Part shown: positions 1 through 64,000 of the stretch, piece after piece
How positions within the stretch are numbered: position 1 is the first letter of the stretch
Layout of the letters: each line of letters starts with the position of its first letter
DNA from: an uncultured Verrucomicrobiaceae bacterium
GTDB lineage: Bacteria > Pseudomonadota > Gammaproteobacteria > Pseudomonadales > CAMLJR01
DNA: 64,000 nt
Direction of reading: 5' to 3'
NCBI GenBank assembly: GCA_964638025.1
Contig: CAZWXW010000003.1
Coordinates: 15,126-79,125 of the forward strand
Position numbers and translations under genes: made by a program
The notes under the pieces: generated by a model
Database searches by the model: none
Told to the model about the DNA's origin: nothing
The model's input: only the letters and a program-made list of their open reading frames with translations

Positions 1-92
1 GTTGAGCAGCGGCAAGTGCCGTCGCCGGTGACCCGTCTGCAGGAGGCGGCGCCGGGGCTTTTGCATTTTTTGAAGAAGGCGAGAGGTGGTTG

Positions 93-1169
93 ATGAAATC
101 GGTCGGCAAGGCGTTGTTGGCGACGCTGCTGTTGTTGGCGCTGGGTGCCGCCGCTGCGGAACAGCCGCTGCCCAAGAAACTGCGTATCGCATCGGTGGCC
201 TATTTCCAGGGCGACAGCGTCGTCTATCAGGGCAACCCGGCGGTGGTCGCGGAGCAGGGCTGGCTGGCCGGGCAATTGAAACAGCGCGGTGTCGAGCTGG
301 AGTGGGTGCCGGCGCCGCACAGCAATGTCGGTCCGGTCATCAACGAGGCATTTGCCAATGGCGGCATCGATTTCGCTGCCTATGGCGATCTGCCGGCGAT
401 CATCGTCAGGTCTGGCGGTGTCGATATCCGTCTGATCGTGCCGGGCGGTCGCGGACAGGAGACATTCCTGGTGGTGCCGGCCGTGTCGACCGCACGCAGC
501 ATCGAAGATCTGAAAGGCAAACGCATTGCGATCCATCGCGGCCGCCCGTGGGAGCTGCCGTTCAGTCGCCTGCTCAAAAGCCGGGGACTCGGCTACGGCG
601 ATTTCAAGATCGTCAATGTCAACCCGCCGGCCGGCGCCGCTGCCATTGCCGCCGGCGGTGTCGATGCGCTCTACACGCTGAATGACGCCTACCTGCTGGA
701 GGACAAGGGTGTCGGCCGCATCATCTGGTCGACCGAGGAGGCACCGCCGGAGTGGCGCATGCGCGCCGAGCTGTGGGGGTCGGCTGCATTCCTCGACAGT
801 TACCCGGAGCTGGCGCAGCTGGTGGCGACCGCGTTCATCCGCGCCGCGCACTGGACCTCGCAGGAGGAGAATCGCGCCGCGTTTCTGCAGATCAATACAC
901 GCAACGGCTCGCCGCTCAGTGTCGTCGAGCGCGAATACGCGCTGGGTCGGATTTCGTGGCGCCAGCGTTGGTCGCCGCTGTTTGCCGGCTATGTCGAAGA
1001 CCACTATCGCGGCGCCATCGACTACGCCGTGCAGACGAAGCTGATCCGCCGCGCGCCGACCTACGAGACGCTGGTCGATACCCGCTTCGTGCCGGTCGCG
1101 CTGCGCGAGCTCGGTCTTGAAAATTACTGGAGTGATTCGTCGAAAGTCGCGGGGGTCGTTGCGCCGTGA
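93..1169 (+). CDS. SsuA/TauA-like periplasmic substrate-binding protein (NitT/TauT-family ABC importer)
   Basis: ORF 90-1169; ATG at 93 after GAGAGG; signal peptide MKSVGKALLATLLLLALGAAAA; NMT1/SsuA-type motifs (GIDFAAYGDLP, LKGKRIAIHRG); first gene of an SBP-permease-permease-ATPase operon. Confidence 0.8.
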   Translation: MKSVGKALLATLLLLALGAAAAEQPLPKKLRIASVAYFQGDSVVYQGNPAVVAEQGWLAGQLKQRGVELEWVPAPHSNVGPVINEAFANGGIDFAAYGDLPAIIVRSGGVDIRLIVPGGRGQETFLVVPAVSTARSIEDLKGKRIAIHRGRPWELPFSRLLKSRGLGYGDFKIVNVNPPAGAAAIAAGGVDALYTLNDAYLLEDKGVGRIIWSTEEAPPEWRMRAELWGSAAFLDSYPELAQLVATAFIRAAHWTSQEENRAAFLQINTRNGSPLSVVEREYALGRISWRQRWSPLFAGYVEDHYRGAIDYAVQTKLIRRAPTYETLVDTRFVPVALRELGLENYWSDSSKVAGVVAP

Positions 1170-1206
1170 CTGTCGTGGTGACATTTGCGACGTGCGGATT
1201 TCTGCG

Positions 1207-2004
1207 ATGAGCGACGCGGCGAAGAAGTTGCGAGCGGGCGGTGAGATATTCGGACGCTGGCTGGCGCCCGCTGTTGCCGGCCTGCCGCTGCTGCTGTTGC
1301 TCGCCGTCTGGTTTCTGGTGGCCGCTGCCGGCTGGTATCCGCGACAGCTGTTCGTGCCGCCGCAAGAGGTGATCGCCGCCGCGCGCGAGTTGCTCGACAG
1401 CGGTGAGCTGCAGCTGCACCTGAGTCAGAGTCTGGGCCGACTCGGCATCGGCATGCTGATCGGCTGTGTCGGCGGCGTGCTGTTTGGCGTGCTGATGGGG
1501 CTGTCGCGCAGCGTCGAGCTCTACACGGCGCCGCTGTTCCACGTCGTCCGGCAGGTGCCATCGATCGCGCTGATTCCGATTTTCATTCTGCTGTTCGGCA
1601 TCGGTGAAACCTTCAAGATTCTGATCGTGGTCAAGGCAGCGTTCTTTCCGGTGGCGCTGGCCACCTATACCGCCGTTCAGCAGATACCGAAGCAGCTGAT
1701 GGAGGTGGCGCGGCTCTACCGACTCTCCTCAGCGGCGCTGTTCCGTTACGTGGTGTTGCCGGCCACCGTCCCGCCGATCGTCACCGGCGTGCGACTGGCG
1801 CTGGGCCGGTCGTGGGGCACGCTGGTGGCGGCGGAGCTGCTGGCCGCGGAATCGGGCGTCGGCCAGATGATGGAGCTGGGCCGGCAGATGTTCCGGCTCG
1901 ACATCGTCATGCTCGGCGTGGTGATCGCCGGCCTGATCGGCTTCGCGCTCGATCGCGGCATCAAGCTGTTCGAACGCCGGCTGCTGCGCTGGAGAACGGC
2001 ATGA
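1207..2004 (+). CDS. ABC importer permease (SsuC-like, BPD-type)
   Basis: In-frame ATG 1207 in ORF 1117-2004; multi-TM hydrophobic protein; EAA-like loop EVARLYRLSSAALFRYVVLP. Confidence 0.8.
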   Translation: MSDAAKKLRAGGEIFGRWLAPAVAGLPLLLLLAVWFLVAAAGWYPRQLFVPPQEVIAAARELLDSGELQLHLSQSLGRLGIGMLIGCVGGVLFGVLMGLSRSVELYTAPLFHVVRQVPSIALIPIFILLFGIGETFKILIVVKAAFFPVALATYTAVQQIPKQLMEVARLYRLSSAALFRYVVLPATVPPIVTGVRLALGRSWGTLVAAELLAAESGVGQMMELGRQMFRLDIVMLGVVIAGLIGFALDRGIKLFERRLLRWRTA

Positions 2005-2777
2005 GCGCAATTCATTCGCACGCGTTGACCAACACGGCGCGCGGGCTGGCGCTGCCGCTGCTGCTGGTTGCCGGCTGGCACTATCTATCGACGCTGGGAC
2101 CGGGTTACGCCTACGCGTTCGTACCGTTGGGCACCGTGTTCGACAGCGCGGCGGAACTGCTGGCCAGTGGCGAACTGGCAACGCATGCCCTGGCCAGCCT
2201 CCGCACCGCACTGACCGGGCTGGTCACCGGCGCCAGCTGCGGCCTGCTGTTCGGTATCGCCATGGCGCTGTTCCGTCCGGTCGACTGGCTGTTCGGGCCG
2301 ATCTATCACGCGCTGCGGCAGGTGCCGACGCTGGGGCTGATTCCGCTGTTCGCGCTGTGGTTTGGCAACAGCGAATTTTCCAAGCTGCTGGTGGTCTCGC
2401 TCGCCACCTTCGAAGTGATGACGCTGAACAGTTATGAAGGGCTGCGCAATGTCGACCGGCGCTTCAGCGAGCTCGGCCAACTGCTGACACTGAATCGGCG
2501 CCAGCTGTTCCTGCGCGTGATGCTGCCGATGGCGATGCCGTCGATCATCACCGGGCTGATGCTGGCGGTGGCCTTCGCGTGGCTCGCCACGGTCGGTGTC
2601 GAGCTGCTGTTCACCGTCGGCCCGGGACTCAGCACGTTGATGGAGCGGGCGCAGCTGGCGGAGCGGATGGATGTGGTGCTGATCTGCATCACGATCATCG
2701 GGCTGCTCGGCCTTGTCATGAATCAACTCTGCGTATTGCTGAGCCGGCGCGTACTGCGCTGGCGCGAAAGCCGCTGA
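2001..2777 (+). CDS. ABC importer permease, second subunit (paralog of 1207-2004)
   Basis: ATG 2001 overlaps upstream stop (ATGA); in ORF 1812-2777; EAA-like loop LGQLLTLNRRQLFLRVMLP; multi-TM. Confidence 0.8.
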   Translation: MSAIHSHALTNTARGLALPLLLVAGWHYLSTLGPGYAYAFVPLGTVFDSAAELLASGELATHALASLRTALTGLVTGASCGLLFGIAMALFRPVDWLFGPIYHALRQVPTLGLIPLFALWFGNSEFSKLLVVSLATFEVMTLNSYEGLRNVDRRFSELGQLLTLNRRQLFLRVMLPMAMPSIITGLMLAVAFAWLATVGVELLFTVGPGLSTLMERAQLAERMDVVLICITIIGLLGLVMNQLCVLLSRRVLRWRESR

Positions 2778-2791
2778 GCGCTCGTTCGAGG

Positions 2792-3664
2792 ATGTTTCGC
2801 ATGAATGCCCGTCTCAATACCCATTTCAATGCTCGTCTTGGTGCCAGTGTGCCGCCGGTGCCGTGGTCGCAGACCGCGCCTTCGGGTGGTGTTTCCATCC
2901 GGGGTGTCAGCAAGTCCTACCGCATCGATCGGCGCCAGCTGCCGGTGCTGCACGACATCGCGCTCGACATTCGCCCCGGCGAATTTGTCAGCATCGTCGG
3001 CCCGAGCGGCTGCGGCAAATCGACGCTGCTGCGGCTGATCGCCGGGCTCGATGCCGATTTCAGCGGCGACATCGCGGTCGATGGCGAGCGTGTCGCCGGC
3101 ACCAGCCTCGATCGCGGCATGGTGTTTCAGGACCACCGGCTGCTGCCGTGGCTGACCGTCGAGGAGAATGTCGCGCTGGCGCTGTTGAATCGAGAGCTGT
3201 CGCCACGGCGCAAACGCGAGCTGGTGGCCGACCATATCGCGCTGGTCAATCTGGCTGGCTTCGAGAAGGCCTATCCGCACCAGCTCTCCGGCGGCATGGC
3301 GCAGCGCGCGGCGATGGCGCGCGCGCTGGTCAACGAACCGAAGGTGCTGCTGCTCGACGAACCGCTGGGCGCGCTCGACGCCCTGACCCGCATTCATCTG
3401 CAGCAGGAGCTGCAGCGTATCTGGATGACGCAGCGCGGCACCGTGATCATGGTGACGCACGATGTCGAGGAGGCGGTCTATCTCAGCGATCGCGTGGTGG
3501 TGATGAATGCCGGCCCCGGCACCGTCGCGCGCATCGTCGGGATTCCATTGCCGCATCCGCGCGAACGCTCGTCGTCGCTGCTGCGCAGCGTACGAGATGA
3601 AATTCTCGACGAGCTGATTCGGACGCCGGTCAGTGCCGGCGATACGCAGCGCGGAGACAAATAA
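2792..3664 (+). CDS. ABC importer ATPase (SsuB/TauB-like)
   Basis: ORF 2579-3664, likely start ATG 2792 or 2801; Walker [10 protein letters not shown], signature LSGGMAQR, Walker [12 protein letters not shown]. Confidence 0.85.
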
Positions 3665-3665
3665 G

Positions 3666-4865
3666 TTGAGTGGCAGCAGTAGCGCATTCATCGCCCGCTT
3701 CATGTTGCTGTCGGTGATCGGTGGTCTGACCATCGGCATGGGCAAGGTGGTTACCACCTTCTTTGCACTGCATGTCGGTGCTACGTCGTCGCAGGTCGGC
3801 TTCATTGCCGGCATCGAGGCGACCGGCCGCATGCTGGTGACGATTCCGGCCGGCTTCATCATTGCCCGTCGTGGCGCGCGTGTCGTCTATTCGCTGGCCA
3901 GCCTGGTACCGATGGTGCTGAACGTGGTCACGCCGGGATTGACGCTGTGGTATGTGATCGCGCTGACGCGCGGCGCCATCGGCCTGTCGATTCCGTTCCG
4001 CGTGGTGGCGATGAACAGCGCCTTCCTGCAGCAGCTCAGCACGCTCGGCGCCAGCCGGGCGGGCTGGTATCGCGGTTCGCAATCGCTCGGCATGACGCTG
4101 CTCGGGCCGCTGCTCGGCGGCTTGCTGGTGCAGCACGGCAGCTACTGGGGATGCTATCTGCTGATCGCCGGGCTGTTCGCCGTCATGGCGCTGTTCGGCA
4201 ACAGTTTCATGCCGAACGTGGAACCGGCGCCGGTTGAATCGCACGGCGCGGCGGAGCAGGGCATGTGGTCGGAATCGCTGGCGCTGCTGCGCAACAAGGC
4301 GATTCGCGACAGCTGCCTGATCGAGGCGATCGGCAGCTCGACGGTGTCGCTGTTTTCGACCTTCATCCTGCTGCTGGCGATCAACGACCTGAAAGTGTCG
4401 CAGTCGCTGGCGGTGATGCTGCTGGTGGTGCAGGGCATCACCACCGTGCTGGTCTCCTTCCTGCTCGGCTTCATGGTCAGCGGTGCCGCGCGCAATATCG
4501 TGCAGCCGCTCAGCTTCGCGATGATGGTGGCCGGCCTGCTGGTGATCGCCACCGCCAAGCTCTATCTGCTGGTGGCGCTCGGCGCGGTGCTGCTGAGCGC
4601 GGGCGGCGCGCTGATCGGACTGGCGCGAACGCTGCAGCTGAGTCGCATGACGATCAGCAAGGGCAAGATTTCCGGCGTCTTCAATCTGGCGACGATGGGC
4701 GGCACCGCGTTCGGTGCGCTGGCAGGCGGCGTGCTGGCGGAAGTGATCGGATTGCGCGGCCTGTTCCTGAGCTGGATTCCGCTGGTGGTGGCGGCCGCAC
4801 TGTTCTGCCGACTGCGCGCCGATGATCTGAATGCGCCGGCAACGGTTCAGCAGGGCGCCGGCTGA
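3666..4865 (+). CDS. MFS transporter (paralog of 37721-38950)
   Basis: ORF 3633-4865; TTG 3666 just after upstream stop (ATG 3702 alternative); about 12 hydrophobic segments; strong similarity to 37721-38950 (TIPAGFIIARRGARVVYSLASL vs TMPAGFIIAHYGAKRVYALASL). Confidence 0.7.
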   Translation: MSGSSSAFIARFMLLSVIGGLTIGMGKVVTTFFALHVGATSSQVGFIAGIEATGRMLVTIPAGFIIARRGARVVYSLASLVPMVLNVVTPGLTLWYVIALTRGAIGLSIPFRVVAMNSAFLQQLSTLGASRAGWYRGSQSLGMTLLGPLLGGLLVQHGSYWGCYLLIAGLFAVMALFGNSFMPNVEPAPVESHGAAEQGMWSESLALLRNKAIRDSCLIEAIGSSTVSLFSTFILLLAINDLKVSQSLAVMLLVVQGITTVLVSFLLGFMVSGAARNIVQPLSFAMMVAGLLVIATAKLYLLVALGAVLLSAGGALIGLARTLQLSRMTISKGKISGVFNLATMGGTAFGALAGGVLAEVIGLRGLFLSWIPLVVAAALFCRLRADDLNAPATVQQGAG

Positions 4866-4879
4866 TCGCCGGCGCCCTG
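4851..4879. terminator. 12-bp GC-rich hairpin spanning the MFS stop codon (convergent gap with R1)
   Basis: CAGGGCGCCGGC-TGATC-GCCGGCGCCCTG; the stop TGA sits in the loop; no U-tract. Confidence 0.35.
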
Positions 4880-4902
4880 CCACTATCAAGACATGAAAGA
4901 AA

Positions 4903-6030
4903 TCACAGCATGCCGTAGAGCTTGAGGCGATGTCGCAGGATGTTGCGACTGATGCCGAGCAGCTTCGCGGTCTGCAGCTGGTTCTGCTGGCAGTAGTCGA
5001 AGGCGCAGCGAATCATGCGCCGTTCCAGTTCGGCATACAGCTCGTCGCCGCCGCGCTCGAAGATGTTGATCATCGCCCGCTCGTAGGGCTGATCGGAGTC
5101 GGCGATATCCTCGACCAGTCGATGCGTGCCGGTCGGCTCGCTGCCGTGCTGCTGCAGCCGGTATTCCGGCAGATGAAGATCCGAGGCCTGGATCAGGTGG
5201 TCGCTGTGGATCAGCAGCGAGTGGTGAATGACATTCTCCAGCTCGCGGATATTTCCCGGCCAGGGATATGACAACAGCGCCTGCCGGGCGGCGGAGGTCA
5301 GCTGCGGCGGCCGCAGTGACAGCTGCTCCGAATAGCGAATGACGAAGTGCTCCGCCAGCGGCACGATATCGCCGCGCCGATCGCGCAGCGGCGGCACCTG
5401 CACCTGCGCCACGTTGAGGCGGTAGTACAGATCTTCGCGGAAGCGACCGCCGCGAACCGCTTCGGCGAGATTGACGTTGGTCGCCGCGACCAGCCGGATA
5501 TCGATCGGTATCGACACGCGCCCACCGACGCGACTGATCTCGCGCTCCTGCAATACCCGCAGCAGCTTGACCTGGGTGGCCGGTGGCAGATCGCCGATTT
5601 CATCGAGAAACAGCGTGCCGCCGCTGGCGATTTCGAACCAGCCCTTTTTCTGCAGCACCGCGCCGGTGAAGGCGCCTTTTTCATGGCCGAACAGTTCGCT
5701 CTCGACCAGCTGTTCCGGCAGCGCGGCGCAATTGACGGCGATGAAGGGACCGTTGCTGCGACCGCTGAGGTGATGAAGCCGGCGCGCCACCAGCTCCTTG
5801 CCGGTGCCGGTTTCGCCGATGATCAGCACGCTGGCATCGCTCGGCGCCAGCCGCATCAGGCGATCGTGCATCGCGCGCGAGCGCGCATCCTCGAACACCA
5901 GCGCGGTGGCGCGAATGCTGCGCGTATAGGCACCGGGGTTCTTGAACGAGATCAGGCGATCGGACTGGGTGTCCGAGCGCTGGTCGCCAAGATGCCGGGT
6001 GTCAAACGATGGGTCGAGAATGTCGTTCAT
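4903..6030 (-). CDS. Sigma-54-dependent transcriptional activator lacking a receiver/sensor domain (SfnR-like bEBP), R1
   Basis: ORF 4903-6168; ATG 6030 preceded by GGAG; AAA+ core [14 protein letters not shown] motif ([10 protein letters not shown]), LFLDEIGD; C-terminal Fis-type [23 protein letters not shown]; only about 75 aa precede the AAA+ domain. Confidence 0.85.
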
Positions 6031-6164
6031 TTGCTCCGCTCTCCATGACCGAACATGCTCTTTCTGAAAAAGCAGAATTTGTTCAGACAGCCTGATTTTC
6101 TTCCGTGAAAGTACCATCGGCCAGAAAACGGCAAAAACAATAAAAAAATGAATAGATATACGGA

Positions 6165-6182
6165 GCATTGCATTTGCAATGC
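6165..6182. promoter_or_regulatory. 18-bp palindrome in the AT-rich region upstream of R1
   Basis: GCATTGCA-TT-TGCAATGC; 8-bp arms with a 2-nt centre, so more like an operator than an RNA hairpin. Confidence 0.35.
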
Positions 6183-6217
6183 GTCGATCCGGTGCGGCAA
6201 CAAAAAGGGGGAATGGC

Positions 6218-7096
6218 TTACCGGATGGCCGACGGTTCGATGTTGTGTTGCAACTCCGGTTTCCACTCCGGATGCGGGGCGCCGAACAGCGTGCCCTGTG
6301 CCTTCGAAATGCCGGCCCTCTCCATCACCGGGCGAAGGTTCTCGCTGTTGACGCCGGTGGCAATGACCTCGATGCCGTTGTCCTTCGCCGCCGCTACCGC
6401 GTAGCTGACCAGTTCGCTGTGACGGGTGGAGGTCCGCGCCGCTTCCAGCGCGGTGCGATCCAGCTTGATCAGGTTTGGCTGCAGGCCGAGCACCCGGCCG
6501 ATGTGCAGGTGATTGCGGCCGAAGGCATCGATGGCGACGCGATAGCCGCGCGCCTGCCAGGCGCTGATGGCGTTGCGCAGATGCAGGCGGTCGCGCACCG
6601 GGAACTCGTTCACTTCCAGCACGAAGCTGGCGGGGGCCAGACCACAGCCGCGCAGAATCTCTTCGAATACCTGGCCGTGGTCGGAGCTGACGGTCAGCAA
6701 ATGTTCCAGGTGCACATTCAGGTGCAGCGTGCCGCTGCCCTGCTGAACCAGATAATTCAGTGCGTGCAGCGTGCGACTGAGGCGGTCGATATGCGTGATG
6801 TCGGCGTTGTCCGCCACCGATGACTGGATCGGGCTGCTGGCCAGCAGCGGCTTGCGAAACAGCGCGCCGTTCTGCCCCTCCAGCTGCAGAATGGCTTCGT
6901 GCCCAACGAGCTCCCCGGTGTCGATGTCGACAATCGGCTCATACAGGCTGTCGAGGCAGAAGCTGGCGTAGCGGGCGTTGATGCGATCGCCGGCGATGAA
7001 CAGCGGAAGCTCTTCGCCGGTCGCATAACGATCGCGCTGAAAGTAGTTGTGGTTCAAATAGATCAGCAGGTGCTTGACGACTTCGGTGCGGCTCAT
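6218..7096 (-). CDS. Stand-alone EAL-domain protein with degenerate catalytic motifs
   Basis: ORF 6218-7144; ATG 7096 preceded by GGAG; EAL-family blocks [21 protein letters not shown] (for DDFG), IKLDR, ATGVN (for EGVE), AQGTLFG. Confidence 0.75.
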
Positions 7097-7116
7097 CGTC
7101 GCTCCAGGGATCATTG

Positions 7117-7176
7117 GTGAAAGGTGCATGGGTGGAAAGTGCACGAGTGAAGGTTGCGTGGGTGATGCTGGCGCGA
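7117..7176. repeat. 15-bp tandem repeat x4 in the EAL gene 5' region
   Basis: GTGAAAGGTGCATGG / GTGGAAAGTGCACGA / GTGAAGGTTGCGTGG / GTGATGCTGGCGCGA; lies 21-80 nt upstream of the minus-strand start at 7096. Confidence 0.75.
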
Positions 7177-7305
7177 ATTCTGTTGGGCAAATCGACGTCT
7201 GTAAATTCTTTCGCTTCTATGGAGTTCTCATATCGATATCAGGCGGTTTTTCCAAACGATAGAGGGTGTTTGGCGCTGCTGGCGTGTCACCAGTGTTGTG
7301 GCAGG

Positions 7306-7327
7306 AACTGTTGCTGTAGCAACAGTT
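7306..7327. promoter_or_regulatory. Perfect 22-bp palindrome containing CTGTTG-N6-CAACAG; candidate activator (UAS) site
   Basis: AACTGTTGC-TGTA-GCAACAGTT; 130-150 nt upstream of the 7457 promoter candidate, in the EAL/R1 - P1 divergent region. Confidence 0.45.
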
Positions 7328-7456
7328 GGTGGATCGTGGTCGCCTTGGCCTTTGTGGTGTTGTATAACCACGGGCGCTGTTGTTTGTCGCCTGTATCGCC
7401 GCGAATGCGCGCTCCGGTTCATCTGCACCGATGCCGCGAGCGGTCGATTGGACGAT

Positions 7457-7472
7457 TGGTATGGCGACTGCA
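7457..7472 (+). promoter_or_regulatory. Candidate sigma-54 (-24/-12) promoter upstream of P1
   Basis: TGGTATGGCGACTGCA; GG to GC spacing as in TGGCAC-N5-TTGC; 43 nt upstream of ATG 7515. Confidence 0.5.
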
Positions 7473-7514
7473 AGAGCGTGGCTGAGTGGTTAAGGACGAT
7501 ATCCGGAGTTCACG

Positions 7515-8660
7515 ATGGCAAGAGATTTTGCAGCACCTCCCGGTTCTTCAGGGCCCGGCTCTTCAGGGCCCGGCTCTTCAGGGACTTCACGCTTTCCGAC
7601 CACGCTGTGGTATTCGCGCAGCTCGGTGCCGACGGCGCTCGGCATTGCCGCGCAGCTGGGATGGCTGCAGCAGGAGTTTTCGCCTGAAAGCATCGCCGTG
7701 CGTTCGCTGCAGCAGAGCGGCGATCCGCTGCTGCGCGAGAGTCATGTCGATCACCATCTGCCCGACAGCTTTCGCCAGGGCGGCAGCGTGCCGGCGCTGT
7801 GGGCCTATTCCGCCGGCGCCGATACCCGCCTGATCGGATTGACCTGGACCGAAGAGTTTCAGGCCGTGCTCAGCCTGCGCGGCTCCGGCATCGACAGCGC
7901 GCAACAGTTGCGCGGCCGTCGCCTCGGCCTGCCGTCGCGCCCCAACGAGCGCATCGACATGGCGCGGGCGACGGCGCTGCGCGGTTACCTGACGCTGCTC
8001 GATGTCGAGGGGATCGGTTATGACGAGGTGCAGCTGGTGGATGTCGAGACCGCGCCGTTGAGCGCGAATCATCTGCCGATCGACAATCGCAACTCGGCGG
8101 CATGGGCCAGCACGCCGGCGGGACATCTGACCCGGCGCGACTACCGGGCGGATGTGCTGGCGCTGCTGCGCGGCGACGTGGATGCCATCTATGTGAAAGG
8201 CGTGCGCGGCATCGAGGTGGCGCGGCTGCTCGGCGAGCAGGTGCAGGTGGCGGCCGATATCGGCGGCCATCCCGATATTCACGTGCGCAGCAACAACTCG
8301 ACGCCGCGCCCGCTGACGATCAGCGCCTCGACGCTGGAGAACTATCCCGATGTCGCCGTGCGTTTTCTGCGGCGGGTGGTGGAGGCGGGTGCCTGGGCGG
8401 AAACGCATCCGCGCGAGACGGTTGCGCTGCTCGGGCGCGAGACCGGTTCGGTCGAGGAGTGGATCAGCTACGCCTACGGCGTGGAAGTGCACCGCTACCT
8501 GCGCACCGATCTGGCTGATTACGCGCTGTCGGCGCTCGATGATTTCAAGAATTTCCTGTTCAAGTGGGGGTTTCTGCCCCACAACTTCAATCTCAATGGC
8601 TGGGTCGATTTCGAGCCGCTGGAACAGGTGCACAGGCTGCCGCGCAAGCGTATCGCGTAA
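7515..8660 (+). CDS. Cytoplasmic SsuA-fold protein, DszB (sulfinate desulfinase)-like paralog P1; Ser in place of the putative nucleophile Cys
   Basis: No signal peptide; motifs LWYSRSSVPTA, SHVDHHLPDSFRQGG, LIGLTWTEEFQA, LRGRRLGLP, FLFKWGFLP shared with 24607, 35366 and 49784 copies; N-terminal (PGSSG)x3 from a 15-bp tandem repeat. Confidence 0.7.
   Translation: MARDFAAPPGSSGPGSSGPGSSGTSRFPTTLWYSRSSVPTALGIAAQLGWLQQEFSPESIAVRSLQQSGDPLLRESHVDHHLPDSFRQGGSVPALWAYSAGADTRLIGLTWTEEFQAVLSLRGSGIDSAQQLRGRRLGLPSRPNERIDMARATALRGYLTLLDVEGIGYDEVQLVDVETAPLSANHLPIDNRNSAAWASTPAGHLTRRDYRADVLALLRGDVDAIYVKGVRGIEVARLLGEQVQVAADIGGHPDIHVRSNNSTPRPLTISASTLENYPDVAVRFLRRVVEAGAWAETHPRETVALLGRETGSVEEWISYAYGVEVHRYLRTDLADYALSALDDFKNFLFKWGFLPHNFNLNGWVDFEPLEQVHRLPRKRIA
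7541..7585 (+). repeat. 15-bp tandem repeat x3 inside the 5' end of P1 (encodes PGSSG x3)
   Basis: CGGTTCTTCAGGGCC / CGGCTCTTCAGGGCC / CGGCTCTTCAGGGAC. Confidence 0.85.
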
Positions 8661-8679
8661 CTTGGCTGACAGGAGGCGT

Positions 8680-9834
8680 GTGTTGCGCGCGGTCGGGTTC
8701 TGGTTGCCGTGTCTGCTGTTGTTGTCCGGATGTGCATCGTCGCCGTCGCAGCCACCGGTTGCCGATCTGCCGGCTTACCGGGGCGCGGATGCGCCGGCGC
8801 GGACGACCGATCCGCGCTTTCAGGCTGATGTCAGGGCGCTGACTCCCGAGATCCGGCGGCTGCTCGACCGGCATATCGATGCCAGTGGTGACTGGCTGCG
8901 GCTGCAGCAGTTGGTGGCGTTGTTCCAGTCCGATCCGCAGTTCGGTCTGCGCTACAACGCCGCCGTCACTTTTGATGCAGCCGAAACATTCCGGCGCCGC
9001 GAGGGCAACTGCCTGTCGCTGTCGATCCTGTTTGTCGCGGCCGCGCGTCACGTCGGTCTCGATGCCCGTTTTCAGGATGTCGAGCTGCTGCCGACCTGGC
9101 GCCAGGAGGGCAATGTCTTTGTGGCCGAACGCCATATCAATGTTGCGGTGGTGATTCATCAGAAACCGGTGATCGTCGATTTCCTGGTCGATCCATCGAC
9201 TGAAACGGTGGCGATCCGGCAGATTCCCGACAGCGCCATGCTGGCGCAGTTCTACAACAATGTTGGCGTCGAACATCTGGCGGCCGGCGAACTCGGTGCG
9301 GCCTACCTGTTCTTTCAGCGCGCGGTGACGCTGGCACCGCGGACCTCCTATCTGTGGACCAATCTCGGTGTCGTGCTTTCGCACGCCGGTCAGGTCGATG
9401 ATGCGCGCCAGGTCTATCGGCATGCGCTACAGCTCAATGCCGTCGACGAAGTGGCGCTGAGCAATCTGGCGACGCTGGCCGACGGTGAATCCGGGGTGTC
9501 GGCGGAGCTGCTGGCGCGCGTCGAGCGTCTGCGCAACAGCAATCCGTTCTATCACTACTGGCAGTCGGAGCGTCTGCGCGCCGCCGGCGACCGCGACGGC
9601 GCCATCGCGGCATTGCGAGCGGCGATCCGGCTGAAGTCCGACGAGTCGTCATTCCACTTCGCATTGGCGCGGCTGCTGTTGCTGCAGGGGGAGCGCAAGC
9701 AGGCCGATCTCAGCCTCGAATCCGCTCGCCGTCTTGCGCGCGACGACGACACGCGCCAGCGCTACGAGGATGAATATCGCCAGCTGTTGCGCGACCAGCT
9801 TCCGGCAGCGACTGTCTCCTCGCGTACACGTTGA
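8680..9834 (+). CDS. Lipoprotein with transglutaminase-like core and TPR repeats
   Basis: In ORF 8350-9834; GTG 8680 / TTG 8683 after AGGAGG (8671-8676); lipobox LLLLSGC; REGNCLSLSILFVAAARHVG (Cys core) plus ERHINV; TPR-like AQFYNNVGVEHLAAGELGAAYLFFQRAVTLAP. Confidence 0.7.
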   Translation: MLRAVGFWLPCLLLLSGCASSPSQPPVADLPAYRGADAPARTTDPRFQADVRALTPEIRRLLDRHIDASGDWLRLQQLVALFQSDPQFGLRYNAAVTFDAAETFRRREGNCLSLSILFVAAARHVGLDARFQDVELLPTWRQEGNVFVAERHINVAVVIHQKPVIVDFLVDPSTETVAIRQIPDSAMLAQFYNNVGVEHLAAGELGAAYLFFQRAVTLAPRTSYLWTNLGVVLSHAGQVDDARQVYRHALQLNAVDEVALSNLATLADGESGVSAELLARVERLRNSNPFYHYWQSERLRAAGDRDGAIAALRAAIRLKSDESSFHFALARLLLLQGERKQADLSLESARRLARDDDTRQRYEDEYRQLLRDQLPAATVSSRTR

Positions 9835-9901
9835 TAGCAGCTGGCTGCTGCTGTGCGGCCAGTTTGTACGGCCATACCGCCCGCGCCGCCGCGAAACCGG
9901 C

Positions 9902-9917
9902 TGGAATGACTCTTGCT
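9902..9917 (+). promoter_or_regulatory. Candidate sigma-54 promoter upstream of mdtA-like gene
   Basis: TGGAATGACTCTTGCT; correct spacing, good -12 TTGCT, weaker -24; 59 nt upstream of GTG 9976. Confidence 0.35.
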
Positions 9918-9975
9918 CTTCTCTCGAATCCCGCGGCGCTGTTGCGTCCGGGGTTTTGCGAGCGTGGAGTTCAAC

Positions 9976-11190
9976 GTGTCCATCGTCCTATCTGCCGTGC
10001 CGCCATCAGTGCGACGCTGTCTGTCACTCCCGCTGCTCGCAACACTGCAGGTCATCGCGCTGTTGCTTATTGCGGGCTGTGGTGCCGAGCAGCCGGCGCA
10101 GGCGCGCGCCGGTGGCCAGCCGCCAGTGCCGGTGGTCACCCGTGAAGTCGGCAGCGGTTCGCTGACCGTCTATCTCGATGCCCTCGGCACCGTCACGCCG
10201 TCCAGCAGCGTGCTGGTGCGCAGTCGCGTCGACGGGCAGTTGCTGCGCGTCCATTTCAGCGAGGGGCAATTGATTCGTGCCGGCGAGCTGCTGGCGGAGA
10301 TTGATCCACGGCCGTTTCAGGTGCAGCTGGCGCAGATGCGCGGCCAGCTCGCGCGCGACGAGGCGATGCTGCGCGGTGCGCGCGTCGATCTCGAACGCTA
10401 TCGCGAGTTGTGGCAGCAGGATTCGATCGCTCGCCAGCGCGTCGACAGTCAGGAGGCGCTGGTCGCTCAATATGAGGGCGAGGTGGAGGCGGTGCGCGGG
10501 CTGGTCGGTAACGCCAGCCTGCAGCTGGAGTACGCGACGATTACCGCGCCGATCGGCGGGCGCGTCGGTCTGCGCCAGGTCGATGCCGGCAATGTCATTC
10601 ACAGCGCCGACAGCCAGGGGCTGGTGCTGATCACGCAGCTGCAGCCGATCCAGGTGCTGTTCACGCTGCCGGAGGATTCGCTGCCGCGCCTGTTGCCGCG
10701 CCTGCAGCAGGGCGAGCAGCTGGTGGTCGCCGCCTACGATCGCGAGTTCAGTCGCCGCCTCGCCATCGGCAAGCTGGTCAGCGTCGACAACCAGATCGAT
10801 GCGACCACCGGCAGCGTGCGCCTGAAGGCGCAGTTCGATAACAGCGACTACGCGCTGTTTCCCAATCAGTTCGTCAATATCCGCCTCGCGCTGGAGACGC
10901 TGGCCGACGCGGTACTGGCTCCCTCCGTCGCCATTCAGCGCGGCAATCGCGGCAACTTTGTCTATGCCGTCAACGACGACGCCAGCGTGCGGCTGCAGCC
11001 GGTGACGCTGGGCGCGACCGAAGGCGATCGCGTTGCCGTCACCGATGGCTTGGTGCCCGGCGATATCGTCGTTGTCGAAGGTGTCGACCGGCTGCGCGCC
11101 GGTGCTGTCGTTGCGCCAATCAAGAGTGCGGAGACAGAAAAGACGGCGACAAAGACCGCGCCGCTGTCGCCGCGCACCGCCGCGCGCTGA
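9976..11190 (+). CDS. mdtA: RND efflux membrane-fusion (periplasmic adaptor) protein, MdtA-like
   Basis: ORF 9913-11190; GTG 9976 after TGGAG favoured over TTG 9913; lipobox LLIAGC; adaptor motifs ATITAPIGGRVGLRQVDAGN; followed by two tandem RND pumps. Confidence 0.75.
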   Translation: MSIVLSAVPPSVRRCLSLPLLATLQVIALLLIAGCGAEQPAQARAGGQPPVPVVTREVGSGSLTVYLDALGTVTPSSSVLVRSRVDGQLLRVHFSEGQLIRAGELLAEIDPRPFQVQLAQMRGQLARDEAMLRGARVDLERYRELWQQDSIARQRVDSQEALVAQYEGEVEAVRGLVGNASLQLEYATITAPIGGRVGLRQVDAGNVIHSADSQGLVLITQLQPIQVLFTLPEDSLPRLLPRLQQGEQLVVAAYDREFSRRLAIGKLVSVDNQIDATTGSVRLKAQFDNSDYALFPNQFVNIRLALETLADAVLAPSVAIQRGNRGNFVYAVNDDASVRLQPVTLGATEGDRVAVTDGLVPGDIVVVEGVDRLRAGAVVAPIKSAETEKTATKTAPLSPRTAAR

Positions 11191-11199
11191 TTTATCGCC

Positions 11200-14100
11200 A
11201 TGAACCCCTCGCGCATTTTCATCAAGCGGCCGGTGGCGACGCTGCTGCTGATGCTGGCGCTGCTGATCGCCGGCGGCGTCGCCTACCGGCTGCTGCCGAC
11301 GGCCGCGTTGCCGGAGGTCGACTTTCCGACGATTCAGGTGACCACGCGTTATCCGGGCGCCAGTCCCGAGGTGATGGCGGCGGCGGTGACCGCGCCGCTG
11401 GAGCGGCAGTTCGGGCTGATGTCCGGGCTGACGCAGATGTCGTCGACCAGCTCCAGCGGTGTCGCCGTCATCACGCTGCAGTTCGCGCTCGACATGCCGC
11501 TGGAGATCGCCGAGCAGACGGTGCAGGCGGCGATCAATGCCGCCGCCGGCTTCCTGCCGCGCGACCTGCCGTCGCCGCCGCTCTACAGCAAGGTCAATCC
11601 GGCCGATGCGCCGGTACTGACACTGGCGATCAGCTCCGATTCGCTGCCGCTGACGGCAGTGCAGGATCTGGTCGACACGCGGCTGGCGCAGAAGATCGCG
11701 CAGGTGCCCGGCGTCGGGCTGGTCAGCCTGGCCGGCGGTCAGCGTCCGGCGGTGCGCATCCAGCTCAACCCGAACAGCGCCGCCGCCTACGGTCTCGGGC
11801 TCGATACGCTGCGCGCGGCCATCGCCGCCGCCAACTCCAGTCAGGCCAAGGGCAGCTTCGAGGGCGAGCTGCGCGCCTCGACCATCGATGCCAACACGCA
11901 ATTGCGCGGCGCCAATGAATACCGCGAGCTGATCGTGGCGTGGCGCAACGGCGCGCCGGTGCGGCTGGAACAGATCGCCAGCGTCAGCGACGGCGCCGAG
12001 GATCTGCGGCTGGCGGCGTGGAATGGCGAGCGGCCGGCGATCCTGCTCAACGTGCAGCGCCAGCCGGGCGCCAATGTCATCGCCGTGGTCGACCGCATCC
12101 ACGCGCTGCTGCCGGAGCTGCGCGCGGCGCTGCCGGGCACGCTCGATGTCGAGGTGCTGACCGATCGCACCGATGCCGTTCGCTCCGCCATCCGTCATGT
12201 GCAGTTCGAGCTGCTGCTGGCGATCGCGCTGGTGGTGATGGTGATCTTCCTGTTTCTGCGCAACGTGCCGGCGACGCTGATTCCGAGCGTTGCCGTGCCG
12301 CTGTCGCTGGTCGGCACGTTTGGCGCGATGTATCTGGCCGGCTTCAGCATCAACAACCTGACGTTGATGGCGCTGACCGTCGCCACCGGTTTCGTCGTCG
12401 ATGACGCCATCGTCATGATTGAAAACATCAGTCGGCATCTGGAGATGCCGGCTGATGTTTCGGCGGAGGCTAATGCCGACGCAGTCGGCGTTAAGGATGC
12501 GAATGCATCCGGCCGTAGCCAAAACATTGCCCCGGATGTGGCAGGGAGGATGTCACCACTCCAGGCGGCGCTGAAAGGCTCGCGCGAAATCGGCTTCACC
12601 ATCATCGCGCTGACCTTCTCGCTGGTGGCGGTGCTGATCCCGCTGCTGCTGATGGGCGACGTGGTCGGCCGGTTGTTTCGCGAGTTCGCCATCACGCTGG
12701 TGGTGGCGATCCTGATCTCGGCGGTGGTGTCGCTGAGTTTGACGCCGATGCTGTGCGCGCGGCTGCTGCACCGTCGCGAGGTGAATGGGCATGGCGACAG
12801 CCACCCGCAGAGTGGCGCGCTGTTCAACGCCGTGCTCTCGCGCTACGCAACGGCGTTGAACTGGGTGCTGGCGCATCAGCCGGCGGCGCTGCTGGCGACG
12901 GCGGCGACGCTGTTGCTGACAGCGTTGCTGGCGTGGTGGGTGCCGAAGGGCTTCTTTCCGATTCAGGACAACGGCGTCATCCAGGGCATCACCGAGGCGC
13001 CGCAGTCGATCTCGTTCGCCGCCATGGCGCAGCGCCAGCAGGTGCTGGCCGCGGTGATCCTGCGCGATCCGGCGGTGCGGAGCCTGTCGTCGTTTGTCGG
13101 GGTCGACGCCATCAACACCGCGCTCAACAGCGGTCGCATGCTGATCAACCTGAAACCGCACGGCGAGCGCGATGGCGCGGCGGAGGTGATCCGGCGCCTG
13201 CAGCAGGCAGTCGCCGAGGTGAATGGAATTTCGCTGTTCATGCAGCCGGTGCAGGACCTGACCATCGACGACCGGGTCAGTCGCACGCAGTTCCAGCTGC
13301 TGGTGGAGAGCGCCGATGGTGAACAGCTGACGCGCGCGGTGCCGGCGCTGTTGCAGCGCATGCGCGAGTTGCCGCAGCTGGCCGACGTGACCAGCAATCT
13401 GCAGAACGAAGGATTGAAGACATATATCGCTGTCGATCGCGATGCGGCGTCACGCCTCGGCATCAGCATTGGCGCCATCGACGATGCGCTCTACAGCGCG
13501 TTCGGGCAGCGCCATGTCTCCACCATCTTCACGCAGTCGAACCAGTACCGCGTGGTGCTGGAGGTGGCGCCGGAGTTTCGCAACCGGGCGGAGGCACCGG
13601 CGGCACTGCGCATCGCCGCCGCCGATGGCACGCTGGTGCCGCTCGCCGCCATCGCCCGTATCGAGCAGCAGCTGGCGCCGACCGTCATCAATCGCGAGAA
13701 GCAGTTTCCGGCGGCGACGCTGTCGTTCAATCTCGCCGAAGGCTACTCGCTCGGCGATGCCGTCGCCGCCATTGAAGCCGAGCGCACGGCACTGTCACTG
13801 CCGCCGGCGGTGCAGACGCGCTTCCAGGGTGCTGCGCTGGCGATCGGCGCTGCGCTGTCGAACTCGCTGCTGCTGGTCATCGCCGCCGTGGTCACGCTCT
13901 ACATCGTGCTCGGCGTGCTCTACGAGAGCTACATCCATCCGCTGACGATTCTGTCGACGCTGCCGTCGGCCGCCGTCGGTGCACTGCTGGCATTGCTGTT
14001 GTCAGGGCACGAGCTGAACGTGATCGCCATCATCGGCATCGTGCTGCTGATCGGCATCGTGCAGAAGAACGCCATCATGATCATCGACTTCGCGCTGGAG

Positions 14101-14415
14101 GCGGAGCGCAGCGACGGGCTGTCTGCACGGGCGGCGGTGCAGCAGGCCTGCCTGTTGCGGTTGCGGCCGATTCTGATGACGACGATGGCGGCATTGCTGA
14201 GCGCGCTGCCGCTGATGTTCAGCAGCGGCGCCGGCGCCGAACTGCGGCAACCGCTCGGCATCACGCTGGTCGGCGGCCTGCTCGCCAGCCAGCTGCTGAC
14301 GCTGTTCACCACGCCGGTGATCTATCTCGCCTTCGATCGACTGGCACGGCGATTGACGCGGCGACAGCAGCGCCGCGTCGAAGAACCGTCAGTGCCGGTG
14401 CAGCCGGCATCGTGA
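11200..14415 (+). CDS. mdtB: RND efflux permease, MdtB-like
   Basis: 1071 aa; AcrB/MdtB hallmarks ([52 protein letters not shown]); about 36-aa insertion at 12445-12555. Confidence 0.9.
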
Positions 14416-14434
14416 GACGACTGTGATGAACTTG

Positions 14435-14556
14435 GGAACCTCTCATCAAGTCGCCTCTCCCTTCAGGGAGAGGGTTAGGGAGAGGGCGGAAGTGCGCATC
14501 AATCGACCCTCTCCCCTCTCCCTGAAGGGAGAGGGGAGAGATGCGTTTTTCCGGAA
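14435..14556. repeat. REP/MITE-like palindromic element, copy A (double hairpin), between mdtB and mdtC
   Basis: GGAACCTCTCATCAAGTCGCCTCTCCCTTCAGGGAGAGGGTTAGGGAGAGGG - spacer GTGCGCATCAATCGA - CCCTCTCCCCTCTCCCTGAAGGGAGAGGGGAGAGATGCGTTTTTCC. Confidence 0.85.
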
Positions 14557-14565
14557 GCGCCAGCG

Positions 14566-17500
14566 ATGAACTTCGCCGCGCTCTGTATTCGCCGGCCCGT
14601 CGCGACGGTATTGCTGACGCTGGCGGTGACGCTGATCGGCGCCGTCGCCTTTGTGTCGCTGCCGATCGCGTCGCTGCCACAGGTCGACATGCCGGTCATC
14701 AATGTGCAGGCGACACTGCCCGGCGCCAACGCCGAAACCATGGCGGCCACCGTCGCCACGCCGCTGGAACGGGCCATCGGCCGCATCGCCGGCATCACCG
14801 AACTGACCTCGACCAGCAACCAGGGCAACACGCGGGTCAGCGTGCAGTTCGATTTCGGTCGCAACGCCGATGCCGCCGCGCGCGAAGTGCAGGCCGCGAT
14901 CAGCGCCGCGCAGGGCGTGCTGCCGGTCAGCCTGCCGTCGGCGCCGGTCTATCGCAAAGCCAATATCGCCAGCTCGCCGGTGCTGGCGATTGCGCTGACC
15001 TCCGATTTCCGCAGCCGCGAGCAGCTCTACGATGTCGCCTTCACGCTGCTCGGACAGAAGATCGCGCAGGTGCCCGGCGTCGGCCAGATCAATGTCAACG
15101 GCAGTGCGCTGCCGGCGGTGCGCGTCGCCGTCAATCCGACCGCGCTGAGCCACTACGGTGTCGGGCTCGAACAGGTGCGCGCGGCGCTCGCCGCCGCCAA
15201 CGTCAACCAGCCGAAAGGGGTGGTCGAATCGGCGCAGCAGCAGTGGCAGATCGACATCAATGATCGCGCCCGCCGCGCCGCCGACTATCGCGATCTGATC
15301 ATCAGCTGGCACAACGGCGCGCCGGTTCGTCTCGCCGACATCGCCGATGTCAACGATTCGCTGCAGGAGCTGCGCAACGCCGGCAGCTCCAACGGCCAGC
15401 CGGCGGTGATGCTGTCGGTGTTCAACCAGCCCGGCGCCAACATCGTCGAGATGGTCGACGCCATCAAGGCGCTGCTGCCGCAGTTGCGCGGCGCGATTCC
15501 GGCCGACATTGATGTCGTCGTCAACATGGATCGCACCAGCACCATCCGCGCGACGCTGCGCGAAGTCGAGCACACGCTGCTGATCTCGATCGCGCTGGTG
15601 ATCCTGGTGGTCTACCTGTTCCTGCGCAGCGGTCGCGCCACCTTCATTCCCAGCGTGGCGATTCCGGTGTCGCTGCTGGGGACGCTGGCCGTCATCTACC
15701 TGCTCGGCTACAGCCTCAACAACCTGTCGCTGATGGCGTTGATCATCGCCACTGGCTTCGTCGTCGACGATGCCATCGTCGTGGTCGAGAACACGGCGCG
15801 ACTGATCGAGCGCGGCGTGGCGCCGACGGTGGCGGCGCTGCAGAGCCTGCGCGAAGTCGGCTTCACCGTGGTGGCGATGAGCCTGGCGCTGGTGGCGGTG
15901 CTGCTGCCGGTGCTGCTGATGGAGGGAATCATCGGCCGCCTGCTGCGCGAATTCTCGGTGACGCTGTGCATCGCCGTGCTGATCTCGCTGGTGGTGTCGC
16001 TGACCACGACGCCGATGCTGTGCGCGCAACTGCTGCGACCGCATCGGCAATCCGGGACACAGCGTGCCGGTCGGATGGCGGCGCTCGGCGACCGCATCAT
16101 TCGAGGCTACGGCACCAGCCTGTTGTGGGCACTGCGCCACCGCTGGCTGATGCTCGGTCTGCTGGCGCTGGTGGTGCTGTTGAACATCTACCTGATCGCG
16201 GTGCTGCCGAAGGGCTTCTTCCCGCAGCAGGACACCAGTCGGCTGCAGGGCAACTTCATGGCCGATCAGGCCATTTCATTCCAGGCGATGCGCGGCAAGA
16301 TCGACCAGCTGATGCGCATCGTCGCGAAGGATCCCGCCATCGAAACCTACTACGAATACACCGGCGGTGCCGGCGCCGGGCAGAACAACAGCGGCCAGAT
16401 GTTCGCGCGATTGAAGCCGCGCGATCAGCGCGATGCATCCGCCGCCGAAGTCGTTGCCCGTCTGCGGCCGCAGCTGTCGAAAGTGGCGGGCGCCACGCTG
16501 ATGCTGAATGCGCAGCAGGACATCAACGTCGGTGGCCGCCCCGGCGCGGCGCTCTATCAGTATTCATTGTTGGCCAGCGATCTCGACGAGTTGCGACAGT
16601 GGGCACCGCGCCTGCTGGAGGCGCTGCGCAAATTGCCGCAACTGACCGATGTCAGCAGCGACTGGCAGGAGCGCGGACTGCAGACCGTGCTGAAGGTCGA
16701 TCGTGCCGCCGCCGCGCGGCTGGGCATCTCCGCCGCGAAAATCGACGCGACATTGAACGATGCTTTCGGTCAGCGCCTGGTCTCGACCATCTACGAGCCG
16801 CTCAACCAGTACTACGTGGTGCTGACCTTGCGGCCGGAGTTCACGCGCGATCCGCAGGCGCTGCGCCATATCCATGTTGCCAACGAGGCGGGCGCCACCA
16901 TTCCGCTCGCCAGTTTCAGTCGCTACGAAGAGCGCAGCGCGCCGCTGGCGGTCAATCACCAGGGGCAGTTCGCGGCGGCCACGGTGTCGTTCAACCTGGC
17001 CGACGGCGTCACGCTCGGCGAGGCTTCCATGGCGATCGATAACGCTTTTCTGACACTGGCGACGCCGGGTTCGGTGCGCGGCGGCTTTGCCGGTACCGCG
17101 CAGGTGTTCCAGCAGTCGCTGCGGAATCAGCCGCTGCTGATACTGGCGGCGCTGATCACCGCCTATATCGTGCTCGGCATCCTGTATGAAAGTTTCCTGC
17201 ATCCGTTGACGATCCTGTCGACACTGCCATCGGCCGGTGTCGGCGCGCTGCTGGCGCTGGCACTGTTTGGCAGTGAGCTCAGTGTCATCGCGCTGATCGG
17301 CATCCTGCTGTTGATCGGCATCGTGATGAAGAACGCCATCATGCTGATCGACTTCGCGCTCGATGCGCGCCGCGAGCACAAGGAGACGCGCCGCGAGCAC
17401 AAGGAGACGCGCCGCGAGCATGTAGAAGAGCGCCGCGAGCACAAAGAAAATGAACGCAGCGAGCACACGAATGAACGCCACGAGCATGGCGCGGACGCAC

Positions 17501-17772
17501 TGTCGGCGATCCATCAGGCCGGTCTGATGCGCTTCCGCCCCATCATGATGACGACGATGGCGGCAATTCTCGGCGCGCTGCCGCTGGCATTGGCATTGGG
17601 TGATGGCTCCGAGCTGCGCCGCCCGCTCGGTATCACCATCGTCGGTGGTCTGCTGGTTAGCCAGCTGCTGACGCTGTACACGACGCCGGTGATCTATCTG
17701 CATCTCGACAATCTGCAGTGCAATCTGGCCGCCTGGCGGCAGCGCTTCCGGTTGCCCGGAGCGGCCGTCTGA
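14566..17772 (+). CDS. mdtC: RND efflux permease, MdtC-like, with in-frame heptad-repeat insertion
   Basis: 1068 aa; [46 protein letters not shown]; 6 x 21-bp repeat at 17368-17493. Confidence 0.9.
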   Translation: MNFAALCIRRPVATVLLTLAVTLIGAVAFVSLPIASLPQVDMPVINVQATLPGANAETMAATVATPLERAIGRIAGITELTSTSNQGNTRVSVQFDFGRNADAAAREVQAAISAAQGVLPVSLPSAPVYRKANIASSPVLAIALTSDFRSREQLYDVAFTLLGQKIAQVPGVGQINVNGSALPAVRVAVNPTALSHYGVGLEQVRAALAAANVNQPKGVVESAQQQWQIDINDRARRAADYRDLIISWHNGAPVRLADIADVNDSLQELRNAGSSNGQPAVMLSVFNQPGANIVEMVDAIKALLPQLRGAIPADIDVVVNMDRTSTIRATLREVEHTLLISIALVILVVYLFLRSGRATFIPSVAIPVSLLGTLAVIYLLGYSLNNLSLMALIIATGFVVDDAIVVVENTARLIERGVAPTVAALQSLREVGFTVVAMSLALVAVLLPVLLMEGIIGRLLREFSVTLCIAVLISLVVSLTTTPMLCAQLLRPHRQSGTQRAGRMAALGDRIIRGYGTSLLWALRHRWLMLGLLALVVLLNIYLIAVLPKGFFPQQDTSRLQGNFMADQAISFQAMRGKIDQLMRIVAKDPAIETYYEYTGGAGAGQNNSGQMFARLKPRDQRDASAAEVVARLRPQLSKVAGATLMLNAQQDINVGGRPGAALYQYSLLASDLDELRQWAPRLLEALRKLPQLTDVSSDWQERGLQTVLKVDRAAAARLGISAAKIDATLNDAFGQRLVSTIYEPLNQYYVVLTLRPEFTRDPQALRHIHVANEAGATIPLASFSRYEERSAPLAVNHQGQFAAATVSFNLADGVTLGEASMAIDNAFLTLATPGSVRGGFAGTAQVFQQSLRNQPLLILAALITAYIVLGILYESFLHPLTILSTLPSAGVGALLALALFGSELSVIALIGILLLIGIVMKNAIMLIDFALDARREHKETRREHKETRREHVEERREHKENERSEHTNERHEHGADALSAIHQAGLMRFRPIMMTTMAAILGALPLALALGDGSELRRPLGITIVGGLLVSQLLTLYTTPVIYLHLDNLQCNLAAWRQRFRLPGAAV
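17368..17493 (+). repeat. 21-bp in-frame tandem repeat x6 inside the mdtC-like gene
   Basis: CGCCGCGAGCACAAGGAGACG x2, then diverging units; encodes RREHKET RREHKET RREHVEE RREHKEN ERSEHTN ERHEHGA. Confidence 0.9.
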
Positions 17773-18006
17773 AGCTGATCAGCTGTTTTGAAAAAAGTTG
17801 TTGTAGAGACAGGCCGGCATCAGTCGAAAGACACCATTTTTCGTCGCGCCTGCGTTACTTCGTCTGCAGCAACAACACAAGCTGCTGCAGCAACAGCGCA
17901 GCACCACTCGCTGCCTGTTTGTGCGCGCAGACAAGCAATATTTGCTCATCGATATCTGTAATGCAGCTAATCATATGAGTTTTACCTGACAGCGGAACAC
18001 TGTCGT

Positions 18007-18022
18007 TGGCTTGCAACCTGCA
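18007..18022 (+). promoter_or_regulatory. Candidate sigma-54 promoter upstream of TBDR1
   Basis: TGGCTTGCAACCTGCA; correct spacing; 67 nt upstream of ATG 18089. Confidence 0.5.
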
Positions 18023-18088
18023 CTTCCCCTCCCGATGCGAATACACCGGTTCTCAATGCGCTGGTGCAAACCCTGGGAGATGGAAGTA

Positions 18089-20470
18089 ATGAAGAGAAAT
18101 ACATTGTGGCTGGCCGTTGCAGCCACGCTGGCGGGAACCTCGATGTCGGCATTGTCCCAGGAAGGGGCGCGAGAACAGGCGCGCGCGCCGGTCAATGAGG
18201 AGCACCGCGCACTGGAAACCGTGGTTGTCACCGCGCAGCGTCGGGCCGAGGCCGCGAAGGATGTTCCGCTGGCGCTTTCCGTTATCGGTGGCGATGACAT
18301 CCTGCGATCCGATCAGATCAAGACCACGAACGACATCGTCAGGTTTGTCCCCAACGCGCATGCCGAGCAGCCGCGCGGACCCTCGCGGGCGCGCTGGTTC
18401 ATTCGCGGTATCGGCACCAACAACACCGGCAACAACACCATCAACCCGGTGGGCATTTATTACGACGATGTCTACATCGCCAACATCAGCAGCCAGGGTT
18501 TTCCGATCTTCGATCTCGACAACGTGGTGGTGCTGAACGGACCACAGGGAACGCTGTGGGGCAAGAACTCCAACGGCGGTGCCATCAACTACGTATCGAA
18601 GGCGCCCAGTTTCGAACACGATGCCTACGCCAAGTTCGGTTACGGCAGCGATGGCGAAAAGCTGCTGCAGGGTGCGGTCGGTGGCGAGATAGTGCCGGAA
18701 CGCGTGGCGGGGCGCTTCTCGTTCTACTACGACGATCTCGATGGCTGGCAGAAGAATATCCACACCGGCGAAGAGCAGGCGGGCGGCACCGAGGAGGCCT
18801 TTCGCGGACAGCTGCTGGTCACGCCGACCGACACGCTGGATATCACCTTCAACGTGCACACCCGCGACTTCAGCGGGCTGACCTTCGGTACGCACTATGT
18901 GCACAGCGATGTCACGCCGCTGACTGGTGGCACCGCAACCCAGCGCGCATTCCTGTCGGTCTATCCCACCGGGTTGCCGGAGACCGGCTACGACGAAACC
19001 AGCGAAGCCAATTCGCTGCCGGAGGAGCTGAAGGCAGAGGGCGCTTTCATCAAGGTCAACTGGGACCTCGGCTTCGCCACGCTGACCTCGATCACCGCCT
19101 ACGAGAACAACGAGCTGTCGACGCGCGGCGGTGCCGCGCCAGTACCGGAAACCAGTCTCTATTACGACAACGGCCGGCCGTTCAGCCTCAGTTACGCCAC
19201 ATCGGAATCGGATCAGTGGAGCGAGGAGATTCGCCTGACCTCGCCGAACGACGGGAAGTTCAAGTGGCTTACCGGTCTCTATGCCTTCTCCGGCGATCTG
19301 GATAACCGCAACGTCAGCGCCAACTATATTCGCGGTGCCAGTACCACCACCGCGAATGCGTGGGGCACCGGCCCGCAGTACACCGATACCATCTATTTCC
19401 AGGAGACCGAAAGCTACGCGGTGTTCGGCAACGCCGGGTATGAGTTCACCGACAGGTTCAAGCTCAGTGCCGGCGTGCGCTGGTCGCATGAAAAGATATC
19501 GATCGACTGGGACTACTCGGCGGCCAACACCGCGGGTACGGCCGCCAGCTTCATCGCCAACCTGCCGCAGACCGAGTATTGGCTCTACACATCGCGCAAC
19601 GTGAATTACCTCGACAGTGACTCGCAGACCTCGACGTCGGTGACCTGGGATATCACGCCCGAATATCGCTTCAGCGATGCGCTTACCGGTTATGCACGGA
19701 TCGCCCACGGTGTACTGCCGGGCGGGTTCACCAGCACCGGCTACGTCGTCGTTCCCGGCGAGAATTTCCGGGCGAACCAGATCTACAAGCTCGATCCGGA
19801 AGAGATCGATGCCTACGAACTGGGTGCCAAGACCAACTGGCTGGATCAGCGCCTGACCGTCGATCTCGCCGGCTTCTACTACGACTACAAGAATCTCGTC
19901 GTCAACGTGCCGACGGTGCTCGACCCCACCAACCCGACCGTGGCGACGGTGCTGTTCCGCAACGCCGGCGCGGCAGAGATCTATGGTTTCGAGCTGCGCG
20001 CCAATGCACTGCTGTTCGACAGCGTGAGAGTGGGCGGTAACATCGGTCTGCTGCACACCGAGTACACCGAAGACACCGGCACCACGGCGACGATTCTCGG
20101 CGCGCAGGCACCGCGTTCGCCGAAGGCGACGGCCAGCTTCTTCGCCGAGTACCGGCAGGAACTGCCGTGGGGCGGCAGCCTGATCTACGGCGTCGATGGC
20201 AACTGGCGCGACAAGTATTACTACTACCCGACGGTGTCATCGCAGAAAACCAATCCCGATCCGCTGCTGTCGCAGGATGCCTTCGCGCTGTTCAATGCCA
20301 GCCTGGGCTGGAGCGTGGACGACAGCGAGAACCTGACATTCCAGTTCTCGGTGCAGAACCTGACGGACGAGGAGTACACCACGCACGGCCTGCCGATCAG
20401 CAACGGTTCCGGGCAGCGCAATTCGGGGCGCCCGCGCAGCTATCTGCTGTCGGTGACGACGCGGTTCTGA
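18089..20470 (+). CDS. TonB-dependent receptor, TBDR1 (paralog of 32395 and 51467 copies)
   Basis: In ORF 18011-20470; ATG 18089 after GGGAGA; signal peptide MKRNTLWLAVAATLAGTSMSALS; plug motifs ETVVVTAQRR, RWFIRGIGT, GPQGTLWGKNSNGGAINY; C-terminal ...SVTTRF. Confidence 0.9.
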   Translation: MKRNTLWLAVAATLAGTSMSALSQEGAREQARAPVNEEHRALETVVVTAQRRAEAAKDVPLALSVIGGDDILRSDQIKTTNDIVRFVPNAHAEQPRGPSRARWFIRGIGTNNTGNNTINPVGIYYDDVYIANISSQGFPIFDLDNVVVLNGPQGTLWGKNSNGGAINYVSKAPSFEHDAYAKFGYGSDGEKLLQGAVGGEIVPERVAGRFSFYYDDLDGWQKNIHTGEEQAGGTEEAFRGQLLVTPTDTLDITFNVHTRDFSGLTFGTHYVHSDVTPLTGGTATQRAFLSVYPTGLPETGYDETSEANSLPEELKAEGAFIKVNWDLGFATLTSITAYENNELSTRGGAAPVPETSLYYDNGRPFSLSYATSESDQWSEEIRLTSPNDGKFKWLTGLYAFSGDLDNRNVSANYIRGASTTTANAWGTGPQYTDTIYFQETESYAVFGNAGYEFTDRFKLSAGVRWSHEKISIDWDYSAANTAGTAASFIANLPQTEYWLYTSRNVNYLDSDSQTSTSVTWDITPEYRFSDALTGYARIAHGVLPGGFTSTGYVVVPGENFRANQIYKLDPEEIDAYELGAKTNWLDQRLTVDLAGFYYDYKNLVVNVPTVLDPTNPTVATVLFRNAGAAEIYGFELRANALLFDSVRVGGNIGLLHTEYTEDTGTTATILGAQAPRSPKATASFFAEYRQELPWGGSLIYGVDGNWRDKYYYYPTVSSQKTNPDPLLSQDAFALFNASLGWSVDDSENLTFQFSVQNLTDEEYTTHGLPISNGSGQRNSGRPRSYLLSVTTRF

Positions 20471-20678
20471 TTGGCCGTTGCCCGTGGATAAATGAAGCCT
20501 GGATAAACGAAACGCCGGCAGTTTGAGGGCATCTGATCCGCGCGGAGAAAGTTTGTAAGCGCATTAGATGTTTGTGTGCAGACAGAGTGGTGTTTATTTC
20601 TGCGCAGCTTTCGATGCCGGCTTTCATGAAATGGATTTCGAATACTGTTTTTAAAGGAATTTTATTGGGAAGCAGGAG

Positions 20679-20694
20679 TGGCATATTTTCTGCC
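20679..20694 (+). promoter_or_regulatory. Candidate sigma-54 promoter upstream of tonB-exbB-exbD
   Basis: TGGCATATTTTCTGCC; correct spacing; 120 nt upstream of ATG 20814; AT-rich tract just upstream. Confidence 0.5.
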
Positions 20695-20813
20695 TCGTCA
20701 GAAATGTATTGACAGTATTGTTGCCTTTGTTCGTGGCGCTGAGCGGTCTCTTTGAAATGTTGGCACCGTCCGCTTTGTCAGCCGCCTTCGACTAAATCGG
20801 AAATGGAGACACC

Positions 20814-21611
20814 ATGAGTGCGCTTGCCTATTCCACATCGTCCCGCCGGCACGCCAGGCACCATCTCACCGAGGCGCTCAAGTCCGGCCCTGATGCATGG
20901 GGCAGTCCGGTCGAGCGAAGAAGCGCCGAGATTGTTGTGCTGGTTCCGCGTCAGCATGTTCCGCCGGTGGCACCGGTGCGGAAGCGCTCCGGTGGCATGG
21001 CGGCACTGACACTGCTTGGTGTCGCTGCCATCCATGTTGCGATTGCGTTGGCGTTTTCCAGTCAGCCCCAGCCAAAGATCACGCCGGCCGAGGTTCCCCC
21101 GATGACGGTGGAGTTTTATCGTCCGCCCGTCGAGCAGCCGCCGGAACCGGAGCAACCGAAGGAGCCGCCGCCACCCAAGCCGCAGCCGGTGGTCAAGAAA
21201 CCGAAGCCGGTGGAGAGAGCGAAGCCGGTTGAAGTCAAGTCAGAGCCACTTCCTGTTCAGCCGGAAGTGACTGCCGCACCGCCGTTGCCGGCACCGGCGC
21301 CCGAACCGTCGCCGCCCAGGCCCGTACTTACCCAGGCGACGGCGGATGCCGGCTATCTGCGCAATCCGGCGCCCAGCTACCCGCGATTCGCGCAGGATCA
21401 GGGCTGGGAGGGCGGTGTGATCCTGAACGTTCTCGTGCTGCCCAATGGCAAGCCGAAGGAGATCACCATCCTGAAGTCCAGCGGCCGCAAGCTTCTCGAC
21501 GATGCCGCCGTCAAGGCCGTGCGCCGTTGGTCCTTTGTTCCGGCGAAGCTCGACGACGTTCCGGTCGAATCGTGGGCCGAGGTGCCGATCGATTTCAAAC
21601 TGACCCAGTAG
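20814..21611 (+). CDS. tonB: TonB energy transducer
   Basis: GGAG RBS; one TM (LTLLGVAAIHVAIALAF); Pro-rich spacer PPEPEQPKEPPPPKPQPVVKKPKP; C-terminal TonB domain YPRFAQDQGWEGGVILNVLV...AVRRWSFVPA. Confidence 0.85.
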   Translation: MSALAYSTSSRRHARHHLTEALKSGPDAWGSPVERRSAEIVVLVPRQHVPPVAPVRKRSGGMAALTLLGVAAIHVAIALAFSSQPQPKITPAEVPPMTVEFYRPPVEQPPEPEQPKEPPPPKPQPVVKKPKPVERAKPVEVKSEPLPVQPEVTAAPPLPAPAPEPSPPRPVLTQATADAGYLRNPAPSYPRFAQDQGWEGGVILNVLVLPNGKPKEITILKSSGRKLLDDAAVKAVRRWSFVPAKLDDVPVESWAEVPIDFKLTQ

Positions 21612-21675
21612 GGCGTGTGGAATCAGCCCGAAGATTTTCATTGGCTTCGGCCATCGCAATAGCCGGTTCCTTAAA

Positions 21676-22425
21676 GTGAGTATTGAAATGAAAAGCCTGT
21701 ATCAACTTGCCGTCGATCTGACCCTTTGGCTGCTGGTTCTTTTTTCCATCGTCACCTGGGCGCTGATCTTTATCAAAGGTGCCCAGAATTTTCTGGTCAC
21801 CCGTCGGAATCGCCGTTTCACCAAGGCCTTCTGGGGAGCCAGTGACCTGAACGCCGCCGCTGCGCTGAATAGTCACGAGGGCTCCGCCGCGCGCGTAGCC
21901 GAGACCGGCTTTCGCACGCTGCGCAACGCGGATGCCAACTCCGCACACGATCTGGAACACAGCTGGGATCGTCAGGATCTGCTCGAACGCCATCTGCGCC
22001 AGCGCATCCAGAAGGAACGACGCGCGCTCGAAACCGGTCTGGCGGTGCTGGCCTCGATAGGCACCACGGCACCGTTCGTTGGTCTCTTCGGCACGGTGTT
22101 CGGCATCATCGAGGCGCTGACAGCCATCACCAGCAGTTCGTCCGCCAGTATCGAAGTCGTGGCCGGCCCGATAGGCCATGCGCTGATTGCCACCGGCTTC
22201 GGTATCGCTGTCGCCATTCCCTCGGTGCTTGCGTACAACTATTTCCTGCGCCGCCTCAAGCTGATTTCCGCGGACCTCGACGATTTCGCCACGGATTTCA
22301 TCACGCTGGTGCAGAAGGCTGGATTCCGCTTGAAGCCGGCCGCGAGCGCGACCCGGCTGCCCAATGCGCGCGGTGGTGACGCCACCGCGACCAGCAACGA
22401 GTCACTGTCGGAGGTATTTGTGTAA
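21676..22425 (+). CDS. exbB: ExbB/TolQ/MotA-family proton channel
   Basis: GTG 21676 or ATG 21688; 3 TM; conserved LASIGTTAPFVGLFGTVFGI and GHALIATGFGIAVAIPSVLAYNYF. Confidence 0.85.
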   Translation: MSIEMKSLYQLAVDLTLWLLVLFSIVTWALIFIKGAQNFLVTRRNRRFTKAFWGASDLNAAAALNSHEGSAARVAETGFRTLRNADANSAHDLEHSWDRQDLLERHLRQRIQKERRALETGLAVLASIGTTAPFVGLFGTVFGIIEALTAITSSSSASIEVVAGPIGHALIATGFGIAVAIPSVLAYNYFLRRLKLISADLDDFATDFITLVQKAGFRLKPAASATRLPNARGGDATATSNESLSEVFV

Positions 22426-22847
22426 TGGCTATCTCCAGTGCCAGTGGCGGTGAAAACGATGAAGTGCTGAGCGAGATAAACATCACGCCGATGGTCGATG
22501 TGATGTTGGTACTGCTCGTGGTATTCATCATCACCGCCCCGCTGATGACAAACTCGATCACCGTTAATTTGCCAAAGACAGACGCGACGCCGCAGTTGCA
22601 GAAGCCGGAAGAGCCGCTGGTGGTGAGTATCGACACGGCTGGGCTTGTCTACCTCGGAAAGGAAGAGGTTCCGATCGATTTCGTCGAACAGGAACTGATT
22701 GCCCGCAAGGCAAGTAATCCCGACATCAGATTGAGTCTGAATGCCGACGAGACGGTCTCCTATGGCGTGGTCGCCAAAGTGATGGTGATCATCGAGCGGG
22801 CCGGCATCGACAAGCTGTCGGTCGTCACACAGCAGGACGGCGCTTAG
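22425..22847 (+). CDS. exbD: ExbD/TolR-family protein
   Basis: ATG overlaps exbB stop (TAATG); INITPMVDVMLVLLVVFIITAP motif. Confidence 0.85.
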   Translation: MAISSASGGENDEVLSEINITPMVDVMLVLLVVFIITAPLMTNSITVNLPKTDATPQLQKPEEPLVVSIDTAGLVYLGKEEVPIDFVEQELIARKASNPDIRLSLNADETVSYGVVAKVMVIIERAGIDKLSVVTQQDGA

Positions 22848-22912
22848 GAAGTCTCTGATGAGTCCCCTCTCCTTCAGGGAGAGGGTTAGGGAGAGGGGGG
22901 GCAGAGGTTTCT
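22847..22912. repeat. REP/MITE-like element, copy B (single hairpin), fills the exbD / R2 convergent gap
   Basis: GGAAGTCTCTGATGAGTCCCCTCTCCTTCAGGGAGAGGGTTAGGGAGAGGG...GCAGAGGTTTC. Confidence 0.8.
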
Positions 22913-24112
22913 TTACAGGAAAGAAGGCTTGGCGAACTCTTCTGCTGCTTCCAGTTGCACGGTGGGAACGCTGTCGTCGAGTGCGCCGCCGTCATCGACC
23001 GATTCGCGCAGCAGGCCATGGCGCTTCAGTAGAGTACGCAATACGTTGCGTGAAATGCCGAGCAGCGCGGCGGTGTGAACCTGGTTGTGGTGCTTGTAGC
23101 GAAATGCTTCGTTGACGATCAGGTTTTCGAACTGATCGAAAATGGGAGATCTGCCGCCGCCATCTTCCGTGATCTGAAACAGCTGGCGCAGCTGCCGGGC
23201 AAGTACGTCCCACGGCGTATCGTCATGATCCTGCCCGACAGGCGGCCGACTTGCTGCGCTGTTCTGCCAGGAGCTTCTGCTCAGCGGACTTCTGCCACCG
23301 GCTATCTTGATGTGTTGAGGCTCTATTGCCTCTTTCTCGGATACCAGCAGCGCGAAATGAATTACATTTTCCAGCTCCCGGATATTGCCCGGCCAGCTGT
23401 AATGTCTCATCAATTCTCTCGTGTCGAATGAAATTTCTGGCTTTCTGCAACCCATTCGTTCGGTGTAGACGCGCAGGAAATATTCCGCCAGTGGCAGGAT
23501 ATCGCCCGGTCTTTCGCGAAGCGGTGGCAGTTCGACGTGCGCAATGTTTATGCGGTAAAGCAGGTCGCGGCGGAAGTGGCCTGCGGCGACCGCGTAATCG
23601 AGATCGACATTGGTGGCGGCAATCAGGCGGATGTCCACCGGGATGCTCTTGCGCGAACCGATGCGCACGACTTCGTGTTCCTGCAGCACGCGCAACAGCT
23701 TGACTTGCAGTGAGAGCGGCAGGTCGCCGATCTCGTCGAGAAACAGCGTGCCACCGTTGGCGGCCTCGAACCAGCCCTCGCGCCGGCCCGTTGCACCAGT
23801 GAAAGAACCGGCCTCGTGACCGAACAGTTCGCTTTCGGCCAGCTGGTCGCTGATGGCACCGCAGTTGACCGCGAGAAAGGGGCCTTTGCGTCCACTCAGG
23901 CGATGTATGTGGCGGGCGACCACCTCCTTGCCGGTGCCGGTTTCGCCGCCGATCAGCACCGGCGCCTCGCTCGGCGCGATGCGCTCGATGTAGTCGAGCA
24001 GCAGGGCCGACACCGGGTCGGAAAAGACCAGCGCCTTCGCCCGGATCGACAGCGGCTGCGCATTGCTTCCCACCAGTGACAGCACGACTGGGTCGGATGT
24101 TTCTTCGCTCAC
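22913..24112 (-). CDS. Sigma-54-dependent transcriptional activator lacking a receiver/sensor domain (SfnR-like bEBP), R2
   Basis: 399 aa; [34 protein letters not shown]; C-terminal [23 protein letters not shown]; short N-terminus. Confidence 0.85.
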
Positions 24113-24287
24113 GGAATTTACTCGAAGTGATCAGTAAAAAAGATGGAGCAGAGAACTATATTCCGGCGATTCTATTAATGAGGGTTGGGATTGCTAACGA
24201 ATTTATGCGTATAAGCTTATCGATTCATTCTGCGAATTTTCCGGGATATTTTGTCGAGTCCGGAGAGCTGTTCGATATCCAGCACTG

Positions 24288-24305
24288 CTGTTGGATTTTC
24301 AACAG
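24288..24305. promoter_or_regulatory. CTGTTG-N6-CAACAG inverted repeat; candidate activator (UAS) site
   Basis: CTGTTGGATTTTCAACAG in the R2 - P2 divergent region; a degenerate copy CTGTTCGATATCCAGCAC lies 21 bp upstream (24267-24284). Confidence 0.4.
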
Positions 24306-24606
24306 AGATCGTCAGAAAAGTGCGATATTTTCCGATTATTCCGTCGTGGTATCCCGATGCTTTGACGGCAATGTATAGTTGCGACCGGCACGCGGACTGT
24401 GAGCTTCCGTCGTTGGCAATGGGCGTCGATTTTTCCGAATTTTCTGAATATTTGGATGAAGACGAGCGCGTGCTTGATTCGGCGCATGGTTGATACTGTC
24501 AACAAATCCGGAATATATAGCGGCGGCGTGTTGCCCCTTTGCGTTGTCAGCCCCTTTGTGTCGTCAGCAGGTATAAGAATTCGTTTCGCCACAGGATTAT
24601 CCGTTC

Positions 24607-25740
24607 ATGCCAACATCCAGAAAGCCCGGAAGACTGCACGAAGTTTTTTACGCCCGAGCCCCGTTCCCGACGCCGGTGGCAATCGCCGTCCAGCTGGGTT
24701 GGATCCAGGATGCGATGCGACATCTTTCAGGTATCGAAGTCAGGTCGTTGAACGAAACGACGAACCCGGCGGATCTGCCGCACCACTTCGAGATCGATCA
24801 CCTCAACGCTTTTCGCCAGGGTGGTAGCATTCCGGTCATCTGGGCGCGCGCCAATCAGCAGGACACCCGTGTCATCGGGCTGACCTGGACCGACGAATAC
24901 CAGGCGCTGGTCGCGCTGCCGCAGTCGCGGATTCATAACGTCAAGGATCTGCGCGGCCGGCGCATCGGCGTGCCGAAGCACAGCATAGTCATCGACCACG
25001 CCCGCGCGTCGGCGCTGCGCGGCTTCAGCGTGCTGCTGGAGAGTGAGGGGATGAGTCTCGCGGATGTGGAGATCGTCGATCTGGAAGATCACGAGATTCC
25101 AACCATGGTGCTCGACGGGCAGGTGATCTCGATGGGAACCGGTCGTCGCGGCCGCCACAGCTACAGCAGCGAGGTTCACGCGATGACCAGCGGCCTGGTC
25201 GACGCGGTCTACGTCAAGGACGTGCGCGGCGCCCAGGCCACCCATCTGATGGGCGCGCAGGTATTCGCCGACATCAACGGCCATCCCGATCCCTATATCC
25301 GCATCAACAACGGCACGCCGCGTCCGCTGACGGTGAACGCGTGGTTGCTGGACAACTATCCGCATCTCGTCGACTGTCTCGTCGAGCAGGTTCACAACGC
25401 GGGTGAGTGGGCCCGCTCCCGTCCCGAGGAGACGCTGACCGTGCTGAGCCGCGAGATCGGTTGGTCGGAGCACTGGGTCAACTACACCTATGGCGACAAC
25501 GTTCACCGCAACCTCGGGCTCGACCTCAACCCGGCCAATGTCGAGCGCTTCACGCGGATGAAGGATTTCCTGCTGCAGCACAATTTCATTCCGCATGATT
25601 TCGATATCGATGCGTGGATCGATCCGGCCCCGCTGGAGCGCTTTCTGCGAAGTCGCAGGGGTGGATCTGTCGACGGCAGGGCATCGGCGCGCGAGAACCG
25701 CTGGTCGTGCCCGCCGGTTCCGCTGCGCTCGTTTCACTGA
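24607..25740 (+). CDS. DszB-like SsuA-fold paralog P2; Ala in place of the putative nucleophile Cys; aberrant C-terminal tail
   Basis: No signal peptide; VFYARAPFPTP, PHHFEIDHLNAFRQGG, VIGLTWTDEYQA, LRGRRIGVP; tail after APLERF is about 18 aa longer than in paralogs and overlaps a DszA-type remnant in another frame. Confidence 0.7.
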   Translation: MPTSRKPGRLHEVFYARAPFPTPVAIAVQLGWIQDAMRHLSGIEVRSLNETTNPADLPHHFEIDHLNAFRQGGSIPVIWARANQQDTRVIGLTWTDEYQALVALPQSRIHNVKDLRGRRIGVPKHSIVIDHARASALRGFSVLLESEGMSLADVEIVDLEDHEIPTMVLDGQVISMGTGRRGRHSYSSEVHAMTSGLVDAVYVKDVRGAQATHLMGAQVFADINGHPDPYIRINNGTPRPLTVNAWLLDNYPHLVDCLVEQVHNAGEWARSRPEETLTVLSREIGWSEHWVNYTYGDNVHRNLGLDLNPANVERFTRMKDFLLQHNFIPHDFDIDAWIDPAPLERFLRSRRGGSVDGRASARENRWSCPPVPLRSFH

Positions 25741-25941
25741 CGAACCGTGGTTGGTCGAGCGCGGCGCCGACGGCTTCAGTGTCGTGCCGCCGTACCTGCC
25801 GCAGGGGTTCGAGGATTTCGCCGTGCCGAACCTCGCTGACAAGAAATGCATCATGGTCATCAGTTCCGGCGGCGCGGGAAAATCGACGTCCTCGCGCGCT
25901 GGCTGCGCGCAGCTGTTACCGGATCAACACTCATCACCGCT
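25689..25941 (+). pseudogene. Remnant (last ~85 codons, frameshifted) of a DszA/NtaA-family LLM monooxygenase gene
   Basis: Three frames together read AREPLVVPAGSAALV / TDEPWLVERGADGFSVVPPYLPQGFEDFAVPNL / REN... . This matches the C-terminus of 48354-49700 (ARGHVQVIGSVKTVADTIEQWFVERAADGFNVIPPYLPQGFEDFVRLVVPEL...FRENLGL). EDF-to-REN is 11 nt shorter than in the intact copy (9-nt deletion plus 2-nt frameshift). Confidence 0.6.
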
Positions 25942-26056
25942 TCGCTGCTGAATTGCTAACAGCCGCTTTCGCAACAGCGCGAACTTCCGCACACGATCCA
26001 CCAAAATTTTCTTTTGTTCTCCGTAGTTGCAAATCGTCATCGACGTTGAAACGAGT

Positions 26057-26072
26057 TGGAATGGATCGTGCC
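26057..26072 (+). promoter_or_regulatory. Candidate sigma-54 promoter upstream of yejB-like 1
   Basis: TGGAATGGATCGTGCC; correct spacing; 57 nt upstream of ATG 26129, downstream of the DszA-type remnant. Confidence 0.4.
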
Positions 26073-26128
26073 TGACGTTGCGGATGGAAACCTGTTTCAG
26101 CGTTTCGATGCCGTGACGGAATAGATCG

Positions 26129-27190
26129 ATGTGGTATTACCTGATCAAGCGCCTGCTGGCGATGATCCCGACGCTGCTGGGCGTATTGACGCTGACATTC
26201 GCCGTGACGCAGTTCGTTCCTGGCGGCCCGGTCGACAACCTGCTGGCGGCGGTGGATGCGGAGGGCGCGCGCACCGGCGTCGAAGGTGGACTCAGTGGCG
26301 GCGGCTGGAGTTACAGCGGGCGCAACGGTATCGACGATTCGCAGATCGCGCACCTGACGAGCCTGTATGGGTTCGACCAGCCGCTGTGGGAGCGATACAC
26401 GCAGCTGCTCCGCAGCTTCGTCGTCTTTGATTTCGGTGACAGCTATTTTCGCAACGAGAGCGTCTGGTCGCTGATCCAGTCGAAGCTCGCCGTTTCGGTG
26501 TCGCTCGGCGTCTGGACCTTCATTCTGACCTACCTGATTTCGGTGCCGCTCGGCGTGGCGAAGGCGGTGCGCGCCGGCAGTGGCTTCGATCTCGTCACCA
26601 GCCTGCTGGTGCTGACCGGTTACGCGGTGCCCGGCTTCGTGCTCGGCGTGCTGCTGATCGTGCTGTTCGGCGGCGGCTCGTTCTGGGACATCTTTCCGCT
26701 GCGCGGGCTGACCTCGGACAACTGGCACGAGCTGAACGGCTGGGAAAAGGTTGCCGACTACCTGTGGCACGTGACGCTGCCGGTGACGGCGTCGGTGGTC
26801 AGCAGCTTCGCGCTGAAGACGCTGCTGACCAAGAACACCTTCCTCGACGAGATCCGCCGCCAGTATGTGCTGACCGCGCGCGCCAAGGGGCTGTCCGAGC
26901 GGCGGGTGCTGTGGAAGCACGTGCTGCGCAACGCGCTGCTGCCGCTGGTGACCAGCTTTCCCGGCACCTTCATCGCGGCCTTCTTCACCGGCAGCCTGCT
27001 GATCGAGACGCTGTTCTCGCTCGACGGCCTCGGCCTGCTGTCGTTCGAATCGATCAACAGCCGCGATTACCCGGTGGTGCTCGGCAGTCTCTACCTGTTC
27101 ACGCTGATCGCGCTGATCACCAAGCTGGTCGGCGACATCGCCTATGTGCTGATCGATCCCCGAATCAAGTTCGATGCCGTGGAGGCGTGA
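26129..27190 (+). CDS. PepT-family ABC importer permease, YejB-like (cassette 1)
   Basis: MWYYLIKRLLAMIPTLLGVLTLTF N-terminus typical of DppB/OppB/YejB; paralog of 47204-48268. Confidence 0.85.
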   Translation: MWYYLIKRLLAMIPTLLGVLTLTFAVTQFVPGGPVDNLLAAVDAEGARTGVEGGLSGGGWSYSGRNGIDDSQIAHLTSLYGFDQPLWERYTQLLRSFVVFDFGDSYFRNESVWSLIQSKLAVSVSLGVWTFILTYLISVPLGVAKAVRAGSGFDLVTSLLVLTGYAVPGFVLGVLLIVLFGGGSFWDIFPLRGLTSDNWHELNGWEKVADYLWHVTLPVTASVVSSFALKTLLTKNTFLDEIRRQYVLTARAKGLSERRVLWKHVLRNALLPLVTSFPGTFIAAFFTGSLLIETLFSLDGLGLLSFESINSRDYPVVLGSLYLFTLIALITKLVGDIAYVLIDPRIKFDAVEA

Positions 27191-28350
27191 TGAACACATC
27201 CATCAACCAGTCCGTCGACCTCGGCAACGCCATCGTCCTGCCGCAGGGTGGCACCGTCGGCGAGCTGGCCGGGCAGCCGGCGCGGGAGCGACTTCAGGCG
27301 GTCCGCCAGGAGTCGCCGCGGCAGCGCATCTGGCGGCGCTTCAGGAGCAATCGCCTCGGTTACTGGAGCCTGATCATCTTCTCCACGCTGTACGTGCTGA
27401 GCCTGCTCGGCGAGTTCGTCTCCAATGACAGGCCACTGCTGATCTGGCATCAGGAGCGGCTCTACTTTCCGCTGTTCAGGGATTATCCCGAGACCGATTT
27501 CGGCGGCCGGCTGCCGATCTTCGCCGACTACAACGATCCCCATATCCGCGCGCTGCTGGCGCAGCAGGGCAGCGTCGTCATCCGTGCACCGAACCCGTTC
27601 TACTACGACACGCTGAATTACTGGTCGCCCGCCGGCCACTATCCTGGTTCGCCCGACGCCGACAATCTGCTCGGCACCGATATCGCCGGCTACGACATTC
27701 TGGCGCGGCTGGTCTACGGCTTTCGTACGTCGGTCACGTTCGGGCTCGGGTTGACGCTGGTCGGCACCGGGCTCGGCGTCATCATCGGCGCGGTGCAGGG
27801 TTACTTCGCCGGCCGCGTCGATCTGGTCACGCAGCGGCTGATCGAGATCTGGGGCTCGATGCCGGAGCTCTACCTGCTGATCATCTTCTCGTCGCTGTTC
27901 GAGCCGAGCCTGATCCTGCTGTTCGCGCTGCTGTCGCTGTTCGGCTGGATTTTCCTGTCCGACTACGTGCGCGCCGAGTTCCTGCGCAACCGCCAGCTCG
28001 AATACGTCAAGGCGGCGAGGGCGATGGGGCTGTCGCACCTGCAGATCATCTGGCGCCACATCCTGCCGAACAGCCTGACGCCGGTCATCACCTTCCTGCC
28101 GTTCCGGATGAGCGCCGCGATCATGGCGCTGGCCAGCCTCGATTTCCTCGGCCTCGGCGTGAAGGCACCGGCGCCGAGCCTCGGCGGCCTGCTGCTGCAG
28201 GGCAAGGAGAACCTCGACGCCTGGTGGATCGCCGTCGCCTCGTTCTCGGTGCTGGTCGCCACGCTGTTGCTGCTGACCTTCATGGGCGAGGCGCTGCGCA
28301 ACGCGATCGACACGCGGATCGACGTCAAGCCGGACGGGAGCGCGCGATGA
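27190..28350 (+). CDS. PepT-family ABC importer permease, YejE-like (cassette 1)
   Basis: ATG 27190 overlaps upstream stop (TGATG) after GGAGG; in ORF 26764-28350; paralog of 46000-47202 (RFRSNRLGYWSLIIF, LGTDIAGYDILARL). Confidence 0.85.
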   Translation: MNTSINQSVDLGNAIVLPQGGTVGELAGQPARERLQAVRQESPRQRIWRRFRSNRLGYWSLIIFSTLYVLSLLGEFVSNDRPLLIWHQERLYFPLFRDYPETDFGGRLPIFADYNDPHIRALLAQQGSVVIRAPNPFYYDTLNYWSPAGHYPGSPDADNLLGTDIAGYDILARLVYGFRTSVTFGLGLTLVGTGLGVIIGAVQGYFAGRVDLVTQRLIEIWGSMPELYLLIIFSSLFEPSLILLFALLSLFGWIFLSDYVRAEFLRNRQLEYVKAARAMGLSHLQIIWRHILPNSLTPVITFLPFRMSAAIMALASLDFLGLGVKAPAPSLGGLLLQGKENLDAWWIAVASFSVLVATLLLLTFMGEALRNAIDTRIDVKPDGSAR

Positions 28351-29963
28351 GCGAGCCGCTATTGTCGATCGAAAACCTGAACATCGCCTTCGGCGGCAAG
28401 ACGGTCGTCGAGAATCTGAGCCTGCAGATAAACGCCGGCGAACGCGTGGCGCTGGTCGGCGAATCGGGTTCCGGAAAAACCGTTACGGCGCTGTCGATCC
28501 TGCGGCTGGTGCAGGGCGCCAGTGTCGGCGGCAGCATCCGCCTGCAGGGGCAGGAGCTGCTCACCAAGTCCGGCGAGGAGATCAGGCGCGTGCGCGGCAG
28601 CGATGTCGCGATGATCTTCCAGGAGCCGATGTCGGCGCTGAATCCGCTCTACACGATCGGCAACCAGATCATCGAGACGCTGCAGCAGCACGAGAGCCTG
28701 ACGCCGCGCGAGGCACGCGAAAAGACCATCGCGCTATTGGCGCGCACCGGCATCCGCGAACCGGAGCGGCGCGTCGACAGTTACCCGCACCAGCTCTCCG
28801 GCGGCCAGCTGCAGCGCGCCGTCATCGCGATGGCGCTGGCGTGCCGGCCGAAGCTGCTGATCGCCGACGAGCCGACCACGGCGCTGGACATGACGGTGCG
28901 CGCCCGCATCGTCAGGCTGCTGCTCGATCTGCAGCAGGAGGAGATCGAACGCAACCGGCAGCTCGGTCGGCCGGACGACGGCATGGCGATCCTGCTGATC
29001 ACGCACGACCTGAACCTGGTGCGCCGCTTCGCGCAACGGGTCGCGGTCATGGAGCACGGCGTACTGGTCGAGAGCGGCGAGCAGGAAGCGCTGTTTGCGC
29101 AGCCGCGCCATCCGTACACGATCAAGCTGCTGAACAGCATCCCGGTGCGCCGGATCGAGCCGGTCGACCGGCAGGCGCAGACGCTGCTGGCGACGCGCGA
29201 CCTGCGCGTCGAATACCCGAAGCGACGGCACGGCTGGCGCGGCCTGTTTCGCAGCGACCGCTTCGTCGCGCTCGATTCGGCTGACATCGCGCTGCGCGCC
29301 GGCGAAACGATCGGCATCGTCGGTGAATCTGGGTCGGGAAAATCGACGCTGGCGCAGGCCATTCTCGGGTTGGTGCGCACGCAGGGCGGTGAGCTGGAAT
29401 TCGAGGGCCGCTCCGAACGTCATTTCAGCCGGCGTGAAAAGCGCGCGCTGCGTTCGCGCCTGCAGGTGGTGTTCCAGGACCCGTTCGGTTCTCTGTCGCC
29501 GCGGCAGACGGTCGAGCAGATCGTCGAGGAGGGGCTGCTGCTGCACTACCCGCAGATGAGCCGGCAAGAGCGCTTCGAGCGCATTGCCGAGGTGCTCGAC
29601 AACGTTGGACTGCCGCTGTCGGCGCTCGCTGATTATCCACACGCATTTTCCGGCGGCCAGCGCCAGCGCATCGCGATCGCGCGGGCGCTGGTGCTGAAGC
29701 CGCGCGTCGTGGTGCTCGACGAACCGACATCGGCACTGGACGTGTCGATCCAGAACCAGGTGCTGCAGCTGCTGGTCGACCTGCAGAAGAAGTACGGCCT
29801 CAGCTATCTGCTGATCACGCACGACCTGCAGGTGGTCAATGCGCTGGCGCACCGGTTGTACGTGCTGAAGGACGGGCTGATCGTCGAGTCGGGCGACACC
29901 GAGCAGATCGTTGCCAACCCGCAGCACCCGTATACACGAAGCCTGATTCAGGCGTCGCTGTGA
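28347..29963 (+). CDS. Double-ABC-domain ATPase, YejF-like (cassette 1)
   Basis: ATGA overlap with upstream stop; two Walker A sites ([17 protein letters not shown]), two signatures ([16 protein letters not shown]). Confidence 0.9.
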   Translation: MSEPLLSIENLNIAFGGKTVVENLSLQINAGERVALVGESGSGKTVTALSILRLVQGASVGGSIRLQGQELLTKSGEEIRRVRGSDVAMIFQEPMSALNPLYTIGNQIIETLQQHESLTPREAREKTIALLARTGIREPERRVDSYPHQLSGGQLQRAVIAMALACRPKLLIADEPTTALDMTVRARIVRLLLDLQQEEIERNRQLGRPDDGMAILLITHDLNLVRRFAQRVAVMEHGVLVESGEQEALFAQPRHPYTIKLLNSIPVRRIEPVDRQAQTLLATRDLRVEYPKRRHGWRGLFRSDRFVALDSADIALRAGETIGIVGESGSGKSTLAQAILGLVRTQGGELEFEGRSERHFSRREKRALRSRLQVVFQDPFGSLSPRQTVEQIVEEGLLLHYPQMSRQERFERIAEVLDNVGLPLSALADYPHAFSGGQRQRIAIARALVLKPRVVVLDEPTSALDVSIQNQVLQLLVDLQKKYGLSYLLITHDLQVVNALAHRLYVLKDGLIVESGDTEQIVANPQHPYTRSLIQASL

Positions 29964-29968
29964 GCAGT

Positions 29969-30088
29969 GGCAACCTCTCCCCTCTCCCTTCAGGGAGAGG
30001 GGCCGGGGGAGAGGGTGTTCGGCGATGGCATTGCGTATTTCCCCTCTCCCTAACCCTCTCCCTTCAGGGAGAGGGGACTTGGTCAGTG
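29969..30088. repeat. REP/MITE-like element, copy C (double hairpin), after yejF-like 1
   Basis: CCTCTCCCCTCTCCCTTCAGGGAGAGGGGCCGGGGGAGAGGG ... CCCCTCTCCCTAACCCTCTCCCTTCAGGGAGAGGGGACTTGGTCAG. Confidence 0.85.
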
Positions 30089-30109
30089 CGCCCTTGAGTC
30101 CTGATGATG

Positions 30110-30145
30110 CGCTGCGCGTGTGAAGACAGCTTCACACGCGCAGCG
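30110..30145. other. 16-bp perfect-stem hairpin / inverted repeat after REP copy C
   Basis: CGCTGCGCGTGTGAAG-ACAG-CTTCACACGCGCAGCG; no U-tract follows. Confidence 0.6.
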
Positions 30146-30318
30146 AAGCATTGCCGGTAAATCACGATTTTTCAGTGAATCATTCTCTGTTTTCTTTTGC
30201 ACAAGCGCATCGGAATATCTGTTCAAAAACAACCAGCGCGTTTTTAGACGTAACTTCGTCCATCTGAAAAATCAGTGAATTTCAGCGCATTGCACGATTT
30301 TTCCATGCTTCCGAAAGT

Positions 30319-30334
30319 TGGCTCGATTTCTGCC
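30319..30334 (+). promoter_or_regulatory. Candidate sigma-54 promoter upstream of yejA-like 1 / TBDR2 / CDO-like / P3
   Basis: TGGCTCGATTTCTGCC; shares TTTCTGCC with the tonB site; 79 nt upstream of GTG 30413. Confidence 0.5.
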
Positions 30335-30412
30335 AGTATCCAAGAAGAACGGTACGACTGTTCTTGATTCAACGATTTTCGATCGACAGTTAGATCGCGT
30401 TTGGAAGCAGCA

Positions 30413-32329
30413 GTGTCACTTATCGATTTTCTCACCGGCAGCAAATCCATCATCGGCAGAATTTTCTGTCTGGCTCTGTTCGTTTGGACGTCGCCGGCAA
30501 GTCATGCTGCGCATGCACTGTCGCTGTTCGGCGAGCCGAAATATCCCGCTGGTTTTTCCCACTTCGACTACGTCAATCCGGCGGCGCCGAAGGGCGGGAG
30601 CATTACCTTCGCGCTGGTCAGCCTGAACAGCAATTTCGACAAGTTCAATCCGTACAGCCTGAAGGGAGTGCCGGCGCCGGGGCTATTGGAGCTGGTGTTC
30701 GAGACGCTGACGATCAACAGCATGGATGAGCTCAATACGCAGTATGGATTGCTGGCCGACGATATCCGGTTGAACGACGAGCTGACTGTCGTCACGTTCC
30801 GAATCAATTCGAAGGCGACCTTTTCCAACGGCGATCAGATCACGGCGGACGATGTCGTCCACTCGTTCGAGATGCTGACCGGCCCCGATGCCAGCCCGCG
30901 CTACAAGGCCTATTTTTCCGAAGTGAAACGGGTCTACACGGTGGATCGGCAGCATGTGAGCTTCGAGTTCAACCGTAGGGGGCGCGACATCTCGTTCATC
31001 GCCGGCAGCCTGCCGGTGTTCTCGAAGAAGTGGGGCGTTGCCGGCAACGGTGAGACGAAGCGCTTCGGGCAACTGTTGCTCGATGCGCCGGTCGCATCGG
31101 GGCCGTATCTGATCGACAGCTGGCACAGCAGTCGCGGCATCACCTACCGGCGCAACCCGGACTACTGGGCGAAGGAGCATCCCGTACGCAAGGGAACCTT
31201 CAATTTCGACGGCGTCGCCTACAAGGTTTACAAGGACAAGGACTCGCAGGTAGCCGCACTGCGTGCCGGCGAGTTCGACTTCCACGCCGAATCGGCGATG
31301 CGCTACTGGTGCTGCCAGTACATCGGCAAGCGCTTCGACAGCGGCGAGCTGGTCAAGCATCGCTTCACGCATCGGAACCCGCCGGCGATGAACGGCTGGG
31401 TGACCAACCTCAGAAAGCAGAAGTTCCAGGACGTCCGCGTGCGCAAGGGGCTGAACTACCTGCTGGACTACGAGTGGATCAACGACCGCATCTTCGACAG
31501 CGAATTCAAGCGCATCGACAGCTATTTCTCCAACACGCCGCTGGCGGCCGCCGGGTTGCCGAGCGCAGAGGAGATTGCGCTGCTGGAACCGTGGCGCGAT
31601 GAGTTGCCCGCGGAGGTGTTCGGCCCGATGTTCGAGCAGCCGACGACTCGTGTCGACGGACTGACGCAGGCCGAGGCGTTTCGCCTCAACCTGGAAAAGG
31701 CATTGGAGCTGTTCGCCGAGGCAGGCTGGACATTTCGCGACGGCGGGTTGCGCAATGCCGACGGCGAGCAGTTCACGCTGGAGTTCTTCGACCGCCGCGT
31801 GCAGCACCCGTACAACGCACCGATCTACACGAACCTGATCCGGCTCGGCATCGACGTGCGGATCAAGGTGGCCGACCCGGCGACCGAACGGGCCGTGCTG
31901 CGCGATTTCAATTTCGATTACCGCACCGTCAGTCTGCGCGAGGGGCGGCTTCCCGGCGACGAGCTGTGGCGCGCCTTCAACAGTGCGGCGGCGGACAGGC
32001 CGGGCTCCGAAAACTACGCCGGCGTCAAATCGGAAGCTGTCGATCACCTGATCAGGAAACTGCTCAATGCCCGCGATCAGCAGGAAATGGTAACGACGGC
32101 GCGAGCGCTGGATAGGGTTCTCATCCACAGCCACTACTTCGTCCCGTGGCGCTATCTGACCGACCACTACGTCATCCATCACCAACGACTGAATTATCCG
32201 CGCGACCTTCCTCTGTACTACGGCGCCAACGAATGGGCGCTTGCTACCTGGTGGGAAGAGAGGGAGTGGGATGCGCCTGTCCGAGCGATCGCGGCCATGA
32301 CCGATATCGACAAAGAGCTGCCGAATTGA
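30413..32329 (+). CDS. Family-5 periplasmic solute-binding protein, YejA-like (cassette 1)
   Basis: ORF from TTG 30401; GTG 30413 has GGAAG 9 nt upstream; signal peptide ...LFVWTSPASHA; LFGEPKYPAGFSHFDYVNPAAPKGG shared with 42383 and 60386 copies. Confidence 0.8.
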   Translation: MSLIDFLTGSKSIIGRIFCLALFVWTSPASHAAHALSLFGEPKYPAGFSHFDYVNPAAPKGGSITFALVSLNSNFDKFNPYSLKGVPAPGLLELVFETLTINSMDELNTQYGLLADDIRLNDELTVVTFRINSKATFSNGDQITADDVVHSFEMLTGPDASPRYKAYFSEVKRVYTVDRQHVSFEFNRRGRDISFIAGSLPVFSKKWGVAGNGETKRFGQLLLDAPVASGPYLIDSWHSSRGITYRRNPDYWAKEHPVRKGTFNFDGVAYKVYKDKDSQVAALRAGEFDFHAESAMRYWCCQYIGKRFDSGELVKHRFTHRNPPAMNGWVTNLRKQKFQDVRVRKGLNYLLDYEWINDRIFDSEFKRIDSYFSNTPLAAAGLPSAEEIALLEPWRDELPAEVFGPMFEQPTTRVDGLTQAEAFRLNLEKALELFAEAGWTFRDGGLRNADGEQFTLEFFDRRVQHPYNAPIYTNLIRLGIDVRIKVADPATERAVLRDFNFDYRTVSLREGRLPGDELWRAFNSAAADRPGSENYAGVKSEAVDHLIRKLLNARDQQEMVTTARALDRVLIHSHYFVPWRYLTDHYVIHHQRLNYPRDLPLYYGANEWALATWWEEREWDAPVRAIAAMTDIDKELPN

Positions 32330-32394
32330 AAAGCCTGGAAATTTTTATCTGTAGCCCATCGGCTGCATCGCCCGTCAACAGGAGAAAACCGTTC

Positions 32395-34746
32395 ATGTTT
32401 TACATCAACACCAACCCATTGCCGCTACCTGGGTTTGCGTTGCGCAGTGAGAAGCTCAAATGGCCGCTGGCATTACTGCTATCCGCCATGGCCGGCGGAT
32501 CACTCGCCCAGCAACCCGCGCAGAGTGGCGGTGACAGCGCCAAACCGTTGCGGCTGTCCACGGTGATCGTTACCTCGCAGAAGCGCGAGGAGGCGGTGCA
32601 GGAAATTCCGGTGACACTTAATGCGCTGGGTGGCGAAAAAATTCTGAGAGAGCAGATTGGTACCTCCGCCCAAGAGGTATTGAACTACGTACCTAACGCC
32701 TCCGCGTTCGGTTCCAACCACGGCAAGCCGCGCTGGTGGATTCGCGGTATCGGCACTGGCAATCCGCAGCCGGATGCGACGAGCCCGATTGGCGTCTATC
32801 ACGACGACGTCTACATCGCCAATTCGGAGTACACCGGCCTGCCTATCTTTGACCTGGAACGCGTCGAAGTGTTGAGCGGTCCGCAGGGGACGCTGTGGGG
32901 CAAGAACACCACCGGTGGCGCCATCAACATCATTTCCAGGCAGCCGCGTTTCAAACCTGATGGTTATCTGAAGTTCAACGCGGGCACGGATGATTTCAAG
33001 GTGTTGGAGGGCGCGATCGGCGGTGGGCTGTTTGAAGAGACGCTGGCCGGACGACTGTCGTTCCACCAGGACGAGATCGGCCCGCAGTATCGCAACATCA
33101 CCACCGGCGGCAGGGAGGGCACGGTGCAGGATCAGGTGGTGCGCGGCCAGTTGCTGGCGGCTTTCACGCCTGATCTGACTGCCACGCTCAACCTGCATCA
33201 CCGCCTCTACGAAACGGCTGGCCGCTCGCCGAGCGGTTCGGTACGAAACCCCGGGACGGATTACTACTGGCCCATCATCCAGCGAAACCCGCGCAACGAT
33301 GTCATCGAGGGGCCGGACGGCACCTCCACGAACCAGGGTGAACTGGAGCAGAACGGCGCCAACCTGCGTATCCGGTGGAGCATCGGCGAGTATGAGCTGA
33401 CCTCTATCAGCGGCTACGACAAGTTCAGCAATTACTCTACTGCCGCGCCAGGCGAGCTTTCCGCGAACGCCACCGACAACGACAACGAGGAGTACCAGAT
33501 CAGCCAGGAGATCCGGCTGACGTCACCGCGCGCCGACCGCTTCAACTGGATCGCCGGCTTCCACTACTTCGCCAATGAATACGAGCGTCAGCTCTACACG
33601 GCCACTTTCGCCGGATTGCCGCTGCCGACCGGCGCTAACTCCGCCAGCAACCGTCTGGTCGATCAGAGCTATACCTTCGATTCGGAGAGCTATGCGCTGT
33701 TCCTGAGCACGACCTACAACTTCACCGACAGTTTCTATCTGACCGCTGGTATTCGCTTCACCAACGAGAACAAAACGGTCAAGGCATACAAGACCACCTG
33801 GGGCGCCGGCACGACGTTCGGCAACCAGATCAACTGGCTGGATACGGTCACCAGGGGCGCCGTGCTGAGTGGAGCGAGCAATACGTTCACCTATGCCGAT
33901 GCCAACCACGACGAAACCTGGGACGCGCTGACCTGGGATATCACGCCGACCTGGCAGATCGATCCGACCAAGCGGGTCTACCTGCGCTATGCGCGCGGCA
34001 TCAAGGCGGGCGGGTTCAATACCAACATCTCCCGCGCCGACCAGCTGACGGTGCTCGATCCGGAGACGCTTGACTCGGTCGAAGCCGGTTTCAAGTCCGA
34101 GCTGTTCGACAACCGGCTGTTCCTGAACGCGGCAATCTTCGGATATCAGTTCGAGGATGCGCAGGTGAATATCTCCGGCCCCTACGGTGCGCCGAACGCC
34201 GACCTCGGTGTCAGGGACAACCTCAGCGTGCTGCAGAACATTCCCGAGGGCGAAGGCTATGGCGCCGAGGTGACGGTACAGGCGCTGCTGACGGAGCGTC
34301 TGAGCCTGAGCGGAAATGTCGGCCTGCTGCGTACGGAATTTGAAACCTTCAACGTCGAGAACACCGACACCTGGCTCTCCGGCAGCGAGTTCGTTCGCTC
34401 GCCGCATCTCACTTCGCTGCTGCAGGCGGACTACCGCATTCCGGTCGGCAATGACAGCGCGGTGATATTGAGCGGCGACTGGCGCTTCCAGGACCGGCAG
34501 TTCTTCTACGTCAACAATCAGGACAACCCATTCCTGCAACAGAAAGCCTACTCGCTGTTCAACGTTCGGGTCGCGTATGAGTCGGCCGGGTCCAAGGATT
34601 TGCTGACACTCGCACTGAACAACGCGCTCGACAAGGAGCATTACGTGCACGGTTCGGTGGTGAGCCAGTCGGCGTCGGTGAATGGCTGGGGGCGCACCGA
34701 AGGACCGGAACGCAACTGGCTGTTGAGTTACACGCGGCGCTGGTAA
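32395..34746 (+). CDS. TonB-dependent receptor, TBDR2
   Basis: In ORF 32146-34746; ATG 32395 after AGGAGA; STVIVTSQKREE, RWWIRGIGT, GPQGTLWGKNTTGGAINI; C-terminal ...SYTRRW. Confidence 0.9.
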   Translation: MFYINTNPLPLPGFALRSEKLKWPLALLLSAMAGGSLAQQPAQSGGDSAKPLRLSTVIVTSQKREEAVQEIPVTLNALGGEKILREQIGTSAQEVLNYVPNASAFGSNHGKPRWWIRGIGTGNPQPDATSPIGVYHDDVYIANSEYTGLPIFDLERVEVLSGPQGTLWGKNTTGGAINIISRQPRFKPDGYLKFNAGTDDFKVLEGAIGGGLFEETLAGRLSFHQDEIGPQYRNITTGGREGTVQDQVVRGQLLAAFTPDLTATLNLHHRLYETAGRSPSGSVRNPGTDYYWPIIQRNPRNDVIEGPDGTSTNQGELEQNGANLRIRWSIGEYELTSISGYDKFSNYSTAAPGELSANATDNDNEEYQISQEIRLTSPRADRFNWIAGFHYFANEYERQLYTATFAGLPLPTGANSASNRLVDQSYTFDSESYALFLSTTYNFTDSFYLTAGIRFTNENKTVKAYKTTWGAGTTFGNQINWLDTVTRGAVLSGASNTFTYADANHDETWDALTWDITPTWQIDPTKRVYLRYARGIKAGGFNTNISRADQLTVLDPETLDSVEAGFKSELFDNRLFLNAAIFGYQFEDAQVNISGPYGAPNADLGVRDNLSVLQNIPEGEGYGAEVTVQALLTERLSLSGNVGLLRTEFETFNVENTDTWLSGSEFVRSPHLTSLLQADYRIPVGNDSAVILSGDWRFQDRQFFYVNNQDNPFLQQKAYSLFNVRVAYESAGSKDLLTLALNNALDKEHYVHGSVVSQSASVNGWGRTEGPERNWLLSYTRRW

Positions 34747-34770
34747 GGCGCCTTACGAGAGGAGAGGGCA

Positions 34771-35274
34771 ATGGCTATTACCTTGGAAAAGTTCTCGAAC
34801 GATGTTCGCAATCTTCTGCTGGAGGATGCGGGCGTGAACGGCCGCGAGCAGGTACGCGAGCTGCTGCAGCAGGTGCTGGTCGACAAGGCGTTCACCGATC
34901 GCTACGTCGGCGACGATCAGCCGCAGCGCACGGTGCTGTATCAGGACCCGGACCTGGGGTTCGCGATCCTCGCCCATGTCTATCACGAGGCCAGGCAGAC
35001 CAGACCGCACGATCACGGTGTGTCGTGGGCGATCTACGGCCAGGTGGCGGGCGAGAGCCTGATCCAGGACTGGGAGATCGTCGAGCAGGCCAGCGATGAC
35101 GTGTCCGGCAAGGTGCGGCAGAAGGGGGCGCGCAAGCTGACACCCGGTCTGGCGATCACCTACAACGAGGGCGACATTCACTCGCCGAGCCGGCGGGGAC
35201 CGGCGAAGCTGATTCGCATCGAAGGTAGGCACGTGCAGGAGAAGGAGCGTTTCAGCTGGGACATCGTCGAGTGA
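34771..35274 (+). CDS. Cupin, cysteine-dioxygenase type I-like (putative thiol dioxygenase)
   Basis: 167 aa; GAGGAGAGG RBS 24 nt after TBDR2 stop; RPHDHGVSWAIYGQVAGE ... GDIHSP, an HxH...H triad with CDO-like spacing (recalled B. subtilis CdoA: TTVHDHGQS...GLIHK). Confidence 0.7.
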   Translation: MAITLEKFSNDVRNLLLEDAGVNGREQVRELLQQVLVDKAFTDRYVGDDQPQRTVLYQDPDLGFAILAHVYHEARQTRPHDHGVSWAIYGQVAGESLIQDWEIVEQASDDVSGKVRQKGARKLTPGLAITYNEGDIHSPSRRGPAKLIRIEGRHVQEKERFSWDIVE

Positions 35275-35365
35275 TATCCGACGCCGGCTTCAGATCAGCG
35301 ATCGATCCGCAGTGGCGATCGATTTCACATCGCAGGGTTTTTCATTACCAACAGGAGCGACAACA

Positions 35366-36463
35366 ATGACCGTCGTCCACAACAGCAGTGACCAGCGCGG
35401 CGATGTCTCATCGCTGTGGTACACCCGTTGCGCGGTGCCCACCGCGTCGAGCCTGGCCTTTCAGCAGAACTGGCTGCAGCAGTCATTCGCGGCCATCGAC
35501 ATCACCCTCGATTCGGTGCGCGCGTCGGAGGATGACGCCGTCCGCGCGAGCCACTACGACAATAGCCTGCCGAACCAGTTTCGCGAGGGCGGCAACGTGC
35601 CGGCGATCTGGGCGAAATCGATCGGGCAGCCGACCGTCGTCGTCGGCATCACCTGGGTCGAGGAGTTTCAGGCGATCGTTACACGCGCCGATTCACCGTT
35701 GGCGAGTGCGGCCGACCTGCGCGGCCGCCGTCTCGGTTTGCCGAAGCAGCAGAACAGCGAACTGGTCGACCACGGCCGCGCCAGCGCGCTGCATGGTTTT
35801 GTTTCGACGCTGGCTGTTGCAGGAGTTTCCACTGACGATGTGCAGTTCGTCGATGTCGAGGCGCCCAGAACCGATATCCGCGAAGACCGCGCCACGGGTG
35901 TTCTGTCAGATGGCAGGGAGAACCGGCGCTCGGTGCTCGACGCGCTGCGCGACGGCGAGGTCGATGCCGCTTACATCAAGGGGCCTGGCGCGATCAAAAG
36001 CATTCGCAAGCACGGATTGAAAGTGCTGTTCGACATCGGCGCCCATCCCGATCCGCAGGTCCACGTCAACAACGCCGTGCCGCGTCCGATCACCGCCGAT
36101 CGCGAGCTGCTGGCAAAGCGTCCCGACCTGATCGTGCGCTACCTGGCCGTGCTGCTACGCACCGGCCACTGGGCGGCGAGCCATCTGCGCGAGGCGCTGG
36201 AGCTGGTTGCCCACGAGACGCGCAGCGCGGTCGAGGACGCGGCGGCGGCCTACGGTCCGGACCTGCACAACCATCTGATTCCGACACTGGATGCCGATGT
36301 CGTCGCCGGACTCGAACGACAGAAGAATTTCCTGTTCAAGTGGGGCTTCCTGCCGAACGACTTCGATTTCGCCGACTGGATCGTCCACGAGCCGCTGCGC
36401 GAAGCACAACGATTGCTGGCGGAAGAGGAGGGCGTCGCCGTTCCGGTGAAGGCCGCATCGTGA
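35366..36463 (+). CDS. DszB-like SsuA-fold paralog P3 (putative sulfinate desulfinase; Cys retained)
   Basis: In ORF 35312-36463; ATG 35366 after AGGAG; no signal peptide; LWYTRCAVPTA, SHYDNSLPNQFREGG, VVGITWVEEFQA, LRGRRLGLP, FLFKWGFLP. Confidence 0.75.
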   Translation: MTVVHNSSDQRGDVSSLWYTRCAVPTASSLAFQQNWLQQSFAAIDITLDSVRASEDDAVRASHYDNSLPNQFREGGNVPAIWAKSIGQPTVVVGITWVEEFQAIVTRADSPLASAADLRGRRLGLPKQQNSELVDHGRASALHGFVSTLAVAGVSTDDVQFVDVEAPRTDIREDRATGVLSDGRENRRSVLDALRDGEVDAAYIKGPGAIKSIRKHGLKVLFDIGAHPDPQVHVNNAVPRPITADRELLAKRPDLIVRYLAVLLRTGHWAASHLREALELVAHETRSAVEDAAAAYGPDLHNHLIPTLDADVVAGLERQKNFLFKWGFLPNDFDFADWIVHEPLREAQRLLAEEEGVAVPVKAAS

Positions 36464-36465
36464 AT

Positions 36466-36594
36466 CTGTTTGAAAAACGCATTTCTCCCCTCTCCCTTGA
36501 GGGAGAGGGGCGGGGGAGAGGGCCGATTCATGCGTCTTTGCACCCTCTCCCTAACCCTCTCCCTGAAGGGAGAGGGGACTTGATCAGAGATTCC
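36466..36594. repeat. REP/MITE-like element, copy D (double hairpin, inverted orientation), between P3 and the SsuD-like gene
   Basis: AAAAACGCATTTCTCCCCTCTCCCTTGAGGGAGAGGGGCGGGGGAGAGGGCCGATTCATGCG...CCCTCTCCCTAACCCTCTCCCTGAAGGGAGAGGGGACTTGATCAGAGATTCC. Confidence 0.85.
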
Positions 36595-36616
36595 TTTGTA
36601 GAGGGGAGAAATTGAA

Positions 36617-37717
36617 ATGAGCATGAGACTGCTGTGGCGCTATGGCGACGACAATCGCCATCCACCGGAAATTCTGGCGCGGGCGCTGGATCATCTCGGT
36701 TACACCGGCTATCTGCTGGCGATCGGCGCCGGCGGTTCCGATATGTGGACGACGGCCGCCGCGCTGGCGCAGCACACCGAGCGGGTCAAGTTCCTGGTCG
36801 CGGCCTACGCCGGCGTCACGTCGCCATTGCAGCTGGCGTCGCAGGCGGCGACGCTGGACAAGCTGTCGAAGGGGCGGCTGCTGATCAACGCGATTCTCGG
36901 CGAGACGCGGATCGCGCTGGCACACGGGCTGTTCCTCGAACACGACACGCGCTACGCGATGGCAGAGGAGTACTGGGAGCTGTTCCGGCGGCTGTTCAGC
37001 GGCGAGCAGATCACGGTCGACGGCCAGTACGTCAAGGCGCGCGGCGCGCAGCTGCAGGTCGAGAGCGTGCAGAAGCCGCATCCGGAGCTGTTCTTCGCCG
37101 GCTCGTCGGAACCGGCGCTCGATCTCGCCGCGCGACAGATGCAGACCTACCTGACCTGGGGCGAGCCGCTGGAGATGGCGGCCGAGAAGATCCAGCGGGT
37201 CAAGACCAAGGCCGATGCGCTTGGTCGCACGCTGAATTACGGCATCCGGCTGCACCTGATCGTGCGCGACACCGACGAAGAAGCCTGGGCCGAGACGCAG
37301 CGCATCTACGACCGCTTCGACAAGGAGAAGATCGAGGTGGCACTGAAGGTGCGGGCCACTTCCGATTCGGTCGGCGTGCAGCGCACCACGCAACTGGTGC
37401 AGAACAGGAAGGTCGGAAAACATGCGCGCGACTTCGAGATCGCGCCGAACCTGTGGGCCGGCTACACGCTGACCGGCAAGGGGCCGGGCACCGCGCTGGT
37501 CGGATCGCCGCAGACCGTCGCCGACCGCCTGCTGGAGTATTACAACGCCGGTATCGATACCTACATCCTTTCCGGTGCACCGCGTCTCGACGAAGCGTTC
37601 CGCGTTGCCGAGCAGGTGTTCCCGCTACTGCCGTTCGAGGTCGACCGGCCGGTCTCACGGCAACGGGACGGGGCGCTGCGCGCCATCCTCGACACCCGCG
37701 ATCTGGCGGCGAGCTGA
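36617..37717 (+). CDS. LLM-class FMNH2-dependent monooxygenase, SsuD (alkanesulfonate monooxygenase)-like
   Basis: GAGGGGAGA RBS; long collinear similarity to recalled E. coli SsuD (LGYTG, KFLVA, ATLD.LS.GR, YLTWGEP, IRLH.IVR.T.EEAW, SPNLWAG, GTALVG, LSG.P.L.EA.RV.E..FPLL). Confidence 0.85.
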   Translation: MSMRLLWRYGDDNRHPPEILARALDHLGYTGYLLAIGAGGSDMWTTAAALAQHTERVKFLVAAYAGVTSPLQLASQAATLDKLSKGRLLINAILGETRIALAHGLFLEHDTRYAMAEEYWELFRRLFSGEQITVDGQYVKARGAQLQVESVQKPHPELFFAGSSEPALDLAARQMQTYLTWGEPLEMAAEKIQRVKTKADALGRTLNYGIRLHLIVRDTDEEAWAETQRIYDRFDKEKIEVALKVRATSDSVGVQRTTQLVQNRKVGKHARDFEIAPNLWAGYTLTGKGPGTALVGSPQTVADRLLEYYNAGIDTYILSGAPRLDEAFRVAEQVFPLLPFEVDRPVSRQRDGALRAILDTRDLAAS

Positions 37718-37720
37718 GCC

Positions 37721-38950
37721 TTGGAGACAAATCGATATCAGATAACCGCACCGCAACACGAAGGTCAGCTGGTCATCGGCAATTTCATGCTGCTCGCGGT
37801 TGTCGCCGGGATCAGCGTCGGGCTGGGGCGGGTGCTGACGACGCTGTACGCACTTGAACTCGGCGCCAGCAATGCACAGATCGGCTACATCGCTGCGTTC
37901 GAAACCTTTGGCAAACTGATCGTGACGATGCCGGCCGGCTTCATCATCGCGCACTACGGCGCGAAGCGGGTCTATGCGCTGGCGAGCCTGTTCCCGATGC
38001 TGATGACCTGCCTGATTCCATGGACCACGGTCTGGTGGATGGTGGCGATCACGCGCGGGCTGATCAGCCTGGCGATACCGTTCCGCACCGTGTCGATGAA
38101 CAGCTCGTTCCTGCAGCAACTGAAATACCTGGGCTCAGCCAGGGCCGGCTGGTATCGCGGCTCGCAGTCGTTCGGCACGCTGATCCTCGGTCCGTTCCTG
38201 GCGACGCTGGTGATCGGCCATTTCAGTTTCCTGTGGAGCTTCATGCTGATCGCGCTGCTGTTCGCGCTGATGGCGGTGTTCGGCAGCAACGTGCTGCCCG
38301 GAGAACTCGACAAGGAGCCGGTCGAAGGCACACCGGATGTTGCCGTCAACAAGATGGTGCCGCAGCCAATGGAGGGCATGTGGCAGCAGGTGCGCGAGCT
38401 GTGGCGCGTGCGCGAGGTGCGCGACAGCTGCACGATGGAGTTCGTCAACAGCGCCACCTCGCAGGTGTTCACGACCTTCGTGCTGGTGCTGGCGCTGACG
38501 GTGGCGCAGCTGCCGCAGTCGCTGGCGATCACGCTGATCACCGTGCAAGGCGTCACCACCGTGCTCGCCTCGTTCGGCCTCGGCCATCTGCTGAACCTGT
38601 TTCCGCCCGGCAGGGTGCAGTGGCTCAGCGTGTTTCTCGCCGTTGCCGGGCTGGCGCTGCTCGGTAGCTCCGTCAGCTATCCGCTGCTGGTGCTGGGCAC
38701 GGTGCTGCTGTGCAGTGGCTCGGCGCTGATCAGCCTTTCCCGCACGCTGAGACTGAGCCAGCTCGCCGGCAGCAAGAGCAAGATCGCCGGCATCTACAAC
38801 CTCAGCAACATGGGCGGATCGTTCGTCGGCGCCATCGGCGGCGGACTGCTGGGCGAGTGGCTCGGATTGCAGGGGCTGTTCCTGATCTGGATTCCGATTT
38901 TCGTGCTGACCAGCTGCTGGGTGCAGCGCGGCAGGCGCAACGACGCCTGA
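37721..38950 (+). CDS. MFS transporter (paralog of 3666-4865)
   Basis: TTG 37721 4 nt after upstream stop (ATG 37787 alternative); about 12 TM. Confidence 0.7.
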   Translation: METNRYQITAPQHEGQLVIGNFMLLAVVAGISVGLGRVLTTLYALELGASNAQIGYIAAFETFGKLIVTMPAGFIIAHYGAKRVYALASLFPMLMTCLIPWTTVWWMVAITRGLISLAIPFRTVSMNSSFLQQLKYLGSARAGWYRGSQSFGTLILGPFLATLVIGHFSFLWSFMLIALLFALMAVFGSNVLPGELDKEPVEGTPDVAVNKMVPQPMEGMWQQVRELWRVREVRDSCTMEFVNSATSQVFTTFVLVLALTVAQLPQSLAITLITVQGVTTVLASFGLGHLLNLFPPGRVQWLSVFLAVAGLALLGSSVSYPLLVLGTVLLCSGSALISLSRTLRLSQLAGSKSKIAGIYNLSNMGGSFVGAIGGGLLGEWLGLQGLFLIWIPIFVLTSCWVQRGRRNDA

Positions 38951-38965
38951 CGCGGATGTCGATAG

Positions 38966-39030
38966 GGAACCTCTGATCAAGTCCCCTCTCCCTTCAGGGA
39001 GAGGGGCGAAATGCGTTTTTCAGAGGTTCC
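38966..39030. repeat. REP/MITE-like element, copy E (compact 65-bp form with terminal inverted repeats)
   Basis: GGAACCTCTGATCAAGTCCCCTCTCCCTTCAGGGAGAGGGGCGAAATGCGTTTTTCAGAGGTTCC; the ends GGAACCTCTGA / TCAGAGGTTCC are inverted repeats. Confidence 0.85.
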
Positions 39031-39092
39031 TTAACATTTGGCTGTCCAGCGTTTGACAGGAGAAGAGGCGAAAGCGGGCGCTGAATTATTTT

Positions 39093-39725
39093 CTATGCCG
39101 TCGGATCATCAAGTGACCCCAGGCTCTTCAAGTGGCTTACATCATTCCACGTCTGCAGGCTCCATTGACCATTGGCATAGTCAAAACTATTGAATGCAGC
39201 ATTTTGCCTTTTGAACCGCCAGCCGTTCCCCGGTGCGATTCCCAATACGTACTCAAAGAAGCCCATCAGGAAGCCGCCATGGGTCACTACCACAACGGTG
39301 TCATTGATATGACGCCCAGCAATTCCGGTTAGCACTTGAATGCTCCGCTCAAGCCGCTGGTGTCCACTTTCGCCTTGAGGTATCTGATACGCATTGCCGA
39401 TTCGACGATAGTCTGAATATTCTGTGGGAGAACGCTCGGCCCTTTCCTCCTTCGTTAGTCCCTGGAAAATTCCCATATGGCGCTCACGAAGGCCAGCGTC
39501 CACCGAAATTTCCACTTGTGTTGCGGAAGAAATAATCTCGGCTGTCCGCATTGCTCGTCCCAGATCGCTGCTGTAAAGCGCAACGAATGAGTCTCGCTTG
39601 AGTCGCTCCGCCAACAACTTCGCTTGCCGGACGCCACGTTCGGTGAGCGGGCTATCCATCTGCCCCATTTCACGACCTTGAAGGTTCCATTCTGTTTCAC
39701 CATGTCGTATGGCGATGATTTTCAT
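39093..39725 (-). CDS. Histidine phosphatase (phosphoglycerate mutase) family protein
   Basis: In ORF 39093-39743; MKIIAIRHGETEWN (RHGE motif) and VVVTHGGF; visibly lower GC than neighbours. Confidence 0.8.
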   Translation of the reverse strand: MKIIAIRHGETEWNLQGREMGQMDSPLTERGVRQAKLLAERLKRDSFVALYSSDLGRAMRTAEIISSATQVEISVDAGLRERHMGIFQGLTKEERAERSPTEYSDYRRIGNAYQIPQGESGHQRLERSIQVLTGIAGRHINDTVVVVTHGGFLMGFFEYVLGIAPGNGWRFKRQNAAFNSFDYANGQWSLQTWNDVSHLKSLGSLDDPTA

Positions 39726-39752
39726 GCTGCTACCTTGAGGCATGACTATTTA

Positions 39753-39776
39753 GCGGGAGAGGAGACTTGATCAGAG
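39753..39776. repeat. REP-element remnant, copy H (half hairpin plus terminal motif)
   Basis: GGGAGAGGAGACTTGATCAGAG matches the GGGAGAGGGGACTTGATCAGAG end of copies C and D; coordinates +/-1. Confidence 0.55.
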
Positions 39777-39812
39777 CCGACCGGTCGGTGCCTGTAAAAA
39801 ATCAGAAACAGG

Positions 39813-41618
39813 TTACACAGTGGCATTGATCGCTGGCAGTGCTGCGGACGATTCAGCCTGTGCACCAACCGCCTGTCGGCCCTGTGTCTGCAACGCAAAG
39901 AGCCGTGCATAGAGACCGTTGCGCCGAACCAGCTCCTCGTGGCGCCCCTGCTCCAGCATCACGCCCTGGCGGAGTACCAGAATGAGGTCGGCATTCATCA
40001 CCGTACTCAGACGATGCGCGATGATGACCGAGGTGCGCCCGCTCAGCAGCCGCTCCAGTCCCTGCTGCACCAGGTGTTCGGACTCCGAATCGAGCGCGCT
40101 GGTGGCTTCGTCGAGAATGATCAGCTGCGGGTCCTTCAGAATGGCGCGGGCGATGGCGACACGCTGCTTTTCGCCGCCGGAGAGTTTGATGCCGCGCTCG
40201 CCCACCAGCGTGTCGTAGCGATCTTCCAGGCGCTGGATGAAGTCGTCGGCGTGTGCGGCGCGCGCGGCGGCCTGCACATCCTCCTGACTGGCGCCGGGGC
40301 GGGCGAAGGCGACGTTCTCGCCGATGCTGTCGTTGAACAGCGCCACGTCCTGCAGGACCACGCCCATCACGGCGCGCACCGTGCGCTGCTGGTAGTCGCG
40401 CAGGTCGCGGCCGTTGATCAGGATGCGGCCCGCGCTGGGGTCGTAGAAACGCATCAGCAGTTTCACCACGGTGGTTTTGCCGCTGCCGCTGCTGCCCACC
40501 AGCGCCAGCGTATGCCCGGCATCGAGATGGAAGGAGAGATCGCGCAATGCGTACTCCTCCTTGCCGGGGTAGTGGAAGCTCACGCTTTCGAAGGTGATGC
40601 TCTGCAGTGTTTCCAGCGGGATCGCGTCGGGGCTGTCGGCCAGCTCGGTCTCTTCGTCCAGTAACTCCACCAGACGCTCGGCCGTGCTCTCGATCTCGCC
40701 GGCCTGGTTGATCTGGCGCGCGATGGGCTGGATCGAGTTGATGAGGTTCTGGGTCAGCGTCAGCACCAGCAGAATATCGCCCGTGGTGAAAATGCCGGCC
40801 AGCGCGCCGCGCGCGGTGATGGTCACGCCGGCGAATACCGCCAGCGTGTTGATGATGTTCAGCGACTGCTCGGAGCGCCATTCGGCGCGATGCAGATTGC
40901 CGCGCGTCACCATCCATTCTGCCTGGGTGCTGTCGTAGCGCTGCTTGACGGCGGGTTCACCGCCGAAGCTGCGGACGGTGGCGATGTTGCCGACCATTTC
41001 CGCGAGCAGCCCGGTCATGCGCCCGGCCAGTGCCTGCCAGCCGCGGCGATAGGGTCGCGTCACGCCCACCGTGCGCCACGAAATCCAGAAATTCAGCAGT
41101 AGCACGCCGAGCATGATGGCGCCCACCAGCGGAGCTTTCAGCAGCAGCACGGTGATGATGAAAAACATCTGCAGGATATTGGCCAGCGTGCCATCGGTCA
41201 GCGACGACAGCCACATCGTGATGGAGGTGATGTTGCCGAAGCGGTCCATGATTTCGCCGACGCGCGTCTTCTCGAAATAGTCGATGGACTTCTGCGTCAT
41301 GTTGTCGAAGACGCGCTGGCGAAAGGTGCTGACCGTGGCCAGCCAGAGGTTGTCGGCCTGCAGGTTCTGCAGGGCGCTGAAGATGACCACGCCCAGACGC
41401 AGAACGAAGAAGGTGATCAGCAGCAGCGTTACCGTCCAGGTGGCCTCCTCCTGGGTGATGCTGCCGGTCAACATGCGCGAGATGGCATCGACGATGCCCT
41501 TGTACAGATAGGGCGTGGCCGTGCCGATGAAGCCGAGCGCGGTGCCGACCAGCGCGATGCCTATCATGCGGCCGCGGTATTCGGGAATGAACTGAATGGT
41601 ACGCCAGATGTTTTTCAT
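39813..41618 (-). CDS. ABC exporter, fused permease/ATPase (MsbA/ABCB-like)
   Basis: 601 aa; 6-TM N-terminal half; Walker A GSSGSGKTT, signature LSGGEKQR, Walker B LILDEATSALD. Confidence 0.9.
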   Translation of the reverse strand: MKNIWRTIQFIPEYRGRMIGIALVGTALGFIGTATPYLYKGIVDAISRMLTGSITQEEATWTVTLLLITFFVLRLGVVIFSALQNLQADNLWLATVSTFRQRVFDNMTQKSIDYFEKTRVGEIMDRFGNITSITMWLSSLTDGTLANILQMFFIITVLLLKAPLVGAIMLGVLLLNFWISWRTVGVTRPYRRGWQALAGRMTGLLAEMVGNIATVRSFGGEPAVKQRYDSTQAEWMVTRGNLHRAEWRSEQSLNIINTLAVFAGVTITARGALAGIFTTGDILLVLTLTQNLINSIQPIARQINQAGEIESTAERLVELLDEETELADSPDAIPLETLQSITFESVSFHYPGKEEYALRDLSFHLDAGHTLALVGSSGSGKTTVVKLLMRFYDPSAGRILINGRDLRDYQQRTVRAVMGVVLQDVALFNDSIGENVAFARPGASQEDVQAAARAAHADDFIQRLEDRYDTLVGERGIKLSGGEKQRVAIARAILKDPQLIILDEATSALDSESEHLVQQGLERLLSGRTSVIIAHRLSTVMNADLILVLRQGVMLEQGRHEELVRRNGLYARLFALQTQGRQAVGAQAESSAALPAINATV

Positions 41619-41656
41619 GATTACGCTTGTTCGATTGAATAGGACGGTGTGGTGTG

Positions 41657-42259
41657 TCAGTCGGCGAAGGTGAAATGACCTTCCGTGACGATTTCGCGCA
41701 ACGGACGACGGTCGTTGGGGCGTTCACGAAGGCGTTGCTCTTCCGGCAGCGTATCGCCAGCTGCCTGACGTCCGATGGCGATGACCACGTTGACGTGATA
41801 ACCCTCGGGAATGCCGAGCTCCTCGACGGCGCGGCTGCGGTCGAAGCCGCCGATGGCGTGGGTGCGCCAGCCGACATGCTCGGCCTGAAACGCCAGGCTG
41901 GCCCAGGCGGCACCGGCATCCAGCGCATGGTTGCGCAGCGGGCTGGCTTCGGCGGCACCGCGACGGACCTGCGTGGTCTTGGAGACCAGCAACACCAGCG
42001 CGGCGGCATGGGTGGCCCACTGCTGGTTCTTGTCGTTGAGCAGGCCCAGGAAGCGTGGCCAGTGCGCGCTGTCGCGGCGGGCATAGATGAATCGCCAGGG
42101 CTGCGAATTGCTGGCAGAGGGAGCCCAGCGCGCCGCCTCGAACAGACTGAAAAGCGTGTTTTCGTCGATTGCTTCGCCATTGAAGGCGCGTGGGGACCAG
42201 CGTTGCAGAAAAAGTTCAGCCACCTGGTACTCGGGGCTGCGATTGAATGCGGCAGTCAT
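41657..42259 (-). CDS. Nitroreductase-family flavoprotein (possible NAD(P)H:flavin reductase)
   Basis: 200 aa; LQRWSPRAF, AARWAPSASNSQPWRF motifs typical of the nitroreductase fold. Confidence 0.85.
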   Translation of the reverse strand: MTAAFNRSPEYQVAELFLQRWSPRAFNGEAIDENTLFSLFEAARWAPSASNSQPWRFIYARRDSAHWPRFLGLLNDKNQQWATHAAALVLLVSKTTQVRRGAAEASPLRNHALDAGAAWASLAFQAEHVGWRTHAIGGFDRSRAVEELGIPEGYHVNVVIAIGRQAAGDTLPEEQRLRERPNDRRPLREIVTEGHFTFAD

Positions 42260-42382
42260 GATTTTTCTCCTTGCGGTGCGTTAGGTGTTCATGCCCGATT
42301 CACGACGGGCACGTGTGTCAATGGCTCCATGGCCGGCGTTACGGACGATTCAGTACAGGGGCAGCGGAAGTGCTGTCGAGAT

Positions 42383-44197
42383 TCATCGCGGACTCGTCGC
42401 CGGGTCGTCCCACCAGGTGCCGATCGCCCATTCCTGCGCGTTGTAGTACGACGGCAGCACATCCGGTTGACGCAGGTGCTTGTGGTGGACGACGTAGTGG
42501 TGGTCCAGATAGCGGAAGGGAATGAAGTAGTGGCTGTGCATCAATACCCGGTCCAGGGCCCGCCCCGTCACTTCGAAATCATGCTGGTTATCGACATCCA
42601 TCAATTGCTGGATCAGGGCATCTACCGCGGGTGATTTCACGCCGATGATATTTTCCGAGCCCGGCGTGTCGGCATCCTTGCTGTTGAACACACGCCACAA
42701 CTCGCCTGCTGGCAGGCGCGACTCGCGCAGCGATAGCGAGGTGTAGTCGAAATCGAACTCCCGCATTCGCTTCTGGCTGGTAGCGGGATCGGCATCGCGG
42801 CGGCGCAGCAGGATGCCGGCCTTGAGCAGGTTCAGGTTGACCGTTTCGACGTGCGCGCTCTGGCTGCGCAGGCCGGAGACTTCCAGCGTGAGCGGCTCGC
42901 CGTTGTCGTTGCGCAGGTAACCGTCGCGGTAATGCCAGCCGGCTTCCGCGAACAGTTGAAGTGCGCGGCGCAAACTGGCGCGGAATCCGCCAGCCTTGAT
43001 CGAGTTGGGCTGTTCGTAGGCGGGGCCGAAGACGGCCGGCGGCAGCTCGTGGCGCCAGGGCTCCAGCAGTTGCAGCTCTTCCGGCGATGGCAATCCGCTG
43101 GCTTGCAGGGGCGTGCCGGCAAAATAGCTGTCAGTGCGAAGAAATTCGTTGTCCAGGATCTTTTCATTGATCCATTCGAAATCCAGCAGGTAGTTCAGGG
43201 CTTCACGCACGCGTGGGTCCTGGAACTGCGGCCGGCGCAGGTTCACCACCCAGCCGTTCATGGACGGTGGGTTTTTGTGCGGCAGTTTGACCTTGACCAG
43301 CTCGCCGGTATCGAAGCGCTTGCCGATGTACTGGCAGCACCAGTAGCGCATCTGGGTTTCGCTGTAGAAATCGTAGTCGCCAGCTCTCAGGGCAGTGACC
43401 TGGGTGTCGCGATCCTTGTAGAGCTTGTAGATCACCTTGTCGAAATTGTAGAAGCCACGGCGCGCCGGGCTTTCATTGCCCCAGTAGCCGGGGTCGCGGC
43501 GATAAACGACGCTCAGCCCGTTGCTGGCGCTTTCCAGAATATAGGCGCCGGTGCTGATCGGCGGCTCCAGTGCCAATGTCTCGAACGGGATTCGGCTGCC
43601 GTCGGCCTTGAGGCCCCACTTCTGCGAGAACACCGGCACGCTGCCGGCCACGAAGGAGAGATCCTTGCCCGGTCTGGAAAATTCGAAGCGAATGTGGCGC
43701 GCGTCGAGCACCGTCACTTTTTCGATTTCCGAGAAATAGGCCTTGAAGCGCGGACTCACGCCCTGGCCCCTGGCCAGCGTGCGAAAGGAGTGCGCGACAT
43801 CGTCGGCGGTCACCGGGTCGCCGTTGGAAAAGTGCGCGAGCGGATGCAGGCGGAAGGTGACCGAGCGCAGATCGGGGGCGAGGTCGATATCCTCCGCGAG
43901 CAGGCCGTACTGCGTGTTCGGCTCATCCAGGCTGAACACCGTGAGCGTCTCGAACAGCATTTCCAGCAGGCCCGGCGCAGGTCGCCCCTTGAGGGTGAAG
44001 GGGTTGTACTTGTCGAAGCTGCTGTTCAGGCTGACCAGTGACAGGGTGAGCGTGCCGCCCTTGGGCGCATCCGGATTCACATAGTCGAAATGGCGAAAGC
44101 CGGCGGGATATTTCGGCTCGCCGAACTGGGCGATGGCATGAGCGCTCCAGCTCTGCACGGGCAGCGCCGACAACAGGAAAAGTACGAAAAAACGCAT
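42383..44197 (-). CDS. Family-5 periplasmic solute-binding protein, YejA-like (cassette 2)
   Basis: ORF 42383-44362 is extended over a REP element; ATG 44197 gives signal peptide MRFFVLFLLSALPVQSWSAHA; QFGEPKYPAGFRHFDYVNPDAPKGG. Confidence 0.85.
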   Translation of the reverse strand: MRFFVLFLLSALPVQSWSAHAIAQFGEPKYPAGFRHFDYVNPDAPKGGTLTLSLVSLNSSFDKYNPFTLKGRPAPGLLEMLFETLTVFSLDEPNTQYGLLAEDIDLAPDLRSVTFRLHPLAHFSNGDPVTADDVAHSFRTLARGQGVSPRFKAYFSEIEKVTVLDARHIRFEFSRPGKDLSFVAGSVPVFSQKWGLKADGSRIPFETLALEPPISTGAYILESASNGLSVVYRRDPGYWGNESPARRGFYNFDKVIYKLYKDRDTQVTALRAGDYDFYSETQMRYWCCQYIGKRFDTGELVKVKLPHKNPPSMNGWVVNLRRPQFQDPRVREALNYLLDFEWINEKILDNEFLRTDSYFAGTPLQASGLPSPEELQLLEPWRHELPPAVFGPAYEQPNSIKAGGFRASLRRALQLFAEAGWHYRDGYLRNDNGEPLTLEVSGLRSQSAHVETVNLNLLKAGILLRRRDADPATSQKRMREFDFDYTSLSLRESRLPAGELWRVFNSKDADTPGSENIIGVKSPAVDALIQQLMDVDNQHDFEVTGRALDRVLMHSHYFIPFRYLDHHYVVHHKHLRQPDVLPSYYNAQEWAIGTWWDDPATSPR

Positions 44198-44199
44198 CG

Positions 44200-44244
44200 C
44201 TTTCAACACAACTGTTTTCAACACAAGCACCTTCAATAACGAGT
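44200..44244. repeat. 15-bp tandem repeat x3 abutting the yejA-like 2 start codon
   Basis: CTTTCAACACAACTG / TTTTCAACACAAGCA / CCTTCAATAACGAGT on + strand; begins 3 nt from the minus-strand ATG (44197). Confidence 0.7.
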
Positions 44245-44361
44245 CTCTGATCAAGTCCCCTCTCCCTTCAGGGAGAGGGTTAGGGAGAGGGTGACAAGGC
44301 GCATGAATCGGCCCTCTCCCCCGCCCCTCTCCCTGAAGGGAGAGGGGAGAAATGCGTTCCA
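44241..44361. repeat. REP/MITE-like element, copy F (double hairpin), between yejF-like 2 and yejA-like 2
   Basis: GAGTCTCTGATCAAGTCCCCTCTCCCTTCAGGGAGAGGGTTAGGGAGAGGG - GCGCATGAATCGG - CCCTCTCCCCCGCCCCTCTCCCTGAAGGGAGAGGGGAGAAATGCGTT. Confidence 0.85.
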
Positions 44362-44395
44362 TAACGAAATCGACATGGCCGCTTCCACGCGCGCT

Positions 44396-46003
44396 CTACA
44401 GAGAGGCGCGAACCAGAGCCTGGGTATAGGGATGGCGCGGCGCGGCGATGACGGATTCGGTATCGCCTTCTTCGACCACTTCGCCATCGCGCAGCACGTA
44501 GAGCCGGTGCGCCAGGGCATTCACCACGGCGAGGTCGTGGCTGATGAGCAGGTAACTGAGGCCGTATTTCTTCTGCAGCCCCACCAGCAGTTCCAGCACC
44601 TGATTCTGTATCGACACATCCAGTGCGGAGGTGGGTTCATCCAGTACCAGCACACGCGGTTTCAGTACGACCGCGCGCGCGATGGCGATGCGTTGACGCT
44701 GCCCGCCGGAGAACTGGTGCGGGTAGGACGACAGCACGGACGCGGGCAGCCCGACTTCGGTCAACACCTCGATGACACGGGCGTGGCGCTGTTCGGCTGA
44801 AAGCTCCGGGAAATGCAGCGCCAATCCTTCGCCGACGATCTGCTCCACGGTTCGCCGGGGAGAGAGCGAGCCGAACGGATCCTGGAAAACCACCTGCAGG
44901 CGCGCTCGCAGCGCGCGATGCTCGGCGCGGCGGCGCTCGGCGATATCGCGACCCTCGAAATCGATTTCTCCACCCCTGGCGCGTACCAGGCCGAGAATGG
45001 CCTGGGCCAGCGTGGACTTGCCGGAGCCGGATTCGCCGACCACGCCGATGGTCTCCCCCTGACGCAGTTTCACCGTCGCGCCAGCCAGCGCGACGAAGGC
45101 GTCGTTGAAGAACAGGCCTTTCCAGCCCGGTCTCTTTTTGGGGTACTCCACGCGCAGCTGCCGTGTCTCCATCAGTGTCGGAGCATCGACCGGCACCGCC
45201 GCTATTTGCCGTTGCGGCAGGCTGTTGATGAGCTTGATGGTGTAGGGATGGCTCGGTGCCGCGAACAGCGCTTCGGTTTCACCGGTCTCAACCAGATGAC
45301 CATGCTCCATCACCGCCACGCGCTGCGCGAAGCGCCGCACCAGGTTCAGGTCGTGAGTGATGAGCAGGATCGCCATCGGCTCGCCGTTGCGCGTGCTCTC
45401 CTCCTGCAGCTCCAGCAGCAGCTTGACGATGCGCGCGCGCACCGTGGTATCCAGCGCCGTGGTCGGTTCATCGGCGATCAACAGCTTGGGTTTGCAGGCC
45501 AGTGCCATGGCGATGACGGCGCGCTGCAACTGTCCGCCGGAGAGCTGATGCGGAAAGCTGTCCACGCGCCGCTCCGGTTCGCGCACGCCGGTGCGCACCA
45601 GCAGCTCGATGGCCTTGGCGCGTGCCGCGGCGCCACTCAACCCTTCGTGCAGAGTCAGGCTTTCGATGATCTGGTTGCCGATGGTGTAGAGCGGATTCAG
45701 CGCCGACATCGGTTCCTGGAAAATCACGGCCACGTCTCTGCCGCGCACATGACGCAACTCTTCCTCGCTTTTGCCGACCAGGTCATCGCCCTGGAAGCGG
45801 ATGCTGCCGCTGATGCGGGCCTGCTGCACCAGACGCAGGATGGAGAGGGCGCTGATGGTCTTGCCGGAGCCGGATTCGCCCACCAGCGCCAGACGTTCGC
45901 CGGGCTGGATTTCAAGATTGAGTCCGTGCACGACGCGCTTGCGGCCGAACTGAATGGAGACGTTCTGCCACTGCAGCAGCGGAGGCTTCACCGCCGTATT
46001 CAT
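44396..46003 (-). CDS. Double-ABC-domain ATPase, YejF-like (cassette 2)
   Basis: 535 aa; two [17 protein letters not shown] Walker A sites, LSGGQLQR and FSGGQRQR. Confidence 0.9.
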   Translation of the reverse strand: MNTAVKPPLLQWQNVSIQFGRKRVVHGLNLEIQPGERLALVGESGSGKTISALSILRLVQQARISGSIRFQGDDLVGKSEEELRHVRGRDVAVIFQEPMSALNPLYTIGNQIIESLTLHEGLSGAAARAKAIELLVRTGVREPERRVDSFPHQLSGGQLQRAVIAMALACKPKLLIADEPTTALDTTVRARIVKLLLELQEESTRNGEPMAILLITHDLNLVRRFAQRVAVMEHGHLVETGETEALFAAPSHPYTIKLINSLPQRQIAAVPVDAPTLMETRQLRVEYPKKRPGWKGLFFNDAFVALAGATVKLRQGETIGVVGESGSGKSTLAQAILGLVRARGGEIDFEGRDIAERRRAEHRALRARLQVVFQDPFGSLSPRRTVEQIVGEGLALHFPELSAEQRHARVIEVLTEVGLPASVLSSYPHQFSGGQRQRIAIARAVVLKPRVLVLDEPTSALDVSIQNQVLELLVGLQKKYGLSYLLISHDLAVVNALAHRLYVLRDGEVVEEGDTESVIAAPRHPYTQALVRASL

Positions 46004-47202
46004 CGCGACACCTCCAGTTGCAGCGCGGCAACAGGCGCGACATCGGCCTCTTCTTCATCCGGCACATCGTCATGCAGGTTGTCGGCAATGCGGATGTCCA
46101 GCGCATTGCGCAGGGCTTCACCCATGAAGGTCAACAGCAGCAGCGTGGAGACCAGCACGGTGAATGCACCCAGTGAAATCCACCAGGCATCGAGATTGGA
46201 TTTGCCCTGCTGCAGCAGCTGCCCGAGGCTCGGCGAATGGGCGCCCACGCCGAGCCCGAGAAAATCCAGGCTCGCCAGCGCCATGATGGAACCGCTCATG
46301 CGGAACGGCAGGAAGGTGATGACCGGCGTCAGCGAGTTCGGCAGGATGTGTCGCCAGATGATCTGCCCATGCGACAGCCCCATGGTCTGTGCCGCCTTGA
46401 CGAATTCGAGCTGACGGTTGCGCAGGAATTCCGTGCGCATGTAGTCGGACAAGCCTATCCAGCTGAACAGCGATAACAGGATGAACAGCAGGAGCAGCGA
46501 CGGCTCGAATATCGAAACGAAAATGATCAGCAGGTAAAGCTCGGGCATCGAGCCCCAGATTTCGATCAGACGTTGTGCAAACAGATCCAGCTTGCCGGCG
46601 AAATAGCCCTGCACGGCGCCGATGATGATGCCGAAGACAGTACCCACCAGCGTCAGCACCAGCCCGAAGGTCACCGAGACACGAAAGCCATACAGCAGGC
46701 GGGCAGTGAGGTCGTAACCGGAGATATCCGTGCCCAGCCAGTTCTCGCGGCTGGGTGGGCCGGGGTTGTGGTGCCCCGACGAAAAATAATTCAGCGTGTT
46801 GTAGTAGTAGAGATTCAGCGGCGCAATCACGAACACGCCGGGCCGGTTCAGGTTCTGCTTGATGACGGGGTCGTTGAAATCGGTCTTGATCGGCAGGTCG
46901 CCGCCGAACACCGTTTCCGGGTAGTCCTTGAACAGCGGGAAATACCACTGCTGTTCGTAATGAACCACCAGCGGCCGGTCGTTGGAGATCAACTCGCCGC
47001 ACAGGCTGATGCCGTAGAGGAACAGGAAGATGATGAGGCTCCAGTAACCGAGCCGGTTGCTCTTGAAGCGCAGCCAGATGCGTCGGCTCGGCGATATCGT
47101 GGCGTCGGTCTCCGGCGGCGTCTCCCTGCGGCGCAGGGATTGCCACAGATAGCGGAGTCGCAACGGAAACCCGGTGATGGAGGTCGTGGTGGGAGCGCTC
47201 AT
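46000..47202 (-). CDS. PepT-family ABC importer permease, YejE-like (cassette 2)
   Basis: ATG 47202 with AGGAGG 6 nt upstream (ORF extends to 47220); paralog of 27190-28350. Confidence 0.85.
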   Translation of the reverse strand: MSAPTTTSITGFPLRLRYLWQSLRRRETPPETDATISPSRRIWLRFKSNRLGYWSLIIFLFLYGISLCGELISNDRPLVVHYEQQWYFPLFKDYPETVFGGDLPIKTDFNDPVIKQNLNRPGVFVIAPLNLYYYNTLNYFSSGHHNPGPPSRENWLGTDISGYDLTARLLYGFRVSVTFGLVLTLVGTVFGIIIGAVQGYFAGKLDLFAQRLIEIWGSMPELYLLIIFVSIFEPSLLLLFILLSLFSWIGLSDYMRTEFLRNRQLEFVKAAQTMGLSHGQIIWRHILPNSLTPVITFLPFRMSGSIMALASLDFLGLGVGAHSPSLGQLLQQGKSNLDAWWISLGAFTVLVSTLLLLTFMGEALRNALDIRIADNLHDDVPDEEEADVAPVAALQLEVSR

Positions 47203-47203
47203 C

Positions 47204-48268
47204 TCATGCCTCCTGGGCATCGAACTTGATGCGGGGATCGACGAACACGTAGGCGATATCTCCCAGCAGCTTTATCAGCAGGCCAATCAGCGTGAAGAGG
47301 TAAAGCGCGCCCAGCACGATGGGATAGTCGCGACTGTTGATGGCTTCGTAGGAGAGCAGCCCGAGACCGTCCAGCGAGAACAGCGTCTCGATCAGCAGGC
47401 TGCCGGTGAGAAATGCACCGATGAAGGCGCTGGGAAAACCGGTCACCAGTGGCAGCAGCGTGTTGCGGAAGACGTGTTTCCATAGCACGCGACGCTCGGA
47501 CAACCCCTTGGCGCGCGCTGTCATGACATATTGGCGGCGGATCTCTTCGAGAAAGGTGTTCTTGGTCAGCAGTGTCTTGATCGCGAAACTGCTTACCACC
47601 GACGCGGTGACCGGCAGGGTGACGTGCCACAGATAGTCGGTAATCCTGGCGAAGAAACCCAACTCTTCCCAGTTGTCCGACACCAGGCCGCGCAGCGGAA
47701 AGACGTCCCAGAACGAGCCGCCGCCGAACAGCACGATGAGCAGCACGCCCAGTACGAAGCCCGGCACGGCATAGCCGAACAGCACGACGAGGCTGCTGAT
47801 GAAATCGAAGCGGCTGCCCGCCTTGACCGCCTTCGCCACGCCCAGTGGCACCGCGATCAGGTAGGTGAGAAGCAGAGTCCACACCCCGAGGGCCACGGTC
47901 ACACCCAGCTTGTCCTTGATCAGGCTCCAGACACTTTCGCTGCGGAAATAACTTTCACCGAGATCGAAGTGCAGGAAATTGCCAACCATTTGCACATAGC
48001 GCTGCAACAGCGGTTTGTCGAAGCCGTAGAACTCCGTCAGCTGCTCCACCTGCTGCACATCGATGCCCTTTCGCCCGCTGTAATTCCAGCCGCCGGTGGC
48101 GGATGCTCCGCCATCGGTACCGGTTCGGCCGGACTCGGCATTGATCGAGGCGAGCGTGTGCTCCACCGGACCACCCGGCACGAACTGGGTGACCAGGAAG
48201 GTCAGCGTCAGCACACCGAACAGGGTGGGAATCATGATGACCAGGCGTTTCAGCAGGTAGGACCACAT
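47204..48268 (-). CDS. PepT-family ABC importer permease, YejB-like (cassette 2)
   Basis: ATG 48268 gives MWSYLLKRLVIMIPTLFGVLTLTF, matching 26129 copy; ORF start 48316 lies inside a hairpin. Confidence 0.85.
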   Translation of the reverse strand: MWSYLLKRLVIMIPTLFGVLTLTFLVTQFVPGGPVEHTLASINAESGRTGTDGGASATGGWNYSGRKGIDVQQVEQLTEFYGFDKPLLQRYVQMVGNFLHFDLGESYFRSESVWSLIKDKLGVTVALGVWTLLLTYLIAVPLGVAKAVKAGSRFDFISSLVVLFGYAVPGFVLGVLLIVLFGGGSFWDVFPLRGLVSDNWEELGFFARITDYLWHVTLPVTASVVSSFAIKTLLTKNTFLEEIRRQYVMTARAKGLSERRVLWKHVFRNTLLPLVTGFPSAFIGAFLTGSLLIETLFSLDGLGLLSYEAINSRDYPIVLGALYLFTLIGLLIKLLGDIAYVFVDPRIKFDAQEA

Positions 48269-48300
48269 GGCGGCGGGGTACTTGGTTTTTTTCCGTGGAT

Positions 48301-48337
48301 AAAAGGCCCGGCGCACTGACTGGTTGAGTGCCGGGCC
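48301..48337 (-). terminator. Hairpin plus T-run between the DszA-like gene and yejB-like 2 (terminator or attenuator)
   Basis: Minus strand GGCCCGGCACT-CAACCAGTC-AGTG(CG)CCGGGCC followed by TTTTA; only about 32 nt remain before ATG 48268. Confidence 0.45.
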
Positions 48338-48353
48338 GTGTCATCGCAACCAC

Positions 48354-49700
48354 TCAGGCCGCGTTGGAATCGCGGATGCCGTGAGGGTTGGCGGGGCGCT
48401 GCAGGCCCAGGTTTTCCCGGAAGGTTCTGCCCTCGTACTCGGTGCGAAACAGGCCGCGCCGCTGCAGCTCCGGCACCACCAGACGAACGAAATCTTCGAA
48501 TCCCTGCGGCAGATAGGGCGGAATCACGTTGAAGCCATCGGCCGCACGCTCGACGAACCACTGCTCGATGGTGTCGGCGACCGTTTTTACCGAACCAATT
48601 ACCTGCACGTGACCGCGTGCGACGCGGAAGCGCAGTACCAATTGGCGGATGGTCAGGTTTTCACGGCGCGCCAGTTCCAGTTGCTGCTGGAAACGGCCCT
48701 GGCCGTTTTTGCCCGGGCGGTAGGGCAGGTCTGGCAGCGGGCCATCCAGCGGATAGTCGGAGAGGTCGAAGCCGCCAAACTGCACCTTGTCGAGCTTGAC
48801 CAGCGCCTGCAGTTCATTGAAGCGGTCCTGCGCCTCCTGATCGGATTCCGCCACCACCACCGACAGGCCGGGCGAGATCTTGAGCTGGTCTTCTTCGCGA
48901 CCGTACTTGGCCATGCGGTTTTTGACGTCCTTGTAAAACTCCTTGCCCACGTCGAGCGAATTGGCCGAGCAATAACTCATTTCCGCAATGCGGGCGGCAA
49001 ACTCGCGGCCGGTGTCGGAGTTGCCGGCCTGCACCAGTACCGGATAACCCTGGATGGGACGCGGAAAGTCCAGCAGGCCGTCGGAGGAAAAGTAGTTGCC
49101 CTGGAACTTGACCGGATGCGCCGACTCCGGACGGTAGAACACCCCGGCCCTGCGGTCGGGATTGTCGAAGGCATCGTCGTCGTAACTGTCCCACAGCGCC
49201 TTGGTCAGCTCCACGAACTCGGCGGCACGCGCGTAGCGATCGTCATGTTCGCGCTCTTCCCTGATGCCGAAATTCCTTGCCGTGTGGTCGCCATAGGACG
49301 ACACGATGTTCCAGCCGGCTCGTCCCCCGCTGATGTGATCCAGCGACGTGAATTTGCGCGCCACATGATAGGGAGAGTCGTAATTGGTGTTCACCGTGGC
49401 CACCAGGCCAATGTGTCTGGTCGCGGTGGCAATCGCGGACAACAGCGTAAATGGCTCGAACTGGTAGCTGAGGCCGCCGCGCCCGGTGTTCTCGGAGATT
49501 TCGCCGGAGCGACCGATGAAGTCGGCAAGAAAAAACGTATCGAACTTGGCCGACTCGGCAAGCTTGGCCGCGTTGATCCACCAGTTCAGGTCAGGGCGCC
49601 CGTTGCCGGTGGAGCTGTGGTGACGCCAGGCCGCTGAATGGTGGCCGAAGCGCTGGAAAAATACATTCAGGACCAGTTGGCGTTTTTTCTTGCTGCTCAC
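48354..49700 (-). CDS. LLM-class flavin monooxygenase of the NtaA/SnaA/DszA(SoxA) family
   Basis: 448 aa; LVLNVFFQRFGHHSAAWRH, FFLADF, GRAGWNIVSS, PVLVQAGNSDTGREFAA, GFNVIPPYLPQGFEDF; directly downstream of DszB-like P4. Confidence 0.85.
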   Translation of the reverse strand: MSSKKKRQLVLNVFFQRFGHHSAAWRHHSSTGNGRPDLNWWINAAKLAESAKFDTFFLADFIGRSGEISENTGRGGLSYQFEPFTLLSAIATATRHIGLVATVNTNYDSPYHVARKFTSLDHISGGRAGWNIVSSYGDHTARNFGIREEREHDDRYARAAEFVELTKALWDSYDDDAFDNPDRRAGVFYRPESAHPVKFQGNYFSSDGLLDFPRPIQGYPVLVQAGNSDTGREFAARIAEMSYCSANSLDVGKEFYKDVKNRMAKYGREEDQLKISPGLSVVVAESDQEAQDRFNELQALVKLDKVQFGGFDLSDYPLDGPLPDLPYRPGKNGQGRFQQQLELARRENLTIRQLVLRFRVARGHVQVIGSVKTVADTIEQWFVERAADGFNVIPPYLPQGFEDFVRLVVPELQRRGLFRTEYEGRTFRENLGLQRPANPHGIRDSNAA

Positions 49701-49783
49701 GATTCATCTCTCGCTCAAACGGGATGCAACGGAGTGACGGGCCACTTGGCCCGTCACCGTTTCTGGCTGTTTCAGCCAACGTT

Positions 49784-50866
49784 TCAGGCGGCGTCCCGAT
49801 CTTTCCGTGCACGCTCCTGTTCCACCAGCTTGCGCGCCTCTTCGAGCGGCCAGCTGACGATCCAGTCGTTGATATCGAAGTTGTCCTTGAAATAGCCCCA
49901 GGCATGCAGGAAGTCCTTCTGCACTTCCAGGCCGCGGATATATTCCGGTGTGAGCTTGGGTGTGAAGGAGAGATGCACATCCTCGCCATGCGAGCCGATC
50001 ACTTCCGCGGTGGTGGCACCGCCATCTTCCGGCGCCAGCAGGGACAGCACCTCGTCGCGGTGCCGGGCTGCCCACTCCGCCGTGCGCAGCAACACCGCCA
50101 GGTAGCGCACGACCACATCGGGATGCTTGTCGAGGAACGCGCGATCCACCGTGACCGGTCGCGGCGTGCCATTGTTCACGCGCAGCAGCGGATCGCTCAG
50201 CGTGTTGATGTTGATGACTTCGTGGAATTTCGGATCTTGCGACAGGCGATAGCCACGCGCGAAGCGCACGAAGATGGCGTCGACGCGACCCTCCTCCAGT
50301 GCCGAAAATACGCTGTCCCTGCGATCGCGCGGTATCTCCCGGCGCGCCCCATCCTGGATGTCATAGCTGTCGGATTCGATGTCCACGAGGATGGCGTCGT
50401 CGACCGTCAGGCCAGCCTGCGCCAGCGCCGTCTGATAACCGTGCTGTGCCGCGCCGCGCTGGAAATCGATGACCGCGTTGCGATGCAACGGCACGGCCAG
50501 CCGCTTGCCCTTGAGATCGGCCGGTGTGCGAATACCGCTGTCGGCGCGAGTGATGACGCCCTGGTATTCATCCAGCCAGGTGATGCCGATGACCACCGTC
50601 TCCTGTCCGATTCCGCGCGCCCAGATCGGCGGAATATTCCCGCCTTCGCGGAACATGCCGCTCTGGCGGTGGTGGTAGTGGGAGTTGCGGACCTCCAGGC
50701 TGTCGGAGTCGCGCAGCGAGTGCAGGAGGGTGCCGGGCTTGGCGAACTCCTCCTGCAGCCATTTCTTGCCGATGGCCAGCGCCGAAGCCGTCGCAGAGCC
50801 GCAACGCGTGTAATAGAGCTCGACGGGCGCGGTGGCCCCGGATGCATTTTCGTTTTGTTGAGACAT
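49784..50866 (-). CDS. DszB-like SsuA-fold paralog P4 (putative sulfinate desulfinase; Cys retained)
   Basis: 360 aa; no signal peptide; LYYTRCGSATA, SHYHHRQSGMFREGG, VIGITWLDEYQG, LKGKRLAVP. Confidence 0.75.
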   Translation of the reverse strand: MSQQNENASGATAPVELYYTRCGSATASALAIGKKWLQEEFAKPGTLLHSLRDSDSLEVRNSHYHHRQSGMFREGGNIPPIWARGIGQETVVIGITWLDEYQGVITRADSGIRTPADLKGKRLAVPLHRNAVIDFQRGAAQHGYQTALAQAGLTVDDAILVDIESDSYDIQDGARREIPRDRRDSVFSALEEGRVDAIFVRFARGYRLSQDPKFHEVININTLSDPLLRVNNGTPRPVTVDRAFLDKHPDVVVRYLAVLLRTAEWAARHRDEVLSLLAPEDGGATTAEVIGSHGEDVHLSFTPKLTPEYIRGLEVQKDFLHAWGYFKDNFDINDWIVSWPLEEARKLVEQERARKDRDAA

Positions 50867-50915
50867 GACGTTGCCCCTCCTGGCATGGTGTCAAGGCGTT
50901 TTGCAGAGCTGACAG

Positions 50916-50931
50916 AGCATGCTCCATGCCA
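50916..50931 (-). promoter_or_regulatory. Candidate sigma-54 promoter upstream of the P4 / DszA-like operon
   Basis: Minus strand reads TGGCATGGAGCATGCT; correct spacing; 50 nt upstream of ATG 50866. Confidence 0.55.
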
Positions 50932-51379
50932 GCTTGCCGAATGCCGCTGTCCCGGCGGCGACTGTCGCCATTGAATCCACTTATTTTCACGGGGATTTCG
51001 CCGAAAAATCGGCCTGGAACAACTTTGAACGAGTTGTCTATCCGGGACGGTTGCCGCCGCCATGTCGGGGAGCGCTGCTGTTTTCAGCGATGCCTGTGCG
51101 TTTAATCCAGCAGGGGATGCGCAGTACTGTTGAAATTTACGCGGCGTACGCGGCGGCGGTGGCCGCTCGCCAGCTGCGACCGGCGCCTTCCTTCTCGCCC
51201 GAACATGGCGGTCGGGTGCAATCGCATGTCATCAATGAAAATACACGTCGTCTGAATCACCGCGTCGATGAGAGTAGAGAAAATAAACTGCGTCTATTTT
51301 CTTTTCGAAGATTTCTTGTCGCAGAAAATGGCGTCATCAGATATCGAAGCACGAATTGGAAAATGGTTATTTTTTTCCA

Positions 51380-51395
51380 TGGCATGGTTTTCGCT
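51380..51395 (+). promoter_or_regulatory. Candidate sigma-54 promoter upstream of TBDR3
   Basis: TGGCATGGTTTTCGCT; correct spacing; 72 nt upstream of ATG 51467; divergent from the 50916-50931 site. Confidence 0.5.
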
Positions 51396-51466
51396 TTTGT
51401 CCCCGCCCAGTCGCTGCAGAGAATTCAGGCCATGCTGGCCATGCGGCTTTTTCAATGGGGAATCAC

Positions 51467-53995
51467 ATGCACACCACCAACCAAAAAAAGCAGCGGAATG
51501 TCGCTGAAAAAATATATCTGACCGCGAAAGCATTTCGTCGAAATGCTATTTATGCGGCACTTGCCGGCACCGCCATGATGGCTTCAGCTCATGCTGCTGA
51601 TGCGACAGCAGCTGATGAAAGTGCAGCAAAGGTAACTGCATCTTCAGCAGAGGGAGTCATCCAGGAATCGAAAGTCTCGTCGGATTCCGCAGCGAAAGAA
51701 GGGAGTTCGGCGGGCCGGGGCCGCGCTCTCGGTGCCGTGGTCGTCACCGCGCAAAAGCGTACACAGAATCTGCAGGAAGTACCGGTGGCGATCACGGCCA
51801 TCAGAGGTGACGCCGTTCGCGAAAAGGCCATTCTCCTTTCCACCGATGTTGAACGGCTGGTTCCAAACCTGTCGGCCGAAGGTGGCGGTCGCAGCGGAAA
51901 GCCGCGCTGGTTCCTGCGTGGTATCGGCACCAACGATCCCAATCAGAACCAGGACGGACCGCTCTCCATTTACGTCGACGAGGTGGTGGTGGGCTACCAG
52001 TCCAGCCAGAGTTTCCCGCTTTACGACCTGGAGCGAGTAGAGGTTCTGCGCGGTCCGCAGGGTACGCTGTGGGGAAAGAACAATACGGGCGGCGCCATTC
52101 ATTACATCAGTAAAAAGCCGAGCTTCACCTCGGGTGGCTATACCAAACTGACCTACAGCCCCAGTGACGAAGGGCGCGAGATCGAAGCGGCATATGGCGG
52201 AGCCATCGTCGAAGATGTTCTGGCAGGGCGTTTCTCCTTCTATCAGGAAAGCGCTGAAGGCTATGCCAAAAACGAGGCGGGGGACGATCTGGGGGCTTCC
52301 AAATACGGTCCATCAACGGACGACGTCAATGTTCGCGTCCAGTTTCTGGCCAATATCACATCAAATCTCGATGCACATCTGATTCTCAGCACGCGTCGCC
52401 TGAATGGCGGCGACTCTTCACCGAGTTACCCGGTCGGCGCGACGACGGATCCGCTCACCGAGCTTACGGTCGTCAATCCAAGCGGGGCCTGGCTCATCAA
52501 CGGCAAGCCTTTCACGCCGAGCTACGGCAGCGATCCCGACTATGACGACGATTACTTCGATGGCACTGGAAGCAGCAAGGTCGAATTCAACAATGCCACG
52601 CTGAAGTTCAACTGGCAGCTGGGTGACAACACGCTGACCTCCATCAGTGCCTACAACACCCGCGAAGGCAACTCCTTCTCGCTGGTGAGCGTCCCGCTGG
52701 AAAGCTACTCCAATCGCAGCTCTGGTTTCAGTGCACTGGATACCGAACAGGTGACCCAGGAGCTGCGCCTGACATCGCCACAGGATCAGAGGCTGAGCTG
52801 GATACTCGGCGCTTACTACTATGACCTGACAGCACACAACCGCAGTCGCACCGCACGCTTCGACTTCGCGCCCTCCGAGGTGAGCGACCCCACTTATCCC
52901 GCGCCGGCAAACTATCGTCAGTACTCGCTGAGCTCCTGGGATCAGGACTCCGAGAGCAAGGCCGTCTTCGGCAATGCCCGCTTCTGTTTCACGGATGACC
53001 TGTCGCTGATAGTGGGTCTGCGCCAGACCTGGGAAGAAAAGGAGATCACGATTTCCTCGACGACTTATCGCGCCACCCATTTCAACTATCTGAGCCAGAA
53101 TGGCTGGTATCTGCCGGGCGGGATTGCGTTTACCGCAGCCGGCCTCAATGTCCAGCCGACAGTGGTCGGCAATGAGAAGGATTGGTCCGAATTCACCTGG
53201 GATGTCACACCGGAGTACCGCTTCTCTCCGAATGTTCTGGGTTATGGCCGTATCGCCAAGGGTTTTCGTTCCGGCGGCTTCAACTCATCCATCAACAATG
53301 GTCAGGTCTACGAAACGGATCCGGAGACGCTGATCGCCTATGAACTGGGTTTGAAGACATCGCTGTTCGATGATCGCCTTACGCTGAATACCGCGCTGTT
53401 CCATTACGATATCGAGAATATCGCGCTCAACATCCAGCGCGCCTTCTGGAACAGCACCACCAGCACCTGGACCACCAGTGCGCTGGGTCAGTCCGATGGG
53501 CAGGTCACGGGTATCGAGTTCGAAGCGGATTCGCAGGTAACCAGCAACTGGCATCTCGGTGGCTCCCTGGGTTACTTGCAATCCAAGTACACCGACTTCC
53601 TTTACAACATCGGTGGCGCCGGGCCTTTTGATGCCAGCGGCAACAGCTTCTACCGGACACCGGAACTCTCCTTTCGAGTCGATACCGACTACACGATTCC
53701 GTTTTCCTTCGGCGATCTCATCCTTTCGACGGACTGGTCGTACCGCAGCAAGATCTATCACAACGCCACTGTTCAGCATGACCCGCGACAGGAGACGCCG
53801 GGCTACTGGATAGGCAACGTCCGCGCACGCTATGCACCGTCCGACAGAGCATGGGAGGTGGCTGCCTATGCCAACAACGTGCTGGACGAAGTGTCGATCT
53901 ACTTGCGTCAGATCGCCAATCCCAACAGCGGAACGCAGCCGAACTCATTCAGCCAGGCGCGTTCCTACGGGGTTTCCGTTACCTGGAATTTCTGA
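51467..53995 (+). CDS. TonB-dependent receptor, TBDR3
   Basis: In ORF 51356-53995; ATG 51467; signal peptide ...ALAGTAMMASAHA; GAVVVTAQKRTQ, RWFLRGIGT, GPQGTLWGKNNTGGAIHY; C-terminal ...SVTWNF. Confidence 0.9.
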   Translation: MHTTNQKKQRNVAEKIYLTAKAFRRNAIYAALAGTAMMASAHAADATAADESAAKVTASSAEGVIQESKVSSDSAAKEGSSAGRGRALGAVVVTAQKRTQNLQEVPVAITAIRGDAVREKAILLSTDVERLVPNLSAEGGGRSGKPRWFLRGIGTNDPNQNQDGPLSIYVDEVVVGYQSSQSFPLYDLERVEVLRGPQGTLWGKNNTGGAIHYISKKPSFTSGGYTKLTYSPSDEGREIEAAYGGAIVEDVLAGRFSFYQESAEGYAKNEAGDDLGASKYGPSTDDVNVRVQFLANITSNLDAHLILSTRRLNGGDSSPSYPVGATTDPLTELTVVNPSGAWLINGKPFTPSYGSDPDYDDDYFDGTGSSKVEFNNATLKFNWQLGDNTLTSISAYNTREGNSFSLVSVPLESYSNRSSGFSALDTEQVTQELRLTSPQDQRLSWILGAYYYDLTAHNRSRTARFDFAPSEVSDPTYPAPANYRQYSLSSWDQDSESKAVFGNARFCFTDDLSLIVGLRQTWEEKEITISSTTYRATHFNYLSQNGWYLPGGIAFTAAGLNVQPTVVGNEKDWSEFTWDVTPEYRFSPNVLGYGRIAKGFRSGGFNSSINNGQVYETDPETLIAYELGLKTSLFDDRLTLNTALFHYDIENIALNIQRAFWNSTTSTWTTSALGQSDGQVTGIEFEADSQVTSNWHLGGSLGYLQSKYTDFLYNIGGAGPFDASGNSFYRTPELSFRVDTDYTIPFSFGDLILSTDWSYRSKIYHNATVQHDPRQETPGYWIGNVRARYAPSDRAWEVAAYANNVLDEVSIYLRQIANPNSGTQPNSFSQARSYGVSVTWNF

Positions 53996-54026
53996 TCAGG
54001 TTCGCGGTATCAAGTCGGAGATGGCA

Positions 54027-54066
54027 GGCAGGGCTTTCGGGTTGGCCGAAGCCCTGCCCGCTTTTT
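54027..54066 (+). terminator. Rho-independent terminator after TBDR3
   Basis: GGCAGGGCTT(T)CGG-GTTGG-CCGAAGCCCTGCC (13 bp, one bulge) followed by CGCTTTTT. Confidence 0.65.
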
Positions 54067-54923
54067 CACGACAAACTCTTTTTCAGGAATGCAATCGTCC
54101 GCGACCACGCCAGCTCGGCAGATGCCTTGTCGTAGCGCGCGGCGGAGGTGTCGTTGTTGAAGGCGTGGTTCGCGCCTTCATAAATGAACAGCGCGTACTT
54201 CTTGTTCGCCGCCTTCAGCGCCTGCTCGAAAGCGGGAATGCCCTCGTTGATACGCTGGTCCAGTCCGGCGTAGTGCAGTTGCAGCGGCGCCTGAATCTTT
54301 TCCACATCGCCACTGGCGGGCTGCCGGCCGTAGTAGACGACGCCGGCATTCAGCGCCGGGTCGTGTACCGCCAGTTCGCCGACCTTGCCGCCGCCCCAGC
54401 AGAAGCCGACAGCGCCGACACGACCGTTGCCGCGCGGATGTGTCGCCAGAAACTGTCGCGCAGCCAGCAGGTTCTTTCGGGTAACGCCGGCATCGAGATT
54501 GGCAATCAGTTCGCGCGCCGCATCCTCGTCGGTGGGCGTGCCGCCTGTCGGTGACAGGAAGTCGGGTGCCAGCGCCAGGAATCCCGCGGCCGCGAATCGG
54601 CGCGCCACGTCTTCGATGTGTGCATTCAACCCGCGATTTTCATGGATGACGATGACGGCCGGCAGTGCGTTGTCACCCTTTGGCTGGGCCAGATAGCCGT
54701 TGAATTCGGCGTTGTCGGGAATGGCAACGCGCTGCGTTTGCAGGCGCGGGTCGGTGTCGGCGATGACCGTGGCGGCGGAGGTATTGGCCGCCAGCAGCGG
54801 CAGCAGCGTGGCGGCACAGGCAGTGCTGCCGGAAAGGCGCGCGAGACGCGCCATGAAGCTGCGTCGGTCGAGTGCGGTGTGAGTGAATTCGTCGTAGAGG
54901 TCGATCATGGCTTGGCTGATCAC
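54066..54923 (-). CDS. Dienelactone hydrolase family protein with Tat-type signal
   Basis: DRRSFMARLARL twin-Arg motif; AVIVIHENRGLNAHIEDVARR, GAVGFCWGG nucleophile elbow, GANHAF. Confidence 0.8.
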   Translation of the reverse strand: MISQAMIDLYDEFTHTALDRRSFMARLARLSGSTACAATLLPLLAANTSAATVIADTDPRLQTQRVAIPDNAEFNGYLAQPKGDNALPAVIVIHENRGLNAHIEDVARRFAAAGFLALAPDFLSPTGGTPTDEDAARELIANLDAGVTRKNLLAARQFLATHPRGNGRVGAVGFCWGGGKVGELAVHDPALNAGVVYYGRQPASGDVEKIQAPLQLHYAGLDQRINEGIPAFEQALKAANKKYALFIYEGANHAFNNDTSAARYDKASAELAWSRTIAFLKKSLS

Positions 54924-54997
54924 GAGGCAACTCCTTTATTTGCAATCGGTGTGGATGAATGTCGAGTTGATACAGCTATTCCTTCAGTAAGTTCTTC

Positions 54998-55013
54998 AGC
55001 ACATGCCGTGCCA
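54998..55013 (-). promoter_or_regulatory. Candidate sigma-54 promoter upstream of the dienelactone hydrolase gene
   Basis: Minus strand reads TGGCACGGCATGTGCT (closest to the TGGCACG-N4-TTGCW consensus); 75 nt upstream of start 54923. Confidence 0.55.
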
Positions 55014-55092
55014 CGACGCCCTGGCATCTGCAAGTGGAGCCAGGCGCGCGGATATTGTCACCGGTCACTGATCGCTCTGGGCTAGCCAGAAA

Positions 55093-56490
55093 ATGGTGGT
55101 CTGGTTAATCTGGATGCCAATCAGCGAAGGCTGCTCTTTCATCCTCCCCGCGCAACCAGAACAGGCGAGAACAACCCAATTGATTTTTGATAAAAACGAA
55201 CAGGCCGCCGCGGTCCACAAACGCTGGGTGACCGGCGAGATCTTCGGCCTTGAAATTCCGGCCGATGCCGAGACGCTGCTCTCGGGCGGCGCAGACTTTC
55301 TCACCAGGGCTTTTCATGCCTCCGGCGCACTGGCCGCCAACAACCGGGTTGGTCGTATCGTCGAGGCGGAAGAGTTCATTGGGGGCGGCACCGGTAGAAA
55401 GTTGTTGCTGAATTTGGTGTACGAATTGCCGGCGCCGGAATTACCCGAACAGCTGTTCATCAAGTTTTCGCGGAATTTCGACAACGAGCTGTGGGACAGG
55501 GCGCGCTTCATGATGATCTCGGAAGCGAATTTTGCCGTGCTGTCCAGGTCGCCGGACTTCCCTGTTGCCGTACCTGCCTGCCTGTTCGCCGACGTCGAGC
55601 CGGAGTCCGGCACCGGGCTCATTATTACCGAATGCATAACCTATGGCCGCAACGGTGTGGAGGCCCTCTATCCCAAGTGCATGGATTACAACTTGCCTGA
55701 GCCGGTGGAGCACTACAAAGCCATTTTGAAGGGTCTGGCAAGGTTATCGGGAGCACACCGGGGTGGAAGGTTGTCGACAGACGTTGACAAGAAATTCCCC
55801 TACAGCCGAGAGCAGTCCTCGGCGGTGTTTGCAATTCGTACCCCGGAAGAGAAGTTGATACAGCGCGCAAACCGGATGTTTGATTTTATCGAGCGCTATC
55901 CGAAGCTGTTTCCGGAAAACGTGCGGGGACCAGAGTTTCGCGAGCAATTTATTCGTGATATTCCCGATGTGGTTGCCGCAGAGGGCCGGATAAGGGAAGT
56001 GCTGTACGGCAATCCCGAACTGATCGCCTTCGCGCACTGGAATGCCAATATCGATAACTGCTGGTTCTGGCGGGACGCGGAAGGCGTATTGCAATGCGGT
56101 TTCATGGATTGGGCAAATGCCGGTCAAATCAGCGTGGCTCAGTCCGTTAGCGGCGCGATCAGCGGTGCCGAGCCGTTTGTATGGAATGAGCATCTGGACG
56201 AACTGTTGAATGTGTTTGTCGAGGAGTACGCGGCCCAGGGCGGCGCACGACTGAGCATCGACGAATTGAAACTTCACATCCTGTTGATCGTTGCGGTATC
56301 CGGCGTGGCTTATTCGATGGCTGCCCCCATGGCCATCGAGCGGGACATCGAGGATATCGACGCCGTTGAAAGCTATCGGGATGACTGCTTCCGTGAACAT
56401 GAGAACGCCAGAATTCAGCTGCACATGATGACGAAAATGCTCAACGTGTGGCAGGCGCGGAAGCTGGGCGATGTGGTTCGCGGGCTTTAA
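55093..56490 (+). CDS. Hypothetical protein with APH/choline-kinase-like phosphotransferase fold (atypical catalytic loop)
   Basis: 465 aa; LFIKFSR (beta3 Lys-like), AHWNANIDNCWFW in place of HxDxxxxN, FMDWANAG in place of DFG/IDW; start uncertain (ATG 55114 alternative); lower GC than neighbours. Confidence 0.55.
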   Translation: MVVWLIWMPISEGCSFILPAQPEQARTTQLIFDKNEQAAAVHKRWVTGEIFGLEIPADAETLLSGGADFLTRAFHASGALAANNRVGRIVEAEEFIGGGTGRKLLLNLVYELPAPELPEQLFIKFSRNFDNELWDRARFMMISEANFAVLSRSPDFPVAVPACLFADVEPESGTGLIITECITYGRNGVEALYPKCMDYNLPEPVEHYKAILKGLARLSGAHRGGRLSTDVDKKFPYSREQSSAVFAIRTPEEKLIQRANRMFDFIERYPKLFPENVRGPEFREQFIRDIPDVVAAEGRIREVLYGNPELIAFAHWNANIDNCWFWRDAEGVLQCGFMDWANAGQISVAQSVSGAISGAEPFVWNEHLDELLNVFVEEYAAQGGARLSIDELKLHILLIVAVSGVAYSMAAPMAIERDIEDIDAVESYRDDCFREHENARIQLHMMTKMLNVWQARKLGDVVRGL

Positions 56491-56493
56491 AGG

Positions 56494-57879
56494 TCAGAGG
56501 CTTTCGATGATCCGCTGGGCAAGCGCTCTGGCATGCACACGCAGTTCCGGCACCGCCATCGCTTCCCAGTAACGCGCGCGCAACATCGGCCCGAGGTAAT
56601 GCAGGCCATCAATGGCGTTGCCATCGCGGCCGATCGGTCGATAGGCATCGTCGATTTGCAGTCCCATCTTCAGTGAATCCGCACACAGGTAGCCGTCGTC
56701 GCGAAGCTGGGCGATCAGCGCTGTCGCGCTGTTGTCGATGTCGAAGTTCGGTCCGGTGCAGTTGATGACGGCGGCAGCCGTGAGCGCGCGCGTGTTGCCG
56801 GTGGCGCGTTCGCGGATCTCGACCTGAACGCGATTGCCGGCCGTTGCGATGCTGCGAATGCGCCCGGCCACGATCTGCAGCTGACCGCGCTGCTGCATGC
56901 TGCGCAGGCGCTGTGCGGCGATCGGCGCGAGCCGATGGCGATGGATGTCCCAGTAGGTAGCGAGATGAACGAGGAAACGACTGCGCTGTGGTGGCGGCAG
57001 GTGCTGCCAGAGCTCGGGCGTGTACGGCCGCAATTCGTTGATGACATCGCGCCAGTTGCCACCGCTGCCGGTGCGCAGCGCCACTTCATGGCGTATCGCG
57101 CGCAGGTGGGCGAGGGCGGTCAGCGGAATCGACTGCAGATAGGCGGGGAACTCGCTCGCTGCCGGCGGATGGGGGCGTGTGCGGTGGCTGCGCGGCAGAT
57201 GGCCGCGCCGCGATACCAGCAGCAATTTGCAGGTGTCGTTGCGGCTGGTCAGGCGAAAGGCGGTATCGATGGCGGTGAGCCCGCTGCCGATGATGACGAT
57301 CGGAAGGTTGTCGTCATCCGATTCGATCGTCTGCTGCTCCCAGCCATCGTCAATGGTGCTGGCTGTGCCATTGAGCAGCAGCGGTTTGCACGCCGAGTAT
57401 CCGTGTGCCAGCACGACACGATTGGCGCCGACGACCTGGCCGTCGGCCAGTTCAACCGCGAACGATGACGGCGACTGCAGACGCCTGACAGCGACGGCTT
57501 CGCCATGCAGCCGGGTCAGCGGCACCGCGCTGTCGCGCTCGGCCTGGCGCAGTGTCCACACCAGGTAGTCGCCATAGATGCGCCGTGAAATGAACGAACC
57601 GGGATCGATCGACGGGTCGATGGCGCGACAGTAGTCGAGGAAGTGCGTCGGTTCGTCGGCCAGCGCGCTCATGTTGCCGGCCGGCACGTTCAGCAGCAGG
57701 TTGTCGTCCGAGGTGGAGTAGGCGAGCCCGCGCGCCATGCGCGCGCGCCGTTCGATCAGCAGCAGTTGCAGCGGACGGCTGCCAGCGGCGCGCAGCAGCT
57801 GCACGGCTGTCAGCGCGCCACTGAAGCCGGCGCCGATGATGACGACTCGCATCGCGGCGCCGGGGCCGGCATTACTCAT
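56494..57879 (-). CDS. FAD/NAD(P)-binding oxidoreductase (YdhS-like)
   Basis: ORF 56494-57888; ATG 57879 or 57852; Rossmann motif RVVIIGAGFSGALTA; second dinucleotide motif IVIIGSGLTAID. Confidence 0.7.
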   Translation of the reverse strand: MSNAGPGAAMRVVIIGAGFSGALTAVQLLRAAGSRPLQLLLIERRARMARGLAYSTSDDNLLLNVPAGNMSALADEPTHFLDYCRAIDPSIDPGSFISRRIYGDYLVWTLRQAERDSAVPLTRLHGEAVAVRRLQSPSSFAVELADGQVVGANRVVLAHGYSACKPLLLNGTASTIDDGWEQQTIESDDDNLPIVIIGSGLTAIDTAFRLTSRNDTCKLLLVSRRGHLPRSHRTRPHPPAASEFPAYLQSIPLTALAHLRAIRHEVALRTGSGGNWRDVINELRPYTPELWQHLPPPQRSRFLVHLATYWDIHRHRLAPIAAQRLRSMQQRGQLQIVAGRIRSIATAGNRVQVEIRERATGNTRALTAAAVINCTGPNFDIDNSATALIAQLRDDGYLCADSLKMGLQIDDAYRPIGRDGNAIDGLHYLGPMLRARYWEAMAVPELRVHARALAQRIIESL

Positions 57880-57985
57880 TACAGACACTACTCATTGAAA
57901 TCCCTGCTGAAGCGGAAGCTTGTCGCGGGATTATCAACGTCGCCCGATCGCGGCGACCACCGTCTATACCCATCGGCCAGCCGGT

Positions 57986-59170
57986 TCAGCCGGCGGCGGC
58001 ACTCCGCAGTTCGCCGGCCGCTGCAGGCGTGCTGCCATGCCCGCGCACCAGCGGCAACACCTCTTCGCCGACCCGGTAGGCCTCTTCGAGATGGGGTGTG
58101 CTGGCGAGGATGAAGGCGTCGGCACCGAGCCGGACCAGATCGTCGAGCCGCTCCGCCACCTGCTCGTAACTGCCGACGATGCCGTTGGTCTGGCCGCCGC
58201 GCAGCAGGCTGAAGCCGGACCAGACATTGGGTTCGATGATGAAGTCGCGATAGCTGTTGATGGTGCCGGGGCGGAAGTTGCCCTGCCGCGCCGCGCCCAC
58301 CGAATCGCCGCCGCCTTCGGCCCGCCGCTTCAGTGCGGCCAGTGCCTCTGGTGACAGGTTGTCGAAGCCGCGCCGGATTTCATCCCAGGCCTCCTCCTCG
58401 GTGGGGCGGGCGATGATGTCGACGCGCACGGCGCAGCGGATCTTGCGGCCGAGCGCGGCGGTTTTCTCCTTGACGCGATCGAACTTCTCCTTGAGCTGCG
58501 CGAACGGTTCCAGCCAGCTCAGATAGAAATCGGCGTGTTGCGATGCGGAGACCAGCGCCGCATCGGACGAGCCGGAGAAATAGATCTCCGGAAACGCTTC
58601 GTGCGACAGCAGTGGCGGCAGGCCGGCATGCTCGACCTGATAGAACTTGCCGTCGTAGCTGAACGGACCGCCGCTCCAGATGCCGCGCAGCACGTCGAGA
58701 AATTCGGTGGTGCGGTTGTAGCGCGCATCGTGACCGGCCGAGTCGCCCCACCACAGTTGCGACGGACCGCCGCCGCCGGTGATGACATTGAACAGGGCGC
58801 GGCCGCCGGTGGCGCGCTGCAGGCTGGCGGTCATGCGCGCCGCCGTCACCGGATTCAGGAAGCCGGGCTGGAACGCAATCATGAAACGGAAGGTGCTGGT
58901 TTCACGCGCCAGAAATGACGATATCGCCCACGGTTCGTCGGTCATCGGAAACGAGGGCAGCAGGCCGCCCTGAAAGCCGGAAATTTCCGCGGCGCGAGCG
59001 ATTTCGGCCAGATAGTCGGCGTAGCTGAAGCCGTCGGCGCGGCCGCCACTGAGGCCGGGTTTGGTTTGGGCATCGCTGGCCGGTGACCAGTCGCCGCGAA
59101 ACGGATCGCGACGGCGCAGCGAAACGGGCTCACCGTGGGTTGGCAGGCGCCAGAAGATATCGATGGTCAT
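57986..59170 (-). CDS. LLM-class FMNH2-dependent monooxygenase, SsuD-family
   Basis: MTIDIFWRLPTHGE, FMIAFQPG, GRALFNVITG, YFSGSSDAA, PNVWSGFSLLRGG, VGSYEQVAERL, PHLEEAYRVGEEVLPL. Confidence 0.85.
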   Translation of the reverse strand: MTIDIFWRLPTHGEPVSLRRRDPFRGDWSPASDAQTKPGLSGGRADGFSYADYLAEIARAAEISGFQGGLLPSFPMTDEPWAISSFLARETSTFRFMIAFQPGFLNPVTAARMTASLQRATGGRALFNVITGGGGPSQLWWGDSAGHDARYNRTTEFLDVLRGIWSGGPFSYDGKFYQVEHAGLPPLLSHEAFPEIYFSGSSDAALVSASQHADFYLSWLEPFAQLKEKFDRVKEKTAALGRKIRCAVRVDIIARPTEEEAWDEIRRGFDNLSPEALAALKRRAEGGGDSVGAARQGNFRPGTINSYRDFIIEPNVWSGFSLLRGGQTNGIVGSYEQVAERLDDLVRLGADAFILASTPHLEEAYRVGEEVLPLVRGHGSTPAAAGELRSAAAG

Positions 59171-59192
59171 AGCGGTTCTCCAAGAGCGTAAT

Positions 59193-59290
59193 GGTCAAGT
59201 CCCCTCTCCCTTCAGGGAGAGGGTCAGGGAGAGGGGAGTGCGCACGAATCGGCCCTCTCCCTTCAGGGAGAGGGGCGAGATGCGTAGGAC
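59193..59290. repeat. REP/MITE-like element, copy G (double hairpin), between the two tandem LLM genes
   Basis: GGTCAAGTCCCCTCTCCCTTCAGGGAGAGGGTCAGGGAGAGGGG - GTGCGCACGAATCGG - CCCTCTCCCTTCAGGGAGAGGGGCGAGATGCGT. Confidence 0.85.
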
Positions 59291-59291
59291 G

Positions 59292-60350
59292 TCAGGCCGC
59301 GCGCGAACGCTGCGCGATACGTGCACGCAATGCCGGCAACAGGTATTCACCGACGCGGTAGGCCTCCTCCAGATGTGGAACGGCCGCCAGCACGAAGCTG
59401 CCGACACCGGCATCGGCATAGTCGTACAGCGCGTCGCTCACCTGCTCGTAGCTGCCGACCAGCGTGGCTGCGGCCCCCGTTTGTGCCGTTGCCAGTCCGT
59501 TCCACAACAGCACCGGTGTTCCGCGCGATCCTGTCGTCTGCTGCAGATAACGCTGGGCGTCGTGCACGGCTTCCTCTTCGGTTTCGCGCGCCAGCAGATC
59601 GATGCGCAGACCGGCGACGAGTTGTCGCCCGGCCGCCTGCGCCAGTTCGCGCAGCGTCGCAATGGATGTCGACAAGGCCGACACCGGCTGCGCATCGAAC
59701 AGATGCACATCGGCGGATCGTGCCGAACGCTGCAGATCGTCGACGCTGCTGCCGGAGAGGTAGACCGGCGGTACCGGGTGGCCGCCGAGCGGTCCCTTGA
59801 AGCCGCCATCGAGCACTTCGAAAAACCGGCCCTTGAAATTGAACGGCGCTTTAGTGATGACGCCACTCGCGACCGTGATGAACTCTTCGATCCGTGCCGG
59901 CACATCGGCATCGGAAACGAAATCACCGAGCTGGCGGCGCTGGGCGGCGTCGGCGCCGCTGCTGATCTGCCAGGCGAAACGATTGCCGGTGTAGCGCTGA
60001 TAGCTGACCGCATTCTTGGCGGCGTAGACCGCCGATCCGCGCGAGGCTTCGAATTCGGTCAGCAATTTCAGATGCCGGGTGCTGCGGCCGAGATAACCGG
60101 CGACGATCCACGATTCATCGCCCTCGGTGTCGTGGCGAATCTGCAGGCCATCGAAACCGGCGATGTCGACGGCGCGCGCCACCTGATGCAGGTGATCGAA
60201 ATAGTTGAACTTGCCGCCGCGCGGATCGCTGACACCGGCGCGGAAGGGGCGCGACTCGCCGTGCAGTCGCTCACCGCGCCTGAAGTGGCCGGCCTGTCCG
60301 TAGCGGCCATCGCCGCTGGTGGGCAGTTGCCAGATAAATTCAACGCTCAT
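59292..60350 (-). CDS. LLM-class flavin monooxygenase, divergent SsuD-family
   Basis: ORF 59292-60731 is extended upstream; ATG 60350 after GGAG gives MSVEFIWQLPTSGDGRY; VGSYEQVSDALYDY, PHLEEAYRVGEYLLPAL. Confidence 0.8.
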   Translation of the reverse strand: MSVEFIWQLPTSGDGRYGQAGHFRRGERLHGESRPFRAGVSDPRGGKFNYFDHLHQVARAVDIAGFDGLQIRHDTEGDESWIVAGYLGRSTRHLKLLTEFEASRGSAVYAAKNAVSYQRYTGNRFAWQISSGADAAQRRQLGDFVSDADVPARIEEFITVASGVITKAPFNFKGRFFEVLDGGFKGPLGGHPVPPVYLSGSSVDDLQRSARSADVHLFDAQPVSALSTSIATLRELAQAAGRQLVAGLRIDLLARETEEEAVHDAQRYLQQTTGSRGTPVLLWNGLATAQTGAAATLVGSYEQVSDALYDYADAGVGSFVLAAVPHLEEAYRVGEYLLPALRARIAQRSRAA

Positions 60351-60385
60351 CACTTCCACTCCCGTGTTTCTGGTCAGATTCGAAT

Positions 60386-62266
60386 TTATTCGTGTGTTGC
60401 AGCGGCGACTTTGTCGCTGCGACTTTTCTCGGCGGTGCCGTCCCACCAGGTGCTGATCGCCCACTCGGTGGCGCCGTAGTAGAGCGGCAGCTGCTGCGGG
60501 CGGCGCAGGCGCGAGTGATAGATCAGGTGGTGGTGCGTCAGGTAGCGCCACGGTTGCACGTAGTGGCCGTGGCGCAGCACGCGGTCGAGCGCGCGCGCAC
60601 TCGCTTCCAGTTCGCGTTGCGAACCGGCATCGAGCAGGTTTGTCAGCAATTGATCGATCGCCGCTGATTTGACGCCGATGATGTTTTCCGAGCCGGGCCT
60701 GTCGGCGTCGGCGCTGTTGAAGGCGCGCCACAACTCGGCGGCTGGATAGCGCGATTCGCGCAGGTCGAAGGCGATGAAGTCGTAGTCGAAGGCGTTCTGG
60801 CGGCTGCGGTTGGCGGCGGCATCGGCCACCTTCTGGCGCACCTCGATGCCGATTTTTCCCAGGTTGTAGAAGAACGGATCCATCAGCAGGCTGTTGCCGC
60901 GCGCGGCCGCTACTTCGATGACAAACGGTTCGCCGGCGGCATTGCGCAGGGCGCCGTCGCGGAAGGTCCAGCCGGCCTCGGCGAACAGCGCCAGCGCCCG
61001 CTCCAGCTTTGGCCGGATATCGGCGGCGCGGTGGTTGTAGGGCAGTTCGACGATGGGGCCGAACACCTTCGGGTCGAGCTGGTCGCGCAGCGGCTCCAGC
61101 AGCGCCAGTTCATCGGCGCTGGGATAGCCGGTGGCCTCTAGCGACGTGTTGGAGAAGAAGCTGGCGACACGGCCGAAACCGTTATCGAAGATCTTGCCGT
61201 TCACCCACTCGAAATCGAAGGCGAGGTTCAGCGCTTCGCGCACGCGCGGGTCCTGAAACTTCGGCTGGCGCACGTTGAAGGCCCAGCCGGCCATTGCCGG
61301 CGGGTTCTTGTGCTCGATGCTCTCCTTGATCAGCTCGCCATCGTCGAAGCGGTTGCCGATGTACTGGCAGCACCAGTAGCGCATTTTGACTTCGCTGTAG
61401 AAGTCGTAATCGGCAGCGCGCATGCCGGAAACTTGGGTGTCGGTGTCCTTGTAGAGCTTGTAAACCACCTGGTCGAAATTGAGCGTGCCGCGACGCACCG
61501 GTATCCGCTCGCCCCAGTAGTTGGGGTTGCGGCGGTAGGTGATGGTGCGGCCGGCTATCGCCTTCTCGACGATATAGGGGCCGCTCGCCACAGGCTGCTC
61601 CATGCGCAGCTGATCGAACGGCACCGCTTTGCCTTGCGCGTCGGTTCCCCATTTCGGCGAGAAGATCGGCAGGCTGCCGGCGACGAAGGAGAGGTCGCGG
61701 CCCGGGCGATTGAAGATGAAGCGCGCGGTCAGCCGGTCGATGGTCTCGACCTTGGAGATTTCGGAAAAATAGGCGACGAAGACCGGGCTCGACTGCTGGT
61801 TGCCGTTGCGGTTCGCCAGCACATCGAAGGAGTGCTTGATGTCGGCGCTGGTGATCGGGTCGCCGTTGGAGAAGCGCGCCTCGGGGCGCAGCCGGAACGT
61901 GGCCGAGGTGAAATCCGGCGCCACCTCGATATCCTCGGCGAGCAATCCGTATTGCGTGTTGGCCTCGTCGAGACTGTAGACGGTCAGCGTCTCGAAGGTC
62001 AGTTCCAGCAGGCCGGGCGCGGGGCGTCCGCGCAGGCTGAACGGATTGAGCTTGTCGAAATTGCTGTTGACGCCGGTATTGGAGAGGCGCAGCAGGCCGC
62101 CCTTCGGTGCATCGGGATTGACGTAGTCGAAGTGCGTGAAATTGGCGGGATACTTTGGCTCGCCGAACTGCGCGACGGCGTGCGCGGCGTTGCCGTGCGG
62201 TGCGATGGCGAACCCGGACAACAGGAAAAATGCGGAGAGAGCGTGACGGCGTAGCGACGACTTCAT
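60386..62266 (-). CDS. Family-5 periplasmic solute-binding protein, YejA-like (cassette 3)
   Basis: 626 aa; signal peptide MKSSLRRHALSAFFLLSGFAIAPHGNAAHA; QFGEPKYPANFTHFDYVNPDAPKGG. Confidence 0.85.
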   Translation of the reverse strand: MKSSLRRHALSAFFLLSGFAIAPHGNAAHAVAQFGEPKYPANFTHFDYVNPDAPKGGLLRLSNTGVNSNFDKLNPFSLRGRPAPGLLELTFETLTVYSLDEANTQYGLLAEDIEVAPDFTSATFRLRPEARFSNGDPITSADIKHSFDVLANRNGNQQSSPVFVAYFSEISKVETIDRLTARFIFNRPGRDLSFVAGSLPIFSPKWGTDAQGKAVPFDQLRMEQPVASGPYIVEKAIAGRTITYRRNPNYWGERIPVRRGTLNFDQVVYKLYKDTDTQVSGMRAADYDFYSEVKMRYWCCQYIGNRFDDGELIKESIEHKNPPAMAGWAFNVRQPKFQDPRVREALNLAFDFEWVNGKIFDNGFGRVASFFSNTSLEATGYPSADELALLEPLRDQLDPKVFGPIVELPYNHRAADIRPKLERALALFAEAGWTFRDGALRNAAGEPFVIEVAAARGNSLLMDPFFYNLGKIGIEVRQKVADAAANRSRQNAFDYDFIAFDLRESRYPAAELWRAFNSADADRPGSENIIGVKSAAIDQLLTNLLDAGSQRELEASARALDRVLRHGHYVQPWRYLTHHHLIYHSRLRRPQQLPLYYGATEWAISTWWDGTAEKSRSDKVAAATHE

Positions 62267-62296
62267 GGCAAGGCTCGAAATGGCAAGACTCGAATT
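62267..62296. repeat. 15-bp tandem repeat x2 that makes up the whole yejF3-yejA3 intergenic spacer
   Basis: GGCAAGGCTCGAAAT / GGCAAGACTCGAATT; spans from the yejA-like 3 ATG (62266) into the yejF-like 3 stop codon (62295-62297). Confidence 0.75.
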
Positions 62297-63875
62297 ACAG
62301 CGCAGCCTGGACCAGGGTGCGGGTGTAGGGGTGGCGCGGCTGGTTGATCACGTCCGATGTCTCTCCCTCTTCGACGATGACGCCGTCCTTCATGACGTAG
62401 AGGCGATGCGCGAGCGCATTGACGACACTGAGATCGTGGGTGATCAGCAGGTAGCTGAGCCCGTATTTCCTCTGCAGTTTCGACAGCAGCTGCAGCACCT
62501 GATTCTGGATCGACACATCCAGCGCCGAGGTCGGTTCGTCGAGCACCAGAATTTCCGGCTCCAGCACCAGCGCGCGGGCAATGGCAATGCGCTGGCGCTG
62601 GCCGCCAGAGAATTCGTGCGGGTAGCGCTGCAGCACGGCGGCGGAGAGGCCGACCTCGGCCAGCACATCGACGATGCGCTGGTGGCGCTGTTCGTCGCTC
62701 AGCTGCGGGAAGTGCAGCGCCACGCCCTCGCCGACGATCTGCTCGATGGTGCGACGCGGCGACAGCGAGCCGAACGGATCCTGAAACACCACCTGCACGC
62801 GCGCCCTGAAGGCGGCGCGGCGCGGCGTCTGCGGAAAGAATTCGATGGAGCCGGAGCGCGCCGACAGCAGCCGCAGAATCGCCTGCGCCAGCGTCGATTT
62901 GCCGGAGCCGGATTCGCCGACGACGCCGATGGTCTCGCGGGCGCGCAGCAGCAGGTCTGCGCCCTCGACAGCGGCAAAGCGGTCGCTGAAAAACAGGCCG
63001 CGCCATCCCGCCGCCTTCTTCGGATATTCGACGCGCAGCGCTCGCGTCTGCAGCACCACCGGGCTGTTGGGGCTGACCGGCTCCACCTGCCGCACCGGCA
63101 GGCTGTTGATCAGCTTGATGGTGTACGGATGTCGCGGCGACGCGAACAGCGTCTCGGTATCCGCCTGCTCGACCAGCTGGCCGCGCTCCATCACGGCGAC
63201 ACGCTGGGCGAAGCGGCGCACCAGGTTCAGGTCGTGGGTGATCAGCAGGATCGCCATGCCGTCGCCGTCGCGGTTGGCCTCTTCCTGCAACGACAACAGC
63301 AATTTCACGATGCGCGCGCGGATGGTCCAGTCCAGCGCCGTGGTCGGTTCGTCGGCAATCAGCAGCTTCGGCCGGCACGCCAGCGCCATCGCGATCATGG
63401 CGCGCTGGCGCTGGCCACCGGAGAGCTGGTGCGGGTAGTCGACCATGCGCTGCTCGGGGTCGCGGATGCCGGTGCGGGTCAGCAGCTGCAGCGCTTTTTC
63501 GCGTGCGGATTTCTTGTCGAGCGTCTCGTCGTGCAGCAGCAGCGTTTCGATGACCTGGTCGCCGATGGTGTGCAGCGGGTTCAGCGCGCTCATCGGCTCC
63601 TGAAAGATCATCGCGACATCGCGGCCGCGCACGCGGCGCAGTTCATCTTCCGGCAGCTGCAACAGATCCCGGCCCTGCAGCCGGATGCTGCCCTGGTAAC
63701 TCGCGCCCTGCACCAGCCGCAGTACCGACAGTGCCGTGACGGTTTTGCCCGATCCTGATTCGCCGACCAGCGCGAGGCGCTCGCCGGGACGAATCTGCAG
63801 GTCGAGCCCCTTGACGACCTTGCGGCGACCGAACGAGATCGACAGGTTTTCAATCGAAAGCAATACGTCGCTCAC
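62295..63875 (-). CDS. Double-ABC-domain ATPase, YejF-like (cassette 3)
   Basis: 526 aa; GTG start overlapping upstream stop (GTGA); two Walker A sites, LSGGQRQR and FSGGQRQR. Confidence 0.9.
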
Positions 63876-64000
63876 GCCGTGGCCTCCTCGGGCAAGCGCA
63901 GGCGGGCGGGCGCCACCGGCAGTGTCAGCGGCAGCGCATCGACGCTATCCAGTTCATCGGCGATACCGTCGTCGGTGTCGTCGGCCATGCGGGTATCGAG
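63872..64000 (-). CDS. YejE-like permease, 3' end only (cassette 3; truncated by window edge)
   Basis: My reverse-strand translation reads [42 protein letters not shown]-stop. It resembles the acidic tails of 27190-28350 and 46000-47202 (ALRNALDIRIADNLHDD...). Confidence 0.6.
   Translation of the reverse strand, partial: LDTRMADDTDDGIADELDSVDALPLTLPVAPARLRLPEEATA

Follow-up and report, generated by a model that had tools for sequence, protein, structure and literature searches.

How does a sigma-54 activator that has no sensory domain of its own learn when to act? The question is raised by a gene, R1, in a 64,000-nt stretch of DNA (hereafter the window) from an uncultured Verrucomicrobiaceae bacterium. 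To our knowledge, only a few trans-regulators of sensor-less sigma-54 activators are understood, PspA and HrpV being examples. The initial annotation likened R1 to SfnR; the SfnR proteins of Pseudomonas are sigma-54 activators of the dimethylsulfone and methanesulfonate utilisation genes, and for this family we know of no sensing of sulfur status beyond CysB-driven expression. Two neighbours of R1 had been proposed as its modulator, a degenerate EAL protein encoded upstream on the same strand and a divergently transcribed DszB-like protein, P1. The three genes are:

4903–6030, minus strand: R1, SfnR-family sigma-54 activator of 375 aa, assigned from Pfam and from identity to P. aeruginosa SfnR1
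6218–7096, minus strand: degenerate stand-alone EAL-fold protein of 292 aa (the EAL protein; Pfam EAL, E = 2e-28)
7515–8660, plus strand: P1, DszB-like protein (NMT1/SsuA fold), predicted cytoplasmic, 381 aa, with Ser36 at the position of DszB Cys27

The longest open reading frame of R1 covers 4903–6168; the evidence favours the ATG at 6030 as the start codon, because a GGAG lies 4–5 nt upstream of it, it is kept in the loci L001 and L003, and the DNA 5' of it is AT-rich and non-coding. In the resulting protein, Pfam recognised Sigma54_activat (PF00158) at residues 46–210 (E = 3e-70), AAA_lid at 216–294 and HTH_8 (PF02954, a Fis-type HTH) at 333–371 (E = 4.5e-6). The translation has an intact Walker A (GETGTGKE, 72–79), an intact Walker B (LFLDEIG) and an intact GAFTGA loop, all of them invariant in a 70-sequence alignment. 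R1 has the make-up of a bEBP, namely an AAA+ Sigma54_activat domain with the GAFTGA loop that contacts sigma-54, and a C-terminal Fis-type HTH. No Pfam domain was found before residue 46, and in the AlphaFold2 model residues 1–17 have a pLDDT below 50 and residues 18–40 are weakly ordered; therefore the N-terminus contains no folded sensor domain. Both results agree with the earlier description of R1 as lacking a recognisable sensor. The "about 75" residues that it placed before the AAA+ core are right for the distance to Walker A (71), but not for that to the AAA+ domain (about 45).

The likeness to SfnR was well founded. R1 is 59–60% identical, over 91–94% of the length, to the P. aeruginosa protein encoded beside msuEDC, which we take to be SfnR1 from this context (a second activator, of 376 aa, also adjoins). 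Gene names for this locus come in part from PMC8234197, whose reference list includes Endoh et al. 2003, a paper that by its title places SfnR under CysB control. All of the 120 R1 homologs listed are 294–392 aa long and none has a sensor Pfam domain, so absence of a sensor is a trait of the SfnR family, and R1 itself has the typical size (about 360–390 aa) with no N-terminal regulatory domain, besides its close relation to a characterised SfnR. Judged by its sequence, R1 is an SfnR-family sigma-54 activator. It shares with SfnR and with the SfnR1-SfnR2 systems of P. putida and P. aeruginosa the AAA+ plus HTH architecture, and like these systems lies in a sulfur-scavenging island. Its clade differs from SfnR by an additional disordered tail of about 30 residues, in which analysis of N-terminal conservation revealed a clade-specific DPSFDT motif.

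P1 is divergent from EAL-R1 across an intergenic region of 418 bp, in which two candidate control elements for P1 were recognised:

7306–7327: perfect palindrome AACTGTTGC-TGTA-GCAACAGTT, predicted SfnR-type upstream activating sequence
7457–7472, plus strand: candidate sigma-54 promoter TGGTAT-GGCGA-CTGCA, located 43 bp before the start codon of P1

The promoter candidate is the sole exact match to TGGYAY-N5-YTGCW in the window, and is conserved as TGGTAY-N5-CTGCT in L001, L003 and L007. The palindrome, whose core is CTGTTGC-N4-GCAACAG, lies about 150 bp upstream of it. It occurs exactly once in the window (0.00 matches expected from 100 shuffles) and with 0–1 mismatch in L001, L003 and L007. 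The exact palindrome was also found in P. aeruginosa, 83 bp upstream of the msuE sigma-54 promoter (about 100 bp start to start), so that the same element precedes the predicted target of R1 and msuE. Because of this conserved promoter and SfnR-type palindrome, the best reading of P1 is that it is under the predicted direct control of R1, and not that it serves as the sensor of R1. SfnR systems target msuEDC or sfnFG, whereas the predicted adjacent target of R1 comprises P1 and, 3' of it, a TPR/transglutaminase-like gene with a lipoprotein-type N-terminus as well as an RND efflux system.

What kind of protein is P1? Residues 17–366 align to residues 8–354 of DszB, the 2'-hydroxybiphenyl-2-sulfinate desulfinase (phmmer, PDB 2DE2, E = 1e-10 to 2e-10), that is over the full length of the fold although with low overall similarity, and no signal peptide was seen by eye at the N-terminus. 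The DszB segment YSNCPVP corresponds to YSRSSVP in P1, so that Cys27 is replaced by Ser, a substitution also present in the mutant DszB chains of PDB 2DE3/2DE4. P1 does lack the putative catalytic Cys and is divergently transcribed, as first described. The pocket residues equivalent to His60, Arg70 and Gly73 are retained, and these columns are conserved in 122–139 of 155 DszB-like family sequences. Ser at this position recurs in a minority of the family (about 9% of its representatives), and P1 differs from DszB also in lying behind a predicted sigma-54 promoter.

The proposal that such a protein senses a ligand for the activator has a precedent in NasS, a cytoplasmic NrtA-like sensor that acts on NasT, and the window contains a second gene pair of the same layout:

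22913–24112, minus strand: R2, second sensor-less SfnR-like activator, 399 aa (tblastn and ORF translation)
24607–25740, plus strand: P2, DszB-like paralog carrying Ala in place of Cys27 (paralog alignment)

R2 is 50% identical to R1 and divergent from P2, and a palindrome-like CTGTTG-N6-CAACAG is present upstream of P2 (24288–24305). By analogy with NasS, P1 (and P2 for R2) would bind a sulfonate, sulfinate or sulfone and control the divergent activator. It speaks for such a role that both non-Cys paralogs face SfnR-like activators, whereas the two Cys paralogs of the window are both in monooxygenase operons, and that all P1 orthologs retain the Ser. An activator can moreover be bound by products of the operon that it regulates, as RtcR is by RtcAB (PMC9650030). 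Against it, the conserved sigma-54 promoter and upstream activating sequence place P1 where a target would be, and SfnR-type activators typically stand divergent to the operon that they control, as seen in Burkholderia, where SfnR-like genes are divergent from msuE-sfnG. In addition, the P1 homologs examined in cultured Burkholderia and Variovorax strains have no activator within their 7-kb flanks, a P1-like gene is absent from the R1-family loci L005, L088, L089 and L114, and the Ser variants, whose His, Arg and Gly pocket residues are retained, could still be enzymes. We consider a sensor role for P1 very improbable, and the part of the original proposal that cast it as the modulator is not supported.

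The other candidate, the EAL gene, lies 187 bp upstream of R1 on the same strand, and its product has the signature D104-R-L-x-R-T-x-H-A-L-N114. Its AlphaFold2 model (pLDDT 90.4) has the TIM-barrel-like EAL fold: the top Foldseek matches are EAL domains (E = 4e-14), with a target-normalised TM-score of 0.7–0.8 for stand-alone EAL domains and lower values with longer multidomain targets. Relative to RocR, the equivalents of E175, N233, E265, E268, D295, K316 and Q372 are retained, and four positions are replaced (R179 by Q, D296 by A, E352 by T, Q161 by E), in the EAL protein and in its clade. From mutagenesis of RocR and TBD1265, we take D296 and E352 to be essential for catalysis, and R179 and Q161 to contact c-di-GMP. 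The complete catalytic set (E175, N233, E265, E268, D295, D296, K316, E352), together with Q161 and R179, is therefore not present, and the label "degenerate", given to this stand-alone gene beforehand, is correct.

A working c-di-GMP phosphodiesterase or receptor, by which the locus would couple sulfur scavenging to decisions on biofilm or motility, is improbable in view of these four replacements and of the free drift of catalytic positions across the protein's family of about 80 stand-alone EAL-fold members. The seven retained residues would suit such a role, as would the moderate conservation in the family of the equivalents of Q161 (66/80), R179 (48/80), D318 (62/80) and Q372 (70/80), and the member at L115, which keeps every catalytic residue. 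What the members do share are the motifs DRLxRTxHALN and HGxxFExIL, at least 90% conserved, although DRLxRTxHALN was one of the two scan patterns used to find L090–L113, so that its conservation in these is partly by construction.

Inspection of the genes around this family revealed a marked association. Of the 34 family loci, 18 have sulfate-assimilation genes (sbp, cysTW, cysK, SrpI cluster, rhodanese) no more than 4.5 kb away, as compared with 1 of 80 control loci (p = 9e-11 by Fisher's test); the loci are partly related and some query proteins came from scored loci, while the control flanks were longer, which works against the test. The arrangements include sbp-cysTWA-EAL, Sbp-EAL-CysK, Sbp-EAL-CysTW, SrpI clusters and CysN-CobA-EAL-rhodanese; cysA and the EAL gene share 4 bp in L090. 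The family is tied to sulfur-assimilation loci. It is apparently previously undescribed: no mention of a degenerate EAL family among sbp, cysTWA, cysK, SrpI-encapsulin or rhodanese genes was found in the literature searched.

Does the EAL protein act on R1? The gene order EAL-(TOBE)-SfnR-like activator is common to the window, L001, L003, L007 and L114, which form one clade in the tree, and within it EAL identity declines from 75% to 40% as activator identity declines from 90% to 67%, a pattern consistent with prolonged co-inheritance. The SrpI cluster of L005 is flanked both by a family EAL gene and by an R1 ortholog. The clade-wide order and the family's tie to sulfur loci indirectly favour the EAL protein as a plausible partner and modulator of R1, an action that we infer and rate as quite possible though short of probable.

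Regulated synthesis of R1, as for CysB-controlled SfnR, is an equally good explanation. R1 would then be constitutively active and free of partners, controlled only through its amount in a CysB-type cascade, and the EAL protein would be a member of the sulfur regulon with a separate job, for instance in sulfate uptake via the TOBE-type C-terminal domain of CysA or in passing sulfur status to c-di-GMP signalling; its place beside R1 would reflect co-regulation, not interaction. This has a real chance of being true, if a less than even one. SfnR is described as CysB-regulated in reference titles of PMC8234197, and SfnR loci of P. aeruginosa and Burkholderia have no EAL gene, nor was one found within 8 kb on each side of L089, which encodes an R1 ortholog of 69% identity. 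Most family EAL genes lie by sbp, cysTWA, cysK or SrpI with no activator near: no sigma-54 activator was found in the flanks of L090–L113 and L115–L116, and the sole bEBP of L117, a receiver-domain protein, is encoded about 7.5 kb away, so that the core function of the family cannot depend on R1-type proteins. A further point against a partnership is that the EAL protein changes about 2.5 times as fast as R1 and P1. TOBE, for its part, is found at the C-terminus of CysA and also as a small gene beside EAL in L007 and L114. On the other side, the EAL-(TOBE)-activator order survives down to 40% EAL identity while its surroundings change, which exceeds what shared membership of a regulon would lead one to expect, and the conserved disordered DPSFDT tail of the R1 clade would be left without a role.

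The DNA around the EAL gene contains the following elements:

6031–6217, minus strand: EAL-R1 spacer, 187 bp (alignment with L001/L003)
7177–7205, minus strand: TTTACA-17-CAGAAT, a candidate sigma-70-like promoter of the EAL gene (consensus scan)
7227–7242: palindrome CTCATATCGATATCAG, within a conserved block 5' of the candidate EAL promoter

The spacer has a hairpin, GCATTGC-N4-GCAATGC (6165–6182), and an AT-rich block conserved in the alignment with L001 and L003. It may hold a promoter of R1's own, as partner-free control would have it, or a regulator site, and the hairpin and AT-rich block may split EAL and R1 into different transcripts. In L007 and L114 a 72-aa TOBE gene takes the place of the spacer; no TOBE remnant was found in the window. 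Both hexamers of the EAL promoter candidate are conserved in L001 and L003; no CysB site was called. A palindrome similar to that at 7227–7242, CTCATCGATATC, is present upstream of the 18007 promoter candidate.

We regard it as on balance probable that the region is a sulfur-starvation regulatory module, taking the explanation as a whole, from R1 acting on P1 through dosage control to an EAL input. R1 would bind the palindrome at 7306–7327 and activate the sigma-54 promoter at 7457–7472, and so drive P1 and probably also the downstream lipoprotein and RND genes; P1 would be a regulon member and not a sensor. Baseline control would be set by the amount of R1 made, as in the CysB-controlled sfnECR operon of P. 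putida. The EAL protein is predicted to be a non-catalytic EAL-fold protein, of a family that appears genomically dedicated to sulfur assimilation; in the clade of R1 its gene would have become fixed 5' of that of the activator, and in the ancestor the gene of a small TOBE anion-binding protein would have stood between the two. We know of no description of an EAL-like or TOBE gene upstream of SfnR, and in this R1 and its relatives differ from it. Most likely, the EAL protein would act as a regulator that binds other proteins and so informs the module of sulfur status.

Its action would then resemble that of PspA on PspF, of HrpV on HrpS, and of the EAL-like YdiV on FlhD4C2. As in PspF-PspA and HrpRS-HrpV, the activator has no cis-regulatory domain and a neighbouring gene could encode a trans regulator (PMC7057263). 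However, the EAL protein, a putative partner, has a plain EAL fold without detected similarity to PspA or HrpV, and many SfnR-family loci are without the EAL gene. With the anti-activators of FlhD4C2, YdiV/STM1344 and STM1697, it has in common that it is stand-alone, catalytically degenerate and a proposed binder of an activator (PMC3510510, PMC5622320). It differs in its proposed target, an AAA+ sigma-54 activator instead of FlhD, and in the DRLxRTxHALN signature and sulfur context of its family. By sequence it falls outside the YdiV/STM1344 group, and no YdiV-named entry was present among the 37 PDB sequence matches (E ≤ 0.001) or the 50 Foldseek matches listed.

The CTGTTGC-N4-GCAACAG sequence provides a concrete predicted site for SfnR-type activators, common to this organism and to P. 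aeruginosa msuE. A sulfur-linked EAL family would add a new player to sulfur-starvation signalling, and would lengthen the list of EAL-like proteins repurposed as protein-binding regulators. More tentatively, and with some doubt, the DRLxRTxHALN family may be a dedicated signalling component of sulfur assimilation, which in one clade, with or without TOBE, feeds sensory input to an R1-type activator by direct binding. If so, enhancer-binding proteins would have, in the EAL component of this EAL-(TOBE)-SfnR module, a trans-regulator of a new class.

The window (65% G+C) is a sulfur-scavenging island. Besides the features listed below it carries an MFS transporter, RND efflux genes, Opp-like ABC systems, two TonB-dependent receptors with TonB/ExbBD, four luciferase-like monooxygenases and four cytoplasmic DszB-like paralogs (P1 to P4). 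The arrangement of three genes reported in the initial annotation, namely the sigma-54 activator R1, a degenerate EAL gene and the Ser-variant P1, was confirmed, and no Rfam match was found between 4500 and 9000.

Features of the window
90-3664, SsuA-like ABC transporter
4903-6030, minus strand, R1
6218-7096, minus strand, EAL gene, 187 bp upstream of R1
7205-7177, minus strand, sigma-70-like promoter candidate before the EAL gene (TTTACA-17-CAGAAT)
7515-8660, plus strand, P1, divergent from EAL-R1 (418 bp from the EAL gene), Ser at the position of DszB Cys27
22913-24112, minus strand, R2, sensor-less SfnR-like activator of 399 aa, 50% identical to R1
24607-25740, plus strand, P2, divergent from R2, Ala at the Cys27 position
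P3, monooxygenase operon, Cys at the Cys27 position
P4, monooxygenase operon, Cys at the Cys27 position

R1 is a typical SfnR-family protein, and its lack of a sensor domain is a family trait. Its Pfam domains are Sigma54_activat (residues 46–210), AAA_lid (216–294) and HTH_8 (333–371), with intact Walker A, Walker B and GAFTGA motifs. That R1 has no sensor, as first noticed from the sequence, was borne out: no Pfam domain precedes Sigma54_activat, and all 120 listed homologs (294–392 aa) have the same architecture. In the AlphaFold2 model, pLDDT is below 50 at residues 1–17 and order is weak up to about residue 40. The start was placed at the ATG at 6030, which is preceded by GGAG and kept in relatives; a longer ORF reaching 6168 was rejected because the extension crosses AT-rich non-coding DNA.

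The P. aeruginosa homolog P0103 (361 aa) shares 59–60% identity with R1, and is flanked by genes for an FMN reductase, a luciferase-like monooxygenase, an acyl-CoA-dehydrogenase-like protein and a second activator of 376 aa. This locus is sfnR1-msuEDC-sfnR2, with gene names partly after PMC8234197. A disordered N-terminal motif, DPSFDT, is common to the closest R1 clade (at least 65% identity), whereas P. aeruginosa SfnR1 lacks it. The closest orthologs outside the window's lineage (65–69% identity) adjoin rhodanese-CysK-SAT-HTH-SrpI encapsulin-cysteine desulfurase clusters (L089, 8001-15244; L005, 1540-9488), so that this clade of SfnR-like activators may control SrpI nanocompartment operons. 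Neither a sigma-54 activator (Sigma54_activat) nor an EAL domain is present in the neighbourhood table of the SrpI paper.

Alignment of the P1-EAL intergenic region with its counterparts at three related loci (L001, L003 and L007; EAL protein identity to the window 75, 73 and 64%, respectively) revealed two conserved elements, a sigma-54 promoter and a perfect palindrome. The promoter candidate, TGGTAY-N5-CTGCW at 7457-7472, is the sole exact match to TGGYAY-N5-YTGCW in 64 kb. The palindrome, AACTGTTGC-N4-GCAACAGTT at 7306-7327, is matched exactly once in the window, against 0.00 times expected (100 shuffles). The 15-kb P. aeruginosa locus contains a single copy, AACTGTTGC-CCGG-GCAACAGT, 83 bp upstream (about 100 bp start to start) of the TGGTAC-N5-TTGCT promoter preceding msuE. 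This shared position before the msuE promoter argues that the 7306-7327 palindrome is an SfnR-type upstream activating sequence, through which R1 would directly activate P1. Burkholderia SfnR-like genes (53–56% identity) are also divergent from msuE-sfnG(-sfnB), and divergent placement is therefore an ordinary layout for an activator and its target. In the P. aeruginosa locus (L088), a 129-aa protein without Pfam match (8199-8588) is encoded between sfnR1 and the msuE promoter, and the SfnR-type palindrome begins right at its stop codon.

P1 gave a full-length alignment with DszB (E = 2e-10). Equivalents of His60, Arg70 and Gly73 are kept, and Ser stands at the Cys27 position, an assignment based on the PDB alignment. 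A wider alignment comprised 155 sequences: P1 to P4, one DszB anchor of approximate sequence and 150 representatives of the family. Its Cys27 column was occupied in 142 sequences, by Cys in 120, Ser in 13 and other residues in nine; Ser thus recurs in the family as a minority form. P1 orthologs retain the Ser. A threefold GPGSS repeat at the start of P1 (PPGSSGPGSSGPGSSG, around 7541-7583), encoded by a direct DNA repeat, is missing from the orthologs in L001, L003 and L007.

The initial annotation had proposed P1, the EAL protein or both as the ligand-sensing modulator of R1; the reading for P1 could be extended to P2 for R2. It is suggestive that each non-Cys paralog of the window is divergent from an SfnR-like activator, and RtcAB-RtcR provides a precedent for the product of a regulated operon binding the activator of that operon (PMC9650030). 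However, the closest homologs in cultured strains, from B. cenocepacia and Variovorax, have no activator within their 7-kb flanks; the B. cenocepacia homolog (51% identity) is of the Cys type and is present three times, accompanied by SsuA, monooxygenase and MFS genes. Given also the conserved promoter and palindrome and the ordinary divergent layout, a sensing role for these paralogs is very improbable, and P1 is best explained, from its upstream elements, as a direct target of R1. In the R2/P2 region a CTGTTG-N6-CAACAG palindrome is located at 24288-24305; no clear −24/−12 element was found upstream of P2.

Downstream of P1 (8660-17772) lie a TPR/transglutaminase-like gene with a lipoprotein-type N-terminus and an MdtABC-like RND system. 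The order of P1 and the RND genes is kept in relatives, the lipoprotein gene being absent in L003, and the efflux system may share the sigma-54 transcription unit of P1. A second promoter candidate of the initial annotation, at 18007, is plausible but weaker: it lies 67 bp upstream of a receptor gene, whose real start is at about 18089, at the beginning of a signal peptide, and a half-conserved palindrome is found some 110 bp further upstream. The motif CTCAT(AT)CGATATC, present between that half-palindrome and the 18007 candidate (about 17948-17962), recurs at 7227-7242, on the upstream side of the promoter candidate for the EAL gene; IHF or another regulator may bind it. Other intergenic −24/−12 candidates, at 20679 and 30319 (plus strand) and at 50931-50916 and 55013-54998 (minus strand), precede tonB, a family-5 solute-binding protein gene, the P4/monooxygenase operon and a dienelactone-hydrolase gene. 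RpoN dependence may extend to much of the island.

The EAL protein was rightly described as degenerate. Relative to RocR it keeps the equivalents of E175, N233, E265, E268, D295, K316 and Q372, and those of D296, E352, R179 and Q161 are replaced by A, T, Q and E. Its AlphaFold2 model (pLDDT 90.4) matches EAL domains. A single-sequence search of 5.8 billion proteins gave only seven relatives above 36% identity, and tblastn against a plasmid collection gave no close relative, only generic EAL domains (at most 30% identity). A profile search gathered about 80 stand-alone members of 250–335 aa, including proteins of Nitrosomonas sp. JL21 and Aromatoleum diolicum. Catalytic positions vary among the 80: at the E175 equivalent, 24 have E, 22 H and 15 K, and at that of E352, 29 have R and 22 T. 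Conserved in at least 90% are D104-R-L-x-R-T-x-H-A-L-N114 within the long helix 97–117 (partly by construction for L090-L113, RT[LV]HALN having been a scan pattern), H140-G-x-x-F-E-x-I-L148 across a loop and the start of the helix that follows it, and L48, S50, F52, R183 and P207. Judging from secondary structure, the D104-N114 signature probably lies at the surface. One member (L115, 9001-10008, 335 aa) has every canonical catalytic residue together with DRLxRTLHALN, so that the signature does not depend on catalysis having been lost.

Genomic contexts were collected from the loci of five single-search homologs, from a metagenome scan with the family alignment (24 loci) and from four further look-ups.

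Genomic contexts of EAL family genes
L090, L091: sbp-cysT-cysW-cysA-EAL (cysA and EAL overlap by 4 bp in L090)
L094, L095: Sbp-EAL-CysK
L100, L103: Sbp-EAL
L106: Sbp-EAL-CysT-CysW
L101: Sbp-EAL-CysK-SAT-SrpI-cysteine desulfurase-rhodanese
L005, L099, L110: SrpI encapsulin clusters
L104: CysN-CobA-EAL, then rhodanese
L107, L108, L109, L112: EAL, then rhodanese about 1 kb downstream
L115: 1-Cys peroxiredoxin and TonB receptor/ExbBD cluster adjoining the EAL gene
L096, L111, L116, L117: some non-sulfur settings

By fixed tblastn criteria, a sulfate-assimilation gene was present within 4.5 kb at 18 of 34 family loci (several of them close relatives; some query proteins came from L089-L091), versus 1 of 80 control loci (L008-L087; unrelated activators about 45% identical to R1, retrieved via the generic peptide FGHEKGAF), whose flanks were nearly four times longer (Fisher p = 9e-11).

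In the window, L001 and L003 an SfnR-like activator gene directly follows the EAL gene, after a gap of about 190–220 bp. A conserved block upstream of the EAL gene contains a ATATCGATAT palindrome, and the EAL-R1 spacer has a conserved AT-rich block as well as a hairpin that closely follows the stop codon of the EAL gene. At two loci a gene for a stand-alone, Mop-like TOBE protein of 72 aa intervenes, 7–42 bp from the activator gene:

L007, 2483-2701, TOBE gene
L114, 9995-10213, TOBE gene

The two TOBE proteins are 82% identical and could be the module's sensor for an anion (sulfate, thiosulfate or molybdate). No TOBE remnant was detectable in the window's EAL-R1 spacer, nor was a TOBE gene found in the Burkholderia and P. 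aeruginosa SfnR loci; it has been lost in the window's lineage.

In a neighbour-joining tree, the EAL proteins of the window, L001, L003, L007 and L114 form one clade. Since its sister groups include the cysPTWA-linked L090 and L091, the association with sulfur looks ancestral and the link to the activator derived. As EAL identity drops from 75% to 40%, that of the activators declines from 90% to 67%, which fits long co-inheritance, and at L005 one SrpI cluster lies between an EAL gene of the family and an R1 ortholog (65% identity). On the other hand, most family loci have no activator in the flanks examined (L090-L113, L115 and L116 have none, and the only one at L117 is a bEBP with a receiver domain, some 7.5 kb distant), and no EAL gene lies within 8 kb on either side of the 69%-identical R1 ortholog of L089; these absences count against an obligate partnership.

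Within this clade the EAL gene is fixed upstream of the activator. The initial interpretation finds partial support: R1 is a sensor-less SfnR-like activator, and a sensing role of P1 is not borne out. Modulation of R1 by the EAL protein is plausible, if on balance somewhat doubtful; it would resemble the action of PspA and HrpV (PMC7057263) and of the EAL-like YdiV and STM1697 (PMC3510510, PMC5622320). That R1 is controlled purely through its regulated synthesis is about as likely. No literature was found linking an EAL protein to sulfate starvation, sulfate transport or these operons, and the EAL protein represents a family of non-catalytic EAL proteins that is tied to sulfur assimilation and has apparently not been described before.

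Follow-up and report, generated by a model that had tools for sequence, protein, structure and literature searches.

The window analysed here is a 64-kb stretch of DNA from an uncultured bacterium whose nearest genome is a MAG labelled Verrucomicrobiaceae. Judging from its gene content, this window is a sulfur-scavenging island in which two regulator genes, R1 and R2, are linked to organosulfur genes (Table 1). Besides the two DszB/SsuA-like genes S1 and S2, two further SsuA-like genes are present, along with three luciferase-like monooxygenases, two ABC systems of the Dpp type and three TonB-dependent receptors accompanied by TonB-ExbBD; only two genes of the window encode bEBPs. R1 and the EAL-domain gene that precedes it likely form one operon on the minus strand, which is separated by a 418-bp divergent region from the S1 operon on the plus strand, where S1 is followed by genes for a TPR protein, an HlyD-type adaptor and two RND pumps. 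R2 and S2 diverge in the same manner from a 494-bp region. The paralogues S1 and S2 are 42% identical, and the Cys of the family consensus is replaced in both, by Ser in S1 (WYSRSS versus WYTRCP) and by a different residue in S2. Each of the two divergent regions holds an inverted repeat, referred to here as site 1 and site 2.

Table 1. Genes, palindromic sites and predicted promoters in the 64-kb window.
Feature	Position	Strand	Description
R1	4903-6030	-	375-aa SfnR-type sigma-54 activator; AAA+ with GAFTGA, Fis-type HTH, no N-terminal sensor domain
EAL-domain gene	6218-7096	-	Upstream of R1, same strand; divergent from S1
Sigma-70-like promoter for EAL-R1	7177-7205	-	TTTACA-17-CAGAAT; block kept in L001
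Site 1	7306-7327	.	AACTGTTGCTGTAGCAACAGTT = AACTGTTGC-TGTA-GCAACAGTT; perfect SfnR-family match, putative UAS
Sigma-54 (-24/-12) promoter, S1 operon	7457-7472	+	TGGTATGGCGACTGCA; correct spacing
S1	7515-8660	+	SsuA/NMT1-fold, DszB-like; first gene downstream of site 1
Candidate weak site	17878-17897	.	CAAGCTGCTGCAGCAACAGC; TGCTGC-N4-GCAACA type with one further mismatch; 12.5 bits
Sigma-54 promoter candidate	18007-18022	+	TGGCTTGCAACCTGCA; upstream of TBDR1
TBDR1	18089-20470		TonB-dependent receptor gene
R2	22913-24112	-	Second SfnR-type activator, 399 aa; GSFTGA; HTH
Sigma-70-like promoter for R2	24197-24169		
Degenerate copy upstream of site 2	24267-24284	.	GCTGTTCGATATCCAGCA
Site 2	24288-24305	.	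CTGTTGGATTTTCAACAG = CTGTTG-GATTTT-CAACAG; predicted R2-clade variant
S2	24607-25740	+	Second DszB/SsuA-like gene, divergent from R2; Ala replaces consensus Cys
Weak candidate	25912-25931	.	GCTGTTACCGGATCAACACT; 13.6 bits
Weak -24/-12 match	26057-26072		TGGAATGGATCGTGCC; before Dpp-like permease gene; ~135 bp downstream of 25912-25931

R1 and R2 are 50% identical to each other, with the similarity running through the C-terminal HTH. Both match the AAA+ sigma-54 interaction domain PF00158 (E = 4e-70 for R1 and 1e-65 for R2), and the loop that reads GAFTGA in R1 reads GSFTGA in R2 and its clade. Pfam detects nothing N-terminal to AAA+ in either protein, be it a receiver, GAF, PAS or V4R domain; the AAA+ domain of R2 begins at residue 33, and the database form of R1 has its start at 6030. 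The Fis-type HTH was recognized in R1 by PF02954 (at 379-417), and R2 aligns with R1 through this segment, with no PF02954 match of its own in Pfam at E < 0.001. When we searched for homologues of R1, only sensor-less activators of 355-390 aa were returned, including a Pseudomonas aeruginosa protein at 60%, and R1 was found to be 59-60% identical to PA2359 (SfnR2/Sfa3) and 56% identical to PA2354 (SfnR1) of this species. NCBIfam holds no SfnR model, and all equivalog matches of R1 and R2 were far below the cut-offs. By their measured kinship with the P. aeruginosa SfnR1 and SfnR2, R1 and R2 belong at the sequence level to the SfnR family.

The original prediction described a CTGTTG-N6-CAACAG repeat in both divergent regions together with a degenerate copy next to site 2, and all three are present where it put them, each repeat lying between an activator-side gene and a DszB-like gene as the divergent gene layout confirms. 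Its description of site 1 as a perfect 22-bp palindrome is slightly overstated, since the perfect 9-bp arms enclose a 4-nt spacer, TGTA, that is not palindromic. The degenerate copy is, as predicted, a poor one, with 4 mismatches to TGTTGC-N4-GCAACA and a centre-to-centre distance of 21 bp from site 2. With up to one mismatch allowed, CTGTTG-N6-CAACAG has exactly two matches in the 64 kb (7308-7325 and 24288-24305), compared to 0.11 expected, and two such matches were seen in none of 100 shuffled windows; the 0.01 chance occurrences estimated earlier are of the right order of magnitude for exact matches. Both copies are exact, and both stand in the intergenic region between a regulator and its divergent target, one beside R1 and the other beside R2.

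To score the sites, we used a weight matrix built from 40 sites, all of them external to the window. Site 1 reached 26.4 bits, while the highest score in 200 simulated windows was 20.4, and among the sites considered it alone matches the family consensus (C)TGTTGC-N4-GCAACA(G). Site 2 scored only 12.1 bits because the inner G and C of its arms are replaced (TGTTGg-ATTT-tCAACA), and this score is not significant alone.

The centre of site 1 lies ~141 bp upstream of the GG of the S1 promoter, within the 130-150 nt originally predicted. The closest relative, L001, is a MAG labelled Verrucomicrobiaceae, and its S1 and R1 are 87% and 91% identical to those of the window. Site 1 is kept there as AACTGTTGCTGTGGCAGCAGTT inside otherwise diverged intergenic DNA; the retained block reads GGCAG-AACTGTTGCTGT-GCA-CAGTTG, and its one change produces a GCAGCA arm, which is tolerated. 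L001 also has a promoter at the equivalent place, TGGTATGGTGGCTGCT, and keeps the start-codon context of the EAL gene. Relatives usually have a pair of sites, but site 1 stands alone as one strong copy. We found no second tandem site better than 3 mismatches at +/-30-33 bp, and the only other TGTTG half-sites nearby are at 7294, 7359 and 7379. Inspection by eye revealed no IHF consensus between site 1 and its promoter.

We scanned one genome per species with an S-protein profile, which yielded 76 loci totalling 972 kb. The exact 18-mer pattern occurred 9 times in this DNA and a further 25 times with one mismatch, compared to ~0.04 exact matches expected from base composition, and the matches precede S-like genes that have a sigma-54 promoter of the type TGGCCYGGAAYTTGCA. 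The usual arrangement is a tandem of TGTTGC-N4-GCAACA and TGCTGC-N4-GCAACA, with the copies 30 bp apart (33 bp in Methylophilaceae) and 90-145 bp upstream of the -24/-12 element, and it was found in Paraburkholderia, Burkholderia, Rudaea, a Methylococcaceae MAG and several Methylophilaceae. An unbiased count of 6-mers 30-220 bp upstream of those promoters placed TGTTGC/GCAACA near the top (76 versus 5.5 expected), with ACTGTT/AACAGT and CTGTTG/CAACAG also high. Allowing no more than one mismatch, the 972 kb contain 68 matches; 65 of these are followed at a distance of 50-250 bp by a sigma-54-like promoter, and such upstream zones make up only 14% of the bases. Since the external loci are related to each other, these statistics and their nominal P values overstate independence, but the association extends over several bacterial families. 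The original prediction had proposed to check whether the motif is common without promoter association, and in these related loci it is not. The motif is conserved and associated with sigma-54 promoters.

The form of the motif also varies with the recognition helix of the regulators. The helix RNI(L/V)R(H/A)RL, which is shared by R1, SfnR2 and the Burkholderia proteins, pairs with sites that have the inner GC; the helix of the R2 clade, RNV(L/M)RTLLKRHG, pairs with an AT-rich spacer; and the Oxalobacteraceae helix, RNIVRARTAQFGIH, pairs with TGGTG-N6-CACCA. This joint variation supports R-family proteins as the readers of these sites.

The same palindrome was found at a P. aeruginosa locus with the order H3-T6SS genes, activator, small ORF, FMN reductase, luciferase-like monooxygenase, acyl-CoA-dehydrogenase-like gene and second activator. 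By position, this locus is PA2359-PA2354, where msuEDC lies between two activator genes that are named SfnR2 (= Sfa3) and SfnR1 in papers. The palindrome ACTGTTGC-N4-GCAACAGT (ACTGTTGCCCGGGCAACAGT; CTGTTGC-N4-GCAACAG) stands ~92 bp upstream of the msuE sigma-54 promoter, whose -24/-12 sequence is TGGTACGGCCCTTGCT, and a half-degenerate second copy lies 31 bp from the first. Its counterpart at site 1 of the window is ACTGTTGCTGTAGCAACAGT, while site 2 agrees with the site of this known locus in no more than the outermost 5-6 bases per arm, its spacer being AT-rich and the inner GC absent. Since the msuE palindrome stands beside SfnR1 and SfnR2, the window motif would be an SfnR-family enhancer. 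Full-text searches found no statement of the motif in papers citing SfnR work, and we infer the match to experimentally mapped SfnR sites from only the msuE upstream sequence.

Together, these findings suggest that the repeat is probably a UAS (enhancer) of SfnR-family sigma-54 activators. The original prediction, that it is the UAS for R1 and R2, is thus in essence upheld for site 1; for site 2 it is plausible but incomplete, because the GG-N10-GC promoter is missing, and for the further, weak match at 17884 it is no more than a candidate role.

This further match had been described as a related 13-mer at 17884-17897, about 115 nt upstream of the TBDR1 promoter. The sequence, GCTGCAGCAACAG, is present, but since it is 13 nt long it ends at 17896, and the end coordinate was one base too long. 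The distance to the promoter is indeed close (~117 nt), but the match is weak and has no orthologous support. At its score, the 17878-17897 site is not significant alone, with about one such match expected per window. It is possible, if somewhat doubtful, that the matches at 17884 and 25912, and perhaps the 24267 copy as well, are chance products of CTGCTG/CAGCAG-rich sequence. Scores of 12-14 bits are consistent with such an origin, as are the 7 matches of at least 12 bits seen in the window, several of them inside genes, where 1.1 are expected under a Markov null. The two nearest TBDR1 homologues (L086 and L116), which have neither a sigma-54 promoter nor the motif, also point this way, and because both elements are absent, these two loci are uninformative on the 17884 site itself. 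On the other hand, each of the 17884 and 25912 matches is followed after 115-135 bp by a -24/-12 match, a placement whose chance is ~0.003-0.02 per promoter, and the sequence of the 17878-17897 site, read from 17880, is one base off the promoter-proximal (second) site of Paraburkholderia fungorum, TGCTGCTGCAGCAACA. No orthologous TBDR1 promoter was found in a metagenome scan (homologues at 65% and 52%, the rest at 35% or less), and the contig of the sister MAG, L083, gives no TBDR1 promoter region because the contig begins within the gene before TonB. Elsewhere in the window, the motif is absent at the other good sigma-54 promoters (30319, 50916, 51380 and 54998), so it does not explain the whole island.

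On sequence grounds, site 2 is the R2-clade version of the SfnR-type element, and a UAS role toward S2 is plausible. Its support comes from conservation in orthologous loci rather than from its score. In the orthologous R2-S2 loci, which we found via S2 homologues, the site is kept as GCTGTTGGATTTTCAACAG (L080) and GCTGCTGATTTTTCAACAG (L079), while the spacers are otherwise diverged and rearranged. The position of the degenerate copy at 24267 holds a better site in L079 (CTGTTGCATATCCAGCA) and in L082 (ATGTTTAACAAGCAACAC). In an Agitococcus locus (L076) whose R2-like regulator is 69% identical, GTGTTGTCAAAACAACAC lies ~75 bp upstream of a strong sigma-54 promoter, and the more distant L082 has a perfect sigma-54 promoter, TGGCACAGATTCTGCA, at -85. 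Between site 2 and the start of S2, the window, L079 and L080 all lack a GG-N10-GC element, and we found no canonical sigma-54 promoter for R2 on the other strand. The near-misses after site 2 are TGGTATCCCGATGC and GGCGGCGTGTTGC, which are one base short, and TGGCACATTTCCCTGC in L080, which is one base long. The output of site 2 in this lineage may run through a non-canonical promoter, or the site may be a regulator-proximal control site or a remnant.

We consider it unlikely, yet well worth weighing, that site 2 is a binding site of the family and at the same time not a working enhancer of S2, either because it is a remnant whose sigma-54 promoter has decayed or because R2 uses it to tune its own or the S2 sigma-70-like promoter. 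The candidate S2 promoter of this type reads TTGATA-N17/18-TATATA (24487-24516). That L082 has a GG-N10-GC promoter whereas the window, L079 and L080 do not would fit such a site, and so would the mis-spacing of the near-miss promoters by a single base, the loss of genes compared to L083 (the region after S2 resembles the remnant of a monooxygenase gene) and the presence of the sigma-70-like promoter for R2. SfnR represses its own operon in P. putida, and this self-repression would be in line with tuning by R2. On the other hand, site 2 is kept in three loci, none of which has the canonical promoter, and this argues for a current function and not for decay. In addition, its position ~134 bp upstream of the putative R2 start site is not that of an operator, and like sites precede canonical sigma-54 promoters in L076 and L082.

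It is very unlikely that the palindrome is instead bound by another sulfur regulator, such as a LysR protein of the CysB/Cbl type, with R1, R2 and the sigma-54 promoters simply co-occurring. Such a regulator would account for an association with sulfur-scavenging genes in general, and for Methylophilaceae loci that have the motif and no R-like gene within 7 kb. However, a tandem arrangement with 30-33 bp between the copies, placed -90 to -150 from the -24/-12 element, is typical of bEBP enhancers, and a different regulator is also hard to reconcile with the near-complete confinement of the matches to the upstream zone of sigma-54 promoters, with the co-variation of motif and R-family recognition helix, and with the P. 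aeruginosa copy that sits between sfnR2 and the msuEDC-sfnR1 operon. We rejected as scarcely credible the reading of the repeats as RNA hairpins (terminators or 5'-UTR structures) instead of DNA sites: site 1 does fold to a 9-bp hairpin of -12.7 kcal/mol, but the genes on either side run away from each site, which leaves nothing to terminate, no T-run follows the sites, the fold z-scores are weak (-1.8 and -0.8) with the best fold of site 2 skipping the repeat, and across species the arms are invariant and the spacer alone varies, with compensatory changes absent.

As an enhancer of SfnR-family activators, the repeat would be read by a dimer of HTH domains, each contacting one of the two TGTTG(C)/(G)CAACA half-sites. 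Once bound, the R protein would form the active AAA+ ring, DNA looping would bring this ring to sigma-54 RNA polymerase at the -24/-12 element ~140 bp downstream, and ATP hydrolysis would open the promoter. Site 1 would in this way turn on the operon of S1, the DszB/SsuA-like gene, and the TPR gene, and probably also the HlyD/RND genes that follow. Since neither R1 nor R2 has a sensor domain, control would most likely be exerted through the amount of the two proteins, which their own sigma-70-type promoters would set when sulfur is limiting, a mode of control reported for Pseudomonas SfnR, with CysB. The pairing of each paralog with its site, the looping and the sulfur signal are steps that we infer.

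A more speculative reading, which we offer tentatively and think rather improbable when taken as a whole, is that the SfnR paralogs R1 and R2 share one genome but have come to differ in DNA specificity, insulating sulfur sub-regulons from each other, and that R2 acts in this lineage at a conserved site that has no canonically spaced sigma-54 promoter. R1 would then read TGTTGC-N4-GCAACA and R2 TGTTG-(AT-rich N6)-CAACA, while the Oxalobacteraceae lineage would read TGGTG-N6-CACCA. If specificities have split in this way, site 2 would imply an unusual promoter or a role other than activation.

In Pseudomonas, SfnR works with sigma-54 to activate genes for the utilisation of sulfones and sulfonates, and its expression is under CysB control. 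SfnR of P. putida DS1 and SfnR1/SfnR2 of P. aeruginosa are, like R1 and R2, sensor-less proteins of ~360-400 aa with an AAA+ domain and a Fis-type HTH, and they are linked, as in the window, to FMNH2-monooxygenase and sulfur-scavenging genes. The known SfnR enhancer sites are at sfnFG, sfnA and msuEDC, and the palindrome at msuE is the same as that of site 1. The systems differ in their targets, which are sfnFG/msuEDC for SfnR and, in the window, Cys-less DszB/SsuA-like, TPR and RND efflux genes and perhaps a TonB-dependent receptor gene. Unlike these comparison systems, the window has two paralogs with apparently different spacer preferences, and it comes from an organism that has not been cultured.

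Other sigma-54 systems share parts of this layout. PspF, which acts on pspA, is like R1 and R2 a sigma-54 activator without an N-terminal regulatory domain that is encoded divergently from its target, and its inverted-repeat UAS lies ~80-130 bp upstream of the -24/-12 element, a layout like that of site 1. It differs in its antagonist PspA, its stress-operon target and an unrelated site sequence, and R1 and R2 fall far short of the cut-offs set for the PspF models of NCBIfam. The enhancers of NtrC and NifA resemble those of the present family in that the dyads are often in tandem about three helical turns apart, 100-150 bp before GG-N10-GC, and in that a Fis-type HTH reads each half-site, as proposed here. 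On the other hand, NtrC and NifA have receiver or GAF sensor domains, which R1 and R2 lack, and their half-site sequences differ (TGCACC-N5-GGTGCA for NtrC and TGT-N10-ACA for NifA).

The element adds one more example to a known class of enhancer, that of the SfnR type, and is not conceptually new. It supplies a regulatory logic for this sulfur-scavenging island, which is otherwise unannotated and belongs to an uncultured bacterium; here two sensor-less SfnR-type activators and their predicted sites probably drive DszB/SsuA-like genes, efflux genes and perhaps TonB-dependent uptake genes. A review of T6SS accessory genes from 2026 still lists the mechanism of Sfa3 as unknown, and the palindrome upstream of msuE suggests that in P. 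aeruginosa Sfa3/SfnR2 acts on sulfur genes, msuEDC among them. A possible divergence in specificity between R1 and R2 and the promoter missing at S2 form a side question. The main value of the finding lies in annotation and in regulon prediction, for which the (C)TGTTGC-N4-GCAACA(G) weight matrix can be applied to the SfnR regulons of Burkholderia, Pseudomonas, methylotrophs and MAGs.

Upstream of S2, the DszB/SsuA-like gene divergent from the SfnR-type sigma-54 activator gene R2, we found -24/-12 look-alikes only with the wrong spacing: TGGTATCCCGATGC at 24346-24361 and GGCGGCGTGTTGC at 24523-24536, both GG-N9-GC. The orthologous locus L080 carries a look-alike, TGGCACATTTCCCTGC, at about 3296-3312 with GG-N11-GC spacing, and the more distant locus L082 has a perfect -24/-12 element, TGGCACAGATTCTGCA. 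In the R2 clade, window R2 (22913-24112) included, the sigma-54 contact loop reads GSFTGA, not GAFTGA, and this variant is also found in clade members adjoining canonical sigma-54 promoters (L076, from Agitococcus, and L082). On the R2 side, a block, AATTTATGCGTATAAGCTTAT, lies upstream of R2 at 24200-24220 and is near-invariant in all five orthologous loci (the window, L079, L080, L081, and L082), where it is better conserved than the TGTTG-N6-CAACA palindrome, the putative SfnR-type enhancer. A regulator other than R1 or R2, perhaps of the CysB type, may bind this block, or the block may be a piece of the R2 promoter.

Variation in the repeat was also seen in relatives. Upstream of homologous sigma-54 promoters in Massilia and Duganella (L019, L023, and L067), TGGTG-N6-CACCA replaces TGTTG-N6-CAACA, and the R-like proteins adjoining these repeats are altered in the segment past the recognition helix (RNIVRARTAQFGIH). 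Within the window, none of the four further sigma-54 promoters has a TGTTG-N6-CAACA site, nor does the window hold a third sigma-54 activator (bEBP) gene. The divergent region between two of these promoters contains two other inverted repeats, at which a different activator may bind.

Further sigma-54 promoter matches in the window and the inverted repeats between two of them
Feature	Position	Strand	Context
sigma-54 promoter match, good	30319-30334		precedes family-5 solute-binding protein
sigma-54 promoter match, good	50916-50931	-	precedes SsuA-like/monooxygenase/Dpp operon
sigma-54 promoter match, good	51380-51395		precedes TonB-dependent receptor
sigma-54 promoter match, good	54998-55013	-	precedes dienelactone hydrolase
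inverted repeat ACAACT-N7-AGTTGT	51018-51037		divergent region between promoters 50916 and 51380
inverted repeat GGCGAC-T-GTCGCC	50957-50969		divergent region between promoters 50916 and 51380

In the N-terminal WYTRCPVPT motif of the divergent genes' products, the family-consensus Cys is replaced by Ser in S1 (7515-8660) and by Ala in S2 (24607-25740). As DszB has its catalytic Cys at this position, S1 and S2 are unlikely to act as DszB-type desulfinases. The 5' end of S1 also contains three copies of a 15-bp tandem repeat, CCCGGCTCTTCAGGG (7539-7583), which encodes a repeated GPGSS segment absent from homologues; homologue alignments to S1 begin at about residue 25.

Downstream of S2, the sister MAG (L083, 8451-11352) has an additional NMT1-like gene and a luciferase-like monooxygenase gene before the Dpp permease, compared with only about 390 bp in the window (25741-26128). 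Because part of this gap resembles, by eye, the 3' end of a monooxygenase gene, it is probably a deletion remnant. Between the Dpp ATPase and solute-binding protein genes lie REP-like elements (29971-30077 and 30104-30151), consisting of two identical self-complementary 23-nt copies of CCCTCTCCCTTCAGGGAGAGGGG and a separate 22-nt hairpin.

In P. aeruginosa (L077, 11589-11640, upstream of msuE), the DNA separating msuE from sfa3/sfnR2 (PA2359), whose product is about 60% identical to R1, carries a perfect copy of the family palindrome together with a sigma-54 promoter. The mechanism of Sfa3 was still given as unknown in a 2026 T6SS review. The palindrome upstream of msuE points to sulfur genes as an Sfa3 target.

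Follow-up and report, generated by a model that had tools for sequence, protein, structure and literature searches.

The closest described counterpart of the locus analysed here is the SfnR regulon (sfnFG, sfnA and msuEDC), known from Pseudomonas putida DS1/KT2440 and P. aeruginosa (PMC8234197, PMC13352529). In these two sources, which cite Endoh 2003, 2005, Habe 2007 and Lundgren 2019, SfnR is described as a sigma-54-dependent activator of the NtrC family that lacks a receiver domain and, under sulfate starvation, turns on the genes of FMNH2-dependent monooxygenases that serve organosulfur use. The window (the whole stretch of 64,000 nucleotides that was analysed) encodes two activators, R1 and R2, which likewise have no sensory domain and form a pair of paralogues, as SfnR1 and SfnR2 do in P. 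aeruginosa. Compared with what those sources list for SfnR, the regulon proposed here would be far broader, with three TonB-dependent receptors (TBDR1-3), a dedicated TonB-ExbB-ExbD, Yej-type ABC importers, an MdtABC-like RND pump, the DszB-like desulfinases P1 and P4 and a dienelactone hydrolase (DLH). A DszA/NtaA-type monooxygenase and, elsewhere in the same operons, SsuD-type monooxygenases would also belong to it. The proposed regulatory scheme is an extension of the known SfnR scheme and not a new kind of system.

Other known systems resemble parts of this arrangement. PspF and HrpR/HrpS are bEBPs without a regulatory domain, and because they consist of an AAA+ domain and an HTH alone, their activity depends on how strongly they are expressed or on a partner protein. 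R1 and R2 share the AAA+ and HTH layout, but a PspA- or HrpV-like partner is not evident here. The NifA-type upstream activator site (UAS) reads TGT-N10-ACA and, like the candidate UAS found here, is a 16-bp palindrome that stands 80-200 bp upstream of a -24/-12 promoter. The TGTTG-N6-CAACA variant of the candidate UAS fits the NifA pattern exactly, whereas about half of the sites read TGCTG-N6-CAGCA and do not fit; the candidate UAS also keeps the inner G/C at positions 5 and 12, and R1 and R2 lack the GAF domain of NifA.

As regards the enzymes, P1 and P4 give full-length matches to DszB (E about 1e-10) and LLM2 matches DszA (1e-84), both of the dszABC dibenzothiophene desulfurization (4S) pathway. 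The Rhodococcus dsz operons are of sigma-70 type and sulfate-repressed, whereas the genes of the window stand among others for TonB-dependent uptake and ABC import, with putative sigma-54 control. The CysB/Cbl-controlled ssu and tau genes of enterobacteria and pseudomonads share with the locus the theme of sulfate starvation, sulfonate binding proteins and SsuD-like monooxygenases. They are read from sigma-70 promoters with a LysR-type activator, in contrast to the putative -24/-12 promoters and bEBPs of the window.

Most operons of the island are predicted to be transcribed by sigma-54, activated by R1 and R2 and devoted to sulfur scavenging, a reading to which a probability of roughly 80% can be given. 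A sigma-54 regulon tied to the local bEBPs and covering uptake, desulfurization and a dedicated TonB system had been put forward in the first-pass annotation, and it is supported by the ranking of the promoters, their conservation across genomes and a conserved UAS. R1 and R2, each with an AAA+ motor bearing a GAFTGA-type loop and a C-terminal HTH, would bind pairs of TGYTG-N6-CARCA sites some 90-210 bp upstream of the promoters and, once bound, remodel the closed complex of the sigma-54 holoenzyme. Sulfur limitation is the likely signal, probably acting through the expression level of the bEBPs (compare SfnR/CysB), and all nine candidate promoters would fire.

The nine TGG-N9-YGC elements of the first-pass annotation are all present at the coordinates and on the strands that it gave (Table 1). 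They are correctly oriented, with 43-120 nt between GC and the start codon (58-135 nt counted from the T of TGG), and every one of these start codons has a Shine-Dalgarno sequence. As had been claimed, TTTCTGCC is common to the tonB and yejA1 elements; TGGCAT/TGGCAC opens four elements (tonB, P4, TBDR3 and DLH) and not five. A sigma-54 matrix derived from 29 Salmonella sites with ChIP support was used to rank the 128,000 window positions, and each of 29 upstream regions was compared with its own dinucleotide shuffles. Seven of the nine elements are found among the top 14 positions, each of them intergenic and in the right orientation, and seven of the 29 upstream regions reach p < 0.05. The comparison with shuffles bears out seven of the proposed sites (p < 0.05), whereas yejB1 and yejA1 do not rise above background.

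Table 1. Activator genes, candidate -24/-12 elements and UAS sites in the window. Element scores are core scores of the sigma-54 PWM, ranks are among 128,000 positions and p is against shuffles; UAS scores are from the UAS PWM, with positions relative to the element.
Feature	Position	Strand	Sequence	Score	Rank	p	Remarks
R1	4903..6030	-					bEBP: AAA+ sigma-54 interaction domain (GAFTGA) and HTH_8, no sensory domain
R2	22913..24112	-					paralogous bEBP (GSFTGA), no sensory domain; ~30 aa precede AAA+
P1 (DszB-like) element	7457..7472	+	TGGTATGGCGACTGCA	11.0	10	0.041	
mdtA-like RND adaptor element	9902..9917	+	TGGAATGACTCTTGCT	13.5	5	0.001	
TBDR1 element	18007..18022	+	TGGCTTGCAACCTGCA	10.3	14	0.044	
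tonB-exbB-exbD element	20679..20694	+	TGGCATATTTTCTGCC	13.2	6	0.012	
yejB1E1F1 candidate element	26057..26072	+	TGGAATGGATCGTGCC	5.6		0.20	weakest of the nine
yejA1-TBDR2... element	30319..30334	+	TGGCTCGATTTCTGCC	6.0			low core score
P4-LLM2-yejB2E2F2A2 element	50916..50931	-	TGGCATGGAGCATGCT	17.4	1	<0.001	best core score in window
TBDR3 element	51380..51395	+	TGGCATGGTTTTCGCT	14.9	3-4	0.010	full PWM score 20.4, rank 1
DLH element	54998..55013	-	TGGCACGGCATGTGCT	16.1	2	0.006	
P1 UAS pair	7277..7324	.	TGCTGGCGTGTCACCA, TGTTGCTGTAGCAACA	10.3, 19.3			-180/-148, starts 32 bp apart
TBDR1 UAS-like sites	17856..17895	.	TACTTCGTCTGCAGCA, AGCTGCTGCAGCAACA	9.1, 9.8			-151, -127
tonB weak UAS-like pair	20569..20606	.		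8.9, 8.6			-110, -88
R2/P2 intergenic UAS pair	24269..24304	.	TGTTCGATATCCAGCA, TGTTGGATTTTCAACA	15.8, 21.1			strongest pair in window
yejB1 UAS pair	25914..25961	.	TGTTACCGGATCAACA, TGCTGAATTGCTAACA	13.0, 16.1			-143/-111, starts 32 bp apart
yejA1 UAS-like pair	30188..30235	.		9.3, 11.0			-131/-99, starts 32 bp apart
P4/TBDR3 divergent-region UAS-like pair	51097..51143	.	TGCGTTTAATCCAGCA, TGTTGAAATTTACGCG	11.2, 6.9			-181 and -212 relative to P4 element

In related loci totalling 1.73 Mb, the same matrix selected 138 strong sites where shuffles gave 10.7 ± 3.2 (a 13-fold excess). Since many of the loci compared are themselves relatives, these counts do not represent independent events. Strong sites lying inside regions homologous to window proteins amount to 0 of 92 in the R2 set and 2 of 59 in the P4 set. 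The remaining sites mostly face homologues of tonB, P-like, TBDR, LLM, DLH, mdtA or yejB genes, and for about one third of them the downstream gene was not identified.

This conservation extends to the individual promoters that lie nearest to the consensus. The P4 element is almost certainly a sigma-54 promoter: P4 orthologues have a site ~40-130 nt upstream (mostly 40-70) in 29 metagenomic loci, the copy in locus L122 being identical. For tonB, an equivalent upstream site (score 14.2-18.3) is present in 20 of the 20 loci that hold both an R2 homologue and tonB, and in L001 the element stands out as a conserved island while the spacer around it has diverged; TBDR3 orthologues are preceded by sites in nine loci, and the element itself closely resembles that of glnA (TGGCACAGATTTCGCTTT). 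Both the tonB and the TBDR3 elements are very probably genuine promoters. The DLH element is predicted with only slightly less assurance, as the orthologue in L125 (86%) keeps TGGCACGGCAACTGCTCG 72 nt upstream despite a different gene neighbourhood and a 74% orthologue sits after an LLM gene with a sigma-54 site. The mdtA element, a likely promoter, is a conserved island in L134 (21/22 nt, with diverged flanks), and the mdtA orthologue of L090 carries TGGCACGCCCTGTGCTCT.

A candidate palindromic UAS, TGYTG-N6-CARCA, was found to accompany these promoters. Its core TGYT-N8-ARCA occurs upstream of 98 of 137 strong sites in the related loci, compared with 0 of 132 control regions. In the window the best UAS matches fall between genes, at -88 to -212 relative to six of the nine elements (P1, yejB1, yejA1, P4, TBDR1 and tonB), with pairs spaced by 31-32 bp at four of those six promoters. 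The P1 pair, whose second site is the second best in the window, is conserved in L134, as are the CTGCTGYAGCARCA block of the TBDR1 UAS region in L129 and the ATCTGTTCAAAAACAACCA block of the yejA1 UAS region in L001. Moreover, a CTGCTGGATT... half-site recurs in orthologous P4 promoters, and an exact TGCT-N8-AGCA stands at -78 to -196 in 11 of 20 tonB promoters of related loci (Cellvibrio and relatives). The scores of the yejB1 pair are equalled by just 0.9% of 200-nt windows. The R2/P2 pair is also conserved in L001; a conserved GG-N10-GC was not found near it, and since it has no adjoining -24/-12 element it may serve the autoregulation of R2.

Both bEBP genes reported in the window were confirmed. 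R1 has Pfam matches to Sigma54_activat (4e-70) and HTH_8, and no specific NCBIfam equivalog match was found for it. R1 and R2 are 50% identical, and their C-terminal HTH segments align and are near-identical. Homologues of R2 in 80 species adjoin tonB-exbBD, P-like, TBDR and LLM genes bearing sigma-54 sites; rpoN is not in the window.

It is conceivable that the promoters are real and respond to a bEBP whose gene lies elsewhere in the genome, or to just one of R1 and R2, so that a regulon shared by the two would be wrong in detail. The binding of R1 and R2 at the UAS is a prediction from sequence, the UAS PWM scan found no convincing UAS within 260 bp of mdtA, DLH or TBDR3, and some P4-type loci have no bEBP gene within 6 kb. 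In addition, the TGTTG and TGCTG variants are mixed among the promoters and can be assigned to neither protein. This account is nevertheless unlikely, although it is the strongest of the competitors: in dozens of species sigma-54 promoters with a UAS lie next to homologues of R2 or R1, the two HTH segments hardly differ, and the two best UAS matches in the window adjoin the R2 and R1 genes.

Somewhat less likely still is that only the consensus-like elements (P4, TBDR3, DLH, tonB and perhaps mdtA) function, the other four or five (P1, TBDR1, yejA1, yejB1), which depart from the consensus, being chance matches and their genes being reached by read-through or from sigma-70/CysB-type promoters. 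The -24 C-A positions, which do not vary among the 29 Salmonella sites used for training, deviate in P1, mdtA, TBDR1, yejA1 and yejB1, and the core scores of P1, TBDR1, yejA1 and yejB1 (5.6-11) fall short of the 14.0-20.0 spanned by the training promoters, with yejB1 and yejA1 not exceeding shuffles. Furthermore, tonB comes after TBDR1 in L129 with a 90-nt gap in which a promoter was not found, and therefore operon boundaries differ between relatives; in L001, yejB1 comes directly after an LLM gene. Against this stand the UAS pairs, placed at enhancer distance from precisely these elements, and the conservation of the yejA1, TBDR1 and mdtA elements as islands in which the non-consensus -24 base is kept in relatives or swapped for another non-A base. 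Bona fide nif promoters of Klebsiella also carry -24 elements of the form TGGTAT or TGGAGC.

Taken singly, the weaker elements differ in how well the reading as sigma-54 promoters fits them. P1 reads TGGTAY-N5-CTGCW both in the window and in L134, where the UAS pair is kept and TGGTACAGCGGCTGCTAT stands 31 bp nearer to it. The TBDR1 element aligns with TGGCGTGCATTCTGCAAT upstream of the L129 orthologue (80% aa), a conserved island in a diverged spacer with a UAS likewise at -127, and the 63% orthologue of L131 has TGGCGCGATAAGTGCTAA together with strong UAS matches. Both P1 and TBDR1 are probably promoters, a shade less surely than mdtA. For yejA1 the element is a conserved island in L001 (TGGCGCGATTTCTGCC, with diverged flanks on both sides), which tips the balance modestly towards a promoter. 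At yejB1, where the stretch with the element has no counterpart in L001, the nearest relative, support is limited to the strong UAS pair and a strong site before yejB1 in L080, and a promoter and a chance match are about equally probable.

The minimal motif itself is not rare: the window has 171 matches, where shuffles give 144 ± 11. For the 150 nt before each of 29 gene starts, the expected number of matches lies between 2.5 (from shuffles) and 5.3 (from the density in the window), and the first-pass estimate of fewer than one for 15 starts was too low, the scaled expectation being ~1.3-2.7. The matches seen upstream of the 29 starts were 11 forward and five reverse, and 0 of 2000 shuffles reached 11. 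The excess is real, yet smaller than had been claimed, and despite the wrong chance statistics the conclusion drawn from it still holds. That all nine motifs match a loose pattern by chance, in intergenic DNA whose G+C is lower than that of the coding sequence, with the island under CysB/Cbl at sigma-70 promoters like ssu/tau, accords with these counts, with the underestimated chance expectation and with sigma-70-like promoters at R2 and possibly P2, but is very improbable, as it leaves unexplained the PWM ranking, the 13-fold excess in related loci, the tonB sites in 20 of 20 loci, the 29 P4 loci and the associated UAS.

A sigma-70-like consensus was not found upstream of TBDR1, tonB, yejB1 or yejA1; R2 has one, and such a promoter is also possible at P2. 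Finally, an EAL-only protein is encoded in the same orientation as R1.

The proposal of the first-pass annotation that a sigma-54 regulon lies in this DNA is supported computationally, by the ranking of its promoters with a matrix, by conservation of the tonB site and by a recurrent upstream activator site (UAS). The proposal had been built on nine TGG-N9-YGC elements upstream of P1, mdtA, TBDR1, tonB, yejB1, yejA1, P4, TBDR3 and DLH, all of which match the pattern where they had been placed. In each case the GG and GC dinucleotides are exactly 10 nt apart, and the element is intergenic, on the same strand as its gene, with the start codon 58–135 nt from the T of TGG. The orientation is correct for all nine, and GC lies 43–120 nt from a start codon with a Shine–Dalgarno sequence. 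Two details did not hold. The TGGCAY start is found in four elements rather than five, and the minimal pattern, first estimated to be rare, is common in the window (171 matches observed versus 144 ± 11 in shuffles), with 2.5–5.3 expected in the 150 nt upstream of 29 gene starts. These upstream regions contain 11 forward and five reverse matches, and at least 11 were reached in none of 2000 shuffles. An excess of the minimal motif exists, but taken by itself it makes a weak argument. A near-miss upstream of P2, TGGTATCCCGATGCT, was left uncounted, since its spacing is 1 nt short.

The elements were also scored with a sigma-54 position weight matrix (PWM) derived from 29 intergenic, ChIP-chip-supported Salmonella sites (Table 3, PMC3844500), which have core scores of 14.0–20.0. 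Scoring used 12 informative columns and shuffles of each region; a 'full' 18-column version was set aside and not relied on because it favours AT-rich spacers. Dinucleotide shuffles of each intergenic region gave p < 0.05 in 7 of 29 upstream regions and p ≤ 0.012 in five. By this measure, the claim of a resemblance to the extended consensus TGGCAC-N5-TTGCW beyond the local background stands for P4, DLH, TBDR3, mdtA and tonB (p ≤ 0.012), is marginal for P1 and TBDR1 (about 0.04) and is not borne out for yejB1 and yejA1.

Features of the window, with the core score and rank of the -24/-12 element upstream of the gene or operon, and the position (relative to TGG) and score of the associated UAS matches
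Feature	Position	Strand	Product or type	Core score	Rank (of 128,000)	UAS position	UAS score
R1	4903-6030	-	bEBP				
EAL-only gene	6218-7096	-	EAL-only protein				
P1	7515-8660	+	NMT1/SsuA-like 'P' protein	11.0	10	-180 / -148	10.3 / 19.3
mdtA (mdtABC)	9976-17772	+	MdtABC-like RND pump	13.5	5		
TBDR1	18089-20470	+	TonB-dependent receptor	10.3	14	-151 / -127	9.1 / 9.8
tonB-exbB-exbD	20814-22847	+		13.2	6	-110 / -88	8.9 / 8.6
R2	22913-24112	-	bEBP				
P2	24607-25740	+	NMT1/SsuA-like 'P' protein				
yejB1				5.6		-143 / -111	13.0 / 16.1
yejA1				6.0		-131 / -99	9.3 / 11.0
TBDR2	32395-34746	+	TonB-dependent receptor				
P3	35366-36463	+	NMT1/SsuA-like 'P' protein				
P4	49784-50866	-	NMT1/SsuA-like 'P' protein	17.4	1	-212 / -181	6.9 / 11.2
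TBDR3	51467-53995	+	TonB-dependent receptor	14.9	3-4		
DLH	54066-54923	-	Dienelactone hydrolase	16.1	2		
465-aa ORF	55093-56490	+					
REP/MITE-like repeat	14450-14540, 29975-30080, 36485-36580, 38984-39005, 44258-44346, 59202-59274						

Conservation of the elements was followed in related loci. A genome scan with R2, one of the two enhancer-binding proteins (bEBPs) of the window, returned 80 loci, the closest from a MAG (84% identity), followed by many from Cellvibrio and allied Gammaproteobacteria. Where tonB-exbBD lies near an R2 homologue, a high-scoring TGGCAY-N5-CTGCW is present upstream of tonB in 20 of 20 loci, and in the closest relative (L001) the tonB element is an island of identity in a largely diverged spacer. 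The R2 loci contain 92 sites with a score of at least 15.5, none of them inside regions homologous to window proteins. The genes behind these sites are tonB (20), P-like genes (14), TBDR (9) and luciferase-like monooxygenase (LLM) genes (6), together with DLH, yejB1, an ABC exporter, a nitroreductase and others, the downstream gene not being identified for 36. With P4 as the query, a metagenome scan gave 44 loci; the layout of TBDR3 divergent from P4-LLM2-yejBEF, or of P4 followed by mdtABC, recurs in many of them. A site precedes P4 in 29 loci, mostly 40–70 nt away and at most about 130 nt, and in one of them (L122) it is identical to that of the window; the TBDR3 orthologue is preceded by a site in nine loci, and mdtA in one (L090). 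Over 1.73 Mb of loci, 138 strong sites were observed, versus 10.7 ± 3.2 in local-composition shuffles. P-like genes are the commonest genes behind sigma-54 sites in the related loci.

Individual elements have fared differently. The mdtA element keeps 21 of 22 nt in a relative (L134), with diverged flanks; the TBDR1 element has the aligned counterpart TGGCGTGCATTCTGCAAT in L129 (80% at the amino acid level), and the yejA1 element shares the conserved block TGGCGCGATTTCTGCC with L001. An 86% orthologue of DLH is now behind an ABC exporter gene and TGGCACGGCAACTGCTCG is kept 72 nt upstream; a 74% orthologue is preceded by an LLM gene that itself has a site. The aligned position of the P1 element is not conserved in L134, where the equivalent is TGGTACAGCGGCTGCTAT, 31 bp closer to a conserved UAS pair. 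L001 lacks the stretch that holds the yejB1 element, and its yejB1 directly adjoins an LLM gene; comparison of the yejB1 upstream region with the distant L080 gave no meaningful alignment. The LLM gene found between P2 and yejB1 in L001 has been lost from the window, in which 25741-25830 is a remnant of its 3' end, about 90% identical to the L001 coding sequence. On unrelated metagenomic contigs, strong sites precede a hydrolase-TBDR-NMT1-LLM operon (L133, 2820), an LLM operon (L136, 1592), an aldolase-II operon (L138, 1595) and an LLM-DLH operon (L139, 1428). This sigma-54 promoter class seems to be widespread among organosulfur loci.

A putative UAS, the palindrome TGYTG-N6-CARCA, became apparent when orthologous promoters of tonB and of P4 were aligned. 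In the interval from -260 to -20 relative to the strong sites of the loci, the shorter form TGYT-N8-ARCA is present in 98 of 137 cases, often twice, as against none of 132 control regions, with positions that peak between -100 and -220. When a matrix was made from the UAS of the loci, its best matches in the window were intergenic, and matches at enhancer distance were found for six of the nine elements, clear for P1, yejB1, yejA1 and P4 and weak for TBDR1 and tonB. At four promoters the paired sites are 31–32 bp apart. No UAS was found within 260 bp of the mdtA, DLH and TBDR3 elements. The UAS evidence does not depend on the -24/-12 motif, and it restores the case for the three elements that scored lowest with the PWM. 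The UAS came to light only from the orthologous promoters, and an exact gapped-palindrome search of the intergenic regions of the window yielded no shared UAS, just a REP-like element. NifA-type sites have the form TGT-N10-ACA, which the TGTTG...CAACA variant of the UAS fits.

Of all UAS pairs in the window, the strongest (24269-24304) lies between the divergent R2 and P2 and is conserved in L001. No conserved GG-N10-GC was found near it in the comparison of the window with L001, and CGGCACGCGGACTGTGAG, considered as a sigma-54 promoter of P2 beside this pair, was rejected as it is not conserved. The P2 promoter seems to be sigma-70-like, with TTGATA-N17-ATATAT around 24491-24519. The UAS pair may mediate autoregulation of R2.

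The presence of two bEBPs was confirmed by PF00158 matches for R1 (4e-70) and R2 (1e-65). The proteins are 50% identical; their alignment shows Walker A/B motifs in each, with the loop GAFTGA in R1 and GSFTGA in R2. The C-terminal helix-turn-helix (HTH) of R1 matches HTH_8; the R2 C-terminus has no Pfam match, yet it aligns with the R1 HTH (LLGISRN.LR). The AAA+ domain begins near residue 50 of R1 and near residue 33 of R2, and no receiver or sensory domain was found ahead of it among the domain matches. The R2 promoter is sigma-70-like (TTAGCA-17-TAGAAT, 24197-24169), and a search for sigma-70-like sites upstream of TBDR1, tonB, yejB1 and yejA1 found none. The gene neighbours of an Azotobacter homologue were uninformative on the orthology of R1 and R2 to SfnR, the sulfur-starvation activator of Pseudomonas.

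The gene for an EAL-only protein sits between P1 and R1 in the same orientation as R1, an order also seen in L134; conceivably, its product acts with the sensor-less bEBP as a partner or modulates it. Upstream of R1 in L134 (about 2500-2515, minus strand) there is a sigma-54-like TGGCAAGTTCTCTGCAAG, the window counterpart of which, TTGCAAATGCAATGCT at 6164-6179 (minus strand), has lost the GG.

The best-supported reading of these sequence data is a sigma-54 regulon in which SfnR-like, sensor-less bEBPs would bind pairs of TGYTG-N6-CARCA and activate the sigma-54 promoters. The window itself contains no rpoN. The regulon would probably be controlled through bEBP abundance, as for the CysB-dependent sfnR (literature cited in PMC8234197 and PMC13352529); such control fits the sigma-70-like promoter of R2 and the lack of sigma-70-like sites at TBDR1, tonB, yejB1 and yejA1. 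The scheme is the same as in the Pseudomonas SfnR regulon, and SsuD-, DszA- and DszB-like genes are associated here with R1 and R2, under predicted control of the SfnR type. What goes beyond that regulon is the breadth, with at least nine predicted promoters, the inclusion of TBDRs, a dedicated TonB-ExbBD and an RND pump, and the dsz-like enzymes and enhancer motif.

The window (62% G+C) is crowded with sulfur-scavenging genes, including three Yej-type ABC sets, SsuD-like and NtaA/DszA-like LLMs and a nitroreductase. The term 'desulfurization' used in the first reading is apt because full-length matches to the desulfinase DszB were obtained for P1 and P4 (E about 1e-10) and a match to DszA for LLM2 (1e-84). 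P1–P4 are four paralogous proteins of the SBP fold, in which an obvious signal peptide is absent. The idea that the P proteins act in trans as sensors for bEBPs that lack a sensory domain was dropped in view of the full-length match of P1 and P4 to an enzyme. Near the 5' end of P1 (about 7545-7590), a 15-nt unit encoding GSSGP-like residues is repeated three times in tandem.

It is possible, although rather doubtful, that the island forms a complete, co-regulated 'sulfur-only' line for bulky organosulfur compounds, made of TonB/TBDR, Yej, desulfurization and RND efflux functions. The TBDRs, powered by a sulfur-dedicated, sigma-54-controlled TonB-ExbBD paralogue, would carry organosulfur across the outer membrane, and Yej-type ABC systems would import it. 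DszA-like and SsuD-like monooxygenases and DszB-like desulfinases would then release sulfite, and the co-regulated MdtABC-like pump would expel the desulfurized, potentially toxic carbon skeleton. If this were true, the energisation of TonB would itself be a sulfur-starvation response. Cellvibrio and related lineages have kept the association of an SfnR-like, sensor-less bEBP with a tonB-exbBD of the sigma-54 type.

The searchable literature yielded no account of a TonB system of the sigma-54/SfnR type, and searches for SfnR with TonB, or for an SfnR binding site, gave nothing usable; one survey mentions sigma-54 sites at tonB genes as predicted and unconfirmed, in Flavobacteriia only. If confirmed, the sigma-54/SfnR sulfur-starvation circuit, known for a small number of monooxygenase operons, would extend to an entire system from uptake to efflux, with a dedicated sigma-54-controlled TonB-ExbBD conserved in many environmental Gammaproteobacteria. 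TGYTG-N6-CARCA would become a testable enhancer motif for a widespread family of sensor-less bEBPs, of use in annotating metagenomic dsz-like desulfurization loci and in choosing promoters for biodesulfurization engineering.

Transcribed away from DLH is the 465-aa ORF, for which neither Pfam nor NCBIfam gave a match and whose codon-position G+C bias is weaker than that of its neighbours; it is annotated as a gene in the source assembly. An Rfam scan of the window gave zero matches, and therefore no known riboswitch or sRNA accounts for its spacers. A REP/MITE-like composite repeat of CCCTCTCCCT-N3-AGGGAGAGGG hairpins fills several gaps between cistrons, among them the mdtB–mdtC gap of 150 nt; a unit measures about 100 bp and generally contains two hairpins. 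L001 lacks the copy that precedes yejA1, and similar hairpins are present in L129 and L131.

Follow-up and report, generated by a model that had tools for sequence, protein, structure and literature searches.

The window, by which we mean the whole 64-kb stretch of DNA analysed here, carries genes for efflux, ExbD, ABC transport, monooxygenase, MFS and phosphatase proteins, between which a palindromic repeat is dispersed. The hairpin CCCTCTCCC-N4-GGGAGAGGG was found at eight intergenic loci: a search with the pattern CCCTCTCCCTNNNGGGAGAGGG, allowing up to 3 mismatches, returned 22 strand hits corresponding to 11 sites, against 0.01 in shuffled sequence. The 9-mer GGGAGAGGG occurs 32 times where 0.41 would be expected, and as every occurrence falls inside the listed loci, the list of copies in the window is complete. 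The hairpin always lies within a three-arm unit, a feature missed by the first-pass annotation, in which a C-rich arm is followed by two G-rich arms in the order CCCTCTCCC, loop, GGGAGAGGG, short loop, GGGAGAGGG; the third arm follows each hairpin as TTA-GGGAGAGGG or GCGG/GCCGG-GGGAGAGGG. What had been read as a doubling of the hairpin is an inverted pair of two distinct unit types, such that a full element of ~100-130 bp consists of a type A unit, whose second loop is TTA, and an inverted type B unit (GCGG or GCCGG), with a 20-30-nt spacer between them. The ends of the element are conserved and asymmetric (GGAAYCTCTGATCAAGT on the A side, AGAAATGCGTTTTTCAGAGGTTCC on the B side), their outermost 11 bp being terminal inverted repeats (TIRs). 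The eight copies are as follows:

E1, 14435..14556, plus strand: full doublet at the junction of MdtB-like and MdtC-like genes; type A unit (TTA loop) at 14453-14486 with one C-arm mismatch; spacer GCGCATCAATCG; B half at 14507-14535, which has lost the loop separating third arm and hairpin (CCCTCTCCCCTCTCCC); right end GAGAGATGCGTTTTTC.
E2, 22847..22912, plus strand: deletion derivative between a convergent pair of genes, ExbD/TolR-like and sigma-54 activator; retains a type A three-arm unit with a 1-nt C-arm deletion, together with GGAAGTCTCTGA as its left TIR and the TIR-like GCAGAGGTTTC on the right; without spacer and B half.
E3, 29969..30088, minus strand: full doublet with a divergent spacer, at a YejF-like ATPase/SBP junction; type B unit at 29980-30015 (plus), type A unit at 30042-30075 (minus).
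E4, 36463..36594, minus strand: full doublet with imperfect TIRs, at an SsuA-like SBP/LLM monooxygenase junction; type B unit at 36488-36522 (plus), type A unit at 36543-36576 (minus).
E5, 38966..39030, plus strand: 65-bp short form in which a single hairpin sits between the left and right ends; TIRs perfect over 11 bp (GGAACCTCTGA / TCAGAGGTTCC); between convergent MFS and histidine-phosphatase genes.
E6, 39753..39776, minus strand: remnant of an A-side end, with the minus-strand sequence GGCTCTGATCAAGTCTCCTCTCCCGC.
E7, 44241..44361, plus strand: full doublet at a YejF-like ATPase/SBP junction, both genes on the minus strand; type A unit at 44258-44291 (plus), type B unit at 44312-44346 (minus); limits approximately GAGTCTCTGATCAAGT...GAGAAATGCG, set by the empty site in relative L149.
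E8, 59193..59290, plus strand: doublet without the B third arm, between two minus-strand LLM monooxygenase genes; type A unit (TCA loop) at 59202-59235, hairpin B at 59253-59274.

The first-pass annotation had described a dispersed intergenic palindromic family with short and long forms, and this description was borne out: all eight loci were present at the coordinates it gave, 8/8 were intergenic and located 0-34 nt after a stop codon, both orientations occurred (5 plus, 3 minus), and the MdtB|MdtC-like, the two YejF-like|SBP and the LLM|LLM junctions were found as it had them. Its conserved spacer, GCGCATGAATCGG, is exact in E7 and carries one mismatch in E4 and E8 and two in E1, whilst that of E3 is different. 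The terminal inverted repeats that it had reported for the 65-bp form are indeed perfect in E5; they are imperfect in E2, E4 and the L150 allele described below, absent on one side of E7, and unrecognisable in E3 and E8. The elements also mislead gene callers, as the annotation had noticed, creating spurious ORFs and an N-terminal extension: the source call for the SBP P0122 (623 aa) starts at a TTG within the end of an element, 20 aa upstream of the start used by its ortholog P0123. Separately, in two public assemblies, runs of N and long homopolymers adjoin the same motif.

The repeats are genuine, but by their sequence they are members of a known family of intergenic palindromes in bacteria, the E. 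coli BoxC / PIT / TM-ECO intrastrand triplex motif. BoxC is credited to E. coli work of the 1990s and PIT elements to Maher and colleagues in 2000, and triplex-motif repeats were shown in 2015 to be present in hundreds of proteobacterial genomes (PMC4666352). The published pattern is CCCTCNCCC-N3-6-GGGNGAGGG-N3-GGGNGAGGG, with one mismatch tolerated (Holder et al. 2015, NAR, PMC4666352). Across the 64-kb window, a search allowing a second loop of 2-5 nt and 1 mismatch recovered seven strict three-arm units, of which the four of type A fit this pattern exactly (N3 being TTA or TCA), whilst the three of type B have a second loop of 4-5 nt (GCGG, GCCGG) in place of N3, a small departure; E1 and E2 show one defect each relative to the three-arm pattern. 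The arm GGGAGAGGG is mirror-symmetric, as the triplex motif demands. In E. coli the motif comes in types A (TTA) and B (CCG, a C/G-rich loop), and doublets always combine the two (PMC4666352). This pairing rule holds in 5/5 inverted doublets of the window (E1, E3, E4, E7 and E8), all in the order A unit-spacer-B unit, with part of the B half missing from E1 and E8. Alignment of these five with four doublets of E. coli K-12 shows shared arms, a shared A-spacer-B order and similar outer flanks on both sides, and the full three-arm unit was present in 73 of 120 loci from other genomes that had been picked by a two-G-arm pattern. Like the copies in the window, BoxC/TM-ECO loci are always intergenic, with no strand bias and no association with a gene class (PMC4666352).

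Two other identities were considered and set aside: Rhizobium RIME repeats, dropped in favour of the triplex-motif paper, and a G-quadruplex reading of GGGAGAGGGTTAGGGAGAGGG, for which published NMR of the E. coli sequence prefers triplex over quadruplex. Searches of Rfam gave zero matches at gathering thresholds, and in E-value mode nothing beyond generic matches to long hairpins (miRNA precursors), which scored far below threshold; the window had no close match in the plasmid collection.

We compared the loci with their counterparts in relatives. In GCA_964386045.1, a sister genome that is 82-90% identical over window positions 39855-63905, no copy was found in ~28.5 kb. E3 is missing at the orthologous site of L151, where the spacer is ~35 nt, E7 is missing in L149, with an equivalent junction of 15 nt in L152, and E8 is missing in both L147 (31-nt spacer) and L148; at sites with a single comparator, loss in the relative and gain here are indistinguishable, two outgroups being at hand only for E7 and E8. 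E5 is likewise missing downstream of the MFS gene in L150 and L152. At the E4 site, the window carries a doublet, L150/L151 carry a collapsed version with one hairpin between the same ends, and L152 lacks the element altogether, which makes the long and short forms alleles. Synteny breaks at 38938 and 39855, flanking E5 and E6, and the E6 remnant lies ~80 nt beyond the end of synteny with L149 (window ~39855), whilst the borders of a relocated block at 53996-56530 held no element remnants. A TIR-like GGAATTTCTGATCAGGTTC at 53986 was rejected as a trace of an element, being the coding end of a TonB receptor and probably due to chance. These results uphold the earlier view of a recombinogenic, unstable family, on the strength of presence or absence among close relatives, a collapsed doublet and a remnant at a synteny break, and indicate that the element is unstable in its behaviour and probably mobile. 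The published family behaves similarly: BoxC/TM-ECO loci vary between close relatives, and a 'palindrome effect', in which a doublet collapses to one hairpin, has been reported (PMC4666352).

The further proposal that the elements had mediated the duplication of neighbouring cassettes did not hold up. The paralogous cassettes are 68-77% identical whereas the elements are 87-95% identical to one another, and since a relative carries the orthologous cassette without the element, the elements post-date the duplications.

Mobility of this kind could have been that of a classical MITE, an internally deleted IS whose 11-bp TIRs are recognised by the DDE transposase that moves it, a possibility that the first-pass annotation had raised. 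The TIRs of E5 (perfect) and of E2, E4 and the L150 allele (imperfect) fit such an origin, as does the fact that E2 and E5, both deletion derivatives, have kept their two ends. However, comparison with empty sites at E3, E7 and E8 revealed no target-site duplication (the E4 junction is less clear, as its flanks differ), with the proviso that intergenic sequence beside the elements differs between genomes, which could obscure small duplications and the precise points of insertion. The empty site already had the short direct repeats that adjoin E7, and inspection by eye revealed no TA duplication at E2, E4 or E5. Moreover, E7, delimited by comparison with an empty site, has no outer TIR on one side, an outer TIR is not obvious by eye in the aligned flanks of the E. 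coli members, no transposase gene was found near the 120 loci, and the TIRs may be merely the outer part of one long palindrome. A metagenome scan with the subfamily-specific end CTGATCAAGTCCCCTCTCCC yielded 3 loci, too few for an analysis of termini or targets. We regard a classical MITE as very unlikely.

The leading idea of the first-pass annotation had been a REP/REPIN family mobilised by a RAYT (REP-associated tyrosine transposase). An inverted doublet around a spacer, able to form a long hairpin, is the REPIN layout, and many intergenic copies in both orientations without target-site duplication are what HUH Y1 transposition would be expected to leave. Nevertheless, every doublet lacks at its hairpin foot the GTAG/CGTC tag, the hallmark of most RAYT-linked REPs (PMC3733652). 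A tblastn search with E. coli RayT, run on the window and on 1.23 Mb of loci bearing the motif, found no match (RAYTs being single-copy), and unbiased clustering around the 120 motif loci revealed no recurrent neighbour gene, only generic ABC ATPases recurring. E. coli RayT is linked to REPs of a repeat family other than BoxC. The arm sequence is also common to E. coli and distant phyla, against the mostly vertical, lineage-bound inheritance described for REPIN-RAYT systems. With a match to another named family, BoxC/TM-ECO, in hand, we find REP/RAYT membership improbable.

A third possibility is that the host has selected the repeat as an RNA element within operons, the intercistronic hairpin shielding upstream mRNA from 3' exonucleases or tuning translation of the next gene. 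Six of the eight copies occupy short spacers that separate co-directional genes, some copies ending 10-22 nt short of the next start codon, and the hairpins would be very stable as RNA: computed with Watson-Crick pairing only, the folding energy of the doublets is -72 to -79 kcal/mol for RNA and -40 kcal/mol for DNA (z-scores between -5.6 and -7.2). On the other hand, the same junctions work element-free in sister genomes, with spacers of 31 nt, 15 nt and ~35 nt, the copies occur in both orientations relative to transcription, two of them between convergent genes, and no Rfam family accounts for them. [quoted passage not shown] The mRNA-stability role suggested by the first-pass annotation is thus unsupported, and a regulatory role of this sort seems quite unlikely.

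Taken together, we consider it likely that the whole is best explained by members of the BoxC family that are selfish or neutral, unstable DNA and not regulators. On this BoxC reading, the family would have multiplied recently in this lineage, settling in short spacers just past stop codons, where we propose that it is tolerated because it neither starts nor stops transcription. When single-stranded, a doublet could fold into an extended hairpin of ~34 bp, and each of its halves would be able to form the published purine-motif intrastrand triplex. The isolated TM-ECO strand folds into such a triplex by CD and NMR, whilst triplex formation has gone undetected in vivo, E. coli included (PMC4666352), so that the triplex may be irrelevant and the hairpin may suffice. 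We propose that these folded structures render the loci unstable: slippage between the near-identical hairpins, as direct repeats 67 bp apart, would delete the middle and leave the 65-bp one-hairpin form, other deletions would give rise to halves and remnants, and rearrangement breakpoints would cluster nearby. Clean presence or absence without target duplication, together with the retention of both ends in deletion derivatives, suggests mobilisation in trans via a structured single-stranded intermediate. A stronger version, which we view as possible but rather unlikely, is that the element is actively transposing and recognised by structure, with the three-arm single-stranded DNA fold as the recognition signal for a mobilising enzyme that has never been identified, and that it has undergone a recent burst here (8 loci/64 kb) with none in the sister's orthologous DNA; were this so, the responsible gene should be findable by subtracting the two genomes.

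What is new here is the unusual density of the family (a figure that rests on 64 kb of the source genome), a near-relative without copies over ~28 kb, the presence or absence of E3, E7 and E8, the allelic long and short forms and the remnant at a synteny break. The window thus supplies a very dense lineage beside a copy-free sister lineage, clean pairs of filled and empty sites, and a locus with allelic forms, which together make the mobility and decay of the family testable by comparative genomics.

Amongst known systems, ERIC and the Neisseria Correia/NEMIS MITEs resemble these elements in size (~65-130 bp), in having long and short variants and, in some copies at least, terminal inverted repeats, and in intergenic insertion with co-transcription with neighbours. 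Correia elements duplicate a TA target, whereas the window elements show no target-site duplication and no parent IS; neither family is known to have a polypurine/polypyrimidine three-arm core. REPINs with their RAYT (Bertels and Rainey 2011, PMC3116915) share the layout of two inverted palindromic units and a spacer forming a long hairpin, the intergenic location, singlets as decay products and the lack of target duplication, but differ in their GTAG/CGTC tag and RAYT, neither found in the window; the window doublets are built of halves of different types, with an arm sequence that spans distant taxa and is not lineage-specific. With BoxC/TM-ECO, by contrast, the likeness extends to the three-arm unit and its arm sequences, to the two loop types, A (TTA) and B, to inverted A+B doublets that collapse to single hairpins, to strictly intergenic and indel-associated placement without strand bias or linked transposase, and to similar outer flanks (A side CTC.GATC.AGTCCCC, B side GGGAGAAA.GCG). 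Against E. coli BoxC, the copies of the window differ in their third arm (GGGAGAGGG versus mostly GGGTGAGGG), in a type B loop of 4-5 nt versus 3 nt, in the extra ends carried by this lineage, with 11-bp terminal inverted repeats in some copies, and in density, with 8 loci in 64 kb as compared to 23 units in the 4.6 Mb of E. coli K-12.

All eight loci listed in the first-pass annotation were recovered in the window, and repeat detection placed them in one family (E1-E8, numbered by position). The hairpin core CCCTCTCCC-T..A-GGGAGAGGG was found at 11 sites; being palindromic, it scores once on each strand, for 22 strand hits in all, against 0.01 in dinucleotide-preserving shuffles. The 9-mer GGGAGAGGG occurs 32 times in the window (0.41 expected), and as every occurrence falls inside the listed loci, the inventory is complete. 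Element density in the window is high.

Element loci of the window (start, form)
E1, 14435, doublet
E2, 22847, half element
E3, 29969, doublet
E4, 36466, doublet
E5, 38966, single-hairpin form
E6, 39753, remnant
E7, 44241, doublet
E8, 59193, doublet

All copies were set in one orientation before alignment, which gave the following order of parts.

Parts of a full copy, left to right
1, left end GGAAYCTCTGATCAAGT
2, hairpin A, CCCCTCTCCC-TTCA-GGGAGAGGG
3, TTA
4, second G arm GGGAGAGGG
5, spacer of ~20 nt, GCGCATGAATCGG in four copies, different in E3
6, CCCTCTCCC
7, CCG or CCGGC
8, hairpin B, CCCCTCTCCC-TGAA-GGGAGAGGGG
9, right end AGAAATGCGTTTTTCAGAGGTTCC

The structure was previously described as a doubled hairpin, but it is an inverted pair of three-arm units, each made of a C arm, a G arm and another G arm, which differ in the loop preceding the third arm. 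At the two ends, the outermost 11 bp form inverted repeats, which match perfectly in E5 and imperfectly in E2 and E4. Single-stranded doublets are predicted to fold into one extended hairpin of ~34 bp (-72 to -79 kcal/mol as RNA, ~-40 kcal/mol as DNA; z-scores -5.6 to -7.2), and these predicted Watson-Crick folds are very stable.

A full-text literature search with the arm sequences led us to Holder et al. 2015 (PMC4666352), on the E. coli BoxC repeat, which has also been described as the 'PIT element' and is named TM-ECO, with the pattern CCCTCNCCC-N3-6-GGGNGAGGG-N3-GGGNGAGGG and 3610 occurrences in 262 proteobacterial genomes. TM-ECO is always intergenic, shows no strand bias and exists as type A (second loop TTA) and type B (CCG), its inverted doublets always joining one unit of each (PMC4666352). 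With the second loop widened to 2-5 nt, this pattern matches 7 units in the window, and A + B pairing was found in 5 of 5 window doublets. The window elements are members of the BoxC/TM-ECO family: the feature is real, and its kind is already known.

The RAYT-REP label of the first-pass annotation is not supported: no GTAG or CGTC tag stands at the hairpin foot of the window elements, a search for RayT-like ORFs was negative both for the window and across 1.23 Mb of motif-bearing loci, and the only gene family recurring beside the motif, among 120 matches listed, is generic ABC ATPases.

Orthologous DNA of uncultured relatives was recovered by exact and near-exact protein look-ups. Across 28.5 kb of GCA_964386045.1 (loci L147 and L149), which is 82-90% identical to window 39855-63905, the G-arm 9-mer is absent. 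At the E8 site neither this assembly nor L148 carries an element, the LLM-LLM spacer being 31 nt or similarly short. The E7 site is empty in L149, setting the element limits at about GAGTCTCTGATCAAGT...GAGAAATGCG, and this junction is 15 nt in the more distant L152; the E3 site measures 35 nt in L151 versus 136 nt in the window. In L150 and L151 the E4 site holds a single hairpin between the same ends that flank the window's doublet, so the long and short forms are alleles; L152 has an unrelated spacer. The short form would be the product expected from deletion between the doublet's two near-identical hairpins, since these amount to direct repeats at a distance of 67 bp, a change that matches the 'palindrome effect' reported in E. 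coli (PMC4666352). Copies are thus present or absent between relatives and, at one locus, doublet here and singlet there; the corresponding junctions of sister genomes can do without the elements.

No target-site duplication was seen in any filled/empty comparison with relatives, and the short direct repeats flanking E7 pre-exist in the empty site of L149: insertion created no duplication. For a classical MITE, inverted repeat ends are present, but target-site duplications and a parent element were not found. Roles in mRNA stability and in cassette duplication had also been proposed. No element scored as terminator-like or promoter-like, and promoter or terminator activity is reported absent for E. 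coli elements (PMC4666352). Identity is 68-77% between the paralogous ABC/LLM cassettes and 87-95% among the elements, and a relative's orthologous cassette is element-free; the elements are therefore younger than the duplications, which speaks against their having caused them.

Synteny ends at 38938 with L150 and at 39855 with L149; the interval holds E5, remnant E6 and a histidine-phosphatase gene. None of these is present in L152-154, where 85 nt separate the MFS gene from a convergent ABC exporter gene. Window 38966-39813 looks like a small gene island with elements at its borders. Another block, 53996-56530, is absent at the equivalent place in L147; its borders carry no element remnants, and in L149 its hydrolase gene (14380-15233) follows the ABC exporter.

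Neighbouring features of the window
17366-17488, in-frame 21-nt tandem repeat near the 3' end of an MdtC-like gene (3.8 copies, TRF score 121), encoding RREHKET-type repeats that break up the MdtC model match
24600-63900, patchwork of paralogous sulfur-scavenging-type modules (mutual nucleotide identity 68-82%), with several LLM/alkanesulfonate-type monooxygenases, SsuA/NMT1-like binding proteins and three TonB-dependent receptors
~26129-32329, 42383-48316 and 60386-63905, three YejABEF-like ABC cassettes within this patchwork
39093-39743, minus strand, histidine-phosphatase gene, 216 aa, between E5 and E6
54066-54923, minus strand, dienelactone-hydrolase-family gene
55093-56490, 465-aa ORF, in block 53996-56530 together with the hydrolase gene

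The earlier gene labels are broadly right, and the spurious ORFs attributed to the elements are real, as is an N-terminal extension. The source's SBP call P0122 (623 aa) starts 20 aa too early, at a TTG in the end of E7 (window 44198-44257), whilst its ortholog in a relative (P0123, 603 aa) starts at an ATG 20 codons downstream (MRFFVLFLL...); the P0122 start was probably mis-called owing to the element.

A scan of species-representative genomes for pairs of G arms separated by 2-5 nt revealed at least 120 loci. Among the matches listed, 73 of 120 hold a complete three-arm unit and 10 of 120 an inverted doublet; most are Alpha-, Beta- and Gammaproteobacteria, with the other-phylum isolates Leptolyngbya PCC 6406 and Geomesophilobacter sediminis and several MAGs of other phyla. 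Complete units in genomes not labelled Proteobacteria (L108, L067, L092, L025, L038, L053, L089, L101, L105, L123) include those two isolates and a closed Phycisphaerales MAG chromosome; others may be MAG contamination. The subfamily-specific left end is rare (three metagenome contigs only). In the IMG/VR collection, 24 contigs carry the hairpin (L001-L024; full unit in 15, some with 3 copies); these may be true phages or host fragments, and E. coli elements are reported to have no link to phages or plasmids (PMC4666352). Long G/C homopolymer runs come after the motif in two public assemblies (L029 6300-6400, with a run of N as well; L071 ~280-400, minus strand), which may reflect sequencing or assembly trouble beside the structure.

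We posit that the family expanded recently in the source lineage, and that copies would survive only in short post-stop-codon spacers, where they are harmless. Folding of single-stranded DNA into hairpins or triplexes could promote slippage, deletion and nearby rearrangement. Copying would probably proceed via a structured single strand as intermediate, with an enzyme acting in trans, the weakest step of the argument. A TM-ECO unit is reported to adopt, as an isolated strand, a purine-motif triplex of high stability that was not seen in vivo, and the loci are unusually variable among E. coli strains (PMC4666352).

What these data add is modest but concrete: pairs of filled and empty sites, long and short forms that are alleles, flanks conserved between the window elements and those of E. 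coli, and a burst lineage beside an element-free sister lineage. When four E. coli K-12 doublets were fetched and aligned with those of the window, the same A-spacer-B order was observed, with similar flanks beyond the arms on both sides; more than a motif is shared, which favours a common ancestry for the doublet as a whole. The window subfamily differs in its third arm (GGGAGAGGG, versus mostly GGGTGAGGG in E. coli elements), in its type B loop (4-5 nt versus 3 nt) and in its terminal inverted repeats, an extra feature relative to the E. coli elements.
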